Origin: an uncultured Candidatus Saccharibacteria bacterium
GTDB lineage: Bacteria > Patescibacteriota > Minisyncoccia > Phycocordibacterales > UBA918
Assembly: GCA_964618165.1 (NCBI GenBank)
Contig: CAZTWW010000001.1
Coordinates: 499 to 64,498 of the forward strand
Reading direction: 5' to 3'
DNA: 64,000 bases
Shown here: positions 1 through 64,000 of the stretch, one piece after another
How positions within the stretch are numbered: position 1 is the first letter of the stretch
How the letters are laid out: each line of letters opens with the position of its first letter
Position numbers and translations under genes: made by a program
The notes under the pieces: model-generated
Told to the model about the DNA's origin: nothing
The model's database searches: none
What the model saw: the letters and a program-made list of their open reading frames with translations, nothing else

Positions 1-3000
1 ATCTTATCCATACTGTCAATGGTGCAAACGAGCTCATACTCTGCGGAGTTGGTGCATGTGGTGATGCGCGACTTAAGATTAAGGCTGGCTCAACGTATCA
101 ACCGCTCACAAACAGTACTATTATTAATCTCCAAAATTACGGTCGACTAGCACTTGGTACTTCGACCTTGCGTGTAGCTGGTGCCTGGCAACAGTTAGGT
201 ACGTTTGTGACTGATACATCAACGGTAGTGTTTACCGCTACGTCTACGCCGTATACGCTCCAAAATGCGACTTCGTCGTTCTTCTTCCATAACGTGACTT
301 TTGGTGAGACGAGTGGTACTGCCACCTGGACTATCGATAAACCACTAAGTATCACTGGTACACTCAGCGTGATGCAGGGAACACTGGCGCGGGGTACTTC
401 AACGATGGCTATTGGTGGAAACCTGACGCTTGGTGCTAATGGTTTTGTGACTGGTATCGCGACGACAACATTTAATGGTACAGGCAGTAATACCTGGTCT
501 GATGCCAAGGCGAGTGCTTCAAGTACAAATGTCGGAAATGTCGTTATTGATGGTACGGCAAAAACCATTACGCTTGCAGGGAACGTGGCCGCTGAGTCAG
601 TTACTATCGGTACAGATGATACGCTTAACGCTTCAGGAAGTGGTTTTAACATTAATGTTGTTCGAGCCTGGACTAATAACAATCTTTTTGTTCCGCAGAC
701 TGGTACTGTTACTTTCATTGGGACTTCAACCGGTGTCATTGCTCGTGGCACCTCACCATTCAATAATCTTACCTTTGCGGGTGTTGGAGGAAATTGGTCA
801 TTTAGTACGTCAACTTTGGCGCTCAATGGTACACTCACAATTGCGACCGGTACGGTCACTCTACCGACTGGTACTACCACCATCGCCGGCTCTTTCCTCA
901 ACACTGGCGGGTCATTCGCACATAATAATGGTGAGGTACGTATGACAAGTGCTGTCGGCGGACGTACAATCACTCAACAGGCAGGTGTATTTACTAATGC
1001 CTTCTACGACTTAGTATTTACTGGCGGTGGTACTTGGAGTTATTCAGAAAGCGCAGCTACGACAACCCGTAATATGCTGATTCAGGCTGGTACAGTTACG
1101 CTCCCAAGTGGTCAGCTCACTGTCGGAGGTGAATTTGCAGTAACGGGTTCAGGCGCCTTTGCGCATAACAACGGTGAATTAGTGCTCCTTGTTACACAAA
1201 CCAACACACTGCGTACGAATGGTTCAGCGCTTAATAATGTTCGCACTCGTGGTGTCGGTTCGGGTTCATGGTACGGCTCAGGATGGGGAAGACGACTATC
1301 AATTACTGTACAAAGTTCGCAGGTACCAACCAACCTCTCTGACTTCCCGGTATACGTCAATCTCGCAAATCTCCCTGTTGAATTCTTTAATGGCGTCAAA
1401 GCTGATGGTGGAGATATTCGCATGACGACAAGTGACGGTGTCACTGAGGTGCCAGTAGAAGTTGTGTCGCTTAATACTGGGGCGAGAACTGGTGAATTGC
1501 ACTTTAGAGCTCCTTCGCTATCATCTACGACAAACTCAGTATTCTATATCTACTACAACAATCCAGCTGCTGCGACCAATACTGCTACTTCTACGTTTGG
1601 TCGCGCGAATGTGTGGAGTAATGGTTATGAGGCGGTGTACCACTTGGATACCAATCCTGCTTCTGCGATGCTTGACAGTACCCGCAATGCACGTAACCTG
1701 ACGCAGCTTGGTGGCATGAACAGCAGTGATGTGGTGGCTGGAGCAGTTGGAAATGGTATTGATTTTGACGGCGTTGATGATCGTCTTACTAACGCTGGCT
1801 TCGCCTGGCCAAATGCCTCTAACACCGTCACTGTGACAGCCTGGAATAATGTGACAGTGGCCGAAACAAAAGCTGCAAACCTCTTTGGATTCAATGAAAG
1901 TGGTGGTCAACGGTTTGCTACGCACGGACCATGGAGTGATTCAGTTTTGTATTGGGACTTTGGTACTGCAGGAGTACCAGGACGCGTGCAGACTGCGTAT
2001 AACTCATATCGCGATAAATGGACTCATGTCGCGCTCACTTCACCCGGTAACGGTGGAGGCAACATGAACATCTACCTCGACGGTGCATTTATTGCTGGCA
2101 GCGCTGCGAGTGATCCAACTGCCACCTTAACCGGATTTTTCCTTGGTAGCTTAGGTGCTGGACAATATCACGACGGTCGTATCGACGAATTCCGTATTGC
2201 CTCAGTTGTTCGCACCGCCGGTTGGATTGCTACTGAAGAGAATAATCAATCAAGCTCAACGGCGTTCTACACCGTGAGTGGAGAGGAGACGCAACGTATT
2301 CGCACGTTTGCTGATACAAATACAACTATCCTCGGCAATGTCGTCCTTGAAAATGGCGGTGATGCTATTTTCCCAAGTGGTGTACTGTCTGTTGGAGGTT
2401 CATTTGATAATAACGCTAACTTCACCTCAAATAATGGAACGGTGCGCTTCAATTCAATCGCTGGTAGTGAAACTATCGCTGCTGGATCATCAACCTTTGC
2501 TACCCTTGAGTTTAATGCGACTAGTGGAGACTTTGCTATTACCGAGCATGCAACAGCGACGGTAGCGGTTAATCTTGTGAATGCAGCAAGCTTTACACTC
2601 AGTAGCGGACTCTCGCTCACAGCGAGTGGCACCTTTACTCAGGTTATGTCTGGTGCAAGTACTACTTGGACTGGTTCGACGCTCCGTATCCTTGGTGCTG
2701 ATCAGACAATTCACGCTAAGACATTTGGTGGCGATGTCTACGGTACACTTGAGACCAACGGTGACACGGATGTGGCGATGTGGAACAGTAGTGCTACGAG
2801 CTATGTGACCGGTAGTACCTCATCTATCTATTCTCAAGATCATGCTGGCGTAGATGGAGACCTTAATATCTATGGTAATTATGTCCGGTCTACCGGTACT
2901 GAACACTGGTCGTGGGAGACTGACTTTGATGGTGTCTCGCTCGGCGTTGGTGCTCGTCAAGTCGATGTTCGTATTGCGACTGGTTCAACTATTGGATTTG

Positions 3001-6000
3001 TAAATGCTTCGTGGTCAATCCAAGGTACAACCTCAGCTACCACGACTGTTGCCAGTATTGCTGGAGCCTTTAGCGTGTCAGCTACTAATACTACCGTGAC
3101 CGGTCGATTCTTCAGCTTTGCCAATACGGATGCAAGTGGACTCCGACTCGTTTCATCAAGTACGGTGAGTGTGCTTGATGACGGTTTCTTCACAGTTGCT
3201 CCTGGTCAGACTGGTATTACGATGGATGGTACGACGGTCGGTACTAATCCAGCCAGACAGTTCAACCGCATTGGCTTTGCCACGACCACAGCCGGGGCTG
3301 CATCAAACGTCACCTTTACTGGTACGTCTACCACATTTGTGTGGTTCAGAAATGGTTCTGGTAATCTTTACGGAGAGGCGTTTGATGCTGGTGACTTGAA
3401 TCCGGGAGCCATTCGATTCGATGATAGTTCGTACCTCATCACGGTTTCTGGTCGTGTGCTTACCAATAATGGAAGTGGGGTACAAGGTGCACCAGTCTGT
3501 AACGGCACTACCCCAAATGTTCGTATTGTGGTTAACAATGGTTCGTTTACTGCTTCAACATCATGTAATGCTACGACGGGTGCGTATACATTTAACAACG
3601 TTGCATTCGTTGGTGATCCTGTGATCTCGGTATACCTCAATACCAATGGTGGCGTGCAGGGGAGTGTGGTGACAAAGACACCAACCGCCAACATCACAAA
3701 CCTCGATCTCTACACGAATCAGGTAATGATGCGACATGAGGGGGTCGTACCAATCGCAATTGCAGATCTTGTACAGTTTAATAATGCCTCTGACACTGAT
3801 ATGGGCTTTGTGGCAACGACGTCTCCAACAACAACACTGACGGTGTCTCCAGCACGTGGTTTGTTCATCTGGGCAAGTAGCACCTTCACGCCGGGTGGTC
3901 CAGTCACGCTCGCGGGTAATGCATCGACCAGTGCCTTTGAAGGATCACTCACGCTTGCTACTTCATCTCGCTTTATTGCTGAAGGCACGCAAACTCATAC
4001 CTTGGCTGGTCGCCTGGTGCTTGGTAGTAATGCCTCTATAACCGCTGCCTCCTCTACCTTTGTCTTTAATGCAACGACTACAGGCAAGAGTATCACCGGT
4101 TCAACAACTATAAACCTCCATAATGCATCCTTTACCGGGGTTGGTGGTGCCTGGAATATTACTGCACCGATTGTATTTACTGGTGACATGACGGTTGCAA
4201 CTGGTACCGTGACTGGTACAAGTAATCTGACCCTCACCAATGGTCAGCTTACCGGTAATGGAACACTTTCACTCGGTGGAGGTACAACTACTATTGCTCG
4301 CACTAATACACTTGGCGGTACGACACCTTGGACATTTGCGAATCTCGTCCTCGGCGATGGTTTAACGGTGGGTACAACCACCCGTGCTGCCAGCGCCACG
4401 ACGACGATTAGTGGACGCTTGACCATAGCAAATGCTCATACCCTCGCTGCTACGAGTGAAGCGTACGACTTTACTGGTACCGGTACGGTATTCCAAGTAA
4501 CTGGCACTTGGCAGCCAGGTTCAAGTCTCGTCCGCTACAGTGGAGCGAATGCTAATGTGCTCGGTACGAGCTACTATGACTTGTCTATCGGTGCGCTGGT
4601 AGGAAGTTCTACATTCACTGGTACAGGCTCTGGTATCCTCGTTGGTCGCAATCTCACCGTTGGTAACGGTACCGCGAGTAGTACCTTTAACGTGACGACA
4701 AGCGACCCAGTCGTAACCGTTCTTGGTGATGTTCTCATACAAAGTTCCTCAACATTGAGTGCGAGTGATATTGCGACCACTACAATTGCCGGTAGCTATG
4801 ACAACAACGGTCGATTCTTCGGTAATGGTGGCTTGGTGACCTTTACGGGTAGTGGATCACATACCATTGCTGCAGGCAGTTCGAGCTTGAGTCGTGTCAT
4901 CGTTGACGGTACTGGCTCGTTTACGCTGCCTGAGTCTGCTACAACAACCGTCAGTCTCATTCTCCAAAATCACAGTCTCTTTACGGTGGCAACCGGCACA
5001 ACACTCGCGGTGGCTGGCACTTTTGAGAACCGCCTTGGTGGTAGTGCCACTGTCTGGTCAGGTGCACTCTTTGCGCATGGTGGAGGCTCACTTACTATCA
5101 ATCAAAAGACTACGAGTGATGTGTACAGTACCTTGCGTGTTGCCAGTACGACTCGCGTGCGTATGTGGAATAGTACGAGTACCGTATATGATGCACAAGG
5201 CGGTATCTACTCACAAGATCATGCGGGTATTGATGGAGCGTTACGTATCTACGGTAACTTTAATGAAACCAGTGCTGCCGATCATTGGAGTTTTGAAACT
5301 GACTTCGATGGTACAACTCTTGGCACTTCTACTCGTCCAGTAACCGTAGCGTTTGCAAGCAATGCAACAGCTACCTGGAGTGGCGGTAGTCTCAGTGTTA
5401 TTGGAAGCACAAGTGCCTCTACAACCTTACAAAATCAAGGTTCCGGTACGTACCGGTTGGTGATTGGTGGCACTGCTACTGTTAACTTCAACCGGGTCGT
5501 TATCCGTGACACTACAGCTGCTGGTATCACCTTCACTGGTACTCCGACCGTGACCGATTTCTCACGTACTGACCATCTCATCAGAATCAATAGTGGTACT
5601 GCATTGACCGTAGGTGGTACGGTTATCAATGCGAACGAAGCGAAAAACTTTACGAATAATGTGTTTGCGCCTGATACCGGTGTCATTGGTGCAACGAACG
5701 TTACTGCTACTGGTACTGCAGTTAGTTCTTGGAGATTTACTAATCATACCGGCTCGATATCAGGTGAAGCATTTGATGTTGATCCAGCGGGTGATCCTGG
5801 ATACATCGTTTGGGATGATTCAGCGGCGCTGATTACCGTCAGTGGTAATGTGTACAGTGATGAGGGTGTTACCGTCTCACCAGTATGTGACGGGGTGACA
5901 AATAATATCGTTCTTCGGGTTGCTGGTTTGACTTCATATAGTACCAGTTGTAACGCGAGTACCGGTGCCTACAGCATCAGTAATGTTGCCTACAGTCCAC

Positions 6001-9000
6001 TTGATAGTCTCGTGGTCTATATTGATGGCGCGACACCAAAGGGTGCTCATGTCACGAAGTCACCAATTTCTTCAATCTCTAATCTCCACATTTACCACAG
6101 TCGAGTGATTGTCCGTCATGAAAATACCGACCCAATAACGATTGCTGATATGGCAGTATGGGATAGTAGTGATGATACAGATATTCCGTTCACTGCCGTA
6201 GATGCTGGTACTGATACATTGACGCTACCAGCTGACCGTAAGCTGATGGTGTGGACCAGTAAGACCTTTGCACCAAATGGTAATGTGACGATTTCTGGTG
6301 GCGGGGCAGGGGATGCGGTTGATGGTTCGTTTGAAGCCCTCGCTAATGCCCGTTTCCGTGGCCAAAACAGTGAGACACATACGATTGCCGGAAGCTTCGT
6401 CTTTGGTGCTGGTGCTGTCTATGAGGCTAATCAAGCAACCACAACATTCACCTCAACGGCCGCCGGACGTACTATTGATGTCAACGAGTCAGCGTTCGGG
6501 AATATCGCATTCACGGGTACTGGTTCATGGTCTATGAGTGATGCCACGCTCACGACACAACGCTCATTTACCCAGTCAGCAGGAACCGTAACGTTCGGTA
6601 GCGGCACGACCACAATCGGCGCGTCGTTCAATGCAACCGGCGGAACATTTACCATGAATGGAAGTGCACTTGTCTTTACGAGTACGAGTACCGGTAATAT
6701 TGTTCGGTTTGATGACTCAACTGTTCCAACCACCACGTTCTCGGGTGCGAGCGGTGCTTGGAGTATGACTGACACGAACGCGACGACAACCGGTAGCTTC
6801 TTTATCACCAACACCGGTGCGGTGACACTACCGAGTGGTAATCTTGGTGTGGGCGGTTCATTTGTGAACGCGAGTGGTACCGTGACGCATAATACGAGTG
6901 ACATCTATTTCACTGGTGCCGGGACACTTAGTTTGCGTGCTAATGGCTCCGACCTGTTTGCGGTTCGGAAGATTGGGGCTGGCACACTAACGATGACTGA
7001 GGGTAGTGTAACGCTCCGCGATGATCTGGCGGTAGCTTCGGGTACACTCATTGCTGCTACTAATACCTTGGCTGTCGGTGGTTCATTTACGGTAACGAAC
7101 GGCTTCTTTAATAATGCGACCGGTACGGTTCTTATGAATGCCACGACTGTTGGTAAGACGATTCAGGCCAGTACCAGTCCGTTCTATAACCTTAACTTCG
7201 GTAGCGCTTCAGGTGGCTGGACTTGGCAGAGTAATGCAACGGTTACGAATAATATGACAATTACCGCTGCAAACACCTTTACGAAAGAGTCTGGTACAAC
7301 CCTTACCGTTGGTGGTGTCTTTACCAATCTTGTTGGTGGTGCGCAAACGACCTGGAGTACTACGACGCTCCGGCTTATCGCCACCGATCCGTACACCATA
7401 AATACCAAGTCTGCTGGTGGTGATGTGTATGCTACCGTTGATATTCCATCGGCCGATATTCGAGTCTGGAATAGTAGCTTCAGTACCACTACAACGGGTC
7501 TCGGTGCATCACTCTATTCACAAGACAATGCAGCGGTTGATGGTCAGTTGGCTATCTATGGTGAGTTTACCGTTGCGACAACTACTGAACACTGGAGCTT
7601 TGCAACTGATTTTGACGGCACTGCCCTCACTGGCCCAAGTCAGCGCGCCGTATCAGTACTTTTCGCCTCAAGTGCTACCACGTCGGTTATCTCCGGTACC
7701 CTCAATGTAATTGGTGGTCCGTCGGCGACAACAACTATTGGCATTATTGGTACTGGTACCCACGCCCTCGCCGTATCAGGAGGTACCTTTAACGCCCAGT
7801 TCTACCGCTTCAATGCCCTTAATGCTACCGGCCTTTCATTCACTGGTTCTCCAACGATTACTACGTTGAGTAACGGTTTCTATCAGCTTGCGGTGAATGG
7901 CGGTACGCTTGTCCGCGTCACCGATACGGCACTTACCGCCAATGCATCAAAGATATTTACGGCAGTAGGATTTAATGCGACGAGTGGCTTGAGTGGTGTA
8001 AACGTAGCCCTCGTGGGTAGTACCAGTAATGCGTGGCGATTTAGTGGCTCGTACGGCACGCTCAGTGGTGAGGCGTTTGACGATGATGGTGTTGATGCCT
8101 GCGGCGCGATTCGCTTTGATAATAGTCTTTGTCTCCTTACCTCACAAACAGCTTTCCGTTGGCGCAGTGATGATGGGCTTGAAGGGGCGCCAAGTAGTGA
8201 ATGGTTTGATGCCTCATTTGACTACCGACAGCGTGTCCGTGTCCAAAACACAACCGGTACATCATTTAGCACAACCACACTGAAGATAGTTGTTCCGTAT
8301 GATAGTGCGATGCAATCGGACTTTGATGATATTCGCTTTACACTCGGCAATGGCTTGACCTTGGCTGATCACTGGCGAGAGCGGTTTACCGCGAGTACCG
8401 AAGCTACATTCTGGGTGGAGGTACCAAGCTTTGCGGCCTCATCTTACACGACTGTGTTTATGTATTACGGTAGTTCAACTGCAAGTTCAGCCAGCAATGC
8501 GAGTGCAAGCTTCGTCTTCGTGGATGACTTTGAAGACAATAACATTACAGAATATTCGGGCGATACTTCATTATTCCAGACTGATACGGCACCGGTATTT
8601 GCTGGTACGTATGCGCTTGAGGCATCAAATAAAACTGGTCGTACGACTGATGGTATTTACCGAACTGGTTCACTCGTCTCTCAGGGTCAAATCGTCCGCT
8701 ATATGCAGTACGTTGATACCACATCAGGTAGTACTGACGAGGGTTGTGTCATGTTTGGTGTTCAGGGTAACCAAAACCAGAATTATGGTGTGTGTCTTGA
8801 ACTCTTTGGAGTTGACCGTATCGCATTATCACGTGACGTTGACGATAATGATGTGTCAGGTACTGTCCTGGCGAGTACCACAGTGTCGTACACTACAGGT
8901 TGGTATGAGGTACAAATAGATTGGCAAACTAATAATCGTATTGATGTCTATCTCTATAATCCTTCAGGCGCATTGGTGGCTACTACCTCGGCCACCGACA

Positions 9001-10406
9001 GTAATTACACGAGCGGTGGTGTTGGGTATACGTTCTGGATCCAGAACGGTGCTTGGGATAGCTACACCGTGCGTGGTCGGGCGCCAGTGACACCGCCTGT
9101 CTTCTTTGGGGCCAAGCAGACGGATGGTGGCGCCACTTGGTTAGCAGCTCAAAATGCATCAGGTAGTGGTCTTCCTGGTTCAACTCGTCGACTCCGTATC
9201 GGTATCGAGAACTCAGGTCTCACGGTAACGGGTCAGACCTACCGTCTCCAGTATGCAGCGAAGGGTAGTGCGCTCACGTGTGAAGCTGTCAGTAGTGGTA
9301 GTTACACAGCGGTGCCAAATCAGGCGTCGTGTGGCTCGTCACCGGTTTGTATGCAGACATCAACGAATGTGACTGATGGTGGAGCGACTACAGACCTATT
9401 ATCTGGCATGAATGGGATGTACAGTGCTGGACAGACAGTTGAGAGTCCATCAAACATGACTGGTGGTATTACTATCAATCAAAATTACTACACCGAACTT
9501 GAATATGTAATTACTGCTACCGTGAATGCTTCTGACGCGTACTGCTTTAGAGTCGTGAACGACACTACACCGCTTGACTTCTATGCTGAAGTAGCAGAGC
9601 TTGGTCTAACCTTCGATCCAACTTTTGGACCAGTTGCCCTTAACAATGGTATGCCGATTGTATTAACTCCTGGAGCAACCACGACCGTGTATGCTACCGG
9701 TACAGTCACAGACTTCAATGGTGTGGCAGATCTCGTGGCGGGTACTTCAACCATCTACCGCAGCGGTGCTGGTGCGGCATGTACACCTGATAACAATAAT
9801 TGTTATGTTTCAACAGTCTCAAATGGTGGTTGTAACTTCACAAATTGTAGTGGTTCAACATGTACGCTTGAATGTCGAGCGGATATCTTCTTCCATGCTG
9901 ATCCAACCGACGACGGGGCGTATGCTGGGGAAGAGTGGCTTGCGTACCTTGAGGTGAATGACGTGAGTGGTGGGTATGACTTCGCGTCAGCGCTTGGAGT
10001 GGAACTACTCACATTGCGAGCCTTGACGGTCGATAATGGGATTAACTACGGTGCGCTTGAGCCAGCTAACAACACTGGTGCTTACAACGCAACGACAACG
10101 ATTGCTAACACTGGTAATGTAGCATTTGACATTGAAGTGGCTGGTACTGACCTCAGTGACGGTAGTTCATCGGTCATTCCTGCTACGGAGCAACGATTTG
10201 CAACTTCAACGTTCAACTATGCAGCCTGTGTCAGTTGTGCATCACTTTCAAGTACAACGCCGGTTGAACTAGCGGTCAACCTCGCAAAGCCAACAGCGCC
10301 TTCACCATTACCAGAAACGCCAATCTATTGGGGTATCGCGGTACCGCTCGGTATACGTAGTGCACCGCACTCTGGTATCAACGTCTTTACTCCAATTTCG
10401 CCGTAA
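1..10406 (+). CDS. Giant Thr/Ser-rich cell-surface protein, 5'-partial (at least 3,412 aa). It has beta-helix-like repeats, two DUF2341-like + LamG-like modules, CnaB/CarboxypepD_reg-like modules and a C-terminal WxL-like domain.
   Basis: The frame stays open from nt 3 to the listed start at 168 (a TTG) with no in-frame stop, so the gene continues upstream of the window. Residues are dominated by T/S/G/N with repeated 'NNGE...VGG.F' beta-helix-like units. A DUF2341-like segment 'GWGRRLSITVQSS..DFPVYVNL..GGDIRMT..VFYIYYNNPAA' is followed by a LamG-like segment ending 'GRIDEFRIASVVRTAGW'. The C-terminus is shared with three other proteins in the window. Stop TAA at 10404-10406. Confidence 0.9.
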   Translation, partial: LIHTVNGANELILCGVGACGDARLKIKAGSTYQPLTNSTIINLQNYGRLALGTSTLRVAGAWQQLGTFVTDTSTVVFTATSTPYTLQNATSSFFFHNVTFGETSGTATWTIDKPLSITGTLSVMQGTLARGTSTMAIGGNLTLGANGFVTGIATTTFNGTGSNTWSDAKASASSTNVGNVVIDGTAKTITLAGNVAAESVTIGTDDTLNASGSGFNINVVRAWTNNNLFVPQTGTVTFIGTSTGVIARGTSPFNNLTFAGVGGNWSFSTSTLALNGTLTIATGTVTLPTGTTTIAGSFLNTGGSFAHNNGEVRMTSAVGGRTITQQAGVFTNAFYDLVFTGGGTWSYSESAATTTRNMLIQAGTVTLPSGQLTVGGEFAVTGSGAFAHNNGELVLLVTQTNTLRTNGSALNNVRTRGVGSGSWYGSGWGRRLSITVQSSQVPTNLSDFPVYVNLANLPVEFFNGVKADGGDIRMTTSDGVTEVPVEVVSLNTGARTGELHFRAPSLSSTTNSVFYIYYNNPAAATNTATSTFGRANVWSNGYEAVYHLDTNPASAMLDSTRNARNLTQLGGMNSSDVVAGAVGNGIDFDGVDDRLTNAGFAWPNASNTVTVTAWNNVTVAETKAANLFGFNESGGQRFATHGPWSDSVLYWDFGTAGVPGRVQTAYNSYRDKWTHVALTSPGNGGGNMNIYLDGAFIAGSAASDPTATLTGFFLGSLGAGQYHDGRIDEFRIASVVRTAGWIATEENNQSSSTAFYTVSGEETQRIRTFADTNTTILGNVVLENGGDAIFPSGVLSVGGSFDNNANFTSNNGTVRFNSIAGSETIAAGSSTFATLEFNATSGDFAITEHATATVAVNLVNAASFTLSSGLSLTASGTFTQVMSGASTTWTGSTLRILGADQTIHAKTFGGDVYGTLETNGDTDVAMWNSSATSYVTGSTSSIYSQDHAGVDGDLNIYGNYVRSTGTEHWSWETDFDGVSLGVGARQVDVRIATGSTIGFVNASWSIQGTTSATTTVASIAGAFSVSATNTTVTGRFFSFANTDASGLRLVSSSTVSVLDDGFFTVAPGQTGITMDGTTVGTNPARQFNRIGFATTTAGAASNVTFTGTSTTFVWFRNGSGNLYGEAFDAGDLNPGAIRFDDSSYLITVSGRVLTNNGSGVQGAPVCNGTTPNVRIVVNNGSFTASTSCNATTGAYTFNNVAFVGDPVISVYLNTNGGVQGSVVTKTPTANITNLDLYTNQVMMRHEGVVPIAIADLVQFNNASDTDMGFVATTSPTTTLTVSPARGLFIWASSTFTPGGPVTLAGNASTSAFEGSLTLATSSRFIAEGTQTHTLAGRLVLGSNASITAASSTFVFNATTTGKSITGSTTINLHNASFTGVGGAWNITAPIVFTGDMTVATGTVTGTSNLTLTNGQLTGNGTLSLGGGTTTIARTNTLGGTTPWTFANLVLGDGLTVGTTTRAASATTTISGRLTIANAHTLAATSEAYDFTGTGTVFQVTGTWQPGSSLVRYSGANANVLGTSYYDLSIGALVGSSTFTGTGSGILVGRNLTVGNGTASSTFNVTTSDPVVTVLGDVLIQSSSTLSASDIATTTIAGSYDNNGRFFGNGGLVTFTGSGSHTIAAGSSSLSRVIVDGTGSFTLPESATTTVSLILQNHSLFTVATGTTLAVAGTFENRLGGSATVWSGALFAHGGGSLTINQKTTSDVYSTLRVASTTRVRMWNSTSTVYDAQGGIYSQDHAGIDGALRIYGNFNETSAADHWSFETDFDGTTLGTSTRPVTVAFASNATATWSGGSLSVIGSTSASTTLQNQGSGTYRLVIGGTATVNFNRVVIRDTTAAGITFTGTPTVTDFSRTDHLIRINSGTALTVGGTVINANEAKNFTNNVFAPDTGVIGATNVTATGTAVSSWRFTNHTGSISGEAFDVDPAGDPGYIVWDDSAALITVSGNVYSDEGVTVSPVCDGVTNNIVLRVAGLTSYSTSCNASTGAYSISNVAYSPLDSLVVYIDGATPKGAHVTKSPISSISNLHIYHSRVIVRHENTDPITIADMAVWDSSDDTDIPFTAVDAGTDTLTLPADRKLMVWTSKTFAPNGNVTISGGGAGDAVDGSFEALANARFRGQNSETHTIAGSFVFGAGAVYEANQATTTFTSTAAGRTIDVNESAFGNIAFTGTGSWSMSDATLTTQRSFTQSAGTVTFGSGTTTIGASFNATGGTFTMNGSALVFTSTSTGNIVRFDDSTVPTTTFSGASGAWSMTDTNATTTGSFFITNTGAVTLPSGNLGVGGSFVNASGTVTHNTSDIYFTGAGTLSLRANGSDLFAVRKIGAGTLTMTEGSVTLRDDLAVASGTLIAATNTLAVGGSFTVTNGFFNNATGTVLMNATTVGKTIQASTSPFYNLNFGSASGGWTWQSNATVTNNMTITAANTFTKESGTTLTVGGVFTNLVGGAQTTWSTTTLRLIATDPYTINTKSAGGDVYATVDIPSADIRVWNSSFSTTTTGLGASLYSQDNAAVDGQLAIYGEFTVATTTEHWSFATDFDGTALTGPSQRAVSVLFASSATTSVISGTLNVIGGPSATTTIGIIGTGTHALAVSGGTFNAQFYRFNALNATGLSFTGSPTITTLSNGFYQLAVNGGTLVRVTDTALTANASKIFTAVGFNATSGLSGVNVALVGSTSNAWRFSGSYGTLSGEAFDDDGVDACGAIRFDNSLCLLTSQTAFRWRSDDGLEGAPSSEWFDASFDYRQRVRVQNTTGTSFSTTTLKIVVPYDSAMQSDFDDIRFTLGNGLTLADHWRERFTASTEATFWVEVPSFAASSYTTVFMYYGSSTASSASNASASFVFVDDFEDNNITEYSGDTSLFQTDTAPVFAGTYALEASNKTGRTTDGIYRTGSLVSQGQIVRYMQYVDTTSGSTDEGCVMFGVQGNQNQNYGVCLELFGVDRIALSRDVDDNDVSGTVLASTTVSYTTGWYEVQIDWQTNNRIDVYLYNPSGALVATTSATDSNYTSGGVGYTFWIQNGAWDSYTVRGRAPVTPPVFFGAKQTDGGATWLAAQNASGSGLPGSTRRLRIGIENSGLTVTGQTYRLQYAAKGSALTCEAVSSGSYTAVPNQASCGSSPVCMQTSTNVTDGGATTDLLSGMNGMYSAGQTVESPSNMTGGITINQNYYTELEYVITATVNASDAYCFRVVNDTTPLDFYAEVAELGLTFDPTFGPVALNNGMPIVLTPGATTTVYATGTVTDFNGVADLVAGTSTIYRSGAGAACTPDNNNCYVSTVSNGGCNFTNCSGSTCTLECRADIFFHADPTDDGAYAGEEWLAYLEVNDVSGGYDFASALGVELLTLRALTVDNGINYGALEPANNTGAYNATTTIANTGNVAFDIEVAGTDLSDGSSSVIPATEQRFATSTFNYAACVSCASLSSTTPVELAVNLAKPTAPSPLPETPIYWGIAVPLGIRSAPHSGINVFTPISP
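1264..2270 (+). other. DUF2341-like domain followed by LamG/concanavalin A-like lectin domain (copy 1) inside the giant protein
   Basis: The translated motif is W.GSGWGRRLSI....DFPVYVNL....DGGDIRMT....YIYYNNP, then LDSTRNARNLTQ...GIDFDGVDDRLT...IYLDG...DGRIDEFRIAS. The order matches the known DUF2341 - LamG_3 architecture. Confidence 0.55.
2830..7620 (+). repeat. Three tandem super-repeats of about 2.35 kb (about 790 aa) within the giant ORF
   Basis: The near-identical motif 'HAG[VI]DG.L.IYGN...EHWS[WF]ETDFDG' recurs at nt ~2833, ~5218 and ~7510. CnaB-like segments 'GEAFD..D...I.[FW]DDS..LITVSG.V....GV...PVC.G.T.N' recur at ~3360, ~5760 and ~8070. Confidence 0.7.
8150..9100 (+). other. Second DUF2341-like + LamG-like module inside the giant protein
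   Basis: WRSDDG...WFDASFDYRQRVRVQNTTG...DFDDIRFT...TVFMYYGSS, then FVDDFEDNN...VFAGTYALEA...WYEVQIDW (a jelly-roll-like segment). Confidence 0.45.
9960..10403 (+). other. Shared WxL-like C-terminal domain (copy in the giant protein)
   Basis: The segment ...INYGALEPANNTG...NTGNVAFDIEVAG...IPATEQRFATSTFNYAA...ETPIYWGIAVPLG...SGINVFTPISP aligns with the C-termini of the ORFs ending at 16585, 20845 and 32970. Confidence 0.6.
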
Positions 10407-10415
10407 GAGAGTGCT

Positions 10416-11903
10416 ATGATTACGTTACTTATGCGACATGTACTTGTGTTATTGCTGTTCGTTCTTGGTGGACTGACACTGACTTCGGTCGTATTTGCAC
10501 AATCTGATGACACGCGTGCACCAGAAATTACGGGAGTGACCATCGCCTCAACCACCGAGACTTCAGTGACGATCACCTGGAAAACCAACGAAAACGCTGA
10601 TTCAGCAGTCAATTACAGCCTTGACCCAAATCTCGGCGTGGTACGTGTGCCAGTGGCAAATCGTACGACCCATTCCGTCACATTGGATAACCTCGAGCCG
10701 GGAAGGACGTACTACTTCCGTGTCGTCTCAGCTGATGCCGAGGGTAACCAAGGAATCTCAGCAGATTATAAAATTGATCTTGAAAGTGAAGCGACGAGCG
10801 AAAATAGTGGGGAAGGTACTGGTGTCGGACCAGGTGAGGTGCCACAAACACCCCAAGAAATCATTGAGCAAATTCAAGAAATTAATAATCCGCAACAACT
10901 TCAAGAGATTCTTAATGAGACCGTAAAGGCGATTCAGGGTATTACTGAGGATTTGACCATTGTCGGTCCGCCAACCGTTGTGCCGGAGACAACCTCAGCC
11001 CTGGTCTCATGGAGTACTGACCGACCAGCTAGTTCAGAGGTGCGATTCTCTAAAACTAATGGTTTTGATGGTACTAATTATGAATTTTCTCAATCATCCA
11101 CCGACGGTTCAGTTACTGACCACGAAATTCGTCTCATCGGCCTTGAGCCATTTACTGAGTATAGTTTTCAGGTACGTTCAACAGATGAGTATCAGATAAC
11201 TGGTGAAAGTCGTAACTTTACCTTCCGCACTAAAGCATCGCTTCCTGACATTCGAAATCTCCGTATCGTGAAGGTGGAGGAAAACGCAGCGACACTTGCC
11301 TGGGAAACGACGGTACCAGCCAAAGCGCTCATCGAATATCAGGATCTGACCACTGGTGGTCAAAACTCAGTCGGCCGCCCAACGCTCGCTACAACACACC
11401 AAATGCGCCTCTCAGACCTGACGCTAGGAACACGCTATGTTGCGTTTGTAATTGCTGAAAACTCTGGCGGGGACCGTGTTCGGAGTCAGCCGGTTCAATT
11501 CATTACGGTCCGTGATAATGCACCGCCACTTATCTCAAACGTGACAAACGAATCAACTATTTTCCCTGGTGGTGAATCGCGTATTCAGACAATTGTTGAG
11601 TGGAATACCGACGAACCAGCATCTTGTACGATGACCTATCGTGAAGGTGTAGCTGGTGGTGTTGATCCGGTTGTGCTTGAGAAAGAGGTGGTTGAGTACA
11701 ACACGAATCATGTTGAGGTAATTATCGACTTTGCTCCCGCGACTGTATACCAGTTTTGGCTTAATTGTACTGATGAAGCCGGCAATACTGTCCAGTCTGA
11801 GAACTTCGTACTCTTTACCCCAATTCAAGAAAAAAACATTATCGACTTGATCTTGGAGAACTTTGAGTCGACGTTTGGTTGGGTTAAAAACATCACAAAC
11901 TAG
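10416..11903 (+). CDS. Secreted protein with four fibronectin type III-like repeats (495 aa)
   Basis: N-terminal signal peptide LLLFVLGGLTLTSVVFA. Repeated units of the form 'P.I..V.....T.T.A.I.W.T...A.S.V.Y......Y.......H.V.L..L.P.T.Y.FRV.S.D..GN'. An acidic Q/E-rich linker lies between repeats 2 and 3. Confidence 0.8.
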   Translation: MITLLMRHVLVLLLFVLGGLTLTSVVFAQSDDTRAPEITGVTIASTTETSVTITWKTNENADSAVNYSLDPNLGVVRVPVANRTTHSVTLDNLEPGRTYYFRVVSADAEGNQGISADYKIDLESEATSENSGEGTGVGPGEVPQTPQEIIEQIQEINNPQQLQEILNETVKAIQGITEDLTIVGPPTVVPETTSALVSWSTDRPASSEVRFSKTNGFDGTNYEFSQSSTDGSVTDHEIRLIGLEPFTEYSFQVRSTDEYQITGESRNFTFRTKASLPDIRNLRIVKVEENAATLAWETTVPAKALIEYQDLTTGGQNSVGRPTLATTHQMRLSDLTLGTRYVAFVIAENSGGDRVRSQPVQFITVRDNAPPLISNVTNESTIFPGGESRIQTIVEWNTDEPASCTMTYREGVAGGVDPVVLEKEVVEYNTNHVEVIIDFAPATVYQFWLNCTDEAGNTVQSENFVLFTPIQEKNIIDLILENFESTFGWVKNITN

Positions 11904-11922
11904 AACTATTTCACTGACACAT

Positions 11923-11959
11923 TTCTTTGTTGTGCTTTAAAAATTTTGTTCACCGTACA
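11923..11959 (+). repeat. Conserved post-gene element TTCTTTGTTGT-N-GTTCACCGTACA (copy 1)
   Basis: An element of about 38 nt lies 20 nt after the stop of the Fn3 gene. A near-identical copy is at 18764-18802, after the dockerin gene. Confidence 0.6.
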
Positions 11960-12116
11960 ACATGTACGACTTACAAAATTTTTCTTGCATGCCTCGAACT
12001 GCATCCAGTGTAAAAGTTCTAGATGGTAGTTGTCAAAGGTGTAAACACAAGCATGGCGTAGTTTTGTATGTGGACTACACTCCAAAGTATTCACGAAGTA
12101 ATGCCATAATACAGAC

Positions 12117-13439
12117 ATGGCAAAGCCTCTCATTGTGTGCCGTGATTTGTCGATTATTTATAATAAAGGCAAATCCAATGAATTTCGTGCGCTCCAAAAC
12201 GTAAACACCGACATCTATGAAGGTGAGTATATTATTCTGTTTGGTGCATCTGGGTCGGGCAAGTCAACACTCATGTATTCGATTCAAGGATCACTCCCGC
12301 CGGGCGAGGGGACGCTCCTTATTCGTGGTGACGATATTTACTCGTATCCACCGAGTGAACGAGTGTACTTCCAGCGGTACGTGATGGGTATTATCTTCCA
12401 ATCCTTTAACCTGATTGGCTCACTCTCGGTGCTCGATAATGTCGCGCTCCCGATGATTTTTTGTAATGCTGACAAACAAACGCGCGATCGTCGCGCACAG
12501 TCACTCCTTGATCGCTTCGGCGTGGGGCATGTCTCTCATAAGATCCCAGCGATGCTCTCCGGTGGCCAGCAACAGCGTGTCTCGGTAGCACGCTCTATGG
12601 TGAATGATCCGAAGATTCTTCTTGCAGACGAGCCAACCGGTAACCTTGACTCCGTTTCTACCCAGCAGGTGATGGACAAAATTGACGAAATTAACACGTT
12701 CGATAGACGGACTATTATTATGGTATCGCACAACGCGGCTCATTTGTCATACGCACATCGCGTATATTACCTCAAAGATGGGGCGGTCGTGCGTGAAGTG
12801 GTGAATCCGCAACGCAAGCAGATTAAACCAGTCCGTGAAGGTGAGACCATTGTAACCGAGTTAGAGCAGCTCGCGCGCCTGTTTCCGTACGACTCAGTTG
12901 ATACGCTGCGTATCAAGAGTATGGTGAATTACTTAACTCAAGATTATACCTTTGACCAAATTCAGCGCCTTGAGCGTGCCATTGGCTTCTTTATCAAGGG
13001 TAAGATTGACCGTGATGCATTTATAAACGCGCTCGTCCTTCCGCTCGAGCGCGGGGGAGTAGAAATAGACGAAAATACCGCGCGTGAGATGGCGAAGCGC
13101 ACTGAGCGCATGATTCTCCAGTCTGATGACATCAGACGTTTTCGAGCAAAAAAAGACAATGACGGGGTCTTCTTTAGTCAGCATAAGCTCGCTGAGCGAC
13201 TTCGTGATCACCTCCTTGAGGTATATCGCCTCAAGCTCTCAAAAGAGCAAGATAATAATCTTGTAGAACTGGTTGCAGACCGTGTGACGGGTGTGACTGA
13301 TAGTGCGGAGTTTAATGTCCGACTCATGAACGGGGTTCGCAGTGGCGGCTTGGCTCTTACCGAAGGCGAAGCAGATGATATGACAAGATACTTTGAAAAG
13401 CTGATTGCCCAAGGGGTAGACGTCAGTTATAAAAATTAG
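12117..13439 (+). CDS. ABC transporter ATP-binding protein (MacB/LolD-type NBD) with a C-terminal extension of about 200 aa of unknown function
   Basis: Walker [11 protein letters not shown]-loop, ABC signature [14 protein letters not shown], Walker B LLADEPT and H-loop VSHN are all present. The ABC domain is about 230 aa of the 440 aa total. Confidence 0.9.
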
Positions 13440-13442
13440 TGT

Positions 13443-14651
13443 ATGCGTGTCCAGGATCTTGCTCAGCTTTCAACTCGAATGTTTAAGACGAACCCGCTTC
13501 GTACCTGGCTTACTATTCTTGGTATGGGAGTCGGGACGGGTGCGGTAGTTATTCTCGTCGGGCTTGGATTCGGGCTTCAGCAGATCATTCTTGAGCAGAT
13601 TGTGTTCGGTGAGACACTCCTCTCACTTGGTGTATCAGCCACCGGCGCGCAAAATCTCCGCCTTACTACCGAGACCGTCACGCAATTTGAAGAAATGCCA
13701 GAGGTTCTCGACGCTGCTCCGCTGGCACGCTTCCCGGCCCTCGTAACCTATAAGGGGCTGACTGGTAACGTGTTTATTCAAGGAGTAGAACCACCATACC
13801 TTCGGTATGCTGGTGTTTCCGCGACTGCTGGTGAGGTATTTACCGATGTTGATGCAGCTGATACCAGCAGTGTAATGCTGTCGCCGGCGGTATTAAAGCT
13901 CTTCGGGATTGAAGACGCAGAGAGTTTTGTGGGGGAGAAGGTGTCATTTCGTATACTCATTCCGGCAAATGATGGTACCGGCAACAACAACGAGGTGATT
14001 ATCGATAAAGAGTATACCGTTCGGGGTATCACGAAGGAGGAAGGTGTCCTTAATGCCATGATGATGCTCCCTGAACTCCGTAATTATGTTGGTATTGAGG
14101 AATTTGAGCGTATTCAGGTCCGTGTCGATACGAATGAAAATCTACCGATTGTCGAGACAAAGCTTATTGAGGAAGGGTACCGCGTGACTGCGCTCTCAAA
14201 GACTGTTGAACAGGCGTCAAAGATTTTCCAGGGTATTCAAGCAGTTTTGGCGACATTTGGTGGTATTGCCTTAGTGGTGTCGGCGATTGGTATGTTTAAC
14301 ACGATGACGGTGACACTCCTTGAGCGTACCAAAGAGATCGGTATTATGCGTACTATTGGTGCTTCTCCGAACGATGTAAAGTATCTCTTCGTGTCTGAGT
14401 CGGTAGTGGTAGGCTTTTTGGGTGGGGTGAGTGGGATAGTTATGGGGGTAGGACTTGGACTCACTATCAATCTTTTTTTGAATATTGTGGCGGGGCAGTT
14501 CGGTGGGCAAGCGGTAAAGCTCTTTTCATTCCCACTTGGGTTCTTGCTCTTCATTGCCCTCTTCTCAGCGGCGGTGGGGTACTTGACCGGTATCTTCCCA
14601 GCTCGTCGGGCCGCCAAGCTCAACCCGCTTGATGCGATTCGCTACGAATAA
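13443..14651 (+). CDS. ABC transporter permease, FtsX/MacB-like (402 aa)
   Basis: Starts 4 nt after the ATPase stop. It has an N-terminal TM helix, an extracytoplasmic domain of about 230 aa and three C-terminal TM helices, which is the FtsX/MacB topology. Confidence 0.8.
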   Translation: MRVQDLAQLSTRMFKTNPLRTWLTILGMGVGTGAVVILVGLGFGLQQIILEQIVFGETLLSLGVSATGAQNLRLTTETVTQFEEMPEVLDAAPLARFPALVTYKGLTGNVFIQGVEPPYLRYAGVSATAGEVFTDVDAADTSSVMLSPAVLKLFGIEDAESFVGEKVSFRILIPANDGTGNNNEVIIDKEYTVRGITKEEGVLNAMMMLPELRNYVGIEEFERIQVRVDTNENLPIVETKLIEEGYRVTALSKTVEQASKIFQGIQAVLATFGGIALVVSAIGMFNTMTVTLLERTKEIGIMRTIGASPNDVKYLFVSESVVVGFLGGVSGIVMGVGLGLTINLFLNIVAGQFGGQAVKLFSFPLGFLLFIALFSAAVGYLTGIFPARRAAKLNPLDAIRYE

Positions 14652-14710
14652 GTCTGTGCATAACTAGTGCATAACTGTCGTACCCTCCTATAAAATAAAG
14701 AGGTAAACGT

Positions 14711-16585
14711 ATGTTGTACAACAAAAATAATCTACCGCGGTATGTAGAGACCGCCGGTAAAATCACCATTTTATCAGCCTTAACTGGAGTATTGATTTTC
14801 ACCTTCATCTTTATTCTTAACATCGGTAAAACCGAGCTCCAGAAAGCCGAAGCGACATCAACCGCGACGACTACTCTCACTGTTCTTAACACGCCCCCAC
14901 AGTGGGAGATTGGTGAAGAAGGTCGTGAAGAGTTTGGTTCTTCCACGACCACACCAACTAACTCAGGTGATGTTGTCTCTTGGATTGGTCGAGCCACTGA
15001 CTCAAACGGCGCACCTTACTTCCTTATCATTTGTAGTAATAGTGCGACACCAACAGCTCAGCAGTCCACGACAACACTCGGAACCGCAGCGCCGATTTGT
15101 TCTGGCGGCGGTATCCGCTGGGCCGTTTCAACTTCTACCGTGAGTGGTGCACAGGCGCGTGCTGCTACAACCACGTTTGAAGGTGGTAACTTCCAGGAAT
15201 CTAATACCTGGTACGCCTGGGTGTGTGACGACGATCCGGTGAGTCCAAAGTGTAGTACAACATTCTCTCAGGGAACCAACGCCACGAACTCAAGTCCTTT
15301 TAACGTAAATCGTAGACCAATCTTCACCACTTTTGGTAATAATGGACCTGTTAATCCTGGCGGTACCATTACCTTCAATGCTACGGCAACCGATCCAGAC
15401 ATTGTAGACTTTGAAGATAATATTTACCTTGTTGTCTGTAGCCTTCCTTCATACAGTACAACCACGAACTCATGTGGTGCAGGAGACTTCATTGCCTCAA
15501 GTTCTCTCGGCGCCCTTCAAAATCCTACCGCTGCAACGAGTCTCGTAGCTATCATTCAGGACACGAGTTACAACGCCTATGGTTATGTCTATGACGAGCA
15601 TGGACACGAGGCACTGCTTGGAGCCCAGGGTACCAATACACCGTTTGTAGTTAATAACGTAGCACCAACAGTTTCGGGAGGTACTATTACACTTAATGGC
15701 GGTCTTGATATTACCCTCACAACACCTGGGGCGGAAACAACTGGCTTTACGCTCGAGTTCACTATCGCTGATGCAAATAGTTGTGATGCGGTCGGTGGTG
15801 GGCCTGCGGATGAGATTATTCGTCCGGTCGTCTCGATATTTAGAAGCTCACTAGGTACAACAACCTGTAACGGAGCTTTAGCTTACGATCCGAATCGCTG
15901 TTATGTAAGTGATGTTCCTACTTCTGTCTGGAATCTCGCATGTACAGCCTCTACCACCTCGTGTACCGGAGCGACTGATGATACGATTCAATATAATTGT
16001 ACGTTCCCACTTTGGTTCCTCGCTGATCCTACTGATGCAAGTTCACCATTTTCAGCTGAAGACTGGCGTGCTGGTGTAGCTGGAGTTGATGACGACCTTT
16101 CGACCGGTACAATGGCAACGTCGACGAGCGGACGAGAGCTCTTCAGTTTTGTAGCAATTGACTTGTTAACGCAAAACATTGCCTATACTGACCTTGAGCC
16201 TGGAACTGAGATGGCTAACTTGACTTCGTCTTCAACGCTTCGTGTGCTCGGTAACACCGGTATCAACCAGCTCCTCGGCGGAGATTCAATGTGTGACACC
16301 TACAGCATCAGTAATCCATGTCCTGTTTCGGGTACGTCAACTATTCCTCAAAGTGAGCAACGCTACGCAACTACAGCAGTAGCGTACGCAGCTGGTACAC
16401 CGCTTCAGCCTACTTCTACACCAGCACTGTTTGACATCCGTATCCCAAAACCAACTTCGACTTCAAGTCCGACACAGGATGAAACGTTCTGGGGTATCCG
16501 AGTTCCAGGTTCAATTACACGCGCGGGAGTATATACAGGTCGAAACACCTTTATGGGTGCGGTATCACCATCAGGAAGCTGGTAA
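14711..16585 (+). CDS. Secreted Thr/Ser-rich surface protein (624 aa) with the shared WxL-like C-terminal domain
   Basis: SD AAGAGG precedes the ATG. N-terminal signal anchor ILSALTGVLIFTFIFIL. The C-terminus '...IPQSEQRYATTAVAYAAG...ETFWGIRVPGS...GVYTGRNTFMGAVSP' is homologous to the C-termini of the 3,412-aa, 385-aa and 2,048-aa proteins. Confidence 0.8.
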   Translation: MLYNKNNLPRYVETAGKITILSALTGVLIFTFIFILNIGKTELQKAEATSTATTTLTVLNTPPQWEIGEEGREEFGSSTTTPTNSGDVVSWIGRATDSNGAPYFLIICSNSATPTAQQSTTTLGTAAPICSGGGIRWAVSTSTVSGAQARAATTTFEGGNFQESNTWYAWVCDDDPVSPKCSTTFSQGTNATNSSPFNVNRRPIFTTFGNNGPVNPGGTITFNATATDPDIVDFEDNIYLVVCSLPSYSTTTNSCGAGDFIASSSLGALQNPTAATSLVAIIQDTSYNAYGYVYDEHGHEALLGAQGTNTPFVVNNVAPTVSGGTITLNGGLDITLTTPGAETTGFTLEFTIADANSCDAVGGGPADEIIRPVVSIFRSSLGTTTCNGALAYDPNRCYVSDVPTSVWNLACTASTTSCTGATDDTIQYNCTFPLWFLADPTDASSPFSAEDWRAGVAGVDDDLSTGTMATSTSGRELFSFVAIDLLTQNIAYTDLEPGTEMANLTSSSTLRVLGNTGINQLLGGDSMCDTYSISNPCPVSGTSTIPQSEQRYATTAVAYAAGTPLQPTSTPALFDIRIPKPTSTSSPTQDETFWGIRVPGSITRAGVYTGRNTFMGAVSPSGSW

Positions 16586-16605
16586 AGGTATCGAGACATA
16601 GTTTC

Positions 16606-16648
16606 TGCAATGACCACCGTTATCCAAACGGTGGTCATTGCTTTTTAT
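16606..16648 (+). terminator. Intrinsic terminator after the 624-aa gene
   Basis: Hairpin GCAATGACCACCGT-tatccaa-ACGGTGGTCATTGC followed by TTTTTAT. Confidence 0.7.
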
Positions 16649-16677
16649 CAATAAGTTTTCGATAATAGAGGGACTGC

Positions 16678-17631
16678 ATGAAGGGAATTCTTCAAACGTC
16701 GCTACTACGTTCTTTGTGTTTGGTTGTTTTGTCGACAGTGGTCTTTTGGCCTGCCACAACTTTTGCCAGCTTTGGTATTACGCCTCCTTATGTACGCAAT
16801 ACGAGCCTGACCCGCAACTCTACCTACGAGCAGCAAATTCTTTTAGTACGGGGGAATCCTAACGAAGACCTGCGCGCAGAAATTACTATTGATGCACCAG
16901 AGATTCAGGACTGGATTGAGGTGGTAGAAGGAAACAATATCTCACTCCCTCGTGGTGAACAGAAGGTGCCAATGACCGTTCGTATTAAGGTCCCGGCAGA
17001 CGCAGACTTTGCAGACTACATGGGTAAGATCCGTATCCGTACGCTTCCAACTGATGAGGCTGCGGCTGAGGGTGTGGTGAGTATTAGTCTTGGTGCGCAG
17101 GTTGATATTGATCTATCAGTTATCGATAAGGTAATCGAAGATTTTCGAGTTCGAAAAATTACTATTAACGATCTCAATGAAGGTCGTAAGCTCGGCTGGC
17201 TCTATTTCCCGGGTAAGATTAATTTCGGCATGCTGATTGAGAATACCGGTAATGTTGACATCGCGCCGTCTAAGGTTGAGTTCCGCATCTATGACCGAGC
17301 TGGAGCCGTTCTCCTTGAGACCACCGAGCATACCGGCCGCATCAAAAAGATTGCTCCGTATGCGATTGAAGAGGTGACTGCTAATCTGCCCACTCGTCTT
17401 CCGGCCGGTAGTTACATTGCTCGTTACTCAATCTTTAATGGAGATGAGGTTAAGCAGGAAGGTGAGCTTAATTTGAGTATTCTTCCATACGGTACACTCC
17501 AGACTGCCGGGTACGGCTTCATGGGGCTCTCAATTGCGCATAAAGTATCTATCCTATTACCAATCTTTGCGCTTCTCATAACTATTCTGTACATTATCCA
17601 TAATCGACGCAGTCGTAAGACGCGAGCGTAG
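16678..17631 (+). CDS. DUF916-like cell-surface protein (317 aa) with N-terminal signal peptide and C-terminal TM anchor plus basic tail (paralog 1)
   Basis: SD GAGGGA precedes the ATG. Signal peptide LCLVVLSTVVFWPATTFA. The C-terminal TM helix ILLPIFALLITILYII is followed by HNRRSRKTRA. It is paralogous to the ORFs at 32972 and 33933. The architecture matches DUF916/WxL-interacting proteins. Confidence 0.7.
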   Translation: MKGILQTSLLRSLCLVVLSTVVFWPATTFASFGITPPYVRNTSLTRNSTYEQQILLVRGNPNEDLRAEITIDAPEIQDWIEVVEGNNISLPRGEQKVPMTVRIKVPADADFADYMGKIRIRTLPTDEAAAEGVVSISLGAQVDIDLSVIDKVIEDFRVRKITINDLNEGRKLGWLYFPGKINFGMLIENTGNVDIAPSKVEFRIYDRAGAVLLETTEHTGRIKKIAPYAIEEVTANLPTRLPAGSYIARYSIFNGDEVKQEGELNLSILPYGTLQTAGYGFMGLSIAHKVSILLPIFALLITILYIIHNRRSRKTRA

Positions 17632-17635
17632 ACAT

Positions 17636-18742
17636 ATGCTCAGTCGCTTATTCTTCATTGGTATCGTACTCTTGGTGCCACCATTCACTGTATTTGGTCA
17701 GGAGATCTACACTGCCACTACTACTATTAATCTCAGTATCTGTGGTAATAACGTGGTTGATACTGGTGAACAGTGTGATGTGCCGGGTGAGACCGGTCTA
17801 TACAGTACGACTATTGCTGGGCGACAGTGTAACGCACGGTGTGATTATGGTCCGTATTGTGGTGACGGGATTCTCCAGACTACATTTGGCGAAGAGTGTG
17901 ATGACGCGAATAATGACAGTGGTGACTTTTGTTCGGCTACCTGTACGATAGAGCCTGCTGGTTCTGGTGGAGGCGGTAGTTCTGGCGGTGGATCGGGTGG
18001 TGGTGGTTCAACCCGTGACTTAGGGGACACCTCAATTAGCGTGACCGGTCTTGGGTATCCAAATCAGCAGATCAATTTTCTCCTTGATACGAGAGCGGTA
18101 GGTTCCGTGCGGGCAAATAGCACTGGTCGTTTTGAATTTTCGACTAAAGCTTCTCCTGGTACCGCAACACTCGGTGTCTGGGCAAATGACTCAACTGGTG
18201 TTCGTTCAATTACGCTCAATAACACCTTTGATGTGACACAAGGTGCAGTGACTAATGTTAATGGACTTTTATTGCCGCCAACGTTGACACTCTCAAACAA
18301 TAAAGTTAGCCCTGGCAGTACGGTGACGATTAGTGGTCAAGCCGTTCCAAGTGCTCAGATTGAAATCCAGGTAGGAAACAGTAGTCTTCGCACGGAACGG
18401 ACGACGAGTGACGCAACGGGTCGCTATACGTTCCAGTTAAATACCTCCACGCTCCGTAATGCCGAGTATCCGATAAAAGCGCGATCAATCACTGGTACCG
18501 CGCCACTCCTCACGCAAAGTGGATATAGCTCGATTGCACAGCTATTTGTTGGTGTTGATGGTGCGCCGAGTTCACCGTCTGACTTGAGTCGAGACGGTAA
18601 GGTAAATCTCACCGACTTTTCGATTCTGATTTTCTGGTGGCAATCGGCCGGAGGTGATTCAAATCCGCCAGCTGATATCAATGGTAACGGTCGGGTGGGG
18701 TTGGAGGATTTTTCTATTCTCCTCTTCAACTGGACCGGCTAG
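17636..18742 (+). CDS. Secreted protein with Myxococcus-type Cys-rich repeats (DUF4215-like), Gly/Ser linker, Ig-like region and C-terminal dockerin-like domain (368 aa)
   Basis: Signal peptide. Cys-rich repeats CGNNVVDTGEQCD... and CGDGILQTTFGEECDDANNDSGDFCSATCTIE. Linker GSGGGGSSGGGSGGGGS. Two C-terminal dockerin repeats, DLSRDGKVNLTDFSILIF and DINGNGRVGLEDFSILLF. Confidence 0.75.
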   Translation: MLSRLFFIGIVLLVPPFTVFGQEIYTATTTINLSICGNNVVDTGEQCDVPGETGLYSTTIAGRQCNARCDYGPYCGDGILQTTFGEECDDANNDSGDFCSATCTIEPAGSGGGGSSGGGSGGGGSTRDLGDTSISVTGLGYPNQQINFLLDTRAVGSVRANSTGRFEFSTKASPGTATLGVWANDSTGVRSITLNNTFDVTQGAVTNVNGLLLPPTLTLSNNKVSPGSTVTISGQAVPSAQIEIQVGNSSLRTERTTSDATGRYTFQLNTSTLRNAEYPIKARSITGTAPLLTQSGYSSIAQLFVGVDGAPSSPSDLSRDGKVNLTDFSILIFWWQSAGGDSNPPADINGNGRVGLEDFSILLFNWTG

Positions 18743-18763
18743 AGTCTATTAATTACCTCCATC

Positions 18764-18802
18764 TTCTTTGTTGTACTTCGGTAAATTGTCGTTCACCGTA
18801 CA
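18764..18802 (+). repeat. Conserved post-gene element TTCTTTGTTGT-N-GTTCACCGTACA (copy 2)
   Basis: Lies 22 nt after the stop of the dockerin gene. It aligns with 11923-11959. Confidence 0.6.
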
Positions 18803-19647
18803 GGAAGTACGCCTCACAACAATTTCCTCGTACGCCTCGAATCTGGGGCCACTTACTTGACTCTAAGTGTTACAATGGCGAATTTTCGCGAGTGAGGCCT
18901 ATTCCTAATGGCCTCGTCCGCGTCTCTGCCTTACCTCGCACTCTACCAGTAGGGACTATTGCGAATTCTCGCGAGTAATGCGACCCCCAAGGGAGTATTA
19001 TCCTCGTACTACCACTTTGTTTCTTAGATTACTATCTGTCCGCCTCGAATACAGGGGTATTTAGTGGAGTCTAAACTCGTGACTTAACTTTTGATAGGTT
19101 CGCTATCTTTTGTAACATCGACAGCGAAAGGCGTAGTAGTGACGGAAGGAGAGTGTCACTAGTAATCACCGACGTCATTTTTGTGAGGGGTGGTGATAAT
19201 GGCCGAAGCAGAAGTCTAATACTCCATAATTTCTCATAAAATGCTTTTCAAGTTGTGTCGCTCTAGTACAAATGACGGGATTGAAACGCTGTTACTGGTC
19301 ACGAATGGTCGACACTTTCTATTTCCTAAAATGAGAAAAAATTTCATAATCTAACCTTTCTACTGGCAAAATATATGCACTGCGTAAATCCTCACTATTC
19401 TCTCGTGTAGTTAAAAATATTTTTGTGTATAAGTTTCCGTTTCGTAACCTCTATCAAGCTAGAATGAATAAGTACTAATGTTGGAGGTATCTCTTTAATG
19501 ATACTGCTAGCTCCCACCACGGAATGCTAGGGCACAACAGCCAGTGTTACGGCATTAGTATGCCTGTCACTCACTATGGGGAAGTGGGGTGGAGACCACA
19601 CCTCTGAGCGATGCAGGGTCGCGCTGTGCGTTGTTGTACTCAATTAT

Positions 19648-19675
19648 TTGATATACAACAGTGCCAGGCTAATAC
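19648..19675 (+). promoter_or_regulatory. Candidate sigma70-type promoter for the 385-aa gene
   Basis: TTGATA, 16-nt spacer, TAATAC, then 12 nt to the ATG at 19688. Confidence 0.35.
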
Positions 19676-19687
19676 AACGTAGAGAAC

Positions 19688-20845
19688 ATGAGTAGAACGA
19701 ATTCAACGTTCGGACTACTCCAAGCAGTGGCCTTTGTAGTTGGCCTTGCGATTCTTATTTGGTCGCTTGGTTTACCTGCATTCCGTTTTGCGGAGGCCGC
19801 AAATGTCAGATTAGTCAGTGATACACTGTCGGATTCAGCACCAAGTGTGCCATCAAATCACACCATCTCATTTGTTACACCATCAGGTGTTGCAAACGGT
19901 GAATCTATTGTTATCAACTTCTCAGAAGGACCGTTTGTCCTCGGGGCAGTCGCATTTGATGACGTAGACATTCGTGATGATGGAACGGATCTGTCAGTGG
20001 CAGCAGGTTGTGGTGGCACTGAAGAAGTTGGGTTTTCAACCTCTACCAATCAGATCACCCTTCAGTTTTGTCCTGGCGACGGGGCTTCATTACCTGCAAA
20101 TGGTACAACCACTATTGAGATCGGAACCAACGCCACCTTTGGTGCAACTGGTAACGCTCAGCTCACTAACCCTGGTGTAGGCTCATACGAGATCAACATC
20201 ACGGCTGGTTCGCAGGATAGTGGTGCTACGCGAGTAGCTATCATTTCTCCAGTTGTCGTTACTGCTGCTGTCGATACGAGCTTTACCTTTACGGTAGCTG
20301 GTCTCGGTGGTACAGGTGATGTCAACTCGGAGCCGATCACTGGTACGAGTACCGCTACTACCATTCCGTTTGGTACATTGACTGCGAACACTGCATCAAC
20401 TGCAGCACAGCAGCTTTCAGTGGCCACCAACGCAAGTTACGGATTTGCAGTAACGGTACAGGTTGATCAGCAACTGCTCTCATCAACTGGTGCTGACATT
20501 GACGGATTTATCGATGGTGCCTACACGTCAACTCCGGTTGCGTGGCAACCACCATCTGGTTCAATTAGTAATGAGAATTCATGGGGTCACTGGGGTATTA
20601 CCACAGAAGACGCCACGCTCACTGCTGGTTTGACCGACCCATTCAATGCGAGTTCAACCGGGCAGCTCTTCGTATCTGCCTCGACAACCCCAGTTGAAGT
20701 GTTTCGACACAATGGTCCATCTGACGGTACTACCGCTAATATCGGCCGTACCCGCGTTGGATACAAGGTTGAAATTTCACCGCTACAAGAAGCCGGTGAT
20801 GACTACAATGCAACGCTGACATACGTTGCGACACCAGTGTTCTAG
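19688..20845 (+). CDS. Secreted protein (385 aa) with the shared WxL-like C-terminal domain
   Basis: N-terminal hydrophobic signal LLQAVAFVVGLAILIWSLGLPAFRFAEA. The C-terminus '...TIPFGTLTAN...WGHWGITTEDATLTAG...RTRVGYKVEISP...DDYNATLTYVATPVF' is shared with the other three surface proteins. Confidence 0.8.
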   Translation: MSRTNSTFGLLQAVAFVVGLAILIWSLGLPAFRFAEAANVRLVSDTLSDSAPSVPSNHTISFVTPSGVANGESIVINFSEGPFVLGAVAFDDVDIRDDGTDLSVAAGCGGTEEVGFSTSTNQITLQFCPGDGASLPANGTTTIEIGTNATFGATGNAQLTNPGVGSYEINITAGSQDSGATRVAIISPVVVTAAVDTSFTFTVAGLGGTGDVNSEPITGTSTATTIPFGTLTANTASTAAQQLSVATNASYGFAVTVQVDQQLLSSTGADIDGFIDGAYTSTPVAWQPPSGSISNENSWGHWGITTEDATLTAGLTDPFNASSTGQLFVSASTTPVEVFRHNGPSDGTTANIGRTRVGYKVEISPLQEAGDDYNATLTYVATPVF

Positions 20846-20881
20846 TGAATATTGGTCCAAGCTTGGAGTAATACGCAAAAA

Positions 20882-20910
20882 TTCCCCCCACCACGGGGGA
20901 TTTTTGTTTG
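20882..20910 (+). terminator. Intrinsic terminator after the 385-aa gene
   Basis: Hairpin TCCCCCCA-cca-CGGGGGA followed by TTTTTGTTTG. Confidence 0.8.
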
Positions 20911-20955
20911 TGTAAAACAAGTCAATTCTTGTGCCTGTGCTTGTATACTAATCAT

Positions 20956-21975
20956 ATGTTACGGATTGTTTTTGTCCTCGGACTCTTTCTTTGTGCGCTA
21001 CCCGCACAAGCTGCAACCCTATACATTGATCCACCACAACCAACCCTCAATCGTGGTGATGCCGTAACGCTCGCGGTGCGGGTTGATACCGATGAGGCGG
21101 CAGGTGAGTGTATTAATGCTATTGATGGTGTTATTACCTATAGTGATGGTATTAACCCGGTCGATATATCGCTTGGTGAATCAATTCTTCCAGTCTGGGT
21201 AGAACAACCAACCATCGATAAAGAGAATCGTCGCATCACGTTTGCCGGTGGTATTCCAAACGGCTACTGTGGGCGTGTTGAAGGCGATCCGCGGTTAACG
21301 AACGTTATTGCAGAACTCGTATTTCGGGCGCCTGGTCTTACTGTCGGTGGTGATGAGCCAAACAATACCGCTAGTGTTTCGTTTGCACCAGAGACGAACG
21401 TTTATCTAAATGACGGCTTTGGTAGCATTGCGCCATTATCGACACTTGGCGCAGAAATTACCCTGACACAAGCACTTGGTTCTGAAATTGTTGATGTGTG
21501 GCGTGAGGATATTAATGCAGACACGGTCCCGCCGGAAGAGTTTTCGATTACACTCGAACGTGATGAGTTTGCGTTTGAGCAGAAGTACTACATCGTATTT
21601 AACACCACTGATAAACAAACCGGGATTAGTCATTACGAGGTAATTGAAGAAGCCCCACAAGACGCTCGTCTCTTCTCATTTGGTGCCGCCACCGCTCCAT
21701 GGGAGCGAGCTCGTAGCCCATATGTGCTGAAAGATCAGACGCTTAAAAGCACCATACGAGTTCGGGCTATCGATAAAGCCGGTAATGAATACGTAGCCAC
21801 ACTTGCACCGCAGAATGCCAGTCGATTCTCGGTAACTGACTATATGTTGATTGGAGGAGCTACACTGCTCGCGGCCCTCATTATTGGTGTCACCGTATGG
21901 TTTGCTCGTCGCCGTCGCCGCAACATAGCGATGACTACCGGTGTAATGCCAGATGATAAGACAGATATCGTATGA
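20956..21975 (+). CDS. Membrane-anchored cohesin-like protein (340 aa) with signal peptide, cohesin-like beta-sandwich and C-terminal TM helix plus RRRRR stop-transfer
   Basis: I chose the internal ATG at 20956 (MLRIVFVLGLFLCALPAQA) because it lies just downstream of the terminator. Cohesin-like segment ATLYIDPPQPTLNRGDAVTLAVRV...INAIDGVITYSDGINPVDISLG...ITFAGG...VIAELVFRAPG. C-terminal TM helix LIGGATLLAALIIGVTVWFARRRRRN. Confidence 0.65.
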   Translation: MLRIVFVLGLFLCALPAQAATLYIDPPQPTLNRGDAVTLAVRVDTDEAAGECINAIDGVITYSDGINPVDISLGESILPVWVEQPTIDKENRRITFAGGIPNGYCGRVEGDPRLTNVIAELVFRAPGLTVGGDEPNNTASVSFAPETNVYLNDGFGSIAPLSTLGAEITLTQALGSEIVDVWREDINADTVPPEEFSITLERDEFAFEQKYYIVFNTTDKQTGISHYEVIEEAPQDARLFSFGAATAPWERARSPYVLKDQTLKSTIRVRAIDKAGNEYVATLAPQNASRFSVTDYMLIGGATLLAALIIGVTVWFARRRRRNIAMTTGVMPDDKTDIV

Positions 21976-23690
21976 AAAAGCTAATTGTTCTTACCTTTGT
22001 TCTTTTGAGTTTTTTGGTAGCTGATAGCGTGTTGGCTTCCACGCTCAGTCTCTCGCCAGCAACTGGCGTTTATACGACGGGTAGTACGTTTACCGTACGT
22101 GTTACTGTTAATACGAAAGGGGCGCCTATCAATGCGGCTGATGGTACGTTGTCGTTTAATCCGAAAGAGCTCCAGGTGGTGTCGGTATCCCGTGGGTCAT
22201 CAATTTTCAACCTCTGGACAACTGAACCAACCTTCTCAAATAGTGCCGGCACTATCTCATTTAGTGGCGGGTCACCGACTGGATACACTGGTAGCGGTGG
22301 TACGATTATGTCGGTTACGTTCCGTACTCTTGGAGCCGGCTCACCGCGGGTGAGTATGACCAATGGTTCAGTTCTCGCTGCTGATGGTCGAGGTACAAAT
22401 GTCCTCACAACGATGGGAAGTGGAGCGTATACGGTATCAGCTGTTGCCGACACCCCAATCCCTGAAGCAATTGTTGAATTTGTCCCGCCAGCGAATACTC
22501 CAGCTGCACCAAAAATCATCTCAGAGACCCACGGTGACGGTACGGGGTGGTCAAAAGAGCGTACCGCGCGACTCTCATGGACAGTTCCGGGTGATGTGAC
22601 AGCAGTCCGTACCCTGCTTGATGAAAATCCGACTTCAATCCCGACCAAAGTCTATGATTCACCAATTCGTGATATCACCATCGATGATTTGCCAGATGGT
22701 ATATCGTATTTCCATATACAGTTCAAAAACGATGAAGGGTGGGGCAGGGTAGCGCACTATCGACTGGCTGTTGACTCTTCAGCGCCACAAGGATTTGTCG
22801 TGATGTTGGCCCCTGATAGCAATCTCGCAAATCCGACCCAAACTCTTATCGCTACCACCACCGATACTCTTGGTGCCCCAATCAAAACCTTCAAGATACG
22901 AGTGAACAATGGTGAGGAGATTATCCAAGAGAATACTGCTGCTGGACAAATTAAGCTAGAAAATCTTTCGCCTGGACAGCAGGTGGTAGATGTGGAGGCA
23001 GTTGATGCAGCTGGCAACACGGTTGAGACCTCATTCACTTTTGAGATTGAAGCATTTGAGGCACCACGTTTTACTGATGTGCCGGCTATTGTTAATTCAG
23101 GAGTGATTCCAGTGATTACCGGAACCACAAGACCAAAGTCATCAGTTAAGGTTGTGCTGTCATTGGCTGGAGCGTCACCAATTGAGTACACGGTGACTGC
23201 TCAAGACGACGGAACCTTCCGTTTTGTGCCTGATGCAAAGCTAGTCGATGGTGTTTACAAAGTGTCTGCTCAAGCGACCGATGAGTTTGGCGCCATGAGT
23301 GAGTTGTCGAGTGAGATAAGCTTCGTTGTCCAGCCATCAGGGTTTGTACGTATTGGTGGTATCTTGATTAGCTTCCTCTCAATTATTGTGCCACTCATTG
23401 CACTCTTATTCCTCACTGCTTTTACTTGGTTCTTCTTCCTCGCTCGGTATCGTACCTGGCGAAGGAAGGTGGCGAGAGAAAGTGGTGAGGTGATGTCTGC
23501 ACTCCATGAGCAGTTTAGACAACTCTCTACGGTTATTGACGAACACGAAGAAAAGCTCCAGTCATCACGAAAGACTAAGAAACTCACTGCCGCCGAAGAA
23601 GCTCTCATCACTGATCTCCGTACTGTTCTGAGAGGTGCAGAGTCGGTAGTTGAAAAGGAGGTGAAAGATGTTACTGATTTAACCGATTAA
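21972..23690 (+). CDS. Membrane-spanning cohesin-like protein (572 aa) with N-terminal cohesin-like domain, Ig-like regions, TM helix and cytoplasmic coiled-coil tail
   Basis: ATGA start/stop overlap with the upstream gene. Signal peptide. Cohesin-like segment LSLSPATGVYTTGSTFTVRVTVNT...INAADGTLSFNPKELQVVSVS...SIFNLW...ISFSGG...IMSVTFRTLGAG. TM helix IGGILISFLSIIVPLIALLFLTAFTWFFFLA followed by RYRTWRRK and a charged helical tail. Confidence 0.65.
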   Translation: MKKLIVLTFVLLSFLVADSVLASTLSLSPATGVYTTGSTFTVRVTVNTKGAPINAADGTLSFNPKELQVVSVSRGSSIFNLWTTEPTFSNSAGTISFSGGSPTGYTGSGGTIMSVTFRTLGAGSPRVSMTNGSVLAADGRGTNVLTTMGSGAYTVSAVADTPIPEAIVEFVPPANTPAAPKIISETHGDGTGWSKERTARLSWTVPGDVTAVRTLLDENPTSIPTKVYDSPIRDITIDDLPDGISYFHIQFKNDEGWGRVAHYRLAVDSSAPQGFVVMLAPDSNLANPTQTLIATTTDTLGAPIKTFKIRVNNGEEIIQENTAAGQIKLENLSPGQQVVDVEAVDAAGNTVETSFTFEIEAFEAPRFTDVPAIVNSGVIPVITGTTRPKSSVKVVLSLAGASPIEYTVTAQDDGTFRFVPDAKLVDGVYKVSAQATDEFGAMSELSSEISFVVQPSGFVRIGGILISFLSIIVPLIALLFLTAFTWFFFLARYRTWRRKVARESGEVMSALHEQFRQLSTVIDEHEEKLQSSRKTKKLTAAEEALITDLRTVLRGAESVVEKEVKDVTDLTD

Positions 23691-23691
23691 C

Positions 23692-24375
23692 ATGACAGAA
23701 AAACTGACTACAAAAAACATCGCAATTACACTTATCACTGTTATCGTAATTACAGTTGTTGCATCACGCTATATCAAAGCTGAGGTGAGTGAAGCGCTTC
23801 GTGATACTGAAGACACAGTGCGTGGTCAAATTGCGATTCAAACTGAACGGGTGCGAACAATTGCTGACGCCACAAAACTCAATCAAGGTGACGATGTAGC
23901 AACGTCTCTCGTGCTTGATTGTTCTGGTGATAATCGTCTCAAGTTTGATAGGTTGCTTGATAAGTTATCTGCTGATATCACTCGAACCGAGCTACTTGAA
24001 CTCGATAGTATTTTTCCAGATTGTGCAAACTACACTGCTGAGATAAAAAACATCATGGCAGCACGTCTCTTGCAAGAAGTAGAAATATTTGATCAGCATA
24101 AACAGCTCCTTGATAAACTCCGTGTTGAAGATGAATCTGTTGCGGCTAAAATTGACTTATGGAAGCGTGTTGCCGAAGGTGAGCAGAACGCGGCAAAACA
24201 ATACAGACAGTTGGTCAGCTTACAACGAGATATTATTCGTACGCTACTGGCAGGTAAGTCCAAAGATTCAGCTGAAATTAAGGCAATACTCACACAAGTC
24301 ACTAATGTAAAGAATGAAATGACAGTTACCCGCTCACAAATTGAAAATGTCCGTGCCGAGCTTGCGGCTTTATGA
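23692..24375 (+). CDS. Membrane-anchored coiled-coil protein (227 aa), unknown function
   Basis: Starts 2 nt after the previous stop. N-terminal TM helix IAITLITVIVITVVAS. The remainder is heptad-rich helical sequence. Confidence 0.65.
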   Translation: MTEKLTTKNIAITLITVIVITVVASRYIKAEVSEALRDTEDTVRGQIAIQTERVRTIADATKLNQGDDVATSLVLDCSGDNRLKFDRLLDKLSADITRTELLELDSIFPDCANYTAEIKNIMAARLLQEVEIFDQHKQLLDKLRVEDESVAAKIDLWKRVAEGEQNAAKQYRQLVSLQRDIIRTLLAGKSKDSAEIKAILTQVTNVKNEMTVTRSQIENVRAELAAL

Positions 24376-25130
24376 TGCAACTTTTACGTACTATTCTTGA
24401 GAAACTAGCACCAAGCTTTTTTCTCCGTAATACGAAGACAATTCATTATGCATTCTCGCTCCTGCTTCTCATGGCATTTGCGGTGGGAGTGGCGAGCGTA
24501 GTTGGTTCAGAGCGAACGAGCATTCTCATTGAATCATCAGTAGAGACGGTAGTTGAGAATGATTTATTCTCAATTCGTGTCTATGCGGTGGCAACCACAC
24601 CGGTTAATGCGGTGTCTTTATCGATAGCGACACCATCAGAGTTTGTTGAGGTGATGGGTGTTGATAGAGGGGAGTCAGTTATCACCCTCTGGACGAATGA
24701 GCCAAAAGTTGAGGGTGGGGTAGTAACCCTCGAAGGCGGAACGTACCGCCGAGGTTTTGTAGGGAAACACCTGATCGCAACAATCAATCTAAAAGCAAAG
24801 AAGAATGGGCAGGCAACAATTGTAGCAACTGATGCTAATCTACTTGCGGGCGATGGGCGTGGGACGGTGGTAGCAACAGATATATCGAAAGCTAAACGTA
24901 GTCTGTCGATAGGAACAAAGTCTACCGACGGGGAACAGGTAACGTTTGATGCAGCGGTTGTTATTGTGACTGACCTTGATGGAGATGGAGCGGTCTCACT
25001 CAGTGATATATCTACTTTTATGGGAGAGTGGATACGTCAGAACAATCGCTATGATTTTAATAATGATGGAGCAATGACTTTTAAAGACTTCTCGATTCTT
25101 CTGGCTAACTACTTTAAGTCCGCCTCTTAG
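24372..25130 (+). CDS. Adaptor-like protein carrying both a cohesin-like and a dockerin-like domain (252 aa)
   Basis: ATGA overlap with the upstream gene. N-terminal TM/signal FSLLLLMAFAVGVASVVG. Cohesin-like segment FSIRVYAVATTPVNAVSLSIATPSEFVEVMGVDRGESVITLW...VTLEGG...LIATINLKAKKNGQATIV. C-terminal dockerin repeats TDLDGDGAVSLSDISTFM and DFNNDGAMTFKDFSILLANY. Confidence 0.7.
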   Translation: MMQLLRTILEKLAPSFFLRNTKTIHYAFSLLLLMAFAVGVASVVGSERTSILIESSVETVVENDLFSIRVYAVATTPVNAVSLSIATPSEFVEVMGVDRGESVITLWTNEPKVEGGVVTLEGGTYRRGFVGKHLIATINLKAKKNGQATIVATDANLLAGDGRGTVVATDISKAKRSLSIGTKSTDGEQVTFDAAVVIVTDLDGDGAVSLSDISTFMGEWIRQNNRYDFNNDGAMTFKDFSILLANYFKSAS

Positions 25131-25168
25131 TTAGTGTTGATAACCAATCGGGAGTCTTGACAGTACAC

Positions 25169-25177
25169 TGGTATTAT
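25169..25177 (+). promoter_or_regulatory. Extended -10 element TGGTATTAT upstream of the 25219 gene
   Basis: TGnTATTAT lies 41 nt upstream of the ATG, with TTGACA immediately upstream but too close (9 nt) to serve as its -35. Confidence 0.3.
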
Positions 25178-25218
25178 ATGTGTACTGGAACTGTTGTATC
25201 ACCATCAGTCCAATTACG

Positions 25219-26757
25219 ATGAAACAAATACCAGCCCATACACAAAAAGTAACACTCACTACAGTGAGGCAGCCAATTGGTCTTTACCGTTTGGTATTTC
25301 AGAGTGTGTGGTCAAGTTTGTTCGTCATTCTCCTCATCACCTCTTTCTTCCTTCAGACATTTGAGCGAGCGCTCGCAAATGAAGTTGTCGAAGAGTCTGC
25401 TACTTCGCTGTCGCCACTCATTACTGACGACTTGATAGAAAGAGTTGAATCAGATGCGGTACCGATTGCGATAGAGCGTGCAGAAACACCAACAGAAGAT
25501 GTTCTGATACCACCAGAGATAACCGAAGCTGAACCGGTTAATCAACCGGATCCAACGACTATTCCGATTGATACTTCACCACCGCCACCACAGATTGAAG
25601 ATGGTAATTCAGTACCCGAATCGCCTCCTGATATAGGCACTACAACGCTTGACGAAACTCTGACAGAGGAAATCTCTCCAGAGTCTTTGCTCGTAGATAC
25701 TGGTACAAGTACGCCGACTCTGACCGTCGAAAGCGATCAAATGATTCAGTTTAATAAAAATAATTGTGTAGCCGTTGAGGATGGCTCATTCTACTGTCAA
25801 AAAGCCTCTACCTCGGTAGCGGTGGCAGATGAAGGCCTCTATAGTCTTCCGGACGCTGATGGTGATCTTGAGATTTACCTGAAGCGTGCTGGTGAACTTA
25901 CCCAGCTGACACAGAATACTGTTGATGACGCGTCACCGTATTACGATCCTGCATCAGATACGATTGTGTGGCATCGTGTTATAGATGAGCGGTATCAGAT
26001 CATGGTTATGGATGTAGCCTCTGGTGAGGAGACACAGCTTACCGATACTTCGACTAACAATATGGAGCCGTTTCGTTCGGATAACATAATTGTGTGGCAG
26101 CATTGGGAGAATAATGCCTGGCAAATTATGTTCTTTGATGGACAGACCATTGCTCAACTTACCGACACTGTTGAACACAATCTTGCACCGGTCGTCCGTA
26201 ATGGCTTGGTAGTTTGGCATCGAATCACGAATGGTGTGAAGACAATTGAGGTCTACGATATTTCCACCGCCTCCTTTATGACTATTGAAGATGAGGGTGG
26301 TGGAACGGTTACTAATCCGCGTATGGTGCTTGTGTTTGATTCGACTATGGATAACGGTGATACTGTGACAAAGGGCTATGACCTTGTCACAGGTGAGATT
26401 ACTGAGTTTGAAGCAGAACCAGCCCCACTACCAGAAGAAATTCCAACTCCTGATCCAATTGAGGAAGCGAGGGCACTAGTCCAGTCAAAGTCGACTGGTC
26501 GTGAGTCTGGTGAAAATATTGACACTGATTTAACTGGTTCTACAACGCCGATGATTGATCCGCCTATAGATGCCGTGACGTCAAGTTCAAGTTTCACAGC
26601 CGGAACAACATTAACACTTGACCTGAGTTCAGCGACGTCAAGTATAGTGACAGAGTTACCACAGGTAGCACCACTCCCTGCAGATTATATTACTGATGTT
26701 GTGATACCTCCGTATCAAGCGACATCTTCTCAGGATATCGATACTGTGGTGGAGTAG
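25219..26757 (+). CDS. Membrane-anchored protein (513 aa) with acidic Pro/Glu/Thr-rich linker and beta-propeller-like repeats (TolB/PD40-like)
   Basis: I chose the internal ATG at 25219. TM helix LFVILLITSFFL. An acidic linker of about 120 aa. Repeats of the form '..IVW[HQ]...~...QI...D..~G...QLTDT....~P.....' occur 4-5 times. Confidence 0.6.
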   Translation: MKQIPAHTQKVTLTTVRQPIGLYRLVFQSVWSSLFVILLITSFFLQTFERALANEVVEESATSLSPLITDDLIERVESDAVPIAIERAETPTEDVLIPPEITEAEPVNQPDPTTIPIDTSPPPPQIEDGNSVPESPPDIGTTTLDETLTEEISPESLLVDTGTSTPTLTVESDQMIQFNKNNCVAVEDGSFYCQKASTSVAVADEGLYSLPDADGDLEIYLKRAGELTQLTQNTVDDASPYYDPASDTIVWHRVIDERYQIMVMDVASGEETQLTDTSTNNMEPFRSDNIIVWQHWENNAWQIMFFDGQTIAQLTDTVEHNLAPVVRNGLVVWHRITNGVKTIEVYDISTASFMTIEDEGGGTVTNPRMVLVFDSTMDNGDTVTKGYDLVTGEITEFEAEPAPLPEEIPTPDPIEEARALVQSKSTGRESGENIDTDLTGSTTPMIDPPIDAVTSSSSFTAGTTLTLDLSSATSSIVTELPQVAPLPADYITDVVIPPYQATSSQDIDTVVE

Positions 26758-26826
26758 TTTCTCTACAATAAAAGCGTGGTCTCGTAACCCTGAACGTGCG
26801 AGAATAAAGGCATGTGGAGGTTTCCC

Positions 26827-29800
26827 ATGTCTTTTTTCTGTGACTGCAGGCGACCAGTGGCTTTGCTGTTGCTGGTGGTGACGTTTGGTCTCAATCTCAC
26901 TATTCTTGAGTATGTGACTTGGCCACAGTTCGCTGAGGCAGCGGTTGTAACGGTTGATGCCACCGTAAGTCTCGATGCTAACGCCTTTTTCTTTGGTGGC
27001 TCACAAACAGTTTTCGTTTCTGATCAGGTGGGGTATAAGTTTTATCCTGATAGTACCGGGCAGTGTGTGTATAGTAAAACCACTAATGGTGCAGTGAGTT
27101 GGAATACTCCTGTTATTGTGGATGCGCAGACTGACTGCGCCAGTATTTCTGTATGGTATGACCAGTGGACACCAAATGATTACGGTACTTATATCCATAT
27201 CGCAACTATGGATACAGCTGCTGCAACCGATCGTCTTTACTACAATCGCCTCGATACCACCAATGATTCATTACTCCTTGGTACTACTCCAGTGGTGACG
27301 AGTAGTAACTCAGGCCAAGGCGGTACGTTTGTGTCTGGTACCAATAGCGTAACTGTTACAAAGAGTACCAGTAATGAAGTGTTCATGGCTGTCTCAGATG
27401 CAACTGATTCGTTTGTGGTTCGCTGTTCTACAAACTGTAACTTGACCACTGGCTGGACCGAAGCGGGGACGGCCTTTATGGACCTTGATAATGATTGGAA
27501 TATACTCATGCCCGTTTCATCTGGCGGTGTACTCCTCATTAACCGCGACATTAGCCTTGATGATATCAGATCACGCTTTTGGAATGGTTCGTCGTGGTCA
27601 GTGAGTTGGACTAATGTCGATACGAATGCAGTAGAGAATGCGACCTATGACGTGAGTATGGCAGCGGTAATTGATCATACCAATGGCGACATTTATCTAG
27701 CCTATGGAGCCGATCACGATAACTACACGACCCTCGACCACGACATCCGTACGGCTAAGTTTTCTTCTGGATCTTGGACTGGTACGACAGCTGTGTTTAC
27801 TAATCGTGCGCTCCGTGGACTCCATACCGTTGCGATTGCACTTGATACCAATACGAGTACTGTCTATGTTGCATACATCCTCCGCACGACACCAGGCACC
27901 GCGACGACCGGTAACGTGTACTGGGCTACATCTACCTCAGCAATGTCTGCCTGGAGTGCAGAGCGTGGACCAGTTAATATCACCGCTGGAGATCTTCGTG
28001 GACTTGACCTCAACCTCATGAGTGATGAGCGTATCTATGTGACGTGGCAGGACCCGGCTCCAGACGATATCTTTGGTGAAACTTTAGCAGATATTGCACC
28101 AATAACGAAGTTGACTGCAAGTGGTACCCCAAGTACGACCATTGTTGCGAGTACCAGCAATGCGTATGTGGGTGGTAAGTTTGTTATACGTGAGAGTGTC
28201 ACAAGTCGTAATTTGACCGATATACTCTTTACTGAACGTGGGACTATAGCGGCTGATACAGCGCTCGCAAATGTGCGCTTGCGCTATGACCTTGATACGA
28301 CCGCGCCATATGATTGTGCGAGTGAGTCATATGCTGGTACCGAACCACAATACGGCCTTACCGATACCGATGGCTTCTCAAGCACTAACGGTACTGTCTC
28401 GTTTGCTGGGCTCGTGAATATTTCTCCAACCCAAGCCTTTTGTGGGTATGTTGTACTCGACGTGCTTGATAGCGCCCTTGATGGAGATACGCTAGCGATA
28501 TCTGTTGAAACGCCGAATACTCACGTACTGGTGACTGGGGGTGTACTCGTGTCTCCAGCTGGTCCAGTTCGGTTTGCGACTTCAACCTTAATTCAAAATG
28601 ATGAGTTGACCCAAACCAGTTACCATTGGCGTAATGACAATGGTACTGAAGCTGCGGCTACCTCAGCTACTGGTGGTATAGCGAATACTCCGATTGCTGC
28701 GATTCTTCCTAATGTACCCCGTCGACTTCGTCTTCAGGTCTCAAACGAGGGTAGTCTCACGAGTCCAGCGACCGCCTTTCGTCTTGAGTATGCAGAGGCT
28801 ACTCCAACCTGTGATGGAGCAACTGGATGGACAGACGTTGGGGCAACGAATGATGCCTGGAATATGTCACTCTCAGCTAACCTCACTGAAGGAGCCAATA
28901 CAACCAATATCGCAGTGGCAACTGGAGGTGTGGCTGATGAGAATACTACTTTCCTGACCCCGAACGGTGGTGTTCGAGAGTCCTCGTCTCAAACTGGTTC
29001 ATTGACGTTATTAAACACTAACTTTGTTGAACTTGAGTATTCTATCGTGGCGTCAACCTCAGCCTCTGAGGGGTCGACGTACTGTTTTCGAGTTACCAAT
29101 GCCGGAACACCTCTGCCGGTATATACCCAGTATCCGGCTGCTACCATTGCGGCGGACGTGTCGGTCTCTGCCAGTGGCACCCAAGCGACATCACTTGTAA
29201 TTCCTTCAACGGTACAACATGTTGGAGGACAGTTTGTACTTCGTGAAAATACCAGTAATCGTAATATTACGAGTATTATGATTACAGAGAATGGTACCGT
29301 TGACGGTGCTGTTGGTTTAGATAACATCCAGCTCCGCTATGATCTTGATACCACCGCACCGCAAAACTGCGCGAGCGAAACCTATGCTGGTACTGAGGCG
29401 CAATTTGGAGTAACTGATACAGATGGATTTTCGGGTGCTAATGGTACGTCAACCTTTACGGGTACATTAGCGGTTTCAACTACTTCCACCGTCTGTCTCT
29501 ATGTGGTATTTGATGTAACCGGCTTGGCAGTAAATGGTGAGACGGTACAAATCGAAATTAATTCACCGGCGAACGATGTACAGGTGAGTACCGGTTCGGT
29601 GTCACCATCTACACCAATAGCACTCGCTGGTACGACAACGCTTGCTGGTGCGGTGATGACCCAAACTGGCTACCATTGGCGTAATAATGACGGTGGTGAA
29701 GCTACTTCGACTTCTGCCACAGTAGGGACAGAAAACACTATATTAACAGAGCATCTTGCGAACAGCCCAATCCGTCTTCGTTTAGCACTCTCAAATGAAG

Positions 29801-32800
29801 GTGCTGCTACATCTGTTGCATCCACCTACCGTCTTGAGTTTGGTCCACGGGTAACAACGTGTGATGCAGTGAGTGTCTGGACACCGGTCGGTGATGCGGC
29901 TGATGACTGGAATATGTTTGATTCGCCAGCGCTCATTAATGGTGCAAACACGACAAATATCGCTGTCGCTACTGGTGGAGTTACTGATCCAAATCCCACA
30001 TTCATTGTTGCTAATTCCGGTGTTCGTGACACTACTTCCACATCGTCGAGTCTCACTATCAGTACGACCGAATTTGCTGAGCTTGATTTTAGTATTACCT
30101 CGACGAATATCACCGCCTTTAATACAACCTATTGTTTCCGACTCACGGCTGAGGGTCGTCCGCTTCAGACCTATACACAGTATGCGCAACTCACGACCGC
30201 ACCGAAGCGTGACTACAAAGTGCAACGGGGTGTGACGGTGGTCGCGGGTCTGACGCAGACACTTACGGCTGGTGTTGATTACACTGCACCGAGTGCGTCA
30301 TCAACCGCATTTGTGCGCATTACTGATACGCATCATACCCCGCCAGGACGCACCACTGCTGGTGGTGGTGCACAAAACGCTGACGACTACACGGCCTACA
30401 TCAGTAATCCAACGAATATCACCACAAGCTTCACTATCTCGCGCCCACCAGCAGCGACGGGTAACACTCGCGTGACCTGGGAAATAGTCGAGTTTATTGG
30501 TGATGCTGGTACGGATAACGAAATGATTGTTCGCGGTGGTGGTGCAGTGAACTTTGCCTCCGCATCGACGAGTGCAACTGGTACGACAGTCTCTGGTATA
30601 GCCGATGATGCTGATGTGGTCGTCTATATCACTGGAATAGAGAACCGCGATATCGCGCGCAACCTCTTTTATGCACAGCAAGTGACCGCTGAGTGGGATG
30701 CGACAAATGATAGACCAATCTTTCGTCGTGGAGCCGGTGGAGCGATTATTAATGTTAGCTATGCGGTGGTTGAGTACACGGGTATAAACTGGCGCGTGCA
30801 ACGGGTCGAGCATACGTATGCCTCATCGACTGTAGTAGAGACAAAGCCAATCGATCCAGTAAATAGCTTAGCTCGTACCTTTATTCATACCCAAAAGCGC
30901 ATGGGGGCACTTGGTAACGTCAACAACTTTGGTCACGAGGTCTGGTTATCGAGTATAGGACAAGTGTCGTTCAATCTTGAACCAGCAGCTACTACTCCAA
31001 CTGGCCATGTATCGGTAGCGTGGGTAATTGAGAACCAACAAACGAGTGCTGGTGCCATGAAAGTGCAGCGTACCAATGGTACGACAAACGCGGGCACTGA
31101 GCCGGTAACACTAAGTATTTCACTCTTTACTCCGATTGAGTCAACTAATAATGCATCTATCTTCGGTATGTCGCGAGTAGTTGGTGCGAACACTAACTTC
31201 CCGCTTGTAAATGCTGGTCTTCGTATTACCGGCACCTCTACGTTTGAACTGTGGCGTAGTGAGGCTTCCGCTGAAATGACCTACCGAACAGAGGTGGTCG
31301 AGTGGCCAGTGAGTGGGCTTGCAGTGCGCCAAAACTACTATCGTTTTTATGTTGATAATAATGCACTAACGCCAGCTGATCCATGGCCACCTGGTCCTGT
31401 TGATGTTGGTGAAAATAGTCCGATTACGGCACTTGATGAACCACTTGGCGAGAGTGAGGTTGTGCGCCTCCGAATGTCACTACGAGTAGCTAACGCTATT
31501 TTGCCTGCTGGTCTTTATGATTTTAAACTACAATACGGCCTCCGAGTGACGTCTTGTAGTAGTGTCGGGACCTGGACTGACCTTGGTGCAGCCGGTGGTT
31601 CTGGTGCATGGCGCGGCTACGCTGCTACTGGCACTACCGATGGCACAGCACTCAGTATTAATCCACCTGATAGTGGCGACTTGCTCATTTCTGTCTCAGA
31701 TAGAGCTGGTAGTCTTGAGGAAGAGAATCAAAGTCCAGCTAACCCATATTTGGTTAACCCAGGAGAGGACCTCGAGTATGACTGGTATGTGCAACATAAC
31801 GGAGCGCTTTCTCGTAATACATACTGTTTCCGCATGGTTCGTAGTGATGGAACTCCACTCGATGGCTACCTCAACTATCCGCAGCTTCGTACTGCTGGGT
31901 ACGCACCTCAAACTAAAAATTGGCGCTTTTACGAAGATGCAGAACTTGAGACACCACTTTCACCACTATCTAGTGAAAATATCTCACCAATTGAAATTCA
32001 AAATCAAAACGTGATTGCACTTCGTGTGACGGTCGGTGAACGCAAGAATGTAACTGGGCAGAATGTGAAGTTCCGATTGCAATACGATGAAGATCCGAAC
32101 TTCACCAATCCAAAAGAGTTAGCAGCTACCTCGACCTGTACTGCTACCTCCACCTGGTGTTATGCCGATGGTGGTGGGGTAGATAATGCGACGATTACCA
32201 CTAAGGTGCTCTCAGACGCCGATTCATGCACAGCATCAGTTGGTAATGGCTGTGGTACGCACAATGAGAGTCCAACGTTTGTTCCAGGCTTTACCCATCA
32301 GCCAAGTGCCAATAAAGAGTTTGCCTTTTATATCCGTCATGCGGCTGCTCGTGCTGGTGCGGTCTACTACTTTAGACTGTATGAAGTGTTTGAAGACGTC
32401 CCTGTCCCGGTCGCGAGTGGGGAAGTTACACCAAGTCTCGTGGCAGAGACAGCTAAGCTCACACTTACGATTAATGGGCTTCCAAGTGGTACCACGACCG
32501 CAGGTATTACGACTACTGCTTCCTCAACGCCATCAACGGTGGCATTTGGCTCACTGCCGCTCAATACCGATGTGTATGCAGCGCATCGGATTGCGGTGAC
32601 GACGAATGCCACGGAGGGCTATCGGGTATTAGCATTTGCTCGGCAACAGCTCCTTAATGTGTATGGTACAGCGATTCCATCGGTGACCGGTACTAATGCG
32701 GTACCAACTGCGTGGTCGGTCGGTTGTAGTTTGAGCGCGTCTGGTTGTGTTGGGTACCACGCAACTGATGCTGTCCTTTCTGGCGGCTCAACCCGCTTTG

Positions 32801-32970
32801 CGGCACTTGATACGTATGCCGGACTTCATACGACACCGGCTGAAGTCATGTACAACCCTATACCAGCGAATGATGTTCATGATATTGTATATCGAGTTCG
32901 CGTTGGATCGACCCAGCCGGCAGGTAATTACGAAACCGAAATCGTCTATATTGCTATCCCTACCTACTAG
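26827..32970 (+). CDS. Giant surface protein (about 2,048 aa) with N-terminal BNR/Asp-box-like beta-propeller, repeated modules of about 170 aa shared with the 3,412-aa protein, and the WxL-like C-terminal domain
   Basis: GGAGG sits 6 nt before the ATG at 26827 (the ORF track lists 26812). Signal anchor VALLLLVVTFGLNL. BNR-like motifs S.T.NGAVSW and FSSGSWTG. The module motifs 'YHWRN[DN][DN]G...RLRL..SNEG...YRLE[YF]...C....W..VG...W......T.....TNIAVATGG........ELE[YF]SI......YCFR' occur at least twice in full, plus two more divergent copies. C-terminus ...NYETEIVYIAIPTY. Confidence 0.85.
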   Translation: MSFFCDCRRPVALLLLVVTFGLNLTILEYVTWPQFAEAAVVTVDATVSLDANAFFFGGSQTVFVSDQVGYKFYPDSTGQCVYSKTTNGAVSWNTPVIVDAQTDCASISVWYDQWTPNDYGTYIHIATMDTAAATDRLYYNRLDTTNDSLLLGTTPVVTSSNSGQGGTFVSGTNSVTVTKSTSNEVFMAVSDATDSFVVRCSTNCNLTTGWTEAGTAFMDLDNDWNILMPVSSGGVLLINRDISLDDIRSRFWNGSSWSVSWTNVDTNAVENATYDVSMAAVIDHTNGDIYLAYGADHDNYTTLDHDIRTAKFSSGSWTGTTAVFTNRALRGLHTVAIALDTNTSTVYVAYILRTTPGTATTGNVYWATSTSAMSAWSAERGPVNITAGDLRGLDLNLMSDERIYVTWQDPAPDDIFGETLADIAPITKLTASGTPSTTIVASTSNAYVGGKFVIRESVTSRNLTDILFTERGTIAADTALANVRLRYDLDTTAPYDCASESYAGTEPQYGLTDTDGFSSTNGTVSFAGLVNISPTQAFCGYVVLDVLDSALDGDTLAISVETPNTHVLVTGGVLVSPAGPVRFATSTLIQNDELTQTSYHWRNDNGTEAAATSATGGIANTPIAAILPNVPRRLRLQVSNEGSLTSPATAFRLEYAEATPTCDGATGWTDVGATNDAWNMSLSANLTEGANTTNIAVATGGVADENTTFLTPNGGVRESSSQTGSLTLLNTNFVELEYSIVASTSASEGSTYCFRVTNAGTPLPVYTQYPAATIAADVSVSASGTQATSLVIPSTVQHVGGQFVLRENTSNRNITSIMITENGTVDGAVGLDNIQLRYDLDTTAPQNCASETYAGTEAQFGVTDTDGFSGANGTSTFTGTLAVSTTSTVCLYVVFDVTGLAVNGETVQIEINSPANDVQVSTGSVSPSTPIALAGTTTLAGAVMTQTGYHWRNNDGGEATSTSATVGTENTILTEHLANSPIRLRLALSNEGAATSVASTYRLEFGPRVTTCDAVSVWTPVGDAADDWNMFDSPALINGANTTNIAVATGGVTDPNPTFIVANSGVRDTTSTSSSLTISTTEFAELDFSITSTNITAFNTTYCFRLTAEGRPLQTYTQYAQLTTAPKRDYKVQRGVTVVAGLTQTLTAGVDYTAPSASSTAFVRITDTHHTPPGRTTAGGGAQNADDYTAYISNPTNITTSFTISRPPAATGNTRVTWEIVEFIGDAGTDNEMIVRGGGAVNFASASTSATGTTVSGIADDADVVVYITGIENRDIARNLFYAQQVTAEWDATNDRPIFRRGAGGAIINVSYAVVEYTGINWRVQRVEHTYASSTVVETKPIDPVNSLARTFIHTQKRMGALGNVNNFGHEVWLSSIGQVSFNLEPAATTPTGHVSVAWVIENQQTSAGAMKVQRTNGTTNAGTEPVTLSISLFTPIESTNNASIFGMSRVVGANTNFPLVNAGLRITGTSTFELWRSEASAEMTYRTEVVEWPVSGLAVRQNYYRFYVDNNALTPADPWPPGPVDVGENSPITALDEPLGESEVVRLRMSLRVANAILPAGLYDFKLQYGLRVTSCSSVGTWTDLGAAGGSGAWRGYAATGTTDGTALSINPPDSGDLLISVSDRAGSLEEENQSPANPYLVNPGEDLEYDWYVQHNGALSRNTYCFRMVRSDGTPLDGYLNYPQLRTAGYAPQTKNWRFYEDAELETPLSPLSSENISPIEIQNQNVIALRVTVGERKNVTGQNVKFRLQYDEDPNFTNPKELAATSTCTATSTWCYADGGGVDNATITTKVLSDADSCTASVGNGCGTHNESPTFVPGFTHQPSANKEFAFYIRHAAARAGAVYYFRLYEVFEDVPVPVASGEVTPSLVAETAKLTLTINGLPSGTTTAGITTTASSTPSTVAFGSLPLNTDVYAAHRIAVTTNATEGYRVLAFARQQLLNVYGTAIPSVTGTNAVPTAWSVGCSLSASGCVGYHATDAVLSGGSTRFAALDTYAGLHTTPAEVMYNPIPANDVHDIVYRVRVGSTQPAGNYETEIVYIAIPTY

Positions 32971-32971
32971 T

Positions 32972-33958
32972 ATGAAAGCACTACTCATCTGTCTCGCACT
33001 ATTTATTACCGTACCGCAGTTTGTATTGGCAAACAGTTATAGTGTGACACCGCTTGTGATAGAGCGCGATGTGTCAGCGCGAGACATGCTCGAGGAGACC
33101 ATTAAGGTGACCAATACTGGCACGGTACCGGTGAAGATATTTCCGTCGGTCAATGCCATTACGCTTGGTGAAGATGGTTCGATTGAGGAGTTTATTGCGC
33201 CGGTTATGACCGATCAGACGACAAATGTTGCAAGTTGGCTCGCTATCTCTCGCGCTCGGATAGAGCTTGCTCCCGGTGAAACGAAGCGTATCCCACTTTC
33301 AATTACCATCAATCCCCAGGCAGTTCCGGGTGAGTACTATGCGCTTATTGGGTTTGGGAGTGGCGATAAGCGTGATGAAGCAGAGGCTGCAGTCATGGCA
33401 GGTCGCGCACCTGGTGTGACGGTCCGTCTCGCGATAGCTGATAAGAAAAACGAATACCTTCGACTGCATTCATTTGTGGTCGACCGCTTTGTCACCAATC
33501 CAGCTGAGAGCCTCGTGCGCTACGAGCTTGAAAATATCGGGGACACCCCAATATCACCAAAAGGTGAGATTATTATTTACGATGTGCGTGGTAAGGAGGT
33601 TGGAGCAGTATCCGTAAATGATGCTGGTGAAGTACTCGAGCCGAGTACTCGTCGAGAGTTTTCAGCAACACTACCCGCTACCGGTATTTATGGTCGTCAC
33701 AAAGCTTTTCTTAATCTTGAGTATGGTAGTACCCAGCGAGCAAATTTGTACGACACTACCTTTTTTACCGTAGTACCGATTCTTTATATTATGATTGCCT
33801 TTGGGGTGCTCCTCTTAACCACCCTTATACTCACGCTTTTGTATATCTTTAAGCAGCGTCGACACCATCATGTCGATGATGAGTCAGTCGCAATGTATAT
33901 CCGCGATGGGGTTCATAGTGATCTAAAAGACCATGACATCAATCTTAAACACAATTAA
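32972..33958 (+). CDS. DUF916-like cell-surface protein (328 aa), paralog 2, with C-terminal TM anchor and His/Arg-rich tail
   Basis: The ATG at 32972 lies 2 nt after the stop of the giant gene. The ORF track's alternative start at 32747 would overlap 226 bp, so I rejected it. Signal peptide ALLICLALFITVPQFVLA. The motif 'APGETKRIPLSITINPQAVPGEYYALIGF' is paralogous to 'PPQQTATIPLQVNVPDNAAPGGHYAAVLIG' in the next gene. C-terminal TM helix FGVLLLTTLILTLLYIF followed by KQRRHHH. Confidence 0.7.
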   Translation: MKALLICLALFITVPQFVLANSYSVTPLVIERDVSARDMLEETIKVTNTGTVPVKIFPSVNAITLGEDGSIEEFIAPVMTDQTTNVASWLAISRARIELAPGETKRIPLSITINPQAVPGEYYALIGFGSGDKRDEAEAAVMAGRAPGVTVRLAIADKKNEYLRLHSFVVDRFVTNPAESLVRYELENIGDTPISPKGEIIIYDVRGKEVGAVSVNDAGEVLEPSTRREFSATLPATGIYGRHKAFLNLEYGSTQRANLYDTTFFTVVPILYIMIAFGVLLLTTLILTLLYIFKQRRHHHVDDESVAMYIRDGVHSDLKDHDINLKHN

Positions 33959-35564
33959 ATACTCGTTAGTCGCTATTTGTATAGGGATACCGTTTTACAC
34001 GCTTGCGCAACAACCAGACACGCAAACACTCACGGTGTCACCAACACTGTTTGAAATGCGGGCCGAGCCAGGTCAGGCCTGGACGAGTGAGCTCCGCGTC
34101 ATTAATGCCAATAATTATGAAATTACGGTATACCCAGAGCCGGTAAACTTCGCACCACTTGGTGAAGATGGTCGAGGTGACCTCATCCCTATCATGAGTG
34201 AAGAAACTGGCGGTCAAACGCTTGCTGAGTGGATCACGGTACCTGTCGAACCGGTTGTAATCCCACCGCAACAAACGGCCACCATACCGCTTCAGGTGAA
34301 TGTGCCGGATAACGCTGCTCCTGGTGGACACTACGCCGCCGTCCTTATCGGTACAAAGCCTCCAACAGAGGGTCGGCAAGCATCACAGGTTCAGACTGCA
34401 CAGTATGTAACCTCACTATTCTTTGTTCGTGTTGCGGGAGATGTGCGTGAGGTGGCTGATATTCGTGAGTTTACAACTGAGCCCTCGGTTGTCCAACGTC
34501 CTGAGGTGACACTCTCGCTTCGGTTTGAAAACACGGGTAATGTCCACGTACAACCCCAGGGAGATATTAAGATTTTAAATATGTGGGGACAGGAGCGAGG
34601 TCTTATTCCAATCAATCATCAAACCCACTTCGGTAATGTCCTACCTGATAGTGTTCGAAAATTTACATTCACCTGGAAAGGGGATACAGCACTTTATGAT
34701 ATTGGTCGTTACAAAGCGGTGGCAACACTGGGGTATGGCGTTGAAGGCAAGCAATTTGTGACGAGTACGACATACTTTTGGATTATTCCGTACACGACAA
34801 TTTTCCTCACGATTATTCTTGTGGTGGCAGTTATTAAAATCGGTGCGTGGCTCATTCGTCGATACATCGAGCGCATGCTTGCCCTCTCAGGAGTTTCTCC
34901 AGACACACGTCCATATGTACCACAACATATGCGTACTGGTACACTAGATTCGAAGACTGTTGTCATGCGTGGCAATTCTTATCAACGAGCAACGGCACCG
35001 GTGCGTGCGGGTTTCCTTGATATCCTGAAATCATGGCAAGCGGGAACTACCGTTAAGATGCGCCTCAAGTCACTCTTCCGTACGCTTCGTCATTACGCGA
35101 AGCTAATAGGAGCCTTCATCGTTGTGCTGCTAGCCTTTGTGGCAATTACCTATGTCATCGCGAGTATTATGAAAGAAGACACGCACTTTGAAGTTGCTAT
35201 CAATAGTCCTGGAGCCGACGTGGTTATGTCATCTGAAGAAATCTCATACAACGAGTTAAAGCTAGACGAAACATTCCCAGAAGAAAAAATAGCCACACCA
35301 CCAATTACCGTTGTAAACGCGAGCGGCAAGGTGGGTGCTGGTGCTCGTACGCAGATCGCTCTTGAGAAGGCTGGCTATAGCGTCTACGATCTTGATACTG
35401 ATGAGAGTCGCCAAGATGAGCGCACGATAATCGTGTACTCTGCTAAGGATCAAGAACTGGCACTGACGCTTAGCCGTCTCCTGACTGGAGCACTCCTCTC
35501 GGCACGTGAAGGTGAGGAGAATAGTATTATCATCTATGCTGGGAGCGACAGCCTCTCACGCTAG
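33933..35564 (+). CDS. DUF916-like protein (543 aa), paralog 3, with two TM helices and a C-terminal LytR_C-like domain
   Basis: Overlaps the previous gene by 26 nt. Signal peptide LVAICIGIPFYTLA. DUF916-like ectodomain. TM1 IIPYTTIFLTIILVVAVIKIGAWLI. TM2 LIGAFIVVLLAFVAITYVIASI. C-terminal segment VVNASGKVGAGARTQIALEKAGYSVYDL...TIIVYSAKDQELALTLSRLL, which resembles the LytR_C domain of LCP proteins. Confidence 0.7.
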   Translation: MTSILNTIKYSLVAICIGIPFYTLAQQPDTQTLTVSPTLFEMRAEPGQAWTSELRVINANNYEITVYPEPVNFAPLGEDGRGDLIPIMSEETGGQTLAEWITVPVEPVVIPPQQTATIPLQVNVPDNAAPGGHYAAVLIGTKPPTEGRQASQVQTAQYVTSLFFVRVAGDVREVADIREFTTEPSVVQRPEVTLSLRFENTGNVHVQPQGDIKILNMWGQERGLIPINHQTHFGNVLPDSVRKFTFTWKGDTALYDIGRYKAVATLGYGVEGKQFVTSTTYFWIIPYTTIFLTIILVVAVIKIGAWLIRRYIERMLALSGVSPDTRPYVPQHMRTGTLDSKTVVMRGNSYQRATAPVRAGFLDILKSWQAGTTVKMRLKSLFRTLRHYAKLIGAFIVVLLAFVAITYVIASIMKEDTHFEVAINSPGADVVMSSEEISYNELKLDETFPEEKIATPPITVVNASGKVGAGARTQIALEKAGYSVYDLDTDESRQDERTIIVYSAKDQELALTLSRLLTGALLSAREGEENSIIIYAGSDSLSR

Positions 35565-35606
35565 GTGTATACTTAGGGTACCTTTATTTGGTAATCACAA
35601 AAACCT

Positions 35607-36080
35607 ATGCGTCAAAGAGAAATTATCTTAGTCTGCGGTTTACTCGGAGCAATCGTACTCGGGATGTTTACCTACACCTACCTAGCCAAGCAGCAGCCAG
35701 CCCCAGTTGTGTCTGAGCCGGTCGCCGAAACTCCTACCCCAAGCCCACTTATTTCTCGAATCGAAGCCAAGCACTTCTATCGTGATGGTGTTCATACTAT
35801 AGTAGGCGAAGTCATGATGCCGACACCGTGTGATCTGTTGACCTACGAGTCACGGGTAGCTGAATCGCTCCCGGAGCAAGTCACCTTCCAGTTTGACGTC
35901 ATTAACAACAGTGAGATGTGTGCCCAGGTGATGACACCGCAGCGCTTTATGGTGAGTGCTACTGCGAGTGAGGCAGCAAATCTCTCCGCCACCTTTGCAG
36001 GGACTCAAATTGAGCTCAATTTGGTTGAAGCTGCACCGAATGAGACACTCGAGGATTTCGAGCTCTACTTTAAGGGATAG
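35607..36080 (+). CDS. Membrane-anchored hypothetical protein (157 aa)
   Basis: N-terminal TM helix ILVCGLLGAIVLGMFTYTYL. No recognisable motif. Confidence 0.65.
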   Translation: MRQREIILVCGLLGAIVLGMFTYTYLAKQQPAPVVSEPVAETPTPSPLISRIEAKHFYRDGVHTIVGEVMMPTPCDLLTYESRVAESLPEQVTFQFDVINNSEMCAQVMTPQRFMVSATASEAANLSATFAGTQIELNLVEAAPNETLEDFELYFKG

Positions 36081-36086
36081 ATTGTC

Positions 36087-36653
36087 ATGGATGCTCGATC
36101 GTACAAACGCACCACCATCATTTTTCTCGTTGTCATGGCAGCGGTGATTCTGGCTGCGGCATGGTTTACCTATGACACGGTCACTGAGCGTCAGGATATA
36201 GCCAGTGATGCCGGACTCGCGTTTATTGGTGAAGAAAACAATCCAAATCGTTATACCAGTATTACCGGTGCACCAGTCTCAATATCAGAAGCAGTTGGGA
36301 GCCAAAAGCTCTACGTCAATTCGTGGGCTAGCTGGAGTCCGTTAAGTCGAGACGAACTGATTGCACTTAATGAAATTGCTGGTGAGTACAAAGACCGAGG
36401 AGTCACGTTTATTGCCCTAAACCGTAAAGAACCAAAAGAACAGGCAGAACGCTATCTCACCACCTTACCACCGCTTGATAACCTCCAGATTGTGATTGAC
36501 ACGGAAGATCACTTCTATAGTCGCTCAGGTGGCTATGCCATGCCAGAGACAATTACCTATAACGAAGATGGCACTCTCGTGCGTCATGAACGTAACCCAC
36601 AAACCAAAGAGCAAATGCGGATTCTCATTGATGAGCTCTTAGCTGCTGAGTAA
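36087..36653 (+). CDS. Thioredoxin-fold TlpA/ResA-like protein lacking the CxxC motif (188 aa)
   Basis: N-terminal TM helix. The segment 'KLYVNSWASWSPLSRDELIALNEIAGEYKDRGVTFIALN' matches the TlpA/AhpC-TSA family pattern 'W..WC.PC', but the CxxC is replaced by S-W-S-P. Confidence 0.6.
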   Translation: MDARSYKRTTIIFLVVMAAVILAAAWFTYDTVTERQDIASDAGLAFIGEENNPNRYTSITGAPVSISEAVGSQKLYVNSWASWSPLSRDELIALNEIAGEYKDRGVTFIALNRKEPKEQAERYLTTLPPLDNLQIVIDTEDHFYSRSGGYAMPETITYNEDGTLVRHERNPQTKEQMRILIDELLAAE

Positions 36654-36702
36654 GTTGTACACGGTATCAGAACAACTTTGTCACACATTACGGTGGCTTT
36701 TC

Positions 36703-36711
36703 TGGTATAGT
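36703..36711 (+). promoter_or_regulatory. Extended -10 element TGGTATAGT 8 nt upstream of the AI-2E transporter ATG
   Basis: A TGnTATAnT-type motif. The short distance to the start codon implies a leaderless or near-leaderless mRNA. Confidence 0.4.
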
Positions 36712-36719
36712 TTTGCTAT

Positions 36720-37775
36720 ATGGCTCGAGGGAGAATTATCGAGTATACCTTTTTCTTTAGTACGCTGGCGCTCGTTGGTTATATTGCGTGGCAAATATTT
36801 TTTCCGTTTCTGACGGCACTTGCCCTATCTGCGATAACCGTCATTATCTGTTATCCAATGTACCGCTTTATCTTGCGGTTCATTACGAGACAGAATCGAA
36901 CCCTGGCGGCACTGCTGGCTACCTTGGTAGTGTTTTGTGCAGTGGTGACTCCGGTCTCACTTGTTTCCACCCTCCTCGTAAACGAATTTGTTTCCTTTTA
37001 TCGCTCACTAGAGTCGACTGGTCAGCTTCCAATCGATACGATGATGACCGGTGTTGAAACAACCATCCAAACCTACATACCAACTTTTGATCTTAATCTC
37101 TCGGCCCAGATCCGTGAGAGTGTCTCGTGGTTTGCAGGCAATCTCGGTACTATCTTCGCCGGTACACTATCTGTTGTATTCACGTTCCTGATTGCTATGC
37201 TCGGATCATTCTATCTCTTCAAAGACGGTGAACGACTCGTTGCGTGGATGGTATCAGTTAGTCCACTGAAGGATACGGAAGACAAGGTTATTATGGATAG
37301 AATTGCTCGTTCTATTCGCTCGGTGGCGACTGGCACCGTGCTCGTCGCTATCCTCCAGGGTGTTGCAGCAGCCCTTGGTTTTTCTATCTTTGGTATCGAT
37401 AGACCTATCCTCTGGGGTACGATTGGTGCGCTCGGTGCACTCCTTCCTGGCTTTGGTACAGCAACGATTATGGTGCCAGCGGTTGGTTACCTTATCTACA
37501 TTGGAGAGTTTGGACCGGCAGTAGGTCTGGCTGTCTGGGGTATTGCGACGATGGTCATTGTCGACAACTTTATCAGTCCGTATCTCATGAGTCGAGGTAA
37601 TAATCTCCATCCGTTTGTAGTACTCCTCTCAGTACTTGGTGGTATTTCACTGTTTGGACCAATTGGCTTTATTATTGGTCCGGTGATGGTGAGTCTCTTT
37701 ATGGTACTCTTAGAGCTCTACAGTCTCTATGTGTCTGATGATAGATTGACCCCAACACGTAAAGCAAAGCGCTAA
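36720..37775 (+). CDS. AI-2E family transporter (PerM/UPF0118-like permease), 351 aa
   Basis: Eight predicted TM segments. Conserved region 'IFGIDRPILWGTIGALGALLPGFGTATIMVPAVGYL' is typical of the AI-2E/PerM family. Confidence 0.8.
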   Translation: MARGRIIEYTFFFSTLALVGYIAWQIFFPFLTALALSAITVIICYPMYRFILRFITRQNRTLAALLATLVVFCAVVTPVSLVSTLLVNEFVSFYRSLESTGQLPIDTMMTGVETTIQTYIPTFDLNLSAQIRESVSWFAGNLGTIFAGTLSVVFTFLIAMLGSFYLFKDGERLVAWMVSVSPLKDTEDKVIMDRIARSIRSVATGTVLVAILQGVAAALGFSIFGIDRPILWGTIGALGALLPGFGTATIMVPAVGYLIYIGEFGPAVGLAVWGIATMVIVDNFISPYLMSRGNNLHPFVVLLSVLGGISLFGPIGFIIGPVMVSLFMVLLELYSLYVSDDRLTPTRKAKR

Positions 37776-37776
37776 T

Positions 37777-38211
37777 ATGATAGACAAGAATCAAATTGAG
37801 ACAATATTGAAAACTAATGGTATTCATCCAACTGCGCCTGATGAGGTTATTCGTTCTGTCCTCATTAGTGCCCGCTGGAACGACAATGATGTCGATACTG
37901 CCCTCATGGTTCTTAAAGAGAATACTGCGACAAATACCAGTCACGTTGATACGCTCCATCGTGTTTTTCATACTGATGAAAAGCTCTCGCCAGCAGACAT
38001 TAGTGCTATGTTGGGAGTAAAGGTGGCCATTGATGATAGTGACCTCAAAGATCTCCAAGCTGAACGTCGTCGAATCGAGAAGACTCAGATGCGTGCCTCT
38101 CTTATCCTGGCTTTCAGTATCGTGCTATTTGGGTTAACCTATCTATTGTATGTCGAAAAAGCTGGAGTTTTCCACCCGTCAGAAAATCCTCCTGTATCTC
38201 AGCCTCGCTAG
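37777..38211 (+). CDS. Hypothetical protein with C-terminal TM helix (144 aa)
   Basis: The ATG lies 2 nt after the upstream stop. TM helix LILAFSIVLFGLTYLLYV near the C-terminus. Confidence 0.6.
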   Translation: MIDKNQIETILKTNGIHPTAPDEVIRSVLISARWNDNDVDTALMVLKENTATNTSHVDTLHRVFHTDEKLSPADISAMLGVKVAIDDSDLKDLQAERRRIEKTQMRASLILAFSIVLFGLTYLLYVEKAGVFHPSENPPVSQPR

Positions 38212-39226
38212 TGCTGGGGTTGTACTTTTACTTATTCAGCTGTTTATTCCTGCCACCATCGTTACAGAAGTCACCTTTGACTCCCAAGTCCTAGAAGTAA
38301 CCCCAGTTCTTCCACCACCTCCAAAACCGCTAGTCATAAACTTTACCGGCGACATTATGCTCGGGCGACATGTCGAGGTGCTGCTCAACCGACATGGGCA
38401 TGGGTATGTGCGTGCGAGCAGTTCGCCTCTCTTACCACCCGCAGATGCGACGGTGGTAAACTTTGAAAGCGCAGTCGCCCTCCCGCACATCTCAACTCCG
38501 TCTGGTGGTATGCGCTTTTCGACTGATGTACGACATATCGCGCTCTTGCGCTCACTTGGGGTGACACACGCATCGTTGGCGAATAATCATGGACGCGATT
38601 ACGGACGTGATGGTCTTATGAATGCGTACAATGCTCTGGCGGATGAGCAGATAATCGCTTTTGGTGACCCAGTTTTGGTTGCTACCTCATCTCTCGTCAT
38701 TATTCCTGGTGAGATAGACACTGTTGGTGTGATTGGGATCCATACACTTTTTGGTATGCCGGACGTTGAGACACTCGGCACACTCATGACTGCTCTCATC
38801 GCCTCAAGCACGTATCAGGTGGCATATATCCATTGGGGTAATGAGTATGAGCTCGTTCATAGTGGAGCTCAGTCTGCCTTTGCTCGTCGATTGATTGGAC
38901 TTGGTGTCGATGCGATTATTGCCCACCATCCCCATGTGGTTCAGGATATACAGCTCATTGATGGTGTGCCAGTATTTTACTCACTCGGCAACTTTATCTT
39001 TGATCAGTACTTTAGCGATGATGTGCGTGAAGGTATGAATCTAACACTCACGCTTGCTACTACTACCGCAGCGTTTACTATCATTCCGCACGCACAGTGT
39101 GCGCTCGCAGTACCGTGTCCTCGTGATGCCACTTCAACAACGCGCTTCCTCGCAGCACTCGCAGACAGAAGTGAACCATCACTTCGAGAGCAAATAATGG
39201 CTCAAACTATCACTATTTCACGCTAG
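38150..39226 (+). CDS. CapA/PgsA-like metallophosphatase (poly-gamma-glutamate/capsule biosynthesis family), membrane-anchored
   Basis: N-terminal TM helix, then 'INFTGDIMLGRHV', 'HASLANNHGRDYG', 'IIAHHPHVVQ' and 'GNFIFDQYFSDD', which match the CapA calcineurin-like phosphoesterase motifs. The start at 38150 overlaps the previous ORF by 62 nt, so the true start is uncertain. Confidence 0.65.
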   Translation: MSKKLEFSTRQKILLYLSLASAGVVLLLIQLFIPATIVTEVTFDSQVLEVTPVLPPPPKPLVINFTGDIMLGRHVEVLLNRHGHGYVRASSSPLLPPADATVVNFESAVALPHISTPSGGMRFSTDVRHIALLRSLGVTHASLANNHGRDYGRDGLMNAYNALADEQIIAFGDPVLVATSSLVIIPGEIDTVGVIGIHTLFGMPDVETLGTLMTALIASSTYQVAYIHWGNEYELVHSGAQSAFARRLIGLGVDAIIAHHPHVVQDIQLIDGVPVFYSLGNFIFDQYFSDDVREGMNLTLTLATTTAAFTIIPHAQCALAVPCPRDATSTTRFLAALADRSEPSLREQIMAQTITISR

Positions 39227-39280
39227 TGGTTGCACGATAGCGGTCACCATCGTACTATTAGTACTACTAACTTTTTGTGT

Positions 39281-39823
39281 ATGTTTTCTAAGATAGAAAT
39301 TGCTGGTATTGCCCTCAGTGTCACCGCGATGACCGGTGCTCTCTATTTGATTACCAAAGACGACAGCAAGGTGGTTGTAAATGTTAATGATCAGATGGCA
39401 CAATCGGGTATGGTCTTTGTGTCTGATGAGGGTGACCCTGAAGCTAATCTCCGTAGCGCTATCATCAATGCAGCAGACGCAACTGGTAATCTCTCGAAGC
39501 TTGTGGTCGATGACGTGGTCATCGGTACCGGAGCTGAGGCAGCGGTAGGAGACACGGTAACCGTTCACTACATCGGAACACTCCAGAATGGTCAGGAGTT
39601 CGATAACTCAAATAAGCGCGGTGAGGCCTTCACATTCACCCTCGGCGAGAATAAGGTGATTGCCGGTTGGGAAGAGGGTATTCTTGGTATGAAGGCTGGA
39701 GGCAAGCGTATCCTCGTGATTCCGGCTGATAAGGCCTATGGTGCGAAGGGGTACGGCCCAATCCCTGGTGGAGCCAACCTGGTCTTCGCGATAGATCTCC
39801 TTGAGATTAAGTCAGGTAAATAA
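39281..39823 (+). CDS. FKBP-type peptidyl-prolyl cis-trans isomerase with N-terminal membrane anchor
   Basis: 'GDTVTVHYIGTLQNGQEFDNS...AFTFTLGENKVIAGWEEGILGMKAGGKRILVIPADKAYGAKG...GANLVFAIDLLEI' is the canonical FKBP domain. I chose the internal ATG at 39281 (MFSKIEIAGIAL...). Confidence 0.85.
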   Translation: MFSKIEIAGIALSVTAMTGALYLITKDDSKVVVNVNDQMAQSGMVFVSDEGDPEANLRSAIINAADATGNLSKLVVDDVVIGTGAEAAVGDTVTVHYIGTLQNGQEFDNSNKRGEAFTFTLGENKVIAGWEEGILGMKAGGKRILVIPADKAYGAKGYGPIPGGANLVFAIDLLEIKSGK

Positions 39824-39828
39824 GAAGA

Positions 39829-39856
39829 AGGCCCGGAGTTAATCCGGGCTTTTTCG
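39829..39856 (+). terminator. Intrinsic terminator after the FKBP gene
   Basis: Hairpin GCCCGGAGTTAATCCGGGC followed by TTTTTCG. Confidence 0.8.
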
Positions 39857-39894
39857 TGCAGATTTCTCCAAATACGCTATACTCGAACCCATCT

Positions 39895-41142
39895 ATGTCA
39901 CAGCGACCAGTATGGTTTGAAACCGAGGCTACCAGCACTAAGAATCTCGCTCGAGCGGGGGTTATTCATACACCACATGGTGATATTCATACACCAGCGT
40001 TTGTAGTGGTGGGTACCAAGGCCTCGGTCAAATCCCTCATGCCTGAGGATCTTACCCAGTACGTGGGGAACGAGGTAACACTCGCGAATACCTACCACCT
40101 TTTCCTCCAGCCAGGACATGAGGTCATTAAAGCTGGTGGGGGACTCAATGAATTTGCCAAGTGGCAGACACCGACCATGACCGACTCAGGCGGATTCCAG
40201 GTGTTTAGTCTTGGCGCTGCCTTCGGAAAAGGGGTGACCAAGTTCGCCAAAGGCGAGGTCGAGGAGACTGATGAGCTCCCGGTCAAGAAAGGGCTCAATG
40301 TGTACAGTCAGAAGTACGCCGAAGATCACGGCAAGCTCTGTATCATTGATGAAGAAGGGGTGACCTTCACCTCACATCTTGATGGCTCGATGCATCGCTT
40401 CACCGCCGAGCGGAGTATCGATATTCAGCATGCCATTGGGGCAGATATTATTGTTGCGTTTGATGAATGTACGAGCCCAACTGCGGATTATGAATACCAA
40501 AAAGAGGCAATGGACCGTACGCACCGCTGGGCGAAGCGAAGCATCCTCGCCCATAAGCAAAATTACGAAGCCTTAAAGAAGCAAGGTCTCTACGGCGTCA
40601 TTCAAGGTGGTCGTTTTATGGACTTACGGCAGGAGAGTGCTCGTGTGCTCTCCGATATGGATTTTGATGGTTTTGGGATTGGCGGTAGCTTCAGTAAAGA
40701 GGATCTCGGAGACTCGCTTAAGGTAGTGAATGAGATTCTTCCAGACGATAAACCACGACACCTCCTTGGTATTGGTGAACCAGAGGATATTGTGCAGGGT
40801 ATCCTCCAGGGTTGCGATACCTTTGACTGTGTCGCTCCAACCCGCATTGGTCGCACTGGCACGATTTACGTGCATACCGGTAACATGGTGACGACACCAT
40901 GTGGTACTTTTACCTACCCAGAGACTAAGAAGCTCAATCTCCGCAATGCCCAGTACGTTAACGACCATACGCCACTCGATCCACTCTCAACTGGCTATGT
41001 CGCGCAGAAGTACACGAAGGCCTATGTCGCACACCTCTTCCGGGCTGGTGAGATTCTCGGACCACACCTCGCCTCAATCCATAACCTCAACTTCATCGTC
41101 AACTTCACAAAGAATTTACGCGAACAGCTTCTTCAAAAGTAG
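39895..41142 (+). CDS. tgt: Queuine tRNA-ribosyltransferase (Tgt) homolog that lacks the CxCxxC zinc-site cysteines
   Basis: 'TPAFVVVGTKASVKSL', 'TDSGGFQVFSL', 'HAIGADIIVAFDECT', 'LYGVIQGG' and 'LLGIGEPEDI' match Tgt. At the position where I expect the zinc-binding CxCxxC, the sequence reads 'PLDPLSTGYVAQKYTKAYVAHL'. The start could instead be 39856. TATACT lies about 12 nt upstream. Confidence 0.8.
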   Translation: MSQRPVWFETEATSTKNLARAGVIHTPHGDIHTPAFVVVGTKASVKSLMPEDLTQYVGNEVTLANTYHLFLQPGHEVIKAGGGLNEFAKWQTPTMTDSGGFQVFSLGAAFGKGVTKFAKGEVEETDELPVKKGLNVYSQKYAEDHGKLCIIDEEGVTFTSHLDGSMHRFTAERSIDIQHAIGADIIVAFDECTSPTADYEYQKEAMDRTHRWAKRSILAHKQNYEALKKQGLYGVIQGGRFMDLRQESARVLSDMDFDGFGIGGSFSKEDLGDSLKVVNEILPDDKPRHLLGIGEPEDIVQGILQGCDTFDCVAPTRIGRTGTIYVHTGNMVTTPCGTFTYPETKKLNLRNAQYVNDHTPLDPLSTGYVAQKYTKAYVAHLFRAGEILGPHLASIHNLNFIVNFTKNLREQLLQK

Positions 41143-41223
41143 CTATAGGATAACCTCAAAAAGTTGAAGCCGGCTTGAGTTTGTGGGTTTATATTTTGAG
41201 TCTAGCGCGGTATACTCAGCAGC

Positions 41224-43368
41224 ATGATATTTGACCTCTCAACCGAAAAGACGCCGGCGGGCGATCAGCCACAGGCGATTGAACGTCTCGTTGCTGGTGT
41301 CCGCGCCGGGAAGCGTCACCAGACGCTGCTTGGTGTCACTGGCTCTGGTAAGACCTTCACGGGAGCGAATGTTATCGCACAGATCGAGAAGCCAACCCTC
41401 GTCATAGCCCACAATAAGACCCTGGCTGCTCAGCTCGCGCAAGAGTACCGTGATTTTTTCCCGAACAATGCCGTCCATTACTTCGTTTCGTACTACGACT
41501 ACTACCAGCCAGAGGCATATATGCCGACGAGCGATACCTACATCGAAAAAGAAGCGCAAATCAATGAGGAGATTGATCGTCTCCGTCACGCCTCAACTCA
41601 GGCTCTCCTTACCCGACCAGATGTGATCATAGTGGCATCAGTATCGTGTATCTACGGTCTCGGCTCGCCAGTAGAGTACGAGAAGAAGCACAAGAAGATT
41701 GAACGAGGCTTTCCTATTACGCGGACAGATATGCTCCGTCTCCTTATCGATATGTACTTTGAGCGGACAAATGCCGATCTTACGCCGGGGCAGTTCCGTG
41801 CTATTGGAAATACGGTTGAAATCATGCCGACGAATGAACGGGTTATTGTCCGCCTTGGGTACCAGGGGGCAGCCGTCTCCTCAATCACGAAGATTGATGC
41901 GGTGACGCGTGAGATTATTGCCGAGCTCGACGTTTTCTTCCTCTTCCCAGCCAAGCACTTCGTCTCACCTGAAGACGAGCGTAAGGTGGCATATGAGGAT
42001 ATCAAGCTTGAGCTTGAAGAACAGCTGAAGAAATTCAAAGCTGAAGGTAAGCTTCTCGAAGCGGAGCGTCTTCGTCGGCGCACCGAGCACGATCTCGCGC
42101 TTATTCGAGAGGTCGGATACTGTAACGGTATTGAGAATTATTCACGACACTTTGATCGGCGAAAGCCGGGTGAGGCGCCGTACACGCTCATCGACTATTT
42201 CCCGCATCTCCCCGATGGTACACCAGACTTCCTCACCATTATCGATGAGTCTCACGTAACCCTGCCACAGATTGGTGGTATGTATGCTGGTGACCGTAGT
42301 CGTAAGGATACCCTGGTCGACTTTGGATTCCGTCTTCCGAGCGCAGTTGATAATCGTCCGCTTAAGTTTGAAGAATTTGAAGCCAAGATTGGTGAGTGCA
42401 TCTATACGTCAGCGACACCCGGCAAGTATGAGTTCGAGCATTGTTGTCCGATTGGTGCAGTCGGCGAAGGGAAGCAGAGTAAGAGTGGTACTGAGAGTCA
42501 AGCAGCCTACTTCCGTGGAGTAGATATCAATCGCTGTGTGGCAGAAGGCGATGTGGTTGAACAGATTATCCGCCCGACTGGGCTTATTGACCCCTATATC
42601 GATATGCGCCCAGTGACCGAGAAGGGTGATTACCCAGGTCAGATTAAAGACTTCATTGAAGAATCGGTGAAGGTCATTGCTGGTGGCGCTCGTGTTCTCA
42701 CGACTACGCTCACTAAGAAGATGGCAGAAGATCTCTCCGAGTTCCTCACCGAACGTGGTATCAAGACGAAGTATATCCATAGCGATGTAGAGACCCTTGA
42801 GCGTATCGAGACCCTCACTGATTTCCGTAAAGGGAAGTTTGATTGTCTCGTGGGGGTTAACCTCCTCCGTGAAGGACTCGACCTCCCTGAGGTAGAGCTC
42901 GTCGCAATTCTTGATGCCGATAAAGCGGGCTTCCTCCGCAGTGAGACCGCGCTCATTCAGACTATCGGTCGTGCTGCCCGTAACGTAAATGGACGCGTCA
43001 TTCTCTATGCTGATGAGATGACTGATGCGCTCACCTACGCGGTCAATGAAACTAACCGTCGTCGTAGCCTCCAGATGACCTACAACGAAAAGCATGGCAT
43101 CACCCCTAAGACTATTGCGAAGGAGATTAAATCAATTGCCGACCAGCTCCGTACCCAGCACGATGAGACGGTTGATACGATGCTCAAGGTCGATATGGAG
43201 CTCTTCAAGCGAAATCCCGCCAAGGTCCTCAAGGAGAAACGTCAGCAGATGGCAGATGCTGTCTCTATCCTCGATTTTGAAACAGCCGCTATCATCCGCG
43301 ACGAAATTGCCTACCTTGAAGCCGAAGCCGCCGGCAAAACCAAAAAATCAAAGAAAACCCTTATGTAA
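41224..43368 (+). CDS. uvrB: Excinuclease ABC subunit B (UvrB)
   Basis: 'LLGVTGSGKTFT', beta-hairpin region, helicase motifs 'DESHVT' and 'TATPG', and a C-terminal UVR motif 'LDFETAAIIRDEIAYLE'. 714 aa. Confidence 0.95.
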   Translation: MIFDLSTEKTPAGDQPQAIERLVAGVRAGKRHQTLLGVTGSGKTFTGANVIAQIEKPTLVIAHNKTLAAQLAQEYRDFFPNNAVHYFVSYYDYYQPEAYMPTSDTYIEKEAQINEEIDRLRHASTQALLTRPDVIIVASVSCIYGLGSPVEYEKKHKKIERGFPITRTDMLRLLIDMYFERTNADLTPGQFRAIGNTVEIMPTNERVIVRLGYQGAAVSSITKIDAVTREIIAELDVFFLFPAKHFVSPEDERKVAYEDIKLELEEQLKKFKAEGKLLEAERLRRRTEHDLALIREVGYCNGIENYSRHFDRRKPGEAPYTLIDYFPHLPDGTPDFLTIIDESHVTLPQIGGMYAGDRSRKDTLVDFGFRLPSAVDNRPLKFEEFEAKIGECIYTSATPGKYEFEHCCPIGAVGEGKQSKSGTESQAAYFRGVDINRCVAEGDVVEQIIRPTGLIDPYIDMRPVTEKGDYPGQIKDFIEESVKVIAGGARVLTTTLTKKMAEDLSEFLTERGIKTKYIHSDVETLERIETLTDFRKGKFDCLVGVNLLREGLDLPEVELVAILDADKAGFLRSETALIQTIGRAARNVNGRVILYADEMTDALTYAVNETNRRRSLQMTYNEKHGITPKTIAKEIKSIADQLRTQHDETVDTMLKVDMELFKRNPAKVLKEKRQQMADAVSILDFETAAIIRDEIAYLEAEAAGKTKKSKKTLM

Positions 43369-43372
43369 CAGT

Positions 43373-43400
43373 GCCCTCCCTAGGCCGGTCCTAGGGAGGG
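43373..43400. repeat. Palindromic element CCCTCCCTAGG-ccggt-CCTAGGGAGGG (copy 1)
   Basis: A perfect 11-bp-arm hairpin lies 5 nt after the uvrB stop. A near-identical copy is at 44036-44062. Confidence 0.7.
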
Positions 43401-43440
43401 TGTTTACAGTAACAGTAACGTACAAAAACTAACTATTACT

Positions 43441-43581
43441 ATGCGACCATATCATAAGTCATCATATGTGGGAGGGATTGCGTTCGGACTGGTATTTATC
43501 GGAATTATTTTTGGCTTTAAAGGTGTTGTTATTGCTGTAAGTATTATAATTTTTCTTATGTACCGAGCATTTAAGAGGTGA
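43441..43581 (+). CDS. Possible 46-aa hydrophobic miniprotein (MRPYHKSSYVGGIAFGLVFIGIIFGFKGVVIAVSIIIFLMYRAFKR)
   Basis: I translated this ORF manually. It has a single TM helix and a basic C-terminus and lies between the two palindromic elements. No SD is present, but TATTACT directly precedes the ATG, so it could be leaderless. Speculative. Confidence 0.3.
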   Translation: MRPYHKSSYVGGIAFGLVFIGIIFGFKGVVIAVSIIIFLMYRAFKR

Positions 43582-43687
43582 GTTGATAACATGCAAGAAG
43601 CATAGCTGTTGCTAAAATAGACTGCTAGCAATTGAGCATTGTCTTAAAATACGTTACAGTACTTTTGGATATAAAGGAGGTATAATC

Positions 43688-43996
43688 ATGACCACACTGA
43701 CTCATCGTGGACTTATCTTGGCAGGTATTGGTCGAGAGGTGGACTGGAGGCGTCGCTACCGGACACTCGTCCATATGTCTGTCCGACACACGATATTCTG
43801 TCGGACCCGGATTGGTCTACCGGCGCCTACCTACCAGCAAGTCAAAGTGATGCTTCGTCGTCATGCGATGTTCTATTTTGGTGTCGGTACCTTGCGTGAA
43901 TGGCTGGTCGAAATGCGTGCGAATCGTGATTACTTTGAACACTGTGAGAGTTTTCCGAATGCTGCCGACGACGACCTCATACTGTCTAACGACTAG
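43688..43996 (+). CDS. Hypothetical protein (102 aa), Arg-rich, unknown function
   Basis: A strong SD AAGGAGG plus TATAAT lie upstream. An intrinsic terminator follows at 44006-44038. Confidence 0.6.
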   Translation: MTTLTHRGLILAGIGREVDWRRRYRTLVHMSVRHTIFCRTRIGLPAPTYQQVKVMLRRHAMFYFGVGTLREWLVEMRANRDYFEHCESFPNAADDDLILSND

Positions 43997-44005
43997 CATC
44001 TAAAG

Positions 44006-44038
44006 CACCCGGGTAATTACCCGGGTGTCGTCTTTACC
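44006..44038 (+). terminator. Intrinsic terminator after the 102-aa ORF
   Basis: Hairpin CACCCGGGTAATTACCCGGGTG followed by a TCGTCTTTA U-tract. Confidence 0.7.
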
Positions 44039-44062
44039 TCCCTAGGCCGGTCCTAGGGAAGG
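44036..44062. repeat. Palindromic element CTCCCTAGG-ccggt-CCTAGGGAAGG (copy 2)
   Basis: Its 22-nt core is identical to the copy at 43373-43400. Together the two copies bracket the small-ORF cassette between uvrB and uvrA. Confidence 0.7.
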
Positions 44063-44155
44063 TTTGCTGCTTTTTATAATGACTGCTGTCTGCTATACTC
44101 ATACCTATAAACCACTACCACCGTGCAGTGGCGTTTCGTATATTTATTGGGGTAA

Positions 44156-46810
44156 TTGTTGACTATGGCACAAGACAAAAAAGGTGACGGGAAGAAGGTC
44201 ATACGGACCAATATGGACGATCGGTCACAAAAGATCATCGTGCGTGGTGCTCGTACCCACAACCTCAAGGACATCACAGTCGAAATGCCACGTGGTGCCA
44301 TGGTCGCTATTACCGGGCCATCTGGCTCTGGTAAGTCTTCACTCGCGTTTGACACCATCTTTGCGGAGGGGCAACGTCGCTATGTTGAATCGCTCTCACC
44401 ATATGCTCGCCAATTTCTCAACAAAATGCAGAAGCCTGATGTCGATGAGATATCTGGTCTCTCACCAGCTATCTCGATTGACCAGAAGTCGGCGAGTCGT
44501 AATCCACGCTCAACAGTGGCGACCATTACCGAAATCTACGACTACCTCCGTATCCTCTACGCGCGTGTCGGGCAACCGTACTGTCTTGATGTTGATGTCC
44601 CGATCCAGAAGATGTCTCAGGACGAAATCCTTCGGGTTGTCCTTGATTCTATCGAGTCTAAAGAGGTGAAGAGTGCCACGAAAGCCCAGTCACAAAAGGT
44701 GATGGGGATTGAGGTCTCGAAGGGACGGGTGGTGGTGTTTGCACCAGTGGTGGTCGGACGTAAGGGTGAGTACTATCAACTTCTTTATGATCTCCTTGGT
44801 AAAGGCTTTGAAACGATTAAAGTGGACGGGGAAGTGAAGCAACTCCGTGAACGGATTGAGCTGTCAAAAACGAAACGACATGACATCGATGTACTCATCG
44901 ACGAGATTTATGTGAGTGAATTCACCGATGATCCGAAAGGTTCGCGTGAACGTCTCTCAGAGGCAGTCGAGGTCGCCTTAGGTCTTGCCAATGGTCTTGT
45001 TAAAATCGAGTCGCCAGACGGTACCTCACGCATGCTCTCGGCGAAGTTTATTTGTCCAGTTGATGGGTCATCGTTCCCTGAGGTAGAACCTCGTCTCTTC
45101 TCGTTTAACTCACCGTATGGTGCTTGTCCTGAGTGTAACGGACTCGGTGTGGTTGGTATCTTCCAGAGTGATGTCTGTCCGGTCTGTGAAGGGGCACGAC
45201 TCCGTAAAGAAGCACTTCGTGTCTACCTCGGTGGTAGCGACAAATCACTTGGTATCAATATCGTGCAGTTCACTGCGATGACCGTCAAGGAAGCGACGAA
45301 GTTCATTGAGGAACTGAAACTCACGAAGCATCAGCAAGAAATCGCCTGGCCGGCACTACGTGAAGTTATCGAACGCCTCGAGTTCATGAATAATGTTGGT
45401 ATTGAGTATCTTACCCTTGATAGACGAGCTAACACGCTCTCCGGTGGCGAGGCGCAACGTATTCGTCTCGCGTCTCAGCTTGGATCGGGCCTCGTGGGTG
45501 CGCTGTATGTGCTTGATGAGCCGACTATCGGCCTCCATCAGCGCGATAACGACCGCCTCATCAAGACACTCACCGAACTCCGTGACCTCGGTAACACCAT
45601 CATCGTGGTTGAACACGATGAAGACACGATCTATGCCTCAGACTACATCGTCGACATTGGCCCTGGCGCCGGCGTGCATGGAGGTAACGTGGTGGTCTCT
45701 GGTTGGCTTGAGGACCTCCTTAAAGCGAAGAAGAATGACTCTGGCTCATCGACCTTGGCCTACCTGCGACACGAAAAGAAGATTCAGATACCAGACCGCC
45801 GAGATAGCGAAAAAGGCTCTATCAAAATAAAAGGAGGAAAAGCCTTTAATATCAAGAATCTCAATGTCGATATCCCGCTCGGACGCCTCATCTGTGTCAC
45901 CGGTGTATCTGGTTCGGGTAAGTCGACCTTCATGTACGAAATAGTCGATAAGAACCTTAAGGCTCGCCTCGAGAAAAAGTACCGCAGTCCAAAGACGTAC
46001 AACTGTTCATCGTTTACCGGGACTGAGTACCTCGGTCGCTCAATCCTCATTGACCAATCACCAATTGGTCGTACGCCACGCAGTAACCCAGCGACATACA
46101 CTGGCTCCTTCTCGCACATCCGTGACCTCTTTGCCGCCACTGGCGAGGCCCGTGCACGCGGGTGGAAGCCCGGCCGCTTCTCGTTTAACGTGAAGGGTGG
46201 TCGCTGTGAAGCGTGTCAGGGTAATGGAGAGATTGCGGTAGAGATGCACTTCCTCCCGACCGTGTTTGTGGAGTGTGATGTGTGTGAGGGTAAGCGCTTC
46301 ACGAAGGAGACACTTGAGGTCACCTACCGCAAAAAGAATATCCACCAAATCCTCGAGATGACCATTGAGGAGGCGTATGAATTCTTCAAAGATGTTCCAG
46401 CCATCGAGGAGCGCCTCAAAACCCTCCTCGATGTCGGACTCTCGTACCTGAAGCTTGGTCAGAGTGCGACCACGCTCTCTGGCGGTGAGGCACAGCGTGT
46501 AAAGATTGCGTCTGAGCTCTACAAACCACATACGCAGAAGACCCTCTACATGCTTGATGAGCCTACCATTGGTCTCCACTACGATGATGTCCGTAAACTC
46601 ATTGAGATTCTCCAAGAGCTCGTGAATAAGGGGAATACGGTGATGGTGATTGAGCACAACCTCGACCTCGTGAAGTGTGCCGACTACATCATCGATATTG
46701 GCCCTGAAGGTGGCGCTGGTGGCGGTGAAGTCATCGCCAAAGGGACACCCGAGCAAGTGGCCGAAAATCCGAAGTCTCATACCGGTAAATACCTTAAGAA
46801 CGTGCTCTAG
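44156..46810 (+). CDS. uvrA: Excinuclease ABC subunit A (UvrA)
   Basis: Two ABC modules ([10 protein letters not shown] and [10 protein letters not shown]; [12 protein letters not shown] and [12 protein letters not shown]), zinc-finger cysteines (CPVDGS...CPEC; CEACQG...CDVC) and the C-terminal 'HTGKYL'. A TATACT -10 lies at 44094-44099. Confidence 0.95.
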
Positions 46811-46821
46811 GTCTCATAAGC

Positions 46822-46856
46822 AAAACCACCGCGTCACGAGACGTGGTGGTTTTGTT
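46822..46856 (+). terminator. Intrinsic terminator after uvrA
   Basis: Hairpin AAAACCACCGCGTC-acgag-ACGTGGTGGTTTT (one mismatch) followed by GTT. Confidence 0.7.
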
Positions 46857-46932
46857 ATACACGAGCTGATTGTTGCGCTTCAAAAAGACGGGAGTACAAT
46901 GCACCACGGAAACAGTGAAAGGGGGATACAAG

Positions 46933-47085
46933 ATGACCCAAGCCGGTGACAACGAGGAACCTGAGCGCCAGAAGCGTGAAAAGTCGAAGCAGCAGCAGGG
47001 AGAAGATTCGACCAAGCAGTCCGAAACATCCTCCAAGAATGACCGCGAGCAGATGAATGAATACATCCGCCAGCTGTATGGCTGA
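46933..47085 (+). CDS. Small highly charged protein (50 aa), unknown
   Basis: SD GAAAGGGGGAT lies 7 nt upstream of the ATG at 46933. The protein is Lys/Glu/Gln-rich. The terminator at 47181-47212 (GCCCGCCAG-cttgt-CTGGCGG + TTTT) lies downstream. Confidence 0.45.
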   Translation: MTQAGDNEEPERQKREKSKQQQGEDSTKQSETSSKNDREQMNEYIRQLYG

Positions 47086-47180
47086 GCTCATGCAGTCTCA
47101 ATCGACACCGCCACCCGATCCACGTGGTCGTGACGTTGTACCCACCCACGCTACCTATGAACGTGGCTGATACGAAACGA

Positions 47181-47212
47181 AGCCCGCCAGCTTGTCTGGC
47201 GGTTTTCCTTTA
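47181..47212 (+). terminator. Intrinsic terminator
   Basis: GCCCGCCAGcttgtCTGGCGG followed by TTTTCCTTT. Confidence 0.7.
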
Positions 47213-47267
47213 TCCATATAAATCGTTATGCTAGTCTATAGATAGTCGACCAGATACGGAGGGTGTC

Positions 47268-47450
47268 ATGAAGTACCTGCGGTACATGGTAGCGAGTTCT
47301 TTCTATCTCACTTTTATTGGCTGCTTATTACTCGGTTCTGTCTCGCTTTCTACCGGCGGGAAAGAGTTCTTTGATGGAGTACTGTACTTTATCTTGGCAT
47401 TTATTGCTCTTGCTGCTGGTGTAAAGATTACAAACAAGCAGAACGACTAA
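47268..47450 (+). CDS. Small two-TM membrane protein (60 aa)
   Basis: SD ACGGAGGGTG precedes the ATG. Two hydrophobic helices. The terminator at 47449-47483 follows immediately. Confidence 0.5.
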   Translation: MKYLRYMVASSFYLTFIGCLLLGSVSLSTGGKEFFDGVLYFILAFIALAAGVKITNKQND

Positions 47451-47483
47451 CCGCCCCAGCACCGATGATTGGGGCGGTTTTTG
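47449..47483 (+). terminator. Intrinsic terminator
   Basis: CCGCCCCAGCAccgatgaTTGGGGCGG followed by TTTTTGATTT. Confidence 0.8.
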
Positions 47484-47487
47484 ATTT

Positions 47488-47496
47488 GTGGTAGAG
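47488..47496 (+). promoter_or_regulatory. Extended -10 element TGGTAGAGT 7 nt upstream of the uvrC ATG
   Basis: A TGnTAnAnT motif. The spacing implies a leaderless uvrC transcript. Confidence 0.4.
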
Positions 47497-47503
47497 TACC
47501 CGT

Positions 47504-48739
47504 ATGACAAAAGGAGACCTCAAAGCCCTCGCGCTCCCGGACACCCCTGGGGTGTATTTTTTCCTTGGCCCACAAGAGCAGATTCTTTATATTGGGAAGG
47601 CGACTTCGCTCAAGAACCGTGTCCGTAGCTACTTCGCGAGTGATATCAAAGAGAAACGCTCTGAGCTCATTGAAAACATGGTTACTGAGGCGGTGACAGT
47701 ATCAGTCACTGAGACTGAGAGTGTGCTTGAGGCACTTATTCTTGAGACGAATCTCATCAGGACACACAAGCCGCGGTACAACACTCGTAGTAAAGACGAT
47801 AAGTCATACAATCACCTCGTGATTACGAACGAAGAATGGCCACGCGTTCTCGTCGTTCGAGGCAAAGACCTCACCGAAAAGTTTACTGAAAAGGAAATTA
47901 AATATCACTTCGGACCGTTTCCGAGTGGCAGTCTCTTGCGCGAGGCGCTTAAGATTGTCCGTCGCCTCTTTCAGTTCTATGACACCAAGGAGCCGGTCGG
48001 GTTTGAACGGACCAAGCTTGCCCGTGGTAAAGTCGATTTTAATCGTCAGATTGGTCTCTATCCAAATCACACTGATAAGCCGCTGTACGACCGTACCATT
48101 AGGCACCTGAAGCTCTTCTTTGAAGGTAAAAAGCGCCAGATTATCACCGAGCTCACGAAGGATATGCTCAAAGAAGCAAAAGCCGAGCGATTCGAAATGG
48201 CAGCCAAGATTAAAAAGCAAATCTTCGCCCTTGAGCATATCCAAGATATCGCACTCATCAAAGCTGAGCGTGCTACCGCTCGCACTGGCCAGACACTCCG
48301 CATTGAGGCATACGATATCGCGCATATGGACGGCCAGGATATGGTTGGTGTCATGACGGTGGTTGAAGGGAGCGAGCCACAAAAGGATGGCTACCGCAAA
48401 TTCAAAATAAAGACACTCAAAGACGCCAACGACCCCGCGGCTCTCAAAGAGGTGTTAACGAGACGTCTCGCGCACCCAGAGTGGCCGTTTCCAAATATCA
48501 TCGTAGTTGACGGCAACGAGATTCAGAAGCGCGTCGCCGAGCTTATTCTTGCCGAGCATTCGCTCCTTATACCGGTCGTAGCAGTCGTCAAAGACGATAA
48601 GCACAAGGCAAACCGTATCCTCGGCCCACAGGCACTCATTGAGGCGCATCGTCTCGAGATACTCCACGCCAACGCCGAATCACACCGCTTTGCCATCAAC
48701 TTCTTCCGCACCAAGCAACGCAAGCGCTCGCTATCTTAG
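47504..48739 (+). CDS. uvrC: Excinuclease ABC subunit C-like (short UvrC, 411 aa) with GIY-YIG + UVR + RNase H-like endonuclease region, lacking the C-terminal (HhH)2 domain
   Basis: GIY-YIG motifs 'GVYFFLGPQEQILYIGKATSLKNRVRSYF' and 'ETNLIRTHKPRYN'. UVR motif 'FEMAAKIKKQIFALEHI'. Second nuclease region 'RIEAYDIAHMDGQDMVGVMTVVEGSEPQKDGYRKFKIK...IIVVDGNEIQ'. The protein ends without helix-hairpin-helix motifs. Confidence 0.8.
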   Translation: MTKGDLKALALPDTPGVYFFLGPQEQILYIGKATSLKNRVRSYFASDIKEKRSELIENMVTEAVTVSVTETESVLEALILETNLIRTHKPRYNTRSKDDKSYNHLVITNEEWPRVLVVRGKDLTEKFTEKEIKYHFGPFPSGSLLREALKIVRRLFQFYDTKEPVGFERTKLARGKVDFNRQIGLYPNHTDKPLYDRTIRHLKLFFEGKKRQIITELTKDMLKEAKAERFEMAAKIKKQIFALEHIQDIALIKAERATARTGQTLRIEAYDIAHMDGQDMVGVMTVVEGSEPQKDGYRKFKIKTLKDANDPAALKEVLTRRLAHPEWPFPNIIVVDGNEIQKRVAELILAEHSLLIPVVAVVKDDKHKANRILGPQALIEAHRLEILHANAESHRFAINFFRTKQRKRSLS

Positions 48740-48803
48740 TAATGTTGTAGATGTATCACCGTAGGTATATAGTAATGCTGGAATCAAATAGAGGAGTTCA
48801 TGA

Positions 48804-49436
48804 ATGACCAATAGCCCAAAGCAGAGCAGACGTGTGTCACTGCCAAATAGACGAACAGGGTACACGCAGTCGGTCGTTATCTCTGGTCACAAGATTCATC
48901 TTCGGACCGGAGAGTATGGTGATGGAAAGCTTGGCGAGATAATTATTGATACGGAGAAAGAAGGTGCGCTTGTTCGTAATCTCCTTATCAATTTTGCCAA
49001 GTCAGTCTCTCTTGGTCTTCAGCACGGTGTTCCGCTTGAAGCCTTCGTCAGAGCTTTTACCTTCACTCGATTCGAGCCGGCAGGAGTAGTTGAGGGGAAT
49101 GACTCAGTGACTCAAACGACGTCAATTCTTGACTATGTGTTCAAAGAATTGGCGATCAGCTATCTTGGTCGGACTGACCTCAGCAATCAAGGTCTTCCGC
49201 CAATTGATTCTGATGTAAAGCCGACGAAGTCGCCACAGTCTGTCTCGAGTGGGTTCGTGCGACAGATGCTTGATGATATTGCATCGCAAGCTAGAGCGAC
49301 AGTGATACCTTTGTCGACCGCAAAAGGCAAAAGACAGTCAAAAGCAAAACAGTCTGTCCATACCACCTGCACAAAGTGTGGTCAGACAATGATTGGTGAC
49401 GGAAGCAGCCATATATGCTCCAGATGCGACGGCTAA
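48804..49436 (+). CDS. Stand-alone NrdJb/TSCPD-like protein (C-terminal domain of class II ribonucleotide reductase), 210 aa, with a Cys-rich tail
   Basis: '[81 protein letters not shown]...[15 protein letters not shown]' matches the C-terminal TSCPD region of B12-dependent RNRs. The tail CTKCGQ...CSRCDG carries four Cys. No NrdJa-like gene is adjacent. Confidence 0.55.
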
Positions 49437-49532
49437 ATCGAACACAACACCAAAGCGAGCAGGTAACCCTGCTCGCTTTTGTATACATGATTTCAATACT
49501 CGCAATGTATTTATGGTAAACTGTAGCTACGT

Positions 49533-50504
49533 ATGACTAAAAAGCGTGTCGCGGTATTGCGTGGTGGTCCGAGTACCGAGTATGACGTCTCGATGCAGAC
49601 GGGAGCCGGTGTGATTGCTGCGCTCAATCGCCTTGGGTATCACGTTATTGATATCCCGGTTTCGAAGCAAGGTGAGTGGATTATCGACGGACGCGTAAAA
49701 TCACCAGATAAGGCACTCCTGACAACCGACGTCGTATTTATTGCGATGCACGGCGCCTATGGTGAAGACGGCACCGTCCAGCGTATCTGTGAGCGACACC
49801 ATATCCCATTTACCGGCAGTAGCTCGTTTCCTTCCAGTGTCGCTTTTAACAAAGACGTCACAAAGCGCGCTTTGCGCGAAGTGCTCCCGAAAATGCCGAA
49901 GCACGTCCGTGTGACGCGTGAGCATGAACGTGACCTCCTCGAGGTCGTAAAGGTGGTCGAACGGAGCTTTGGCCCAGAGTATGTCGTAAAGCCGTCTCGT
50001 AATGGCTCATCCCATGGTGTCACCATGACTGGTGGTGGAGCGAGCCTCCTCAAAGCCGTTCATACCGCACTTCGTGATCATGATGAGTGTCTTGTTGAGG
50101 AGCGTATCCGTGGTGTTGAGGCAACCTGCGCCATTCTCGAGGATTTCCGTGACACGAGTCACTACGTTTTGCCACCGATTGAGATTGTCCCGCCACAGAA
50201 TCGTGAGTTTTTTGACCTGGAGTCAAAGTACAATGGTACCACTGCCGAAATCTGCCCCGGACGGTTTAGTTACGAAGAAAAACAACGTATTGCCGACCTC
50301 GCGCTCCTCGTCCACCAGACCCTTGGCCTCACGCAATACTCACGTACCGATTGTATCGTCCGTGATGGTGAGGTGTACTTCCTTGAGGTAAACACGCTTC
50401 CTGGTCTTACGAGCGAATCACTCTTCCCGAAGGCTGCCGCGGCGGTTGGACTCCCGTTTGACGCACTCATCGACCATCTCATTAAAACGGCTCGTGTATA
50501 CTAG
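49533..50504 (+). CDS. ddl: D-alanine--D-alanine ligase
   Basis: 'VAVLRGGPSTEYDVSMQTG', 'IAMHGAYGEDGTVQ' and an ATP-grasp C-terminal half 'EVNTLPGLTSESLFPKAA'. 323 aa. TGGTAAACT lies 10 nt upstream. Confidence 0.9.
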   Translation: MTKKRVAVLRGGPSTEYDVSMQTGAGVIAALNRLGYHVIDIPVSKQGEWIIDGRVKSPDKALLTTDVVFIAMHGAYGEDGTVQRICERHHIPFTGSSSFPSSVAFNKDVTKRALREVLPKMPKHVRVTREHERDLLEVVKVVERSFGPEYVVKPSRNGSSHGVTMTGGGASLLKAVHTALRDHDECLVEERIRGVEATCAILEDFRDTSHYVLPPIEIVPPQNREFFDLESKYNGTTAEICPGRFSYEEKQRIADLALLVHQTLGLTQYSRTDCIVRDGEVYFLEVNTLPGLTSESLFPKAAAAVGLPFDALIDHLIKTARVY

Positions 50505-50863
50505 TGATCATGGAGAAGCGTTCTACCAAAACCAAAAAGAAATCAGCTACGCCGACACTCTCACGCGTAGAAAAAAAGCGTATTACGCGCCTCGGTGAGC
50601 ACTGGTCACTTGATGCCAAAGAACGTCACCTCACTGCCACCTTTACCTTTCCAAATTACCTCGACGCACTTATGTTCGTCACCCGTATCTCAGTCCACGC
50701 TGAGGTGCATCGTCACCACCCTGAGGTGTGTCTTTCTTACGGAAAGGTGGTGGTGACGCTCACCACGCACGAGGCCAAAACCGTGACCACGCTCGATATC
50801 GAGCTCGCTGAGGCAATTGAACGCGTGCTATCCACGCAGAACCGCACCCGTACACACGTGTAA
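50504..50863 (+). CDS. Pterin-4-alpha-carbinolamine dehydratase (PCD/DCoH)
   Basis: 'W......L...F.F.NYLDALMFVTRISVHAEVHRHHPEVCLSYGKVVVTLTTHEA' carries the conserved [EH]HHP motif. The start overlaps the ddl stop. Confidence 0.8.
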   Translation: MIMEKRSTKTKKKSATPTLSRVEKKRITRLGEHWSLDAKERHLTATFTFPNYLDALMFVTRISVHAEVHRHHPEVCLSYGKVVVTLTTHEAKTVTTLDIELAEAIERVLSTQNRTRTHV

Positions 50864-50883
50864 CAGGGTATACTACACGTATA

Positions 50884-51494
50884 TGAATTTAGAAGGTACC
50901 AAACACGAAAAGGCTGTACTCGTAATCGTAGCCTACATTATTGGATTCACCTCAGGCTTCATTGCTTTTGGGGTGGCAAACTTATCATCTAACAATCAAG
51001 TTGCTGAAATCCCTCCAGTAACCACCGGTTGGCCAGAGGGCTACATGCCACCAACCGAGATGCCACCAATGGAGACTATGGAGATGGAGGCAATGCCGTT
51101 GCCAGATGAGGCAGCCTACTACCAGGACGGCAAGCTCTATGCCACGGTCGGTGCTGAGCGTTTTGTGCTCTCGCTCCACTCAGAGATTATGCCAACGGAG
51201 AATGTTGAAGGCTTTTCAACCCAGGGCATTCACGAAAACCTCCCGAAGTACGCCGCTTCAGCTGATGGTCGCTACGTATACTTCTGTGAACAGCAGACCA
51301 CCGATCCAGAGTGCACCAGCTTTATCTTTGATGTAGCGAAAAGTGTCATTCAGCCAGTATCAATTGATGGCGAGCGCCTTATTACTCCAAACGAGGTAGC
51401 TGAAGATGCTCGCTGGGAGGGTGATCGCATCGTCATTGGTTCATACACCTCAGACGCAATGGATACCCCGTGGAAGGTAGCCCTCGCACAGTAG
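50884..51494 (+). CDS. Membrane-anchored hypothetical protein (203 aa)
   Basis: I chose the internal ATG at 50884 (GGGTATACT lies 9 nt upstream). TM helix AVLVIVAYIIGFTSGFIAFGV. Confidence 0.6.
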
Positions 51495-51563
51495 TCTCCT
51501 TGACTCTGACACTAAATCTGCGTATTATATGGACCAGCTTGCGATTGTCGCGATCGCAAACTT

Positions 51564-51639
51564 GGGCCTGTAGCTCACTTGGTAGAGCGCCTCATTTGCA
51601 CTGAGGAGGCAGCGGGTTCGAATCCTGTCAGGTCCACCA
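51564..51639 (+). tRNA. tRNA-Ala (anticodon TGC)
   Basis: Cloverleaf: acceptor stem GGGCCTG/CAGGTCC with G3:U70, D-arm GCTC-ACTTGGTA-GAGC, anticodon stem CCTCA/TGAGG with loop TTTGCAC, T-arm with TTCGAAT loop, encoded CCA 3' end. Confidence 0.9.
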
Positions 51640-51646
51640 CCGTAAT

Positions 51647-51685
51647 ATAAAACACCACCATTAAGTAATGGTGGTGTTTTATATT
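51647..51685 (+). terminator. Intrinsic terminator after the tRNA
   Basis: Perfect hairpin AAAACACCACCA-ttaagtaa-TGGTGGTGTTTT followed by ATATT. A second hairpin AGCAAGCAATAAGTATTGCTTGC follows at 51687-51709. Confidence 0.8.
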
Positions 51686-51729
51686 AGCAAGCAATAAGTA
51701 TTGCTTGCGTACGGTGGTGGAAGGCGGAG

Positions 51730-52020
51730 ACATGTTTTCGAGCTACTAGCGAGAAAACGGTCGAGCCGGGGTCGAGAACACTTAGTAGATTGAGAACGCA
51801 GTGAATCAATCTACTTAGTGATTCGTGACCACATCGGCGTACTACATTTGAACAGGATGAGAACCGAGGTGCGGCGAAGCCCGCAGACGAGTTTACGAGT
51901 CGAGGACCGCACCGAGTGGGGGTCGAGCGAATGAGCTAGATTATGAGTGAAACGAAATAATCTAGCCATGAGAGTGACCGAATCGTGTTAGGTCTTAGAA
52001 ACTCGTGACCACATCGCTAC
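51730..52020. repeat. Non-coding region with two hairpin + direct-repeat units (TCGTGACCACATCG x2), candidate island junction downstream of the tRNA
   Basis: Hairpin ACTTAGTAGATTGA..TCAATCTACTTAGT + GATTCGTGACCACATCGGCG (~51780-51840). Hairpin GCTAGATTAT..ATAATCTAGC + ...AAACTCGTGACCACATCGCTAC (~51940-52020). Confidence 0.55.
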
Positions 52021-52025
52021 CAAAA

Positions 52026-52058
52026 AATAAAACAAAACCCCGATGCCAGACCGGGGTT
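52026..52058 (-). terminator. Intrinsic terminator for the minus-strand gene 52077-52598
   Basis: Minus-strand reading: AACCCCGGTCTGGCATCGGGGTT followed by TTGTTTT. Confidence 0.75.
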
Positions 52059-52076
52059 CTGCCGGTGACATCAGGG

Positions 52077-52598
52077 TTATTCCTTTTCGATGAGTGCATT
52101 CAGTCGTGAGATGTATTCCTCAAGTGCAGCTCTCGAGAGAGTTTCCACTTTCTTGTCGAGAGTGGAGTGTTGTTGCTTGATTATTTGATCAAGCTGCAGC
52201 ATGGCGTTGTTGTAGGTGGTAAGTGCCAGCCGTTCTTCTTCGTAGAATTTCCTCACCTCATCATATGTTGAGATAAGTGCCCTGATTCCGTCCCAGTTGC
52301 CCCGATATTCTGCTTCAAGCACGAGGATGAAGAGATCGAGACTAGCCCTCCGAAGCCTATCTAACGATTGATCCTGAGATCTATAGTACGCTTCTTCGGC
52401 TTCGGTAATTGCCTCCAGTCTGGCGGCTATCTCCCAGTCTGCCTTGATTTGCGAAAGACGACTCTCGTAATCCGCATGAATCTGGCGGATGGTAGTCTCA
52501 TCCGCAACAGCAGGGAAGGAGAGGCCGACTAAGACGGCGATGGCAATTAGACTCCGAAAGAACATTGTGAACTCCTGTTGTTCGTTGCTTGCACACAA
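52077..52598 (-). CDS. Secreted coiled-coil protein (173 aa), unknown
   Basis: Signal peptide MFFRSLIAIAVLVGLSFPAVA. The rest is helical and Glu/Arg/Leu-rich. This is one of only three minus-strand genes with good support. Confidence 0.65.
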   Translation of the reverse strand: MCASNEQQEFTMFFRSLIAIAVLVGLSFPAVADETTIRQIHADYESRLSQIKADWEIAARLEAITEAEEAYYRSQDQSLDRLRRASLDLFILVLEAEYRGNWDGIRALISTYDEVRKFYEEERLALTTYNNAMLQLDQIIKQQHSTLDKKVETLSRAALEEYISRLNALIEKE

Positions 52599-52675
52599 TA
52601 CGACTAATATACCGCTGTGTCAATACATTTCTATATAAAGTAAAAGGCCCGCGAACTCGTCGCAGGCCCTTCCTC

Positions 52676-52936
52676 TTAAAACGTCACCGGCTCTCTTCTG
52701 TTTGAATTGATGATGTCGATGCAGAGCACTATCTTCGGTAACGGACGTGGCTCATGTTCTGGTCCACCCCAACCGCTAGGATCAGGTCCTTTAATGACGT
52801 CGCCATCTTCGCATTCATAATCACACACCTCAAGCTCAATGCCTGCAAACGCACCTTTCGTGGTTGAGACCACGATTTCCGTTTCGCCATCAAGCCCAAG
52901 GGCAGTGATTGCTTGGAGCAAATCTTTGATTTTCAT
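52676..52936 (-). CDS. Hypothetical acidic protein (86 aa)
   Basis: Clean ORF in the intergenic space. A hairpin GGCCCGCGAACTCGTCGCAGGCCC lies downstream on the minus strand. Function unknown. Confidence 0.4.
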   Translation of the reverse strand: MKIKDLLQAITALGLDGETEIVVSTTKGAFAGIELEVCDYECEDGDVIKGPDPSGWGGPEHEPRPLPKIVLCIDIINSNRREPVTF

Positions 52937-53009
52937 GGGAACCCCGCTTTTTCCTCAGCCGTATAGTACATGCCCCAGATTGTCTGTCCAGTCTTGGTAT
53001 ACTACGAGT

Positions 53010-53402
53010 ATGACCAAGACTGAGCTTACGACTATTATCACGAGTATTCAAAAGCGTCGGGTACAGTATCAGCAACGTCTGAACGAACTCCACCGTCTTA
53101 TTCGCGAAATCGAAGGAGACACGGTATTTAAGGAACAAGCCTTTCATGAGTACCAAGCTCTTTTAACAGAGGCAACCACTGTCCATTTTGACTACACGAA
53201 GCACCTCCGCCACTACTATCCAATTGTAAAGCTCGCAAAAGACTGTCTCACCACCGATAAGGTCATCTCAGACACCCTCGCCACACTCCTCAATGAGCAC
53301 TACACGATGATTATGTCGTTTACTGAGACACACATGCGTGATGTGGAGGAATACACCGCCCTCCTTGCTGAAGGCTATGAGCTTCAGCTCGAACAGCTCT
53401 AA
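53010..53402 (+). CDS. Hypothetical helical protein (130 aa)
   Basis: I chose the ATG at 53010 because TGGTATACT lies 7 nt upstream (52995-53003). The ORF track's start at 52839 is an upstream alternative codon. Confidence 0.55.
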   Translation: MTKTELTTIITSIQKRRVQYQQRLNELHRLIREIEGDTVFKEQAFHEYQALLTEATTVHFDYTKHLRHYYPIVKLAKDCLTTDKVISDTLATLLNEHYTMIMSFTETHMRDVEEYTALLAEGYELQLEQL

Positions 53403-53432
53403 ACCCTGCACACCACGACGTTTCTCCCTACT

Positions 53433-53738
53433 ATGACACCCACCACCATCACGCTCCTCATACTGCTTGTTGTGAATATGGTCACATTCATGGTGGTTGC
53501 ACACGACAAACACAAAGCAATGAAGCGTGGTGAGGTAGAGCGTACACCTGAAGGTCTCATATTCTTTTCGGCCGCTGCCTTCGGAGCCCTTGGTGCTTAC
53601 CTCGCGATGATTATCTTCCGCCACAAGACCCGGAAGTGGTATTTTCAGATTGGGATACCGCTCCTCATCATCCAGAATATCGCCACCCTCTATTGTCTCG
53701 CGCTCCTCTGGCCGAGTGTGAGTCTTTATTTCTCATAA
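53433..53738 (+). CDS. DUF1294 family membrane protein (101 aa)
   Basis: 'AHDKHKAMKRGEVERTPEGLIFFSAAAFGALGAYLAMIIFRHKTRKWYF' matches the DUF1294 signature (DK..A....RIPE..L.....GG..GA.....FRHKT.K). Confidence 0.7.
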   Translation: MTPTTITLLILLVVNMVTFMVVAHDKHKAMKRGEVERTPEGLIFFSAAAFGALGAYLAMIIFRHKTRKWYFQIGIPLLIIQNIATLYCLALLWPSVSLYFS

Positions 53739-53748
53739 TCATATCTCT

Positions 53749-54309
53749 ATGAAAAAACTATCACGCACCGAACAAGCAACGCTCAAGAACCTCAAGCAGC
53801 AGCTCACTACCCTCGAATCAAACCTTCTGACCGCGAAGCGTAAAGAAGGTATCGACGACAACCTCACCATCAAGGTAAAGAAGAATAAAGCCAACTACAG
53901 CAAAACGAAGCGCAACGGTGCCAAGGATACAGTCGAGGGGACGTTCTTCATCCTCCTCACCGTAACGGCAAAGGCCAATACCATCTATGTACCGATCTCA
54001 ATGGCGTCCGGCAAGAAGCAGGCTGGCTTCATGTACCAGATAGAGGGGACAGACACCGGCGCTATCGGGCGAGCGAGTGTCGATAGCCGAGGCGAGGGGG
54101 TGAAGGAGGTGACTGTCGGCACCATTGTCTATGCCATGATCCCACCAAAGATGACAGCTGAATTCAGGATAAATGTCACCATCGGTGGCCGGGTCGGCCA
54201 GACGTACAACATTGTCATCAACCGTATCAACTACAAGCTCAGTCTCGACGACACCCGCTACCAGCAGTACTTGAAGCCAATTGTGTCTGATAGTGTGAAG
54301 TTTAGCTAA
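53749..54309 (+). CDS. Hypothetical protein (186 aa)
   Basis: CATAAT lies 9 nt upstream. No recognisable motif. Lys-rich N-terminus. Confidence 0.55.
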   Translation: MKKLSRTEQATLKNLKQQLTTLESNLLTAKRKEGIDDNLTIKVKKNKANYSKTKRNGAKDTVEGTFFILLTVTAKANTIYVPISMASGKKQAGFMYQIEGTDTGAIGRASVDSRGEGVKEVTVGTIVYAMIPPKMTAEFRINVTIGGRVGQTYNIVINRINYKLSLDDTRYQQYLKPIVSDSVKFS

Positions 54310-54331
54310 TCTTCTCATTCCACTACGACAG

Positions 54332-54340
54332 TGGTACTAT
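54332..54340 (+). promoter_or_regulatory. Extended -10 element TGGTACTAT 6 nt upstream of the MazG-like ATG
   Basis: A TGnTAnnAT motif. Same architecture as the other near-start -10 elements. Confidence 0.35.
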
Positions 54341-54346
54341 GGAAAT

Positions 54347-54694
54347 ATGGATTCAAATGACAGACTAACAATTCTAAGTGAGAGAATAAAGACTTTTTGT
54401 TCTGAGCGTGAGTGGTCACAATTCCATGACCCAAAAAATCTAGCTATCTCTCTACAACTTGAAGCATCTGAAGTGTTAGAGCTGTTTCAGTGGACAAAAG
54501 ATAATCAAGTAAAGTCTGGTAAAGAAGCAAGTATCTCAGAGGAGGTTGCAGACGTTTTTTACTGGTTATTAATGCTTGCTAACCACTATAATATTGATTT
54601 AGTAGAAGCATTAAACTCTAAGATGGATATAAATGAAATTAAGTATCCAGTCAATAAGTCTAAAGGAGTTTCAACAAAATATACTGACCTATGA
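54347..54694 (+). CDS. MazG-like nucleoside triphosphate pyrophosphohydrolase (115 aa)
   Basis: 'LTILSERIKTFCSEREWSQFHDPKNLAISLQLEASEVLELFQW' ... 'EEVADVFYWLLMLANHYNIDLVEAL' is the all-alpha MazG/dCTPase-like fold with its EExxE/D motifs. AT-rich coding sequence. Confidence 0.75.
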   Translation: MDSNDRLTILSERIKTFCSEREWSQFHDPKNLAISLQLEASEVLELFQWTKDNQVKSGKEASISEEVADVFYWLLMLANHYNIDLVEALNSKMDINEIKYPVNKSKGVSTKYTDL

Positions 54695-56550
54695 TTGTTT
54701 ATGAAGCTACGGCTGCAAAGTTTATAGAAGATGTTGATTCAAACAACATTATTTCCGAAATTGAGAAAGCATTTCGAAGTAAGCTAGGTCGTGGAATACC
54801 ACCAAGTGAAATCTCTGCCTACTCAAACTCTTTACCGCACATGGAAAGAGTAGTGAGAAGATCAGGTGTACCTTCTGATTGTGGTATTCTAATAGAATAT
54901 AAAATTCCTCTTACTAACTTCAGAATTGATTTTGTTATATCAGGTGAAGACGACAATGGAAACAAAAATTTCGTAATTGTTGAGTTAAAACAGTGGCAGA
55001 AAGCTGACATTGCAGAGGGTGATGGATTAGTAGAGGCGTTTACCGGCAATGCTTTAAGAACGGTGACACATCCTAGTTACCAAGCATCACGTTATAAAGA
55101 TTATATATGTGATTTTAATGAAGTGTTTTATACAGGTTCTGTAAAAGCATACTCGTGTGCTTACCTACATAACTATGAAGAAAAGAGAGTTGAACCACTT
55201 TTAGATTCACGCTATAGCAAAGTTACCGAAGAGACACCTATTTATTTCAGAGACGATCAATCAAAACTCCAGGAGTTTATAAAGAAGTATGTTAAACAGG
55301 GTAAAGGAATGGATATCCTTTACCATGTAAATAATGGGAGGATTAAACCTTCAAAAAAACTTATTGACCATGTCTCAAGCATGTTTGAAGGTAACAGCAA
55401 TTACATTCTTTTAGATGAACAAAAGGTAGCATTCGAAACAGCTAGAAAGATTGCAAATCAGCAATTAAAGAACGTTGTTATCATAAAGGGTGGTCCTGGT
55501 ACAGGGAAGTCTGTTATATCAGTAAATCTGGTTAGCGCACTACTGAAAGATAACTTAAATGCGATTTTCGTAGCGCCAAACTCGTCGTTTAGAAATGCCT
55601 TGGTGAAGCGGCTTACTCAAAACCATCCAAGGCAACGTATAAACAATATATTCAAAGGCTCGGCTTCGTTTTATGACACCGCAGAAAACGAATTCGACGT
55701 GCTCGTCGTAGACGAAGCGCATCGGCTAAAAGCAAAGGGTGCATTTATGTACAAAGGTGTTAACCAAGTACTAGATGTTATTAAATCTGCACAGACTTCA
55801 ATCTTCTTCATAGATGACAATCAGGCAGTAAGACCAGAAGATATAGGTTCTGTAGAGTCAATTAAGAAAATTGCTGAGTCTCTTGATGTAAATGTTACTG
55901 AGTTAGAGCTTTCGGCACAATTTCGCTGTGCGGGAGCTGATGGCTATCTTAACTGGCTTGATGATGTCTTACAAATTAGGGAAACAGCTAATTACGATGG
56001 TTGGGACAAAAAGAGTTTTGATTTTAGGATATGTGAAAATCCTAATGAACTTCGTGATGAAATAAATAGGAAGTCAGAAGAAGGTTTCAATAGTCGCATT
56101 TTAGCTGGTTACGCTTGGGACTGGACTCCAGCCGGAAGAGGTAATGAAAATGCAGAAGTTAATGACATTTGCATTCCTGAGTTTGATTTTAAAATGCCTT
56201 GGAACTCAAGACGAGTGGGTACAACCTGGGCCATAGAAGATGCTGGTAAAAATCAAATTGGTTGTATTCATACATCGCAAGGCTTAGAGTTTGATTATGT
56301 AGGAGTGATTGTCGGTCTCGACCTGCAATATGATCAACAGTTATCAATGTATTTAACCAAGCATGAACAATATAAAGATAAGCTTGGTAAGAAAGGCTTA
56401 AGAGATAAACCGGAAGAACTTAATAAACTTGTTCGAAATATATATAAAGTGTTAATGTCTCGTGGAATGAAAGGTTGTTATGTGTATTTCATGGATAAAG
56501 AAGTAGAAAATTACTTTAAATCTAGATTAGGAACTGTAAAAGATGTGTAA
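54691..56550 (+). CDS. DUF2075 (SLFN-like P-loop ATPase/helicase) protein with N-terminal PD-(D/E)xK nuclease-like domain (619 aa)
   Basis: ATGA overlap with the MazG-like gene. N-terminal 'FRIDFVISGEDDNGNKNFVIVELKQWQ' has a D...E-x-K arrangement. Walker A 'GGPGTGKSVISVNLV'. Walker B/DEAH-like 'VLVVDEAHRL'. 'SAQFRCAG'. 'IHTSQGLEFDYVGVIVG', a helicase motif VI-like segment. AT-rich. Confidence 0.75.
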   Translation: MIVYEATAAKFIEDVDSNNIISEIEKAFRSKLGRGIPPSEISAYSNSLPHMERVVRRSGVPSDCGILIEYKIPLTNFRIDFVISGEDDNGNKNFVIVELKQWQKADIAEGDGLVEAFTGNALRTVTHPSYQASRYKDYICDFNEVFYTGSVKAYSCAYLHNYEEKRVEPLLDSRYSKVTEETPIYFRDDQSKLQEFIKKYVKQGKGMDILYHVNNGRIKPSKKLIDHVSSMFEGNSNYILLDEQKVAFETARKIANQQLKNVVIIKGGPGTGKSVISVNLVSALLKDNLNAIFVAPNSSFRNALVKRLTQNHPRQRINNIFKGSASFYDTAENEFDVLVVDEAHRLKAKGAFMYKGVNQVLDVIKSAQTSIFFIDDNQAVRPEDIGSVESIKKIAESLDVNVTELELSAQFRCAGADGYLNWLDDVLQIRETANYDGWDKKSFDFRICENPNELRDEINRKSEEGFNSRILAGYAWDWTPAGRGNENAEVNDICIPEFDFKMPWNSRRVGTTWAIEDAGKNQIGCIHTSQGLEFDYVGVIVGLDLQYDQQLSMYLTKHEQYKDKLGKKGLRDKPEELNKLVRNIYKVLMSRGMKGCYVYFMDKEVENYFKSRLGTVKDV

Positions 56551-56590
56551 AAGCAGTTGCAAGTCCGCTCATTATGATCAATGATCAGGA

Positions 56591-56788
56591 ATGACTAAAG
56601 TAAAATATTTACGACACCAGTGTCAGCACTGTGGGTCAGAATCGAAACTTTTAGAAACAATTATTGATGATGAATTTATTTGGGATGATACATCTAAACA
56701 GTATCAACCACACCAATATACGGACTGTTTTGAGCATACTGGTAAAGAGCGTTGTGCTAGATGTCAGCAAGACTGGACTGGGGTATGA
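56591..56788 (+). CDS. Zinc-ribbon miniprotein 1 (65 aa; CxxC...CxxC)
   Basis: 'CQHCGSES...CARCQQ'. AT-rich. Lies 40 nt after the DUF2075 stop. Confidence 0.5.
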   Translation: MTKVKYLRHQCQHCGSESKLLETIIDDEFIWDDTSKQYQPHQYTDCFEHTGKERCARCQQDWTGV

Positions 56789-56973
56789 ATCAACGAATAT
56801 ATTGTTGTAAATGTAAGCTGAAGCTTGAGTATATTGTTTTACGTCAGGTTGAAGAAGTGTTTTATAAGTATGACATAGTTACTAATCAGCTCAGTGATTA
56901 TCACGGAGACGGCTCAGTTATTACGAGTGATTACAAGTGTCCATTTTGCAACACATCACAAACGCTAGATTAG
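56785..56973 (+). CDS. Zinc-ribbon miniprotein 2 (62 aa; CCKCK...CPFC)
   Basis: ATGA overlap with miniprotein 1 (ATG at 56785). 'YCCKCKLKLEY...YKCPFCNTSQ'. Confidence 0.5.
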   Translation: MNQRIYCCKCKLKLEYIVLRQVEEVFYKYDIVTNQLSDYHGDGSVITSDYKCPFCNTSQTLD

Positions 56974-57055
56974 TGTTAATCATCGAGAAATCACTTTACA
57001 ACCCCTCAATCCTTCGGTACTGTTCACGCTAGAGTGTGAGGAAGGGGAGGGTCAG

Positions 57056-57556
57056 ATGACAAACACACAGGCTGAAGTCGAGGCTATCGACGATGAGATA
57101 CTCAAACGGTATGCCGGGTATGGGCGTCTCATGGGGTGGAGTGTCGGGTATTATGACCGGACACTGATGCTCGATGTCCCTGGCAATAGTGGGGCAGTGC
57201 GACTGCAGGTGTTCACGAAACCGAATGCGGAGCTCGTTTGTCACCAGGTCGACCTGCTCGTAATCGATATGAGACGTGTGACGATTCTCCTTCAGTTCAT
57301 GAACTGCTGGAATGATCATACGTGGTTCGGTAACCTGGTGTTTAATCCGGACACTGGGTATGTCTCGTGGCGGTATGGTCTCGCCATTAACCAGCGGTAT
57401 GGTGTCACCGATGGGCAGGTGTCCAAGATCGCCTACACGGCCACAGAAGCGGTGGTCTCAGCGATGCCAGCGCTCTATCTCATTCGTGACACCGAGTGTG
57501 ACCTTGAGACCATTCTGATTCAGATGGCACGTCAGGATGGACATCTCGTGAACTGA
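57056..57556 (+). CDS. Hypothetical protein (166 aa), possibly a YbjN-like fold
   Basis: SD GGAGGG lies upstream. GC-rich again. Weak resemblance to the YbjN/putative sensory-transduction-regulator family. The terminator at 57560-57592 follows. Confidence 0.5.
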   Translation: MTNTQAEVEAIDDEILKRYAGYGRLMGWSVGYYDRTLMLDVPGNSGAVRLQVFTKPNAELVCHQVDLLVIDMRRVTILLQFMNCWNDHTWFGNLVFNPDTGYVSWRYGLAINQRYGVTDGQVSKIAYTATEAVVSAMPALYLIRDTECDLETILIQMARQDGHLVN

Positions 57557-57559
57557 AAG

Positions 57560-57592
57560 ACGACCGCGGTGGCGACACCGCGGTTTTTCTCT
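57560..57592 (+). terminator. Intrinsic terminator
   Basis: ACCGCGGTGGCGACACCGCGGT followed by TTTTTCTCT. Confidence 0.8.
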
Positions 57593-57622
57593 GCCTCGTG
57601 TCGTGGTACGATATCGCGTATT

Positions 57623-58039
57623 ATGGAAATTGAATTTGAGGCGTTGCACCTCCTCTCGCTCGCGTTTGTAGCGGTGGTTATCATACTCGCTGATAGTGAC
57701 GGGGTGGCGTATCTCCGTGGGAAGAAGGAGACGCTCAAGGCTGGGAAGGTGCGCCTCCTTCATAATCTCGCATGGGTCGGGCTCGGGCTCATGGCAGTGA
57801 CCGGTATTGGGCTTATTGCTGAACACCCTGATGTTGTCACCGAAAGTGCCTTTATGGTCAAGATGCTCATGGTGCTCGCACTCTTTGTGAACGGCTTTGT
57901 CATCGGGCAACTGGCGAAGCTCTCGACCGCGACACCGTTTAGACTCCTTTCACCCCGCCAGAAGATGATGATCCTCGCCTCTGGGGCAGTATCCATCTCC
58001 TGCTGGATAGGAGCTGCCATGATTGGCTTTCTCATTTAG
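57623..58039 (+). CDS. Four-TM membrane protein (138 aa), unknown
   Basis: I chose the ATG at 57623 because the ORF track's start at 57569 lies inside the upstream terminator. Hydrophobic helices throughout. Confidence 0.55.
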   Translation: MEIEFEALHLLSLAFVAVVIILADSDGVAYLRGKKETLKAGKVRLLHNLAWVGLGLMAVTGIGLIAEHPDVVTESAFMVKMLMVLALFVNGFVIGQLAKLSTATPFRLLSPRQKMMILASGAVSISCWIGAAMIGFLI

Positions 58040-58413
58040 TACCAGGAGCGTGATTGCAATTGGGTCACAGGAAGCGCATACTTCTCAGTGACGGCAGGGT
58101 GAGGGTGCATTCAACTGTCCCCACCACACTTGCAGGCAGTCTCGCTTTGCCGTCACCGAGGAGACATCCTTTTCATCAAACTTGCTCCGTCATGTACGGA
58201 GCTTCTTTTTTATCAACTTGCAGGGTAGGTGAGTGCATGTTACGTTTATAGTCCTGATAGCAGTCGCGAACGACACCTCCTCCCCGGAGATGCTTGGCCG
58301 CAGCGTTTGTGATTGTTATCAGGACCTTGACCTGAGTACTTAAACCCGAGCCATAGGCGAGGGTTTCTTTTTATATATTGCTGACACATCGAAAAAATGG
58401 TACTGTAACAGTG

Positions 58414-58522
58414 ATGGTAGGGGTGTATACCCCCCTTAGACTGTCCGACTCAATCACTCCTACCAGACACTGCTCTGAAACTGCCTCAACCTGACCCCGC
58501 CCACAAGGTGGGGTCTTTTTTA
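58414..58522 (+). ncRNA. Candidate small RNA (about 110 nt): extended -10 promoter, internal hairpin, intrinsic terminator
   Basis: TGGTACTGT at 58398-58406. Then hairpin AGGGGTGTATACCCCCCT. Then the terminator ACCCCGCCCACAAGGTGGGGT + TCTTTTTT (58495-58522). No convincing ORF in the 470-bp gap between 58039 and 58538. Confidence 0.3.
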
Positions 58523-58531
58523 TGGTATAGT
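58523..58531 (+). promoter_or_regulatory. Extended -10 element TGGTATAGT 6 nt upstream of the CPBP protease ATG
   Basis: Same motif and spacing as at 36703 and 62613. Confidence 0.4.
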
Positions 58532-58537
58532 CGCAGT

Positions 58538-59065
58538 ATGAGGCGACTCGTAGCGTATATCTCTCACCTCGCAGACCCAAATCCGTATCATGCAAATGAA
58601 TGGGCGTATTACCGCTTGCCGGCACTGGTCATCGTGATTGATGTAGTACTGTCAATTGGGTTGGCGGTTGTGTTTAGTGTGACCGATACAATCGAACCAG
58701 TCGAGCCGATCGGGGTACCGATTCTCTCGCTCTGGTTTATTCCGTTTCTTCTCCTTGTATCAACGATTGAAGAGCTCTTATTCCGGATTATACCGCTCTC
58801 TATCGCCATGAGTGCGAGTGAACGAAAGATTATGCATGTGCTTACCGCACTCATCGCCGCCATGCTCTTTGGCTACGTGCATGGTGGGTGGGCGAATGTG
58901 CCCCTCCAGGGGATTGGTGGCTTTCTCTATGGACTCCTCTTTATCCGCTACGCGCGGGGTGGCGAAGCCTTCTTAGAGGCAAGTATCGTCGTGATAATGA
59001 TGCATACGGCCTTTAATGGATTGATTGGGATGATTGCGCTCCTCGGTGGTGAGACCATGTTTTAA
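58538..59065 (+). CDS. CPBP family intramembrane glutamic protease (CAAX protease/Abi-like), 175 aa
   Basis: Motif 1 'EELLFRIIPL', motif 2 'FGYVHG', motif 3 'HTAFN', in a multi-TM protein. I chose the ATG at 58538 (MRRLVAYISHL...). Confidence 0.75.
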   Translation: MRRLVAYISHLADPNPYHANEWAYYRLPALVIVIDVVLSIGLAVVFSVTDTIEPVEPIGVPILSLWFIPFLLLVSTIEELLFRIIPLSIAMSASERKIMHVLTALIAAMLFGYVHGGWANVPLQGIGGFLYGLLFIRYARGGEAFLEASIVVIMMHTAFNGLIGMIALLGGETMF

Positions 59066-59118
59066 GTAGATTGTGCAGTCTTTTATCAGGCAGTCTTCTT
59101 TGGTAAGCTAGGAAGCCT

Positions 59119-60228
59119 GTGAAGCGTATTCTATTGAGTCTTGTTGCTATTGGTATCGTGATTAGCGCGGTTGTTGTCGTGCGTGGTGTGCCAAGTGCCA
59201 TGACACTCCCGTTTAGTGCCACTGAGGAGGATTTTGATAATGAACCAGTTGAACTCCTTGATGCGGAGACGATACGCGTCGGGCAGGGTGGGTGGTATAC
59301 CATCGCGGAGCTGGCCTCCTATAAGCGGCCAGAAGGCCCACTCCGGGTCGGGGTACAGATTGGACACCTTGATAACGATAAGGTACCAGAAGAATTGAAG
59401 GCACTCACAGCGAATACCGGCGCAAGCTTCGGTACGGTAACTGAGCGCGAGCTCATGAAGCAAATTGGCGAGAAGGTACGGGTTGAACTTGAGGCGCGTG
59501 GTGTCGTGGTGGATGTCCTCCCAGCGACGGTACCGCCGAAGTATGAGGCTGACGCCTTCATTGCGCTCCATGCTGATGGTAACCAGAATCGTCGGGCACG
59601 CGGTTTTAAGATTGCAGGACCTCGTCGGGATTATTCTGGCCTCTCTGAGCGTCTAGTCTCGAGTCTCACCACCGCCTACGCCTCGACCACGAAGCTCCCG
59701 TTTGATGACACCATTACCCGTCGAATGACGGCGTACTACGCCTTTAACTGGCCACGCTATGAGCACGCGATACACCCGTTCACCCCAGCCGCGATAGTAG
59801 AGACAGGGTACGTCACCGACGCCGTTGATAGAGCCTTCCTCATTAACCAGCAAGATGTCATCGCCACGGCGATTGCGGACGGCGTTATGGACTTCCTTGC
59901 AACAGAACGAACACCAAATCCACCAGCCGGCTCCCTTGAGATACCAAGCATGCCACTCTCAGGCACCGTTGTCTGTGCACCAATCCGCGCTGACCGTGGT
60001 GGTACCACCACACCAGAATGTGTCCCGGGCCTTAAGACCAGTGACGGTACCCACTACCTCCTTGAGCCAAAGGAGCGAATAGCGACCACCTCACTACCGT
60101 TTACCACGACGGTACGTGGGCGCTACGTACCAGCCAACACACTCCCGAACTACTTCTGGTTCCCATATGAGGTACGTGGCTTCATTATGGAGAGCGAGAT
60201 TGCGACGGTTACCGTTGCACCTTTATAG
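59119..60228 (+). CDS. Secreted N-acetylmuramoyl-L-alanine amidase-like protein (Amidase_3-like), 369 aa
   Basis: GTG start at 59119, with TGGTAAGCT 9 nt upstream. Signal peptide. 'LRVGVQIGHLDN', 'ELMKQIGEKVRVELEARGVVVDVL' and 'ADAFIALHADGNQNRRARGFKIAG' resemble the MurNAc-LAA His/Glu/His arrangement. Confidence 0.55.
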   Translation: MKRILLSLVAIGIVISAVVVVRGVPSAMTLPFSATEEDFDNEPVELLDAETIRVGQGGWYTIAELASYKRPEGPLRVGVQIGHLDNDKVPEELKALTANTGASFGTVTERELMKQIGEKVRVELEARGVVVDVLPATVPPKYEADAFIALHADGNQNRRARGFKIAGPRRDYSGLSERLVSSLTTAYASTTKLPFDDTITRRMTAYYAFNWPRYEHAIHPFTPAAIVETGYVTDAVDRAFLINQQDVIATAIADGVMDFLATERTPNPPAGSLEIPSMPLSGTVVCAPIRADRGGTTTPECVPGLKTSDGTHYLLEPKERIATTSLPFTTTVRGRYVPANTLPNYFWFPYEVRGFIMESEIATVTVAPL

Positions 60229-60242
60229 TATCGAGGCAAGAG

Positions 60243-60272
60243 AAAAGGCGCCTGGTGGGCGCCTTTACTTTA
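60243..60272. terminator. Bidirectional intrinsic terminator between convergent genes
   Basis: AAAGGCGCCTGGTGGGCGCCTTT flanked by A- and T-runs. Confidence 0.75.
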
Positions 60273-60731
60273 ACATTGCTCTGCGTCTGCATGTTTGATA
60301 ATCAGCAACATACCGTCTTGGTGACGCACCCGCCAGAAGTTCCTACCCCAAAAGGGGAACTCACTATTGCCGGGTACAATAAGCGGAGACACTTTCTCTT
60401 TTGTCAGAATACGCCGATTCTCGAGCATGAAGGCTTCGACTCGGTGCAGATCTTTAGATGGTACACTCGATATTGACCAAGCAGAACCGAACCAAAGAAA
60501 GCAGCGTATGAAAAACTTCCGATTAGCCGGTGTACCCGGACGGTAGAGACACTCCTCAAGACGCGATATGAGACGGTCTTCTTGTCGATCGCTCTCACAG
60601 TTAACGATATGGATCAGTTTCTGGTCCTCAAAGAACAACCTCGATGAGAGCGGATCTTCCGTGGTAATGTTCGTGCTTGCTTGTCCGACATAGACGATGT
60701 TGTTGTCGACTATCGGCATCTTGACGTTCAT
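60270..60731 (-). CDS. Hypothetical protein (153 aa)
   Basis: Strong SD AAAGGGGG 6 nt upstream of the ATG on the minus strand. Convergent with the amidase-like gene. No recognisable motif. Confidence 0.5.
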   Translation of the reverse strand: MNVKMPIVDNNIVYVGQASTNITTEDPLSSRLFFEDQKLIHIVNCESDRQEDRLISRLEECLYRPGTPANRKFFIRCFLWFGSAWSISSVPSKDLHRVEAFMLENRRILTKEKVSPLIVPGNSEFPFWGRNFWRVRHQDGMLLIIKHADAEQC

Positions 60732-60849
60732 GGTAAACCCCCTTTGTTTTCCGTCGTGATTATGCCAGCAAATAGCATAAGTGCAAGGAATCCACGACCT
60801 CAGAAGAGAGTGATGCAGTCATATTAGACAAAAGTGCTACTATACATGA

Positions 60850-61581
60850 ATGGATACCACTGAACCACACGAAGCTCAGCCAACTACGATTTCTAACAAT
60901 CGCTATGAATCGCTCAATCGTGTCACCACGCTTTCGAAGTACCTTGCGCTCACACTGTTTGTAGCATTACCGTTTATTGGTGGGTATGTCGGGTATCAGC
61001 TCTCTGCATCGACACATGTCTCGATGCTGTATGAGTCTCCAAGCAACGTTGTGGTGCCTGTGGAGATATCGACACCAACTACAGCCGTCTCTTCTGATGC
61101 ATATACTTCGTGGTCGCTCCAGCAGTCATTCCAGATACCATTGTCTGGTGACACTTCTCTGATTGGAACGCTGCAGTTTGGTGCGATGGGAAGTGTCGGT
61201 GAAGCAATGATTGATGCCCCATTGTCTGCTATTAAAGTCGATGCTGCTGCCAGAACAATACATGCCGATGAAGGAGGTATTCCGCTCCTCACCGTGCATG
61301 AGTATTCAGGTAGCACTACCATGCGAGATTTCATAGCTACACTTATCTTGCCTATTATGACCATGTCTGAAAGCTGTACCATGGAAACGGTCACCACTAA
61401 GGAAGGGAACATTTACTACAGTTTTGTCGGAACACTAGAAGATAATGCTTGTCCGGAACGTATGCAGTTTGTGCAACTAAACAACTATGTAGCGGTTATA
61501 TGGTACACCCCAGTTGATCCAGAATCTGCTCGCATTGACGCCACTAGCCTGCGCCTCACATCACCGACCCTACTGCAATAG
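60850..61581 (+). CDS. Membrane-anchored or secreted hypothetical protein (243 aa)
   Basis: TM helix LALTLFVALPFIGGYVGY. No recognisable motif. Confidence 0.6.
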   Translation: MDTTEPHEAQPTTISNNRYESLNRVTTLSKYLALTLFVALPFIGGYVGYQLSASTHVSMLYESPSNVVVPVEISTPTTAVSSDAYTSWSLQQSFQIPLSGDTSLIGTLQFGAMGSVGEAMIDAPLSAIKVDAAARTIHADEGGIPLLTVHEYSGSTTMRDFIATLILPIMTMSESCTMETVTTKEGNIYYSFVGTLEDNACPERMQFVQLNNYVAVIWYTPVDPESARIDATSLRLTSPTLLQ

Positions 61582-61639
61582 TATGTCTATAAACGCGTAC
61601 CTTAGTTGTTGCATATCTCTGTAATACGTGGTTTTATAC

Positions 61640-61895
61640 AGAGGCGGAGGCTACTTGCCGCACTCGTTACTAACACTAGTACACCAGTGAATTTGGTACG
61701 TAGCCTCCGTAAGTTTGTTCTTTACGGAGGTATATAAAAATGAAAACAAACATTTCAATTGTTCTTTTTATTGATAAGTACGGTGTGGTACACACCACAA
61801 GGCAGGGCTGCATACAGGCAAACATGCAGTAATCACGCGGGGTAACCCGCCTGATAGGGCGCTCGGGAATGAAACCACCGAGCGCCTTTTCATAT
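61640..61895. other. Highly structured non-coding region (candidate ncRNA or riboregulator) ending in a terminator-like hairpin
   Basis: Nested stems GGAGGCTAC/GTAGCCTCC and CTCCGTAAG/CTTTACGGAG. Then four consecutive hairpins: GTGGTacacACCAC, CTGCATacaggcaaacATGCAG, GCGGGgtaaCCCGC and GGCGCTCGGgaatgaaaccaCCGAGCGCC + TTTTCAT. Confidence 0.35.
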
Positions 61896-62101
61896 GCTTG
61901 AAATATCAAAAATATGTGGTCTCGGTGCATTCGAGAAAGTGACGAAAATGGGTGTATCCTGATACCGACATGACGGTCTGTCAAAGGTGTGGTATGGGTG
62001 ATCGGTGCGATAATAGTATTATTTTAAGCCATATTTTGAGTATCCGGTAATCATGTGCTTTGGCTTTGTCAACTTGCCGGCCAGAACGGTGGTGGTAGTA
62101 T

Positions 62102-62545
62102 GTGCATATGGAAAGCATCTTTAATCGTCATACTGATCTCGCGACCGGTATCAAAAATCACCTTCAGACACTGCGTCGGGAGGAACAGCGATTACAGGTT
62201 CGATTGCTCGCGGTCGACCGCTGCCAGCGTGTCATTAAGACCCTCCAACTTGATGCCGATGGGGCAGAGGAAGGGGAGGATGAGTTCAGCGAAGCGCTCG
62301 CGAACGTCGAGGCCATCAAGTACGACCTCACGACCTACCTCCGTCAGCTTCGTGACCGGATTGTGCATATTGAGCGTGGTGTCTCACAGATATACAGTCT
62401 CGAGCAGAATCCGAGTGCACAGACGTTTGCCCTCTATATTGAGGAAGATGCCCGCCTCTGCGCGCGCGATGTCCTCGTTGCACGCGAAGGCTACGATGAA
62501 CTCATCGAGAACATCCAAGCCCTCAGTCACCTCCGCGACCAGTAA
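62102..62545 (+). CDS. Hypothetical helical protein (147 aa)
   Basis: The composition is protein-like. The terminator at 62551-62577 (GCCCCGATGTGGGGT + ATTTTTTG) follows. I rejected the overlapping frame at 62055. Confidence 0.6.
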   Translation: MHMESIFNRHTDLATGIKNHLQTLRREEQRLQVRLLAVDRCQRVIKTLQLDADGAEEGEDEFSEALANVEAIKYDLTTYLRQLRDRIVHIERGVSQIYSLEQNPSAQTFALYIEEDARLCARDVLVAREGYDELIENIQALSHLRDQ

Positions 62546-62612
62546 CGAAAATGCCCCGATGTGGGGTATTTTTTGATTCGGTTATCATAGTATTGAATAG
62601 TAGATATTTTTA

Positions 62613-62621
62613 TGGTATAGT
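62613..62621 (+). promoter_or_regulatory. Extended -10 element TGGTATAGT 8 nt upstream of the ATG at 62630
   Basis: Identical to the 9-mer at 36703 and 58523. Confidence 0.4.
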
Positions 62622-62629
62622 AGGAATAC

Positions 62630-63283
62630 ATGAACAAATTCCAACCAGGCGGTTTGCGTAATCGCCGTGATGATATAGGCGGACGACCACGTGGCGATAT
62701 CAATAGTTACGCCCCGAAGAGTCGCCAAGGAGGCGGTAAGCCAGGCTTTAAGAAGAGCTTTGGCGACCGTGGGAGTAAGCCATTTGGCCGAAATGAGCGC
62801 GATCGTGACACTCGACCACCAATGAAGTCGTATGATGCGATTTGTACCAGTTGTGGTGCCAAGTGTGATGTACCATTCCGCCCAGACGGCACGAAGCCAG
62901 TACTCTGTCGGGATTGCTTTAGTAAGAAGAATGCGAGCGCAACCAACATGGCCGGGCACCCAGAGCGATTCACTCGTACTGAGCGTCAAGGCCACTCTCG
63001 TGACACGTCATACGGCGAGAAGCACGCGCCAGCCGGTGTCTCAAAAGAGCAATACGACCTCCTCGTTGCCCAGCTCACCACGCTAGAGGCGAAGGTGTCA
63101 CAGATTCTCGAGCTCGTCCTTGCTTCAGAAAAACTTGTGACTAATCTGCCTGAACTGACCGTCGAGGCGCCTGTGGCAGCTAAAAAGAAGACAGCTGCCA
63201 AAAAGGCTCCTACTAAGAAAGCGGCTCCGAAGAAGGTGGCAGTAAAGAAAGTAACAAAGAAGGCGACAAAAAAGACAAAGTAA
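62630..63283 (+). CDS. Zinc-ribbon protein with Arg/Gly-rich N-terminus and Lys/Ala-rich histone H1-like C-terminal tail (217 aa)
   Basis: 'CTSCGAKCDVPFRPDGTKPVLCRDCF' gives CxxC-x17-CxxC. The C-terminal tail reads 'AAKKKTAAKKAPTKKAAPKKVAVKKVTKKATKKTK'. A hairpin ACACCCGGCAAAG-actatgt-CTTTGCCGGGTGT follows at 63301-63333. Confidence 0.65.
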   Translation: MNKFQPGGLRNRRDDIGGRPRGDINSYAPKSRQGGGKPGFKKSFGDRGSKPFGRNERDRDTRPPMKSYDAICTSCGAKCDVPFRPDGTKPVLCRDCFSKKNASATNMAGHPERFTRTERQGHSRDTSYGEKHAPAGVSKEQYDLLVAQLTTLEAKVSQILELVLASEKLVTNLPELTVEAPVAAKKKTAAKKAPTKKAAPKKVAVKKVTKKATKKTK

Positions 63284-63391
63284 CAACCAAAATGAACGAC
63301 ACACCCGGCAAAGACTATGTCTTTGCCGGGTGTGTCTGTACGTAGCGGAATAGTATGTTATAGTTTTGCCGGACTGAACGAGGGGGTCTAA

Positions 63392-63844
63392 ATGACAACA
63401 GATGTGCATGAACAGGACAGTGTGTTGCAGTCGCTCTATGGAAACAACCTGAGGCGAGTACCCATCGCACGAGCTACAAGTTTGGCAGCGTACGAACTGG
63501 TAGACACTGATATTCGTGTCATTCTCCGACACGATCCTGAGTACCCGATACCGGTACTGGTAATGATTCATCAGGGTGGTCTCGAACGAAAGGACATGTG
63601 TCGTTGGCGCAAACCGAATCTTGGTGCCGCAGAAGAAGAGTTTCGTGGGTGGCCAACGCACTTTCTTTGGCTCCATAGTCGTGTAGGTGAACCGACACGA
63701 CTGTTTATCATTGAGGTGGTTAGAGAGGGTTCAATTCCAAAACTGAGAGAAATCAAAGAGCTCGATGATAAGCGTCCAAAAGAATTCATCTGGTTCTATT
63801 CTCATATACAGGCGAGATTGCTTGAATACAACTGGGTGCGCTGA
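63392..63844 (+). CDS. Hypothetical protein (150 aa)
   Basis: The terminator GCCCCGACACGTGCGGGGC + TTTTTCTT lies at 63852-63880. No recognisable motif. Confidence 0.55.
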   Translation: MTTDVHEQDSVLQSLYGNNLRRVPIARATSLAAYELVDTDIRVILRHDPEYPIPVLVMIHQGGLERKDMCRWRKPNLGAAEEEFRGWPTHFLWLHSRVGEPTRLFIIEVVREGSIPKLREIKELDDKRPKEFIWFYSHIQARLLEYNWVR

Positions 63845-63851
63845 CACCTTA

Positions 63852-63880
63852 GGGCCCCGACACGTGCGGGGCTTTTTCTT
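63852..63880 (+). terminator. Intrinsic terminator
   Basis: GCCCCGACACGTGCGGGGC followed by TTTTTCTTG. Confidence 0.8.
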
Positions 63881-63905
63881 GTCTGCTATACTCGGCGCAA
63901 TTGCA

Positions 63906-64000
63906 TATGGTAAACCTTGATGATTATCACTACGTATTGCCACCAGAATTGATTGCCCATGAGCCAGCCTCACCACGTGAGTCGGCCAAGCTCTTGGTCT
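63906..64000 (+). CDS. queA: S-adenosylmethionine:tRNA ribosyltransferase-isomerase (QueA), 3'-partial
   Basis: N-terminus 'MVNLDDYHYVLPPELIAHEPASPRESAKLLV' matches the QueA N-terminal consensus (LSDFDFELPEELIAQ.P...R..SRLL). The ORF runs off the window. A TATACT -10 lies 13 nt upstream. Confidence 0.8.

Follow-up and report, generated by a model that had tools for sequence, protein, structure and literature searches.

The recurrent TGGTA(T/A/G/C)NNT motif in the 64,000-nt stretch of DNA analysed here (the window) is an extended -10 element (TRTGnTAnnnT) of a housekeeping sigma-70-type promoter, in a Patescibacteria (Paceibacteria/Kaiserbacteria-like) host. The genes it precedes are very likely expressed from leaderless mRNAs, or from mRNAs whose leaders do not exceed 4 nt, beside Shine-Dalgarno (SD)-led genes and SD-less coupled internal genes. 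The architecture is best read as the known GeneMarkS-2 "group C" type, here in an uncultivated, ultrasmall CPR/Parcubacteria-type bacterium. Counts in the window and in relatives show the identity of the motif, its placement, its statistics and its clade-wide conservation. A sequence-only reading had taken the box for a promoter implying widespread leaderless or short-leader mRNAs; every computational test run supported this, with inferred transcription start sites (TSSs).

Placement of the box in the window

Counting both strands, the strict motif TGGTADAST occurred nine times, where dinucleotide shuffles gave 3.2 +/- 1.9 and 1 of 100 matched the observed number; by itself, this count is only modestly enriched (about 3-fold). 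The evidence is placement rather than number: 6 of the 9 strict matches sit 6-10 nt ahead of a curated start (chance per match 0.0018; binomial P = 3e-15). Similarly, TGNTANNNT preceded 11 of 46 curated starts at a distance of 5-10 nt, against 0.5 expected (P approximately 8e-12), the expected rate being taken from offsets 15-62 of the identical genes, which share local composition. Among 5-mers enriched between -22 and -4 of 47 starts, GTATA, TGGTA, TATAC, TACTA, GGTAT and ATACT outranked GAGGG; the top upstream words in the window are thus fragments of TGGTATACT, with SD words ranking below. A box 6-11 nt before the start was carried by 16 of about 33 transcription units (about 48%), at a spacing of 6 nt in eight cases, 7 nt in one and 8-11 nt in seven, versus none of the 14 operon-internal genes.

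All nine 9-mers listed by the sequence-only reading are present, two of them with a position or spacing off by one: the uvrC box had been placed at 47488, 7 nt from the start (actually 47489 and 6 nt), and the box at 50866 had been given 9 nt instead of 8 nt. These sites, with two adjoining terminators, are:

36703..36711, + strand: TGGTATAGT extended -10 box, 8 nt to ATG 36720, AI-2E transporter
47451..47482, + strand: terminator hairpin CCGCCCC...GGGGCGG plus TTTTT, read directly; ends 6 nt before the uvrC box
47489..47497, + strand: TGGTAGAGT box (TgTGG form), 6 nt to uvrC ATG 47504
49514..49522, + strand: TGGTAAACT box (TaTGG form), 10 nt to ddl ATG 49533
50866..50874, + strand: GGGTATACT box, within the upstream gene's 3′ end, 8 nt to ATG 50883 (203-aa protein)
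52995..53003, + strand: TGGTATACT box, 6 nt to ATG 53010 (130 aa); same start in the collection's gene caller
54332..54340, + strand: TGGTACTAT box, 6 nt to ATG 54347, MazG-like
58493..58521, + strand: intrinsic terminator, 9-bp stem plus TTTTTT; abuts the 58523 box, T-tract only 16 nt from ATG 58538
58523..58531, + strand: TGGTATAGT box (TaTGG form), 6 nt to ATG 58538, CAAX protease
59101..59109, + strand: TGGTAAGCT box, 9 nt to GTG 59119, amidase; in-frame stop 4 codons upstream
62613..62621, + strand: TGGTATAGT box (TaTGG form), 8 nt to ATG 62630, zinc-finger protein; TTGAAT precedes the box by 17 nt

Seven more such boxes, absent from the sequence-only listing, were found:

57604..57612, + strand: TGGTACGAT box, 10 nt to ATG 57623 (138 aa), just past a terminator at 57562-57585
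62093..62101, + strand: TGGTAGTAT box, 6 nt to ATG 62108 (145 aa)
60835..60843, + strand: TGCTACTAT box, 6 nt to ATG 60850 (243 aa); in-frame stop immediately upstream
41208..41216, + strand: cGGTATACT box, 7 nt to uvrB ATG 41224
39875..39883, + strand: cgcTATACT box, 11 nt to tgt ATG 39895
20941..20949, + strand: TTGTATACT box, 6 nt to ATG 20956, past a terminator-like hairpin
12102..12110, + strand: TGCCATAAT box (weaker, CATAAT), 6 nt to ATG 12117; weakest member

Several boxes immediately adjoin the preceding unit's terminator. At uvrC only 21 nt separate the T-tract from the ATG, and a new transcript must therefore start there. The amidase GTG is the sole non-ATG start among the box genes, and the MazG-like gene opens a low-GC island. 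At two sites (59101 and 62613) AGGAA lies between box and start, where it could play a weak SD role if transcription began further upstream.

Start codons of the box genes

The start codons of the box genes are reliable, since in-frame stops lie closely upstream (0-6 codons at 10 of the 16 genes), Ddl and UvrB align with PDB structures from residues 3-5 onwards, and an independent gene caller, the collection's own, picked identical starts. The AI-2E ATG follows an in-frame stop by 3 codons, its Pfam domain begins at residue 12 and the gene caller agrees; the GIY-YIG domain of UvrC begins at residue 16. The ddl ATG follows an in-frame stop by 2 codons, with homology to solved Ddl structures from residue 4-5, and UvrB aligns with solved structures from residue 3-4. 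In-frame alternative starts exist upstream of 20956, 50883, 53010, 57623 and 58538, and these five rest on the gene caller and orthologue conservation. Start 20956 is less certain because of in-frame TTG codons upstream.

Conservation in relatives

The relatives comprised 53 Patescibacteria loci with 665 genes, all of them ddl neighbourhoods with partly orthologous genes and not genome-wide. The motif-enrichment test proposed with the sequence-only reading was strongly positive in these genes and negative in non-CPR controls. TGNTANNNT peaked at spacings 6 (48 genes), 7 (14) and 9 (19) versus about 2 per offset, with an enrichment of 15-fold in close, 10-fold in middle and 7-fold in distant identity tiers, and the peak survived when one gene per protein family was counted (32 vs 6.1, P=2e-13). 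No box peak appeared in 312 non-CPR genes passed through the identical pipeline, which showed a normal SD peak instead; an SD peak is seen at about 8% of the relatives' genes, that is, low SD use. Extended boxes preceded 5.7% of operon-internal genes versus 16% of first genes (P=8e-4).

Box-to-ATG adjacency is kept in ddl, uvrC and uvrB orthologues, with flanks diverged and unalignable: about 15 orthologous loci keep the uvrC box beside the start codon, and at ddl the orthologues' box reads TG[CG]TAAAAT, spaced 6 nt from the ATG. Likewise, orthologues of the 203-aa gene retain TATACT 8 nt before the ATG (loci L007-L009 and L011), those of the zinc-finger gene a TATAAT-like box 7-9 nt before it (L015, L024, L026), and the arrangement TGGTAGTAT, 6 nt, ATG recurs in L007 and L009. 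N-terminal peptides of the box genes are also conserved among orthologues.

The box as a promoter element

Aligning sites on the box gave the logo TRTGnTAtaaT, with T, R, T and G at positions -5, -4, -3 and -2 ahead of TAtaaT, invariant T1/A2/T6 in the hexamer, and a weak TTG 23 nt 5′ of it, that is, a 17-nt spacer. In its window boxes the host species favours G as the n base, and TATA[C/G]T above TATAAT. The motif is a sigma-70 extended -10 promoter element and not a ribosome site, because of this TRTG element, the invariant positions and the faint -35 TTG at the 17-nt spacer, because operon-internal genes are avoided, and because the same type of box stands 27-30 nt 5′ of SD-led genes (47229 and 63356). 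The -35 element is poor at box promoters, so the TG/TRTG extension would presumably carry promoter strength. Three comparators in the window are:

51500..51528, + strand: canonical TTGACT-17-TATTAT promoter, 35 nt upstream of tRNA-Ala (51564-51639)
47229..47270, + strand: SD-dependent leadered unit with TGCTAGTCT box 47229-47237, GGAGGG 47258-47263 and ATG 47268
63356..63394, + strand: SD-led unit with TGTTATAGT box 63356-63364, GAGGGGG 63380-63386 and ATG 63392

The canonical promoter before tRNA-Ala, a gene that is not translated, indicates that ordinary sigma-70 signals are recognised by the host RNA polymerase.

Transcription starts and initiation modes

Bacterial RNA polymerase initiates about 7 nt past the -10 hexamer's final T and prefers a purine after a pyrimidine. 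By extrapolation from this E. coli-type geometry we infer the TSS positions. At the modal spacing of 6 nt, the A of the ATG falls on the canonical +1; in the spacing-6/7 class (9 of 16 sites) the first mRNA base would thus be the A of AUG. Spacings of 8-11 nt exceed the usual distance from -10 to TSS, and such transcripts are therefore probably not strictly leaderless and would have leaders of about 1-4 nt. The tgt leader is probably 4 nt, and a TSS is predicted at A 49529-49530 of ddl, giving a 3-4 nt leader. Pyrimidines at -1 were found in 85% of the relatives' box genes versus 63% of others (P=3e-5), and just before the ATG in 45 of the 48 spacing-6 cases; 15 of the 16 window sites have one too, a feature that in the window alone does not discriminate, being shared by about 77% of other genes. 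Room for an SD between box and start is absent in both spacing classes; ribosome and initiator tRNA would therefore bind the 5′-terminal AUG directly, as in Actinobacteria, Deinococcus and Mycoplasma.

The sequence-only reading had proposed two modes of initiation. Box-led and SD-led genes both exist, but there are really three modes, as operon-internal genes (stop/start overlaps or gaps of 10 nt or less) are usually without SD and mostly without box, and are probably translated by coupling. The strong-SD genes it named (14711, 16678, 43688, 47268 and 60731 on the minus strand) are real, with GGAGGG at 47258-47263 serving 47268. In leadered genes 5-9 nt separate a strong GGAGG-type SD from the ATG, and a similar -10 box stands about 27-30 nt upstream; the 47229 box, of the same type as at box-led genes, lies 30 nt upstream in its SD-using unit.

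Alternative explanations

The boxes might be real promoters that mostly start transcription a few bases ahead of the AUG, yielding short-leader mRNAs (1-5 nt). We regard this as a tentative possibility, one that refines the preferred explanation and does not contradict it. Consistent with it are the 7 of 16 window sites at 8-11 nt, the pyrimidine-purine step (tA) at position 7 past the hexamer in all three spacing-8 window sites, and the modest enrichment of purine at that position in the relatives' 8-11 nt sites (68%, n=38), where pyrimidine-purine steps are also commonest. However, spacing 6 dominates in relatives, with the -1 pyrimidine placing +1 on the A of the ATG, and the window has eight spacing-6 sites and one at spacing 7. 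It is improbable that the box is instead a non-SD ribosome-binding or translation-enhancer element on leadered mRNA, like the AT-rich "group B" signals of Bacteroidota. The motif is AT-rich and lies at the RBS position, SD use in the clade is low, and an anti-SD motif was detected in only 48% of Parcubacteria (PMC9297842); yet group B signals should also precede internal genes (PMC6028130), where boxes are depleted. The sigma-70 logo, the identical box upstream of SD-led genes, and terminators that abut the box and leave no place for an upstream promoter also argue against such an element.

Still less credible are mis-called starts, whereby the true starts would lie downstream and the boxes would be ordinary promoters, with leaders and SDs of the usual kind falling within the annotated coding sequence. 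Start calling in CPR is known to be uncertain and ORF boundaries do not pin down a unique start for 5 of the 16 genes, but Ddl and UvrB homology starts within the first five residues, the next in-frame start would truncate the GIY-YIG, AI-2E and MazG-like domains (from residues 16, 12 and 34), and orthologues conserve the N-terminal peptides. Chance or artefact, through AT-rich intergenic composition or through stop codons (TAA/TAG/TGA) in the motif enriched before the first ATG of an ORF, is the least plausible reading. The modest strict-motif count would fit it, as would the hexamer TAA/TAG, which at spacing 6 or 9 is the in-frame stop bounding several ORFs. Nevertheless it is effectively refuted by the local-offset controls, which share composition, by the one-gene-per-family count and by motif variants with no possible stop codon, which were still enriched (39 vs 4.5 in the relatives' genes, and 161 vs 52.5); the non-CPR loci also showed nothing.

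Comparison with known systems

Leaderless design is well known in other bacteria and apparently not yet described for CPR/Parcubacteria-type bacteria; we found no earlier report of the leaderless group C architecture in this clade in the literature. Extended -10 or "-16 region" TRTG promoters occur in Gram-positives (Bacillus subtilis sigma-A, Streptococcus) and TGn promoters in E. coli. The box shares with them the consensus T-R-T-G-n-T-A-t-a-a-T and a dispensable or poor -35 hexamer; elsewhere, however, such promoters normally drive leadered, SD-containing mRNAs, whereas here the box places +1 on the start codon. Mycoplasma promoters, including those of M. pneumoniae, consist mainly of a -10 box, with -35 weak or absent. 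Mollicutes thus resemble the present host in reduced genome, -10-dominated promoters and leaderless transcripts, but belong to another phylum; the host has higher GC, uses code 11 (TGA works as a stop in ORF calls) and keeps strong GGAGG SDs at a subset of genes. Group C includes Mollicutes code-4 genomes, with 30-60% of genes predicted leaderless (MetaGeneMark-2 preprint, 10.1101/2022.07.25.500264).

In the same broad clade as our host, Tsurumaki et al. 2022 (PMC9297842) found the anti-SD motif in the 16S rRNA of only 48% of Parcubacteria. This low rate suggests SD-independent initiation and matches the low SD frequency in relatives; leaderless mRNAs were not proposed there. The window contains no 16S rRNA gene. 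GGAGG is clearly in use at some window genes, and the host therefore probably retains the anti-SD.

What defines group C genomes is a Pribnow box placed 6-8 nt from the start codon of an operon's first gene, and those modelled were Mycobacterium, Streptomyces and Corynebacterium (Actinobacteria) and Deinococcus deserti (GeneMarkS-2, PMC6028130). As there, a -10 box without SD lies close before the first gene's start, SD-led genes occur in the same genome, and the leaderless share (about 48% of units in the window) is similar to a published 25-50% (PMC6028130). The host differs, being a mid-GC (48%), ultrasmall-genome CPR bacterium instead of a high-GC actinobacterium or Deinococcus. Unlike in group C, the TG/TRTG extension of the box is strong and a -35 almost lacking, the spacing tail reaches 9-11 nt, and internal genes are mostly without SD, whereas those of group C are described as RBS-using (PMC6028130).

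Extended -10 boxes adjacent to start codons in the window

The sequence-only reading had listed nine 9-mers close to start codons and taken them as signs of leaderless or short-leader mRNAs. All nine are present, although two entries needed correction: the uvrC box, TGGTAGAGT, begins at 47489 and not at 47488, 6 nt from the uvrC ATG, and the box at 50866 has a spacing (the number of nt between the last base of the hexamer and the start codon) of 8 nt to ATG 50883. Inspection of every upstream region in the window gave seven boxes beyond these nine.

57604: box before a 138-aa gene
62093: box before a gene start
60835: box before a 243-aa gene
41208: box before uvrB
39875: box before tgt
20941: box before a gene start
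12102: box before a gene start

Of the resulting 16 sites, eight have a spacing of 6, one of 7, three of 8 and four of 9-11. Boxes thus precede 16 of ~33 first-in-unit genes in the window, and ~10 bear a GGAGG-type Shine-Dalgarno (SD) sequence instead.

The strict motif TGGTADAST shows a modest excess (9 in the window vs 3.2 in shuffles), and six of its nine matches have a gene start 6-10 nt downstream (P=3e-15). The three matches at 18940 (minus strand), 38454 and 48025 were set aside, having no start codon after them; the last two are intragenic and were treated as chance. We curated 46 window starts from ORF boundaries, the collection's gene calls and homology: 11 of these genes have TGNTANNNT at 5-10 nt upstream, with 0.5 expected from their own offsets 15-62 (P=8e-12). 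In an unbiased count of 5-mers at -22 to -4 of starts, GTATA, TGGTA, TATAC, TACTA, GGTAT and ATACT outranked the SD word GAGGG.

One further candidate, TGGTATTAT at 25169, was dropped from the set because it lies 2 nt before GTG 25180, too close for a leaderless start. With TGGTATTAT just 2 nt upstream, this longest-ORF start could not be transcribed, and the box is more likely a leadered promoter of ATG 25219. Depending on which of the two starts is used, the gene that follows encodes 512-525 aa; a 14-codon upstream ORF (ATG 25178) ends in a TGA overlapping ATG 25219 (ATGA).

Enrichment across relatives

The window has a GC content of 48%, carries nearly all its genes on the plus strand and encodes giant secreted proteins. 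It holds a single tRNA, and an Rfam search of the window returned nothing besides it. Identical copies of the window's proteins were found solely on contigs from large environmental metagenome assemblies. Its D-Ala-D-Ala ligase has its nearest genome matches, at 62-71% identity, in MAGs that bear the labels Parcubacteria, Paceibacteria or Kaiserbacteria, and these relationships identify the owner of the window as an uncultivated member of the Patescibacteria (CPR). A quarter of the window is taken up by two giant ORFs, 168-10406 (3412 aa) and 26812-32970 (2052 aa). UvrC (47504-48739) is just 411 aa long and has GIY-YIG and RNase H-like domains without the C-terminal HhH region.

The relatives examined were 53 ddl neighbourhoods from Patescibacteria (~0.8 Mb, 665 ORFs of at least 100 codons); 27 non-CPR loci (312 ORFs) went through the same procedure as control, and starts in both were set by a deliberately naive first-ATG rule. 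The motif enrichment at starts that the sequence-only reading had proposed as a check was found in the 665 ORFs of the relatives. TGNTANNNT occurred at spacing 6 in 48 genes, 7 in 14, 9 in 19, 8 in 8 and 10 in 7, with ~2 per offset elsewhere, giving 96 boxed genes vs ~10 expected. Enrichment was 15-fold in the close, 10-fold in the middle and 7-fold in the distant identity tier. In the 312 ORFs of the non-CPR control no box peak appeared, and SD words peaked as usual at 6-9 nt.

Since the loci of the relatives are syntenic, we grouped their proteins into 376 families and drew a single gene from each: 32 boxed genes were retained vs 6.1 expected (P=2e-13), with the mode at 6 and a secondary peak at 9. 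In the unsampled set, part of the peak at spacing 9 came from uvrC orthologues counted repeatedly. A TAA, TAG or TGA in the motif could bound ORFs and in this way create the 3-nt periodicity of the spacing (6, 9), so the test was repeated with variants unable to hold stops. These stayed enriched in the relatives (TA[TC]NNT, 161 vs 52.5; extended form, 39 vs 4.5) and the stop-codon artefact was rejected. Because the peak survives both family sampling and stop-free variants and is absent from the non-CPR control, the box signal is real and belongs to the clade rather than to this contig alone.

Conservation of the box-start adjacency and reliability of starts

Throughout the set, ddl orthologues carry TG[CG]TAAAAT or TGATATA[AC]T 6-10 nt before the ATG, and the sequence further upstream is unalignable. 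The uvrC orthologues keep TGTG[GA]TA[GC]AGT 8-9 nt before the ATG, usually directly after a terminator, and adjacency is likewise conserved for uvrB, tgt, the 203-aa gene and the zinc-finger gene. Where the N-terminus of an orthologue has moved by 1-2 codons, the box has moved equally.

Correct starts matter here because the argument needs there to be no room for a leader. The 16 boxed genes start with ATG in 15 cases and GTG in one. At ten of them an in-frame stop stands 0-16 codons upstream with no start codon between, the distance being 0-4 codons for ddl, uvrC, AI-2E, the amidase, the zinc-finger protein and the 243-aa protein. Alignment to solved structures begins at residue 4-5 for Ddl and 3-4 for UvrB, and domains begin at residue 16 (GIY-YIG of UvrC), 12 (AI-2E) and 34 (MazG-like), with the next in-frame start further downstream; homology from near the N-terminus thus excludes downstream alternative starts. 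The collection's gene caller gave identical starts for all boxed genes looked up. When the spacing is 6 or 9, a TAA or TAG within the hexamer is itself an ORF-bounding in-frame stop (ddl and uvrC orthologues in loci L007-L017 of the relatives; 47492, 59104 and 62096 in the window), so that the box also bars in-frame extension upstream.

The box as promoter

A logo of 259 hexamer-aligned sites in the relatives shows T at 53% at -5, A or G at -4, T at 56% at -3 and G at 47% at -2, followed by TA-t-a-a-T. A faint T-T-G precedes the hexamer by exactly 23 nt, equivalent to a 17-nt spacer. In the window, TG stands one base upstream of the hexamer (-15/-14) at 12 of 16 sites, and G directly precedes it at 11 of 16, which yields TGGTA; most hexamers read TATA[C/G]T. 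No site exceeds a 4/6 match to TTGACA. A two-hexamer sigma-70 scan of the window returned 21 promoter-like sites vs 24.5 in shuffles and detected one of the 16 boxes; such a scan is unsuited to boxes without a -35. Judged by its base preferences, the box is a sigma-70/sigma-A extended -10 promoter with a Gram-positive-type TRTG "-16" element and an almost absent -35.

A motif at this distance from the start could also act in the mRNA, as a ribosome binding site of the non-SD, Bacteroidota-like kind (group B of GeneMarkS-2), in which the motif precedes operon-internal genes too (PMC6028130). The box is depleted at such genes: extended boxes precede 5.7% of operon-internal vs 16% of first genes in the relatives (P=8e-4), and 0/14 vs 16/33 in the window. 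Membership of group B was rejected on this ground. Like boxes also occur further upstream of SD-led units in the window; these and the tRNA gene serve as comparators.

Box 47229, GGAGGG 47258, ATG 47268: SD-led unit with a like box 27-30 nt upstream
Box 63356, GAGGGGG, ATG 63392: SD-led unit with a like box 27-30 nt upstream
tRNA-Ala gene: canonical TTGACT-17-TATTAT promoter

Terminators lie 1-18 nt from the box of the next unit at 47451-47497, 57562-57612 and 58493-58531, packed so closely that the T-tract also serves as the T-rich stretch ahead of the TRTG element. From the end of the terminator T-tract to the ATG there are 16 nt at the CAAX gene and 21 nt at uvrC, so that any new transcript must begin inside that interval. 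Depletion at internal genes, like boxes at SD-led genes and abutting terminators argue for a DNA (promoter) over an mRNA (ribosome) signal.

Predicted transcript starts and leaders

Bacterial RNA polymerase begins ~7 nt beyond the final T of the -10 hexamer, preferably at a purine with a pyrimidine before it. At spacing 6, the A of the ATG would occupy this expected start position. Among the relatives a pyrimidine precedes the ATG in 85% of extended-box genes vs 63% of others (P=3e-5); at spacing 6 the figure is 45 of 48. This pyrimidine at -1 with a purine at +1, together with terminators 16-21 nt before the ATG in the window, lends indirect support to transcript 5' ends at the start codon (5' UTR of 0-5 nt). 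The -1 pyrimidine is informative in this larger set only: it is found at 15 of 16 window sites, where the background is already ~77%.

All three spacing-8 sites of the window have a tA step at position 7, which would give 2-nt leaders (AU or AC). At ddl, tgt and the 138-aa gene, where the spacing is 10-11, a pyrimidine-A step comes at position 7-8, for which leaders of 3-4 nt are predicted, and in the spacing 8-11 class of the relatives a purine at position 7 is modestly enriched (68%). None of 92 extended-box genes in the relatives has an SD-like word at -16 to -5; at the window boxes the sole SD-like traces are AGGAA at 59110 and 62622, at or before the predicted +1. From these predicted transcription start sites (TSSs), we infer that the spacing-6/7 majority would be truly leaderless mRNAs and the remainder would have very short leaders.

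Other initiation modes

The SD-led genes named alongside the boxes by the earlier reading are real (14711, 16678, 43688, 47268 and, on the minus strand, 60731), and we found others at 48804, 52565 (minus strand), 57056 and 63392. The organism therefore presumably retains an anti-SD. Operon-internal starts at 13443, 17636, 21972, 23692, 24372, 32972, 37777, 50504 and 54691 are placed between -4 and +10 nt relative to the stop before them, and an SD-like word precedes internal genes in 1-2 of 14 cases in the window and 4 of 141 in the relatives. This suggests that internal genes rely heavily on translational coupling by termination-reinitiation.

Additional loci

Between two large secreted-protein genes, 945 nt (18743-19687) contain no ORF longer than 41 aa. 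A strict-motif box, TGGTAGAGT, lies there on the minus strand (18940-18948) with no start codon after it, and the segment has no Rfam match. The minus-strand fold of 18743-19040 is more stable than shuffles (z=-3.5; 0/200 shuffles as good), and the segment may be an unannotated non-coding RNA.

A 35% GC island (54300-57000) lies in surroundings of 48-55% GC. The stop of its MazG-like gene (54347-54694) overlaps the next gene's ATG. That gene encodes an SLFN-type helicase of 619 aa with hits to the anti-phage models AbiO (1.5e-17) and Nhi (1e-16). The island is probably a horizontally acquired defence module; its first gene nonetheless bears a host-type leaderless box.

Significance and comparison with known systems

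The sequence-only reading was correct, and the phenomenon is more extensive than it claimed, without being categorically new. A wider reading, slightly more likely than not, is that extended -10 initiation, leaderless or with a leader of at most 4 nt, predominates at first genes throughout Paceibacteria/Parcubacteria and outnumbers SD, with internal genes coupled. In a survey of CPR ribosomes, an anti-SD motif was detected in just 48% of Parcubacteria and the initiation mode was left open (PMC9297842). If true, this wider reading would answer, in concrete and testable terms, how Parcubacteria with pared-down ribosomes, often without a detectable anti-SD, begin translation. It would also make this uncultivated radiation the third major leaderless-dominated bacterial group, after Actinobacteria and Deinococcus-Thermus, add a deep-branching, mid-GC, tiny-genome lineage to leaderless-reliant bacteria, and bear on whether leaderless initiation is ancestral or repeatedly selected in genome streamlining. 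The finding in the window itself would strike translation-initiation specialists as plausible, not startling.

In practice, the box would give base-exact start calls for many hypothetical CPR genes, where SD-based callers have little signal, and mark transcription-unit borders in very compact genomes. TRTGGTATA[C/G]T followed by 6 nt and ATG would be a usable native promoter for the Patescibacteria genetic tools under development.

The mechanism is already known; it is the clade that seems previously undescribed for leaderless genes. A full-text search on Saccharibacteria, Patescibacteria and candidate phyla radiation found incidental mentions only and no paper describing leaderless genes in CPR, and the preprint on the TM7x transcriptome does not discuss TSSs, promoters or leaders; some CPR genomes may nonetheless have been assigned to group C by GeneMarkS-2 without comment. 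The known counterpart is group C of GeneMarkS-2, the class with leaderless first genes, where a Pribnow box lies 6-8 nt from first-gene starts and 25-50% of units are leaderless; mapped TSSs document the class in Mycobacterium, Corynebacterium, Streptomyces and Deinococcus (PMC6028130), and it is also predicted for many Mycoplasma (10.1101/2022.07.25.500264). We found the marks of this class in box spacing, enrichment at many genes (64 kb and the loci of the relatives), restriction to first genes, the lack of an SD between and well-supported ATG or GTG starts, together with those of an extended -10 (TGn/TRTG) promoter, namely the TG element and a weak or dispensable -35. The architecture of the window thus matches that of group C, with a -10 box near the starts of first genes, the transcript ends being predicted here.

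Follow-up and report, generated by a model that had tools for sequence, protein, structure and literature searches.

The uvrB-uvrA spacer of a Candidatus Saccharibacteria genome: probably a composite region marked by two REP-type hairpins, not a single cassette

The window analysed here is a stretch of 64,000 nucleotides (64 kb) from an uncultured Candidatus Saccharibacteria bacterium. In it, the genes uvrB and uvrA follow one another on the same strand. The spacer between them holds two copies of a palindrome, two small open reading frames (ORFs) and the promoter of uvrA. The features of the locus are listed below by their position in the window.

41224..43368, + strand: uvrB, 714 aa, with the Pfam domains UvrB, UvrB_inter, Helicase_C and UVR
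43373..43401, + strand: REP copy 1 (REP1), hairpin CCCTCCCTAGG-CCGGT-CCTAGGGAGGG, beginning 5 nt past the uvrB stop codon
43402..43631, + strand: AT-rich segment, about 230 bp long (GC about 33%, surroundings about 50%), absent from the related contig L097
43441..43581, + strand: 46-aa hydrophobic orphan ORF, pI 10.6, GRAVY 1.13
43632..43660, + strand: weak promoter candidate for the 102-aa gene, TTGAGC-17-TACAGT, 8/12 matches, below the threshold of the promoter scan
43674..43680, + strand: Shine-Dalgarno (SD) motif AAGGAGG, 7 nt before the ATG of the 102-aa ORF
43688..43996, + strand: 102-aa ORF, encoding a basic, predicted helical protein (pI 9.6) of a clade-specific family found directly upstream of uvrA
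44005..44028, + strand: terminator-like hairpin of the 102-aa gene, GCACCCGGGT-AATT-ACCCGGGTGT, with the weak T-tail TCGTCTTTA
44036..44063, + strand: REP copy 2 (REP2), oriented like copy 1, its hairpin interrupted by one bulge; TTTGCTGCTTTTT comes next
44088..44132, + strand: uvrA promoter and leader, GTCTGCTATACT (extended -10), then CCACTACC-N5-GCAGTGG (44112-44131)
44165..46810, + strand: uvrA, 881 aa from the conserved ATG, with the Pfam domains UvrA_inter and ABC_tran

The length of the spacer depends on where uvrA begins. It is 787 bp, as originally predicted, if the TTG at 44156 is used. The most likely start is the ATG at 44165, because it aligns with the start of uvrA in four relatives, and the spacer is then 796 bp long. 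The start of uvrB is of the leaderless type (GGTATACT-N7-ATG). The genome uses starts of this kind elsewhere too: 17 of 42 genes have a TAnnnT hexamer 4-10 nt upstream of the start codon (10.7% would be expected by chance). SD-like motifs are rare, being present in 5 of the 42 called genes.

UvrB is at most 65% identical to that of any species representative, and its best matches are metagenome-assembled genomes of Parcubacteria/Paceibacterota; at this distance the representatives offered no helpful comparison of spacers. The locus itself can be found at 99-100% identity in 11 contigs from the metagenome assemblies JACCD*/JACCE*, where the gene order is constant (tgt, uvrB, 46 aa, 102 aa, uvrA, uvrC, ddl). 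A strain with 97.3% identity has the same architecture between uvrB and uvrA as the window. The neighbours within about 10 kb (tgt, uvrB, uvrA, uvrC, ddl and similar) include no recombinase or integrase.

The leader of uvrA contains a second kind of inverted repeat. Its sequence blocks are invariant in five species and occur only once in the 64-kb window. Across these species the repeat takes the form CCACTAC-N5-6-GYAGTGG and lies just downstream of the uvrA promoter; in the contig L098 it forms a perfect 7-bp stem. This conserved leader hairpin belongs to a genome in which leaderless genes seem to be common.

The two palindromes form a direct repeat (43375-43401 and 44037-44063) of 27 nt with 26/27 identical positions and a distance of 662 bp from start to start. 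Their core is CTCCCTAGG-CCGGT-CCTAGGGAG. The original prediction, that the same palindrome stands at both ends of the uvrB-uvrA interval, is thus correct, with its coordinates off by 1-2 nt. In REP1 the arms (43374-43384 and 43390-43400) are 11 nt each and 100% complementary around the 5-nt loop CCGGT, with a folding energy of -24.2 kcal/mol (z -3.7). REP2 begins 8 nt past the hairpin that belongs to the 102-aa gene, just before the T-run and extended -10 of uvrA. When up to three mismatches are allowed, the 19-mer core has only these two sites in 64 kb (0.02 expected by chance), and the looser pattern CCTAGG-N3-9-CCTAGG finds the same two sites only in the window. Several copies (REP1, the one on contig L092, the 3' copy of contig L094 and the L094 doublet) have GGGTG at a distance of 0-4 nt on their 3' side, and this motif may be part of the element.

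The copies in the window and in its relatives differ in how well they are preserved. In the 97%-identical strain, REP2 has changed at 3/27 positions and REP1 at 0-1. The change in REP2 fits the view that REPs occurring as singlets are decaying remnants (PMC3337134). In L097 the sequence AACAGT-CTCCCTAGGGTGG directly follows the uvrB stop codon, which places a half copy in the slot of REP1. This half copy can be read as a REP whose loop and one arm were lost between two CCTAGG direct repeats. In contig L091, a 23-nt hairpin that is identical to the REP at 15/23 positions lies in the slot of REP2. Because a half REP and a REP-like hairpin are present in equivalent slots of these two relatives, the slots may have been occupied for a long time, and the REPs could be as old as the 102-aa gene.

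Further copies of the palindrome were sought by scanning the metagenome collection for the exact 21-mer TCCCTAGGCCGGTCCTAGGGA. It is present on three further contigs (L092, L094 and L095) and five times in total; three of these copies are in the assembly JACCDI, two of them flanking the interval described here. Viral contigs do not contain the 21-mer.

Four related Patescibacteria contigs have the same palindrome or close variants on both sides of an IS200-like Y1/HUH transposase gene. On L094, the palindrome and the stop codon of a 225-aa ORF overlap, and an inverted doublet of two more copies lies 21 nt upstream of its start codon. This ORF matches Pfam Y1_Tnp (PF01797, IS200-like) with 43.9 bits (cut-off 23) and the NCBIfam model for the REP-associated tyrosine transposase (RAYT) with 43.1 bits, which is below the 80-bit equivalog cut-off. 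A second transposase of the same family, P0090 (222 aa), is found on L092/L099 and has the exact palindrome over its stop codon. Upstream of P0090, L099 carries a variant REP copy and a 42-nt perfect doublet palindrome. L092 is part of the contig that carries the P0090 RAYT, and L094 has the other RAYT. L095 is without one; its palindrome is intergenic, between a PD-(D/E)XK nuclease gene and an MGMT-like gene.

Two contigs, L106 and L105, encode transposases that are more distantly homologous. Each of these genes has its own CCTAGG-core hairpins on both sides (CCCTAGGCC-N-GGCCTAGGG and GACCTAGGGT-N-ACCCTAGGTC). No CCTAGG-core hairpin is present at about 80 unrelated uvrB loci. The RAYT neighbourhood is shared between L099 and L106, in the order efp, sigma factor, recA, ftsK, RAYT, LCAT and rplJ/rplL.

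The transposase family has more than 7000 homologues, some of which one source names "REP element-mobilizing transposase RayT". In 17 homologues, the HUH motif (H82-F-H84), the YIHLNP block and the catalytic Tyr motif (Y138/Y142 in YLYAYIHLNPVK) are invariant. A single-sequence search against solved structures (PDB) gave no match, and a profile of the family retrieved only the TnpA of ISDra2 (E 0.37).

No Y1 transposase is encoded in the 64-kb window. P0090 is present in three assemblies that also carry the uvr locus (JACCDI, JACCEA and JACCDY). The tetranucleotide correlation of L092, L094 and L095 with the window is 0.69-0.76, and that among the window's own chunks is 0.65-0.85. The start style of the RAYT contig, TATACT-N6-7-ATG, is common to the window. 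These features suggest that the RAYT contig belongs to the window's genome.

REP elements and their doublets (REPINs), together with RAYTs, have been described in E. coli and Pseudomonas (PMC3337134, PMC5581495). The features that define them in the literature are an IS200-related HUH/Y transposase, flanking REP doublets and a specific type of REP for each RAYT (PMC3337134; PMC5581495). Because all of these accompany the palindrome in the sequences compared, it is classed here as a REP element. The likeness extends to several points: a short extragenic palindrome at the 3' ends of genes; the same sequence on both sides of an IS200-related HUH/Y1 transposase gene, inverted doublets included; a separate hairpin variant for each homologous transposase; and a transposase gene whose chromosomal surroundings are conserved between L099 and L106.

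The system also differs from those described. The transposase is about 222 aa long instead of about 165 aa and falls below the NCBI RAYT equivalog cut-off. Unlike REPINs, the window's two copies are singlets that point the same way and are separated by 662 bp; inverted doublets are found only beside the RAYT genes. The number of copies is a handful and not tens to hundreds. Flanking repeats number tens to hundreds for RAYT groups 2 and 3 and about 12-14 for groups 1 and 4 (PMC5581495), and the copy number here is compatible only with the groups of low abundance. No description of REP/RAYT systems in CPR/Patescibacteria was found in the literature searched, which was a limited collection.

One possible objection to the original prediction was that the palindrome might be a ubiquitous REP element that does not specifically flank this interval. 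It is indeed of REP type and is found elsewhere, but it is a low-copy element: the window has two copies only, and other metagenome contigs carry more. With so few copies (two in 64 kb and five exact 21-mers), chance clustering of the pair is a less comfortable explanation than it would be in a REP-rich genome.

The 102-aa ORF and its strong SD are both present as predicted, and the SD is retained upstream of its homologues in relatives. The promoter candidate at 43632..43660 lies in a region that aligns with the spacer of L097. The hairpin at 44005-44028, described earlier as a dedicated terminator, is a perfect one, although its T-tail is weak; it probably serves as the terminator of the 102-aa gene. 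Relatives have hairpins of unrelated sequence at the same position.

The closest homologue, in L091, has the same length and is identical at 69% of amino acids and 63% of nucleotides. The differences between the window and L091 fall 26/18/70 on the three codon positions (pN 0.21, pS 0.90). Because the substitutions are so strongly biased toward the third position, the 102-aa ORF is a real gene. An exhaustive HMMER search of 1.84 billion representatives found only 4 members of the family. The three further relatives beyond L091 are 32-34% identical in the family alignment and 35-44% identical over the matched stretches. All members share the invariant motif W-R-R-x-[YF]-R-x-x-V-H-x-S-x-R.

The family occupies the same place wherever its surroundings can be seen. 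The order in L096 is uvrB, the 102-aa homologue, a 119-aa membrane ORF, uvrA, uvrC and ddl; in L097 it is the 3' end of uvrB, the homologue and uvrA; and in L098 and L091 it is the homologue and uvrA. The gene is therefore directly upstream of uvrA in 5/5 species; in the three species with contigs that extend as far as uvrB, it stands between the two uvr genes. A full REP is absent from all four relatives (L091, L096, L097 and L098) with a 102-aa homologue. On these grounds the gene is regarded as a resident and not as cargo, vertically inherited in a narrow clade of Patescibacteria.

Compared with its neighbours, the 102-aa protein changes quickly. The genomes with homologues are closely related to that of the window: UvrB is 81% identical in L096, and in L097, where 44 C-terminal residues of it can be seen, the figure is 89%. 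UvrA is 85-95% identical. The 102-aa family is 32-69% identical where UvrA/UvrB are 81-95% identical. Because the identity of UvrB and UvrA in the same relatives is far higher, the 102-aa protein must evolve much faster than they do. The family HMM has no match in the uvrB-uvrA regions of more distant Parcubacteria. The protein has no match in Pfam, NCBIfam, PADLOC or PHROG, and no fold relative was found for its AF2 model (pLDDT 86).

The 46-aa ORF lies in the AT-rich segment. In L097, the nearest relative with a visible spacer, the whole 88-nt stretch between uvrB and the 102-aa homologue aligns only to about 43600-43687, roughly the final 90 nt of the 319 nt that separate uvrB from the 102-aa ORF in the window; the 46-aa segment is missing from this relative. 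The AT-rich segment that carries the ORF has no similarity to any other sequence compared. When the spacer is compared with those of relatives, then, the 102-aa gene is kept upstream of uvrA (4/4), but the 46-aa segment is absent from L097 and full REPs are lacking. An 11-nt inverted repeat around the AT-rich segment (43412-43422 and 43650-43660) was considered and rejected, as it does not stand out from the many chance pairs listed with it.

Codon usage speaks for the 46-aa ORF. Its in-frame score is 0.287 per codon, where 46-codon windows of real genes score 0.35 +/- 0.14. Only 0.3% of off-frame windows score higher, and for the ORF's two alternative frames the score is about -0.53. A search of 5.8 billion clustered sequences with the peptide returned nothing but the peptide itself, which is also not similar to the 119-aa membrane ORF in the spacer of L096. 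No SD and no -10 hexamer at leaderless distance is present upstream. The ORF had been called possibly leaderless, a description that finds no support: it is without the TAnnnT hexamer that 17/42 genes have at 4-10 nt. In the 97%-identical strain the ORF has no SNPs, divergence across the region is patchy, and the differences are too few for a test of selection. The 46-aa ORF is possibly a real gene, at about even odds.

Searches for a function of the peptide covered toxins, phage proteins and RNAs. There is no match to a toxin family in Pfam, NCBIfam or PADLOC. PHROGs gives only hits with E 0.03-0.1, to families of unknown function. An Rfam search finds no RNA at the locus. One antisense promoter-like site lies inside the ORF, at 43532-43504, where 2.3 are expected, so that its presence is at chance level.

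Taken as a whole, the spacer probably brings together three unrelated components and is not one cassette (a probability of roughly 70%); one of the three is the pair of REP singlets at the 3' ends of genes. The 102-aa gene would have been at uvrA since before these species diverged, with its own SD, its own terminator and probably its own promoter. By analogy with the REP/RAYT systems that have been studied, the RAYT, a domesticated transposase, would bind the hairpin in single-stranded DNA and copy it into intergenic DNA, and the REPs would have been mobilised in this way. Two REP singlets would have settled just past the 3' ends of two genes, where they would be harmless. They may also add to transcription termination or to the stability of the 3' ends of mRNAs. 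The third component would be the AT-rich segment beside REP1, species-specific and about 230 bp long, with its orphan ORF of 46 codons. Searches for an origin of the spacer in phages or plasmids (blastn) gave no match.

Several other explanations of the interval can be compared with the composite reading. IS200/IS605 elements such as IS608 and ISDra2 have ends that are defined by hairpins in the same orientation, and they are mobilised by a Y1 HUH transposase. The interval resembles such elements, and their non-autonomous derivatives (palindrome-associated transposable elements), in its same-orientation hairpin ends. It could thus be a non-autonomous element of this kind, with the 46-aa and 102-aa ORFs as cargo, which the RAYT moved in trans, either anciently or recently. 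The REPs are directly oriented and nearly identical, like the ends of these elements, two of the three exact copies in JACCDI flank the interval, and the REP-like remnants of L097 and L091 sit in two equivalent slots. The interior, however, is single-copy in everything searched and has no transposase inside. It is placed orthologously in relatives without the hairpins, the 102-aa gene being upstream of uvrA in four other species that lack a full REP. No copy of the unit was found at a non-orthologous site, and neither an empty site nor another architecture is seen in at least 11 contigs and the 97%-identical strain. Because L097 is without the 46-aa segment, the supposed cargo is not one unit. 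This explanation is unlikely, as is its variant in which an ancestral REP-bounded unit delivered the 102-aa gene. Integron cassettes also consist of ORFs between imperfect palindromes of the same orientation. Their attC sites are about 57-141 bp long with extrahelical bases. Here the palindrome is shorter, the surrounding genes have housekeeping roles, and relatives keep the 102-aa gene in the same place. The near-perfect 27-nt palindrome and the lack of a recombinase within about 10 kb rule out a cassette of this type.

The interval has also been seen as a small addiction module, in which the 46-aa ORF would be a membrane-damaging type I toxin under the control of an antisense RNA. The peptide is small, very hydrophobic and basic, and it shares its size, hydrophobicity and basic ends with Hok, Fst, TisB, Ibs and similar peptides. 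The ORF uses codons as the genome's genes typically do, and it has the antisense promoter-like site mentioned above. Yet this site is no more than chance provides (1 found against 2.3 expected), no homologue, family match or Rfam RNA accompanies the peptide, and the ORF has neither conservation nor recognisable expression signals, being absent from L097 along with its segment. Its supposed partner, the 102-aa ORF, is a conserved resident gene that is not like an antitoxin. The toxin-like reading of the peptide was therefore not upheld, and an addiction module is very unlikely. The least likely explanation of all, scarcely to be credited, is that the palindromes arose by local duplication of an ordinary intrinsic terminator and have no connection with mobile elements. 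Both are past the 3' ends of genes and fold stably, and a T-rich run follows REP2. Against this, other contigs carry exactly the same 21-mer beside Y1 transposase genes and within an unrelated intergenic site, related hairpins surround homologous transposases in other genomes, and the terminators of orthologous genes in relatives have unrelated sequences. It is the association of the palindrome with RAYT genes that contradicts a terminator-only origin. Of the original proposal of a REP/MITE-like insertion or addiction cassette, the REP type of the palindrome survives; a single inserted MITE-like unit and an addiction cassette do not.

The composite reading removes a false lead, since it describes a DNA-repair locus without an addiction or mobile cassette. 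It further records, for the Candidate Phyla Radiation, a REP hairpin that is paired with a RAYT-type transposase and has an unusually low copy number. Organisms of this group have tiny genomes that are thought to be poor in repeats. The locus offers three items that can be tested: the 102-aa protein upstream of uvrA, the uvrA leader hairpin and the orphan membrane-peptide ORF. The first two, the uvr-linked protein and the conserved hairpin, are the more interesting leads. A speculative and rather improbable reading is that the 102-aa protein founds a new protein family, whose small, basic and helical members evolve fast and have a function linked to nucleotide excision repair in a single clade of Patescibacteria. 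If this were true, the protein could, for example, be a nucleic-acid-binding regulator that acts on the uvrA leader hairpin and takes the place of SOS-type control.

The two copies of the 27-nt hairpin in the uvrB-uvrA spacer, REP1 and REP2, stand out in their composition. The word CCTAGG occurs only 4 times in the 64-kb window, against 14.5 expected, and all four occurrences fall within these two elements. CTAG is strongly depleted in the window as well (67 against 249 expected). Thus, the REP is made of a word that is otherwise avoided in the window.

Elsewhere, the REP is associated with RAYT-type (IS200-like Y1/HUH) transposase genes, among them the following:

L099, 10001-10669: RAYT-type gene, with the exact REP 21-mer on the contig
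L094, 892-1569: RAYT-type gene, with the exact REP 21-mer on the contig
L106, 10001-10687: more distant RAYT-type homologue

The gene of L094, like that of L099, terminates within its own 3' REP, the palindrome containing the stop codon. These two contigs share the same REP core, and their transposases are just 56% identical over the part compared. L099 and L106 have a common neighbourhood of recA, ftsK, RAYT, an LCAT-family gene and rplJ/rplL. In the short contig L094, the only visible neighbour is an upstream PG-binding-like gene.

The spacer also varies between strains. A variant of the same locus (L008) differs from the window by 10 SNPs packed into 94 nt (43549-43642). They take in the last part of the 46-aa ORF and the region where the 102-aa gene has its putative promoter; nothing else in the spacer differs, nor does the 102-aa gene or either REP. 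The cluster resembles a patch left by recombination, or else a hypervariable stretch. Relative to a 97%-identical strain (L107/L108), a substitution cluster at the 3' end and stop codon of the 102-aa gene (window 43994-44003) alters the C-terminus (…LILSND against …LILTNY); the approximately 98 other codons show one change.

In one relative, a further ORF lies between the 102-aa homologue and uvrA:

L096, 6291-6650: 119-aa multi-pass membrane ORF

No similarity was found between this ORF and the 46-aa ORF of the window. Where the window has REP2, L096 carries a second palindrome, GTTTCGCCTCATA...TATGAGGCGAAAC, in the equivalent slot.

Many genes look leaderless from their start regions (window 41206-41226; gene starts in contigs L001 and L099). 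Of the 42 called genes, 17 carry a TAnnnT hexamer, mostly TATACT, 4-10 nt 5' of the start codon, compared to 10.7% by chance; SD-like motifs precede just 5 of the 42. The start of uvrB, for instance, reads GGTATACT-N7-ATG. The 102-aa gene has a strong SD, as few other genes do. uvrA has a leader, in a genome that is largely leaderless.

The region upstream of uvrA is kept in five species:

Window, 44088-44132: uvrA upstream conserved region
L091, 487-531: same region
L096, 6776-6818: same region
L097, 679-721: same region
L098, 340-382: same region

It consists of GTCTGCTATAMTC (an extended -10), a gap of about 12 nt, and ACCACTAC-N5-6-GYAGTGGC, a motif that occurs once within the 64-kb window and forms a perfect 7-bp stem in L098. 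This motif may serve as an operator or as a hairpin in the 5' leader.

Follow-up and report, generated by a model that had tools for sequence, protein, structure and literature searches.

An AT-rich cassette pairing a MazG-like gene with a DUF2075 nuclease-helicase in a Saccharibacteria genome: a probable anti-phage module in an exchangeable slot

The 64,000-nucleotide stretch of Candidatus Saccharibacteria DNA analysed here (the window) carries, some way downstream of a tRNA-Ala gene, a patch of AT-rich genes, which raises the questions of how these genes came to lie there and what they do. The answer that we consider probable, on the strength of sequence comparisons, is that positions 54310-57006 constitute a horizontally exchanged anti-phage defence cassette, held in a slot that lies between two core genes of this member of the Patescibacteria (CPR) and is accessible to recombination. 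The cassette and its four genes are as follows.

54310..57006, + strand: exchangeable low-GC cassette of 2,697 bp, a four-gene operon (sister-strain comparison, GC change points)
54347..54694, + strand: MazG-like all-alpha NTP pyrophosphohydrolase of the DCTPP1/RS21-C6 type, 115 aa (PF12643, 1.4e-15)
54691..56550, + strand: 619-aa nuclease-helicase (Pfam DUF2075, 9e-92; domain searches)
56591..56788, + strand: 65-aa CxxC...CxxC zinc-ribbon miniprotein (ORF list, homologue search)
56785..56973, + strand: 62-aa CxxC...CxxC miniprotein (ATGA overlap with the preceding stop)

A first-pass annotation had described a high-AT block at 54347-56973, and sliding-window GC and codon-usage calculations confirm that composition is not uniform. 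The block has a GC content of 36.5%, compared with 48.8% for the remaining window (z = -7.7 against all same-size windows of the 64 kb), and GC3 is 0.27-0.35 for its genes versus 0.47-0.70 for the flanking genes. It is the sole extended low-GC patch in the 64 kb scanned, with GC change points at 54267 and 57001, and no direct repeats flanking it were found. All four genes assigned to it (the MazG-like/DUF2075 pair and two zinc-ribbon miniproteins) are present, in the order listed; ATGA overlaps join the MazG-like gene to the nuclease-helicase gene and the 65-aa to the 62-aa miniprotein gene, the latter more likely starting at 56785 than at the 56761 first proposed. The 65-aa miniprotein comes from a small-protein family that is conserved but rare (25 homologous clusters out of 1.84 billion representatives) and its cysteines are retained in a related contig (L018). 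The two miniproteins are unrelated in sequence and both are specific to the cassette of the window.

The genes next to the cassette are of native composition.

53433..53738, + strand: DUF1294 membrane protein, native composition (Pfam, 6e-18)
53749..54309, + strand: 186-aa ORF, GC3 0.70, left flank of the slot (conserved in the sister strain)
57056..57556, + strand: YbjN-like 166-aa gene, native GC, right flank of the slot (Pfam YbjN, 8.8e-5)

A contig from a sister strain (L019) carries a different, 4.0-kb cassette in the identical slot, 54310-57006, encoding a Dam-like methylase, an AbiU/AIPR protein, a type II restriction enzyme and an N6/N4 methylase, also at low GC. Its flanks match window positions 53512-54309 and 57007-57180 with 94-97% identity, the sequence between them is unrelated and the exchange junctions (54309/54310 and 57006/57007) are without repeats. 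The 186-aa ORF is kept in this strain at 94% nucleotide identity as far as its stop codon, and its synonymous-to-nonsynonymous ratio relative to L018 is 21:7; an ORF antisense to it, entered as a gene in public records, has a stop codon present in the window and is probably spurious. The YbjN-like gene is likewise conserved in the sister strain; among 5.8 billion clusters it matches only itself, an orphan lacking relatives beyond its own population. Because the sister strain holds a restriction-modification and abortive-infection cassette in the slot, the cassette of the window most likely represents an anti-phage module that was transferred recently.

Divergence in the block also departs from that in its surroundings. 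SNP density across strain contigs is 0.2% in the block and 0.5-3.5% in the flanks, and in two further loci (L039 and L040) the DUF2075 protein is 73-76% identical to that of the window, whereas the DUF1294 homologues encoded just upstream of the pair are only 53-55% identical. Horizontal acquisition, as originally suggested, thus gains support from the compositional shift, the swap in the sister strain and the lower divergence of the block. In most other hosts the module and its flanks have similar GC; in L026, L027, L029, L039 and L040 the module is again the lower of the two. As it is low in several related genomes too, the signal could be partly intrinsic to the module and not one of recency alone. 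No truly empty slot was found.

The eukaryotic enzyme DCTPP1, known in humans as a house-cleaning enzyme, favours 5-modified dCTP. By its sequence the MazG-like protein is homologous to DCTPP1 and keeps the catalytic residues intact: residues 16-115 match DCTPP1/RS21-C6 (PDB codes 6sqw and 2a3q; E = 2e-22 to 6sqw over 100 residues), including the C-terminal KYTDL tail, and the four metal-binding acidic residues of the ExxE...ExxD motif (E39, E42, E66 and D69) are invariant in 20 homologues. DCTPP1 differs in having no helicase partner. Strain comparison gives synonymous-to-nonsynonymous ratios of 3:1 for the MazG-like gene and 29:7 for the DUF2075 gene, as expected of functional genes.

The 619-aa protein, a single polypeptide, is the likely effector of the cassette, judging from its domains: an N-terminal PD-(D/E)xK domain (approximately residues 1-230, with D80, E98 and K100) and a DUF2075/Schlafen-group-3 (SLFN-g3) SF1B helicase (residues 260-602, with Walker A at 267-274 and DE at 341-342). 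This predicted architecture is shared with two known defence proteins. In Nhi (Staphylococcus epidermidis SERP2475; Bari et al.), also a single polypeptide, an N-terminal PD-(D/E)xK nuclease precedes SF1 helicase motifs, and these motifs overlap DUF2075 (10.1101/776245). Nhi-like (Millman et al. 2022), which is reported to have no sequence identity to Nhi, has the same nuclease and DUF2075 architecture (10.1101/2022.05.11.491447) and may be a counterpart of the 619-aa protein. Matches to the PADLOC models for Nhi and AbiO are confined to the ATPase core (residues 218-413, E about 1e-17), with query residues 219-412 covering positions 161-329 of the 470 in the Nhi model; therefore, the 619-aa protein is not a close relative of Nhi. 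Both known systems are described as one protein, Nhi acting alone, whereas the cassette has a translationally coupled DCTPP1-type gene in a pairing conserved across domains of life. Among the literature texts searched, none reports an NTP pyrophosphatase partner for Nhi-like, and a literature search found no published link between MazG and DUF2075.

Of 24 distinct loci with a DUF2075 gene, 20 have an NTP pyrophosphatase gene linked to it; in the other four DUF2075 occurs without this partner. The 20 come from Saccharibacteria, Parcubacteria and Gracilibacteria (CPR), from plasmids of Priestia, Marivirga and Halomonas (Bacillota and Bacteroidota being among these hosts) and of the haloarchaeon Halalkalicoccus, from B. 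thuringiensis pKK1, from a Microcystis phage record and from two IMG/VR contigs. The neighbours of the pair elsewhere often include type I restriction-modification genes, HsdM, a restriction endonuclease, an OLD nuclease, an Mrr-like type IV enzyme, HigB, Fic, an M78 peptidase and zeta toxin. In L020 and L027, McrB-N and HNH genes lie within the pair or are coupled to it (the HNH hit of L020 falling below the Pfam curated cutoff), HNH genes lie near it in L025, L009 and pKK1, and a Streptomyces DUF2075 locus has a DUF3883 partner. In many lineages the two genes travel together among surroundings rich in defence genes. With the restriction-modification and AbiU genes in the slot of the sister strain, these contexts support the candidate defence role that the first-pass annotation had assigned to the island with the pair.

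In such a defence module, the helicase would translocate along invading DNA, which the nuclease would degrade, and the MazG-like enzyme would hydrolyse dCTP or, more likely, 5-modified dCTP. This hydrolysis might starve phages that build modified-cytosine DNA; alternatively, it might keep released modified nucleotides from being re-incorporated into host DNA, which would then become a target itself. A connection with modified cytosine is suggested by a few loci (McrB-N and HNH in L020 and L027, DUF3883 in Streptomyces) and by the likeness to DCTPP1. DUF2075 NTPases adjoin modification-dependent restriction enzymes (PMC6765204), and phages escape Nhi-like through loss of a DNA methylase (10.1101/2022.08.27.505566), which points to sensing of modified DNA and fits the McrB-N/HNH and DUF3883 partners around the DUF2075 family of the window. 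Loci of the pair with McrB-N and HNH resemble McrBC and other type IV, modification-dependent systems; the cassette itself differs in having no recognisable modification-reader domain and a PD-(D/E)xK nuclease of its own. [quoted passage not shown] 2022), a dNTP-consuming enzyme would stand in a defence context, but those belong to unrelated enzyme families and act alone, whereas the NTPase of the cassette is always subordinate to the nuclease-helicase.

Two other functions deserve consideration. CPR bacteria are without de novo nucleotide synthesis, and the pair could be a nucleotide-salvage or DNA-housekeeping module rather than an immune one, in which the nuclease-helicase degrades imported or damaged DNA and the DCTPP1-like enzyme cleans up the dCTP pool that results, or converts it. 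In CPR the family is very abundant as well as conserved (more than 8000 matches, 60-78% identity across phyla), which would fit a lineage-typical housekeeping role; some copies adjoin metabolic or ATP-synthase genes, two loci have NUDIX or MutT genes in the vicinity, and the house-cleaning role of human DCTPP1 is in keeping with such a function. We nevertheless regard salvage as unlikely, given the restriction-modification and AbiU genes in the same slot of the sister strain, the variable contexts rich in defence and toxin-antitoxin genes, the foreign composition, the disagreement in divergence between block and flanks and the presence of the pair on plasmids of free-living Bacillota, Bacteroidota, Halomonas and a haloarchaeon, all of which make their own nucleotides.

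Equally doubtful is a defence or addiction module in which the MazG-like protein is a regulator or antitoxin instead of a second effector, restraining the nuclease-helicase or destroying a nucleotide signal or alarmone until infection, whereupon damage to self DNA would cause abortive infection. A small, translationally coupled upstream gene is typical of many toxin-antitoxin and sensor-effector pairs, many homologues bear a C-terminal LexA/UmuD-type S24 autopeptidase domain, suggesting activation by DNA damage or RecA, and the Nhi preprint raises host-DNA cleavage and slowed cell division as a possibility (10.1101/776245). Against this, the invariant catalytic residues and close DCTPP1 homology argue for a nucleotide enzyme and not a pure protein binder, MazG subtypes are shuffled among DUF2075 lineages, and the four partnerless DUF2075 loci imply that the effector alone is not obligately toxic.

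With respect to the route of arrival, the first-pass annotation had taken tRNA-Ala for an integration hotspot and the region for an island from which the integrase is gone. On this model, the interval between tRNA-Ala and queA (which in fact sits past the window end) would form a single degraded island, integrated at tRNA-Ala by a site-specific recombinase. The features between the tRNA and the DUF1294 gene bear on this proposal.

51564..51639, + strand: tRNA-Ala(TGC) (ARAGORN; Rfam tRNA, 65.4 bits; synteny)
51640..51836, + strand: conserved, highly structured spacer element, a candidate non-coding RNA (L029/L013 alignment, fold statistics)
51913..52016, + strand: second, diverged copy of the spacer 3' hairpin unit: CGAGnnGGGGTCGAG, hairpin, CTTAGnnAnTCGTGACCACATCG (direct-repeat families D5 and D15)
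52077..52598, - strand: 173-aa ORF, native GC (ORF list, Pfam scan, composition), with a terminator-like hairpin at 52031-52063
52676..52936, - strand: 86-aa ORF, native GC (ORF list, Pfam scan, composition)

The layout had been read correctly: the tRNA is followed by a spacer of 437 nt (51640-52076; about 430 bp had been given) in which a hairpin precedes each copy of a direct repeat, and then by two minus-strand ORFs and DUF1294. Upstream lie Ddl, Pterin-4a dehydratase and a 225-aa gene, an order identical in the relative L029; in L013, tRNA-Ala lies directly 3' of Ddl. The tRNA and approximately 200 nt of the spacer are 77% identical to L029 (blastn, 281 columns), compared with just 30-49% for the flanking proteins. 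The spacer element has three parts: a perfect 21-bp terminator-like hairpin (51643-51686), a second hairpin of 9 bp and a larger domain with TCGTGACCACATCG at its end. RNAalifold of its alignment with L029 and L013 gives 58 pairs, 24 of them with compensatory changes; the whole spacer folds far better than shuffled sequence (z = -9.8), and the element has no match among Rfam families. The repeat, of 23 nt (51814-51836 and 51994-52016, 87% identical), contains the exact 14-mer TCGTGACCACATCG, present twice in the window versus 0.01 expected. The repeat is no att site of the block. It marks where the part of the spacer kept in two other genomes ends on its 3' side, with a second copy 180 nt downstream.

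The tRNA-Ala-proximal region is variable: tRNA-Ala to amidase spans approximately 1 kb in L013 and 7.5 kb in the genome of the window, and in L029 a low-GC defence island with an Mrr-like enzyme and another MazG and DUF2075 pair directly follows the same tRNA. The cassette slot falls inside this region. Such differences, a large serine recombinase adjoining tRNA-Ala(GGC) approximately 8 kb past the block and the copying of the spacer edge 180 nt downstream speak for a tRNA-directed island, and the comparison of relatives shows variation in length and content, but does not support the block as an insertion at the tRNA junction. The block starts 2.7 kb away behind five genes of native composition, the genes after it are native too, and the sister-strain junctions are internal to the region and repeat-less. 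The tRNA 3' end has no other copy in the window, nor were further copies of the 23-nt repeat found with up to seven mismatches allowed. No integrase appears among the Pfam-scanned ORFs of the region, nor among the genes called or marked with Pfam domains in public records elsewhere in the stretch, so the statement that none remains holds within the window, the serine recombinase lying beyond its end. Classical tRNA integration of the block is not supported, and the proposed island is less probable still than the two functional alternatives. An assembly chimera or chance compositional fluctuation, conceivable for a metagenome assembly, can be dismissed almost entirely: contigs of seven independent assemblies share identical block junctions (96.8-99.8% identity), refuting a chimera, the GC deviation is large (z = -7.7) and the ORFs are intact and under purifying selection.

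The cassette probably arrived, and is exchanged, through homologous recombination within the core genes on either side and not by tRNA-directed site-specific integration. Defence-island hotspots with allelic exchange of cassettes between conserved core genes have been described mostly in well-sampled cultivated bacteria. The slot resembles those hotspots, restriction-modification with AbiU alternating here with MazG and DUF2075 across repeat-less junctions, and differs from them in its host, an uncultivated CPR lineage.

The sliding-window GC content of the region falls from ~0.48–0.55 to 0.33–0.41 across about 54.25–57.0 kb, and change points of the cumulative GC deviation lie at 54267 and 57001. 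The genes at 54347–56973 (here termed the block) have a GC content of 0.365 compared with 0.488 elsewhere, 7.7 standard deviations below all other windows of equal length; no other extended stretch of low GC occurs in the 64 kb. GC at third codon positions is 0.27–0.35 in the four block genes versus 0.47–0.70 in the neighbouring genes. The AT-rich block following tRNA-Ala that was proposed in the first-pass annotation is thus borne out by the GC profile (z = −7.7) and the shift in GC3, which rule out a uniform composition, and the open reading frames named there were all found.

Features of the region between the tRNA and the end of the block (window coordinates)
51564–51639: tRNA-Ala(TGC), the sole tRNA of the window according to ARAGORN
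52077–52598, minus strand: open reading frame
52676–52936, minus strand: open reading frame
53433–53738: DUF1294 gene
54347–54694: MazG-like gene
54691–56550: gene of the 619-residue protein, its start overlapping the MazG-like stop
In the block, after the 619-residue gene: two small open reading frames with CxxC...CxxC motifs

Exact-match look-ups located the same region at 98.8–99.8% identity on contigs of several unbinned metagenome assemblies (GCA_013558375.1 and others), and these independent assemblies exclude an assembly artefact. Public records also carry an antisense (minus-strand) gene at 53998–54318 (166 residues in strain contig L001), which contains a stop codon in the window; the call is probably spurious, as it overlaps a high-GC3 plus-strand reading frame (53749–54309) under purifying selection. 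Elsewhere in the window, two giant reading frames encode 3412 residues (168–10406; a single DUF2341 domain match) and 2052 residues (26812–32970; no Pfam match).

The MazG-like protein matches PF12643 at 57.7 bits against a cutoff of 27. Its best PDB match is DCTPP1 (PDB code 6sqw; E = 2e-22) over residues 16–115, including the C-terminal KYTDL tail, and the acidic residues Glu39, Glu42, Glu66 and Asp69 of the EASE and EExxD motifs, in an ExxE...ExxD arrangement, are invariant in an alignment of 20 homologues. These comparisons point clearly to a homologue of the all-α dCTP pyrophosphatase 1 (DCTPP1, RS21-C6). A rival explanation takes the MazG-like protein to be a regulator or antitoxin; its invariant acidic residues and its similarity to DCTPP1 argue instead for an enzymatic role on nucleotides.

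The 619-residue protein matches PF09848 (DUF2075/Schlafen-group-3 helicase) over residues 260–602 (E = 8.7e-92). Across 40 homologues, the Walker A motif GGPGTGKS (267–274), the Asp-Glu pair at 341–342 and residues Asp80, Glu98 and Lys100 are invariant, the last three supplying the D...ExK signature of an N-terminal PD-(D/E)xK nuclease domain. A PDB sequence search with the protein returned nothing. Foldseek with the full-length model reported only helicase and P-loop NTPase proteins, and the N-terminal domain was then modelled alone; the Foldseek matches comprise RecD2, Dda, SLFN11, Dna2 and Pif1. Homologues were named from Paceibacteria, Saccharibacteria, Gracilibacteria and Gottesmanbacteria; as the closest genomes also bear Patescibacteria or “Candidatus Saccharibacteria” MAG labels, the host belongs to the CPR bacteria. 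Compared with strain contig L018, the ratio of synonymous to nonsynonymous changes is 29:7 for the DUF2075 gene and 3:1 for the MazG-like gene; both genes are under purifying selection and lie in one operon. About 20 of the top 120 homologues of the 619-residue protein carry a C-terminal Peptidase_S24 domain (a LexA/UmuD-like autopeptidase), examples being protein P0034 (locus L009, 6001–8277; domain at residues 638–747) and the protein at 6345–8354 of locus L028, which suggests that these variants are controlled by RecA or DNA damage.

The two zinc-ribbon miniproteins retain all of their cysteines and intact reading frames relative to L018 and have changed faster (synonymous to nonsynonymous, 5:6 and 2:5). 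For the second, the most plausible start is 56785, where it overlaps the stop codon of the first. The 65-residue protein belongs to a rare family (25 clusters among 1.84 billion representatives) with the motif CQxCG..KLVETxIDDEF..FEHTG..C..C..WTG. Neither miniprotein has a Pfam or PHROG match, the two show no similarity to each other and neither accompanies the MazG-like/DUF2075 pair at any other locus examined; the possibility that they are degenerate HNH domains or paralogues was therefore dropped.

The pair itself recurs widely. An NTP pyrophosphatase gene is linked to the DUF2075 gene, usually with overlapping stop and start codons, in 20 of 24 distinct loci (18 of 22 without the two that came from the MazG query). 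The MazG-like gene lies upstream of the DUF2075 gene in all CPR contexts examined; in eight of these (L007, L009, L010, L012, L025, L026, L039 and L040) it is just upstream, adjoining or overlapping the DUF2075 start, and in L027 the two are separated by an McrB-N fragment and an HNH gene.

Occurrence of the pair beyond the CPR loci, with identity to the window protein where available
Priestia plasmid: pair present, 53%
Halalkalicoccus plasmid: pair present, 40%
Microcystis phage Mwe-JY31 record: pair present, 40%
Marivirga plasmid: pair present
Two IMG/VR contigs: pair present, 36–38%
Halomonas plasmid: pair present, MazG downstream
Bacillus thuringiensis pKK1: operon of NTP pyrophosphohydrolase, HNH and DUF2075 helicase, the helicase only 25% identical
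Methanosphaera: without MazG partner
Hymenobacter: without partner, two tandem DUF2075 genes
Streptomyces plasmid: without partner, DUF3883/NOV_C gene upstream
Viral contig L032: without partner

The tandem paralogues of the Hymenobacter canadensis plasmid (L022, 5001–8987) are 42% and 34% identical to the query and sit downstream of a restriction–modification system and a DUF4747 gene. The window MazG is 67–77% identical to one subtype, whereas several of the closest DUF2075 relatives are paired instead with a subtype of 41–49% identity, indicating that the partners have been shuffled. The neighbours of the pair are often defence or toxin–antitoxin genes: type I restriction–modification, a restriction endonuclease and an ABC-three-component gene in one context and, in others, an OLD nuclease and an Mrr-like enzyme; HigB, M78 peptidase, Fic, HsdM and zeta toxin; KilA-N and PDDEXK_1; and a DNA methylase with a MORC-like ATPase. 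HNH genes occur in or beside the operon in L020 (3548–4615), L027 (4016–5004), L025 (5707–6417), L009 (8621–8968) and L041 (1523–2575). An McrB N-terminal modified-DNA-binding domain is present at two of these loci (L020, where the HNH match is below the Pfam curated cutoff, and L027), which hints at a three-component version aimed at modified DNA. In viral collections the module is rare (four INPHARED records, three of them covering at least 80% of the query, and two full-length IMG/VR contigs), so a phage vehicle is possible but not indicated.

Comparison with a sister strain from the same sample series (L019; JACCDH011633715.1) shows a different occupant of the same site. The first 798 nt of this contig correspond to window positions 53512–54309 at 93.9% identity and its last 175 nt to 57007–57180 at 96.6% identity, while the middle 4.0 kb (799–4826) is unrelated to the block. 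Similarity ends on the left at the stop codon of the 186-residue gene (54309) and returns on the right 49 nt before the start codon of the YbjN-like gene (57007), and the junction alignments contain no repeats. The L019 insert is also low in GC (0.29–0.42) and encodes a D12-class Dam-like methyltransferase, an AIPR/AbiU protein, a type II restriction endonuclease and an N6/N4 methyltransferase. Its arrangement is DpnII-like, with the AIPR/AbiU abortive-infection gene between the first methylase and the restriction enzyme. The same slot (54310–57006 in the window) therefore holds alternative defence cassettes in sister strains, a pattern suggestive of replacement via recombination in the conserved flanks, and the window cassette is exchangeable with a restriction–modification/Abi cassette. 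The restriction–modification/Abi genes in this slot and the defence-rich neighbours of the pair elsewhere support the defence role suggested in the first-pass annotation. A role of the pair in CPR nucleotide salvage or housekeeping is a rival explanation, against which these contexts speak.

Sequence divergence within the population tells a similar story of exchange. Among the block-bearing strain contigs (L002–L005 and L018) the SNP density is ~0.2% in the block versus 0.5–3.5% in the flanks, and in L005 divergence is 0.19% inside the cassette versus 3.5% in the flanks, consistent with a recent gene-specific sweep or with transfer between diverged strains. Between the related genomes L039 and L040 and the window the DUF2075 protein is 73–76% identical, compared with 53–55% for the adjacent DUF1294 protein. 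The GC content of the module is close to that of its surroundings in most other hosts but lies below that of its flanks in the related CPR genomes L026, L027, L029, L039 and L040, so the low GC may in part be characteristic of a module that is exchanged frequently. The horizontal acquisition that had been proposed is supported by the composition, by the swap in the L019 slot and by the mismatch in divergence between block and flanks. The slot has the marks of a hotspot, with alternative defence gene sets between conserved flanks and compositional and phylogenetic discordance with those flanks. An empty slot was not found: scanning genome contigs with the amidase gave distant relatives only (44–54% identity), and scanning metagenomes with the YbjN-like flank, an orphan among 5.8 billion protein clusters, gave contigs of the same population only, L019 among them. 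The DUF1294 protein and a zf_Tbcl_2 treble-clef protein recur near the pair (L039, 1112–5987; L040, 835–4920; window, 53433–63283), and the ATP-synthase operon comes next in both L039 and L029. Within this clade, the slot may represent a long-standing hotspot.

The first-pass annotation had also taken the tRNA junction as the integration site, and this part found no support. The block starts 2.7 kb past the tRNA, with five genes of native GC content between. The 3' end of the tRNA (as a 26-mer and a 16-mer, with up to three mismatches) matches only the tRNA itself within the window, so the partial direct repeat expected downstream as an att site did not appear; no direct or inverted repeats beyond chance flank the block; and no integrase or recombinase was found among the reading frames scanned with Pfam at 47.5–63.3 kb or among the public gene calls and Pfam marks for the rest of the region, in agreement with the earlier remark that no integrase remains. 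Just past the window end lie queA and a large serine recombinase beside tRNA-Ala(GGC); the latter (543 residues; Resolvase, Recombinase and Zn_ribbon_recom domains) lies just after queA (L001, 12929–14132; ~65.3 kb in window coordinates) and may be the end of another mobile element.

As had been anticipated for an acquired block, gene order differs among relatives, both on the tRNA-Ala side (L013 and L029) and in the slot (L019). L013 carries, one after another, UvrC, one gene, Ddl, tRNA-Ala(TGC), a 147-residue reading frame and the amidase, and the distance from tRNA to amidase is ~1 kb, versus 7.5 kb in the window. In L029, Ddl, Pterin-4a dehydratase, a homologue of the 225-residue gene and tRNA-Ala(TGC) are followed by a low-GC island that, unlike the window block, abuts the tRNA and its spacer. 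This island carries an Mrr-like type IV restriction enzyme, a DUF4325 gene and a second MazG and DUF2075 pair, 67% and only 42% identical, respectively, to the window copies. The variable tRNA-proximal region and the L029 island indicate that the stretch downstream of this tRNA repeatedly gathers defence genes, though by a route without an att signature in the window. A degraded tRNA island, the rival explanation to which the L029 arrangement would lend itself, finds in the window neither att site, flanking repeats nor integrase, and a block standing apart from the tRNA.

The spacer behind the tRNA is of separate interest. The repeat noted there earlier was confirmed: the 14-mer TCGTGACCACATCG occurs twice in the window versus 0.01 times expected and lies inside a 23-nt repeat, of which no further copies were found at up to seven mismatches. 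Together with ~200 nt of spacer, the tRNA aligns with its L029 counterpart over 281 blastn columns at 77% identity, compared with only 30–49% for the flanking proteins, and spacer blocks are also common to L013; across the genomes sharing the ~200-nt spacer, flanking proteins are only 30–67% identical.

Conserved spacer segment
Window: 51640–51836
L029: 2743–2942
L013: 8949–9150

All three of the compared genomes with tRNA-Ala(TGC) conserve the element. From their sequences RNAalifold predicts 58 pairs, of which 24 show compensatory changes, and the window spacer folds with z = −9.8. Rfam searches of 51–58 kb and of the spacer on its own (E up to 10) returned only the tRNA and sub-threshold noise. 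Conservation stops at the motif TCGTGACCAC, and the window contains a further, diverged copy of the final hairpin unit at 51913–52016. Spacer positions 51710–51721 are perfectly complementary over 12 nt to 51633–51644, the 3' end of tRNA-Ala and the first trailer bases (TCCACCACCGTA/TACGGTGGTGGA). Judged from only three sequences, this companion of tRNA-Ala(TGC) has the look of a structured RNA or protein-binding element that has not been described before; it is a candidate new noncoding RNA and no more than a lead, separate from the cassette.

Returning to the cassette, the closest parallels include known single-protein systems. Nhi from Staphylococcus epidermidis combines an N-terminal PD-(D/E)xK nuclease domain with helicase motifs overlapping DUF2075 (10.1101/776245), and Nhi-like is a second protein of this architecture, unrelated to Nhi in sequence (Millman et al.; 10.1101/2022.05.11.491447). 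Phages escape Nhi-like through loss of a DNA methylase (10.1101/2022.08.27.505566), so Nhi-like appears to sense methylated DNA, and DUF2075 NTPases have been reported as neighbours of modification-dependent restriction enzymes (PMC6765204). In architecture the window protein is like Nhi and Nhi-like (PD-(D/E)xK and DUF2075 with Walker A and B motifs). However, the PADLOC Nhi model (PDLC02372; E = 1e-16) covers only its residues 219–412 (model positions 161–329 of 470) and the AbiO model is likewise limited to the ATPase core, and because of this we do not place the protein in the Nhi sequence family; by analogy, it may resemble an Nhi-type effector in its mode of action. Nhi and Nhi-like are single-gene systems, whereas the window family has the linked NTP pyrophosphatase gene. 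No paper in the open-access literature was found to join MazG, pyrophosphohydrolase or DCTPP1 with DUF2075, Schlafen or Nhi; absence there is not proof of novelty, but the cross-domain pairing is apparently undescribed. On the sequence comparisons, the cassette would join an effector of Nhi-like architecture to a conserved partner of the DCTPP1 type, and it lies in a slot of a CPR genome where defence cassettes are exchanged.

DCTPP1 prefers 5-modified dCTP. A mechanism can be envisaged in which the helicase–nuclease would degrade invading DNA, probably recognized, like the targets of Nhi-like and Nhi, by base modification or replication intermediates, while the pyrophosphatase would remove dCTP or 5-modified dCTP. 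Such removal might either deny the phage its modified precursor or block salvage of modified nucleotides into host DNA; in the latter case, modified nucleotides would be kept out of host DNA and self-targeting prevented. The link to modified cytosine is speculative, its main local support being the McrB-N and HNH genes of L020 and L027 and the DUF3883 gene in Streptomyces. We therefore offer only as a tentative possibility, and one on the doubtful side, that the MazG-like and PD-(D/E)xK–DUF2075 proteins represent a widespread unnamed defence system that couples destruction of modified-cytosine DNA with hydrolysis of modified dCTP, often with an HNH or McrB-N–HNH third gene. Such a system would be common to CPR, Bacillus-group plasmids, Bacteroidota, Halomonas, haloarchaea and some viral contigs, and RecA or DNA damage might activate its S24-bearing variants.

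Defence islands are ordinary, but a conserved cross-domain pairing is mechanistically suggestive and directly testable. One chromosomal slot with different defence cassettes in sister strains provides a clean natural experiment and shows that the exchange of such cassettes operates in reduced CPR genomes. If the pair works as proposed, a nuclease–helicase joined to a dNTP-pool enzyme would be added to the nuclease–NTPase class of anti-phage systems, and a testable link would exist between the sensing of modified DNA by Nhi-like and the sanitation of modified nucleotides, a logic already put forward for human DCTPP1 and, at a greater remove, for Schlafen helicases. The module itself is common among CPR bacteria, and little is known of the defence repertoires of these organisms.
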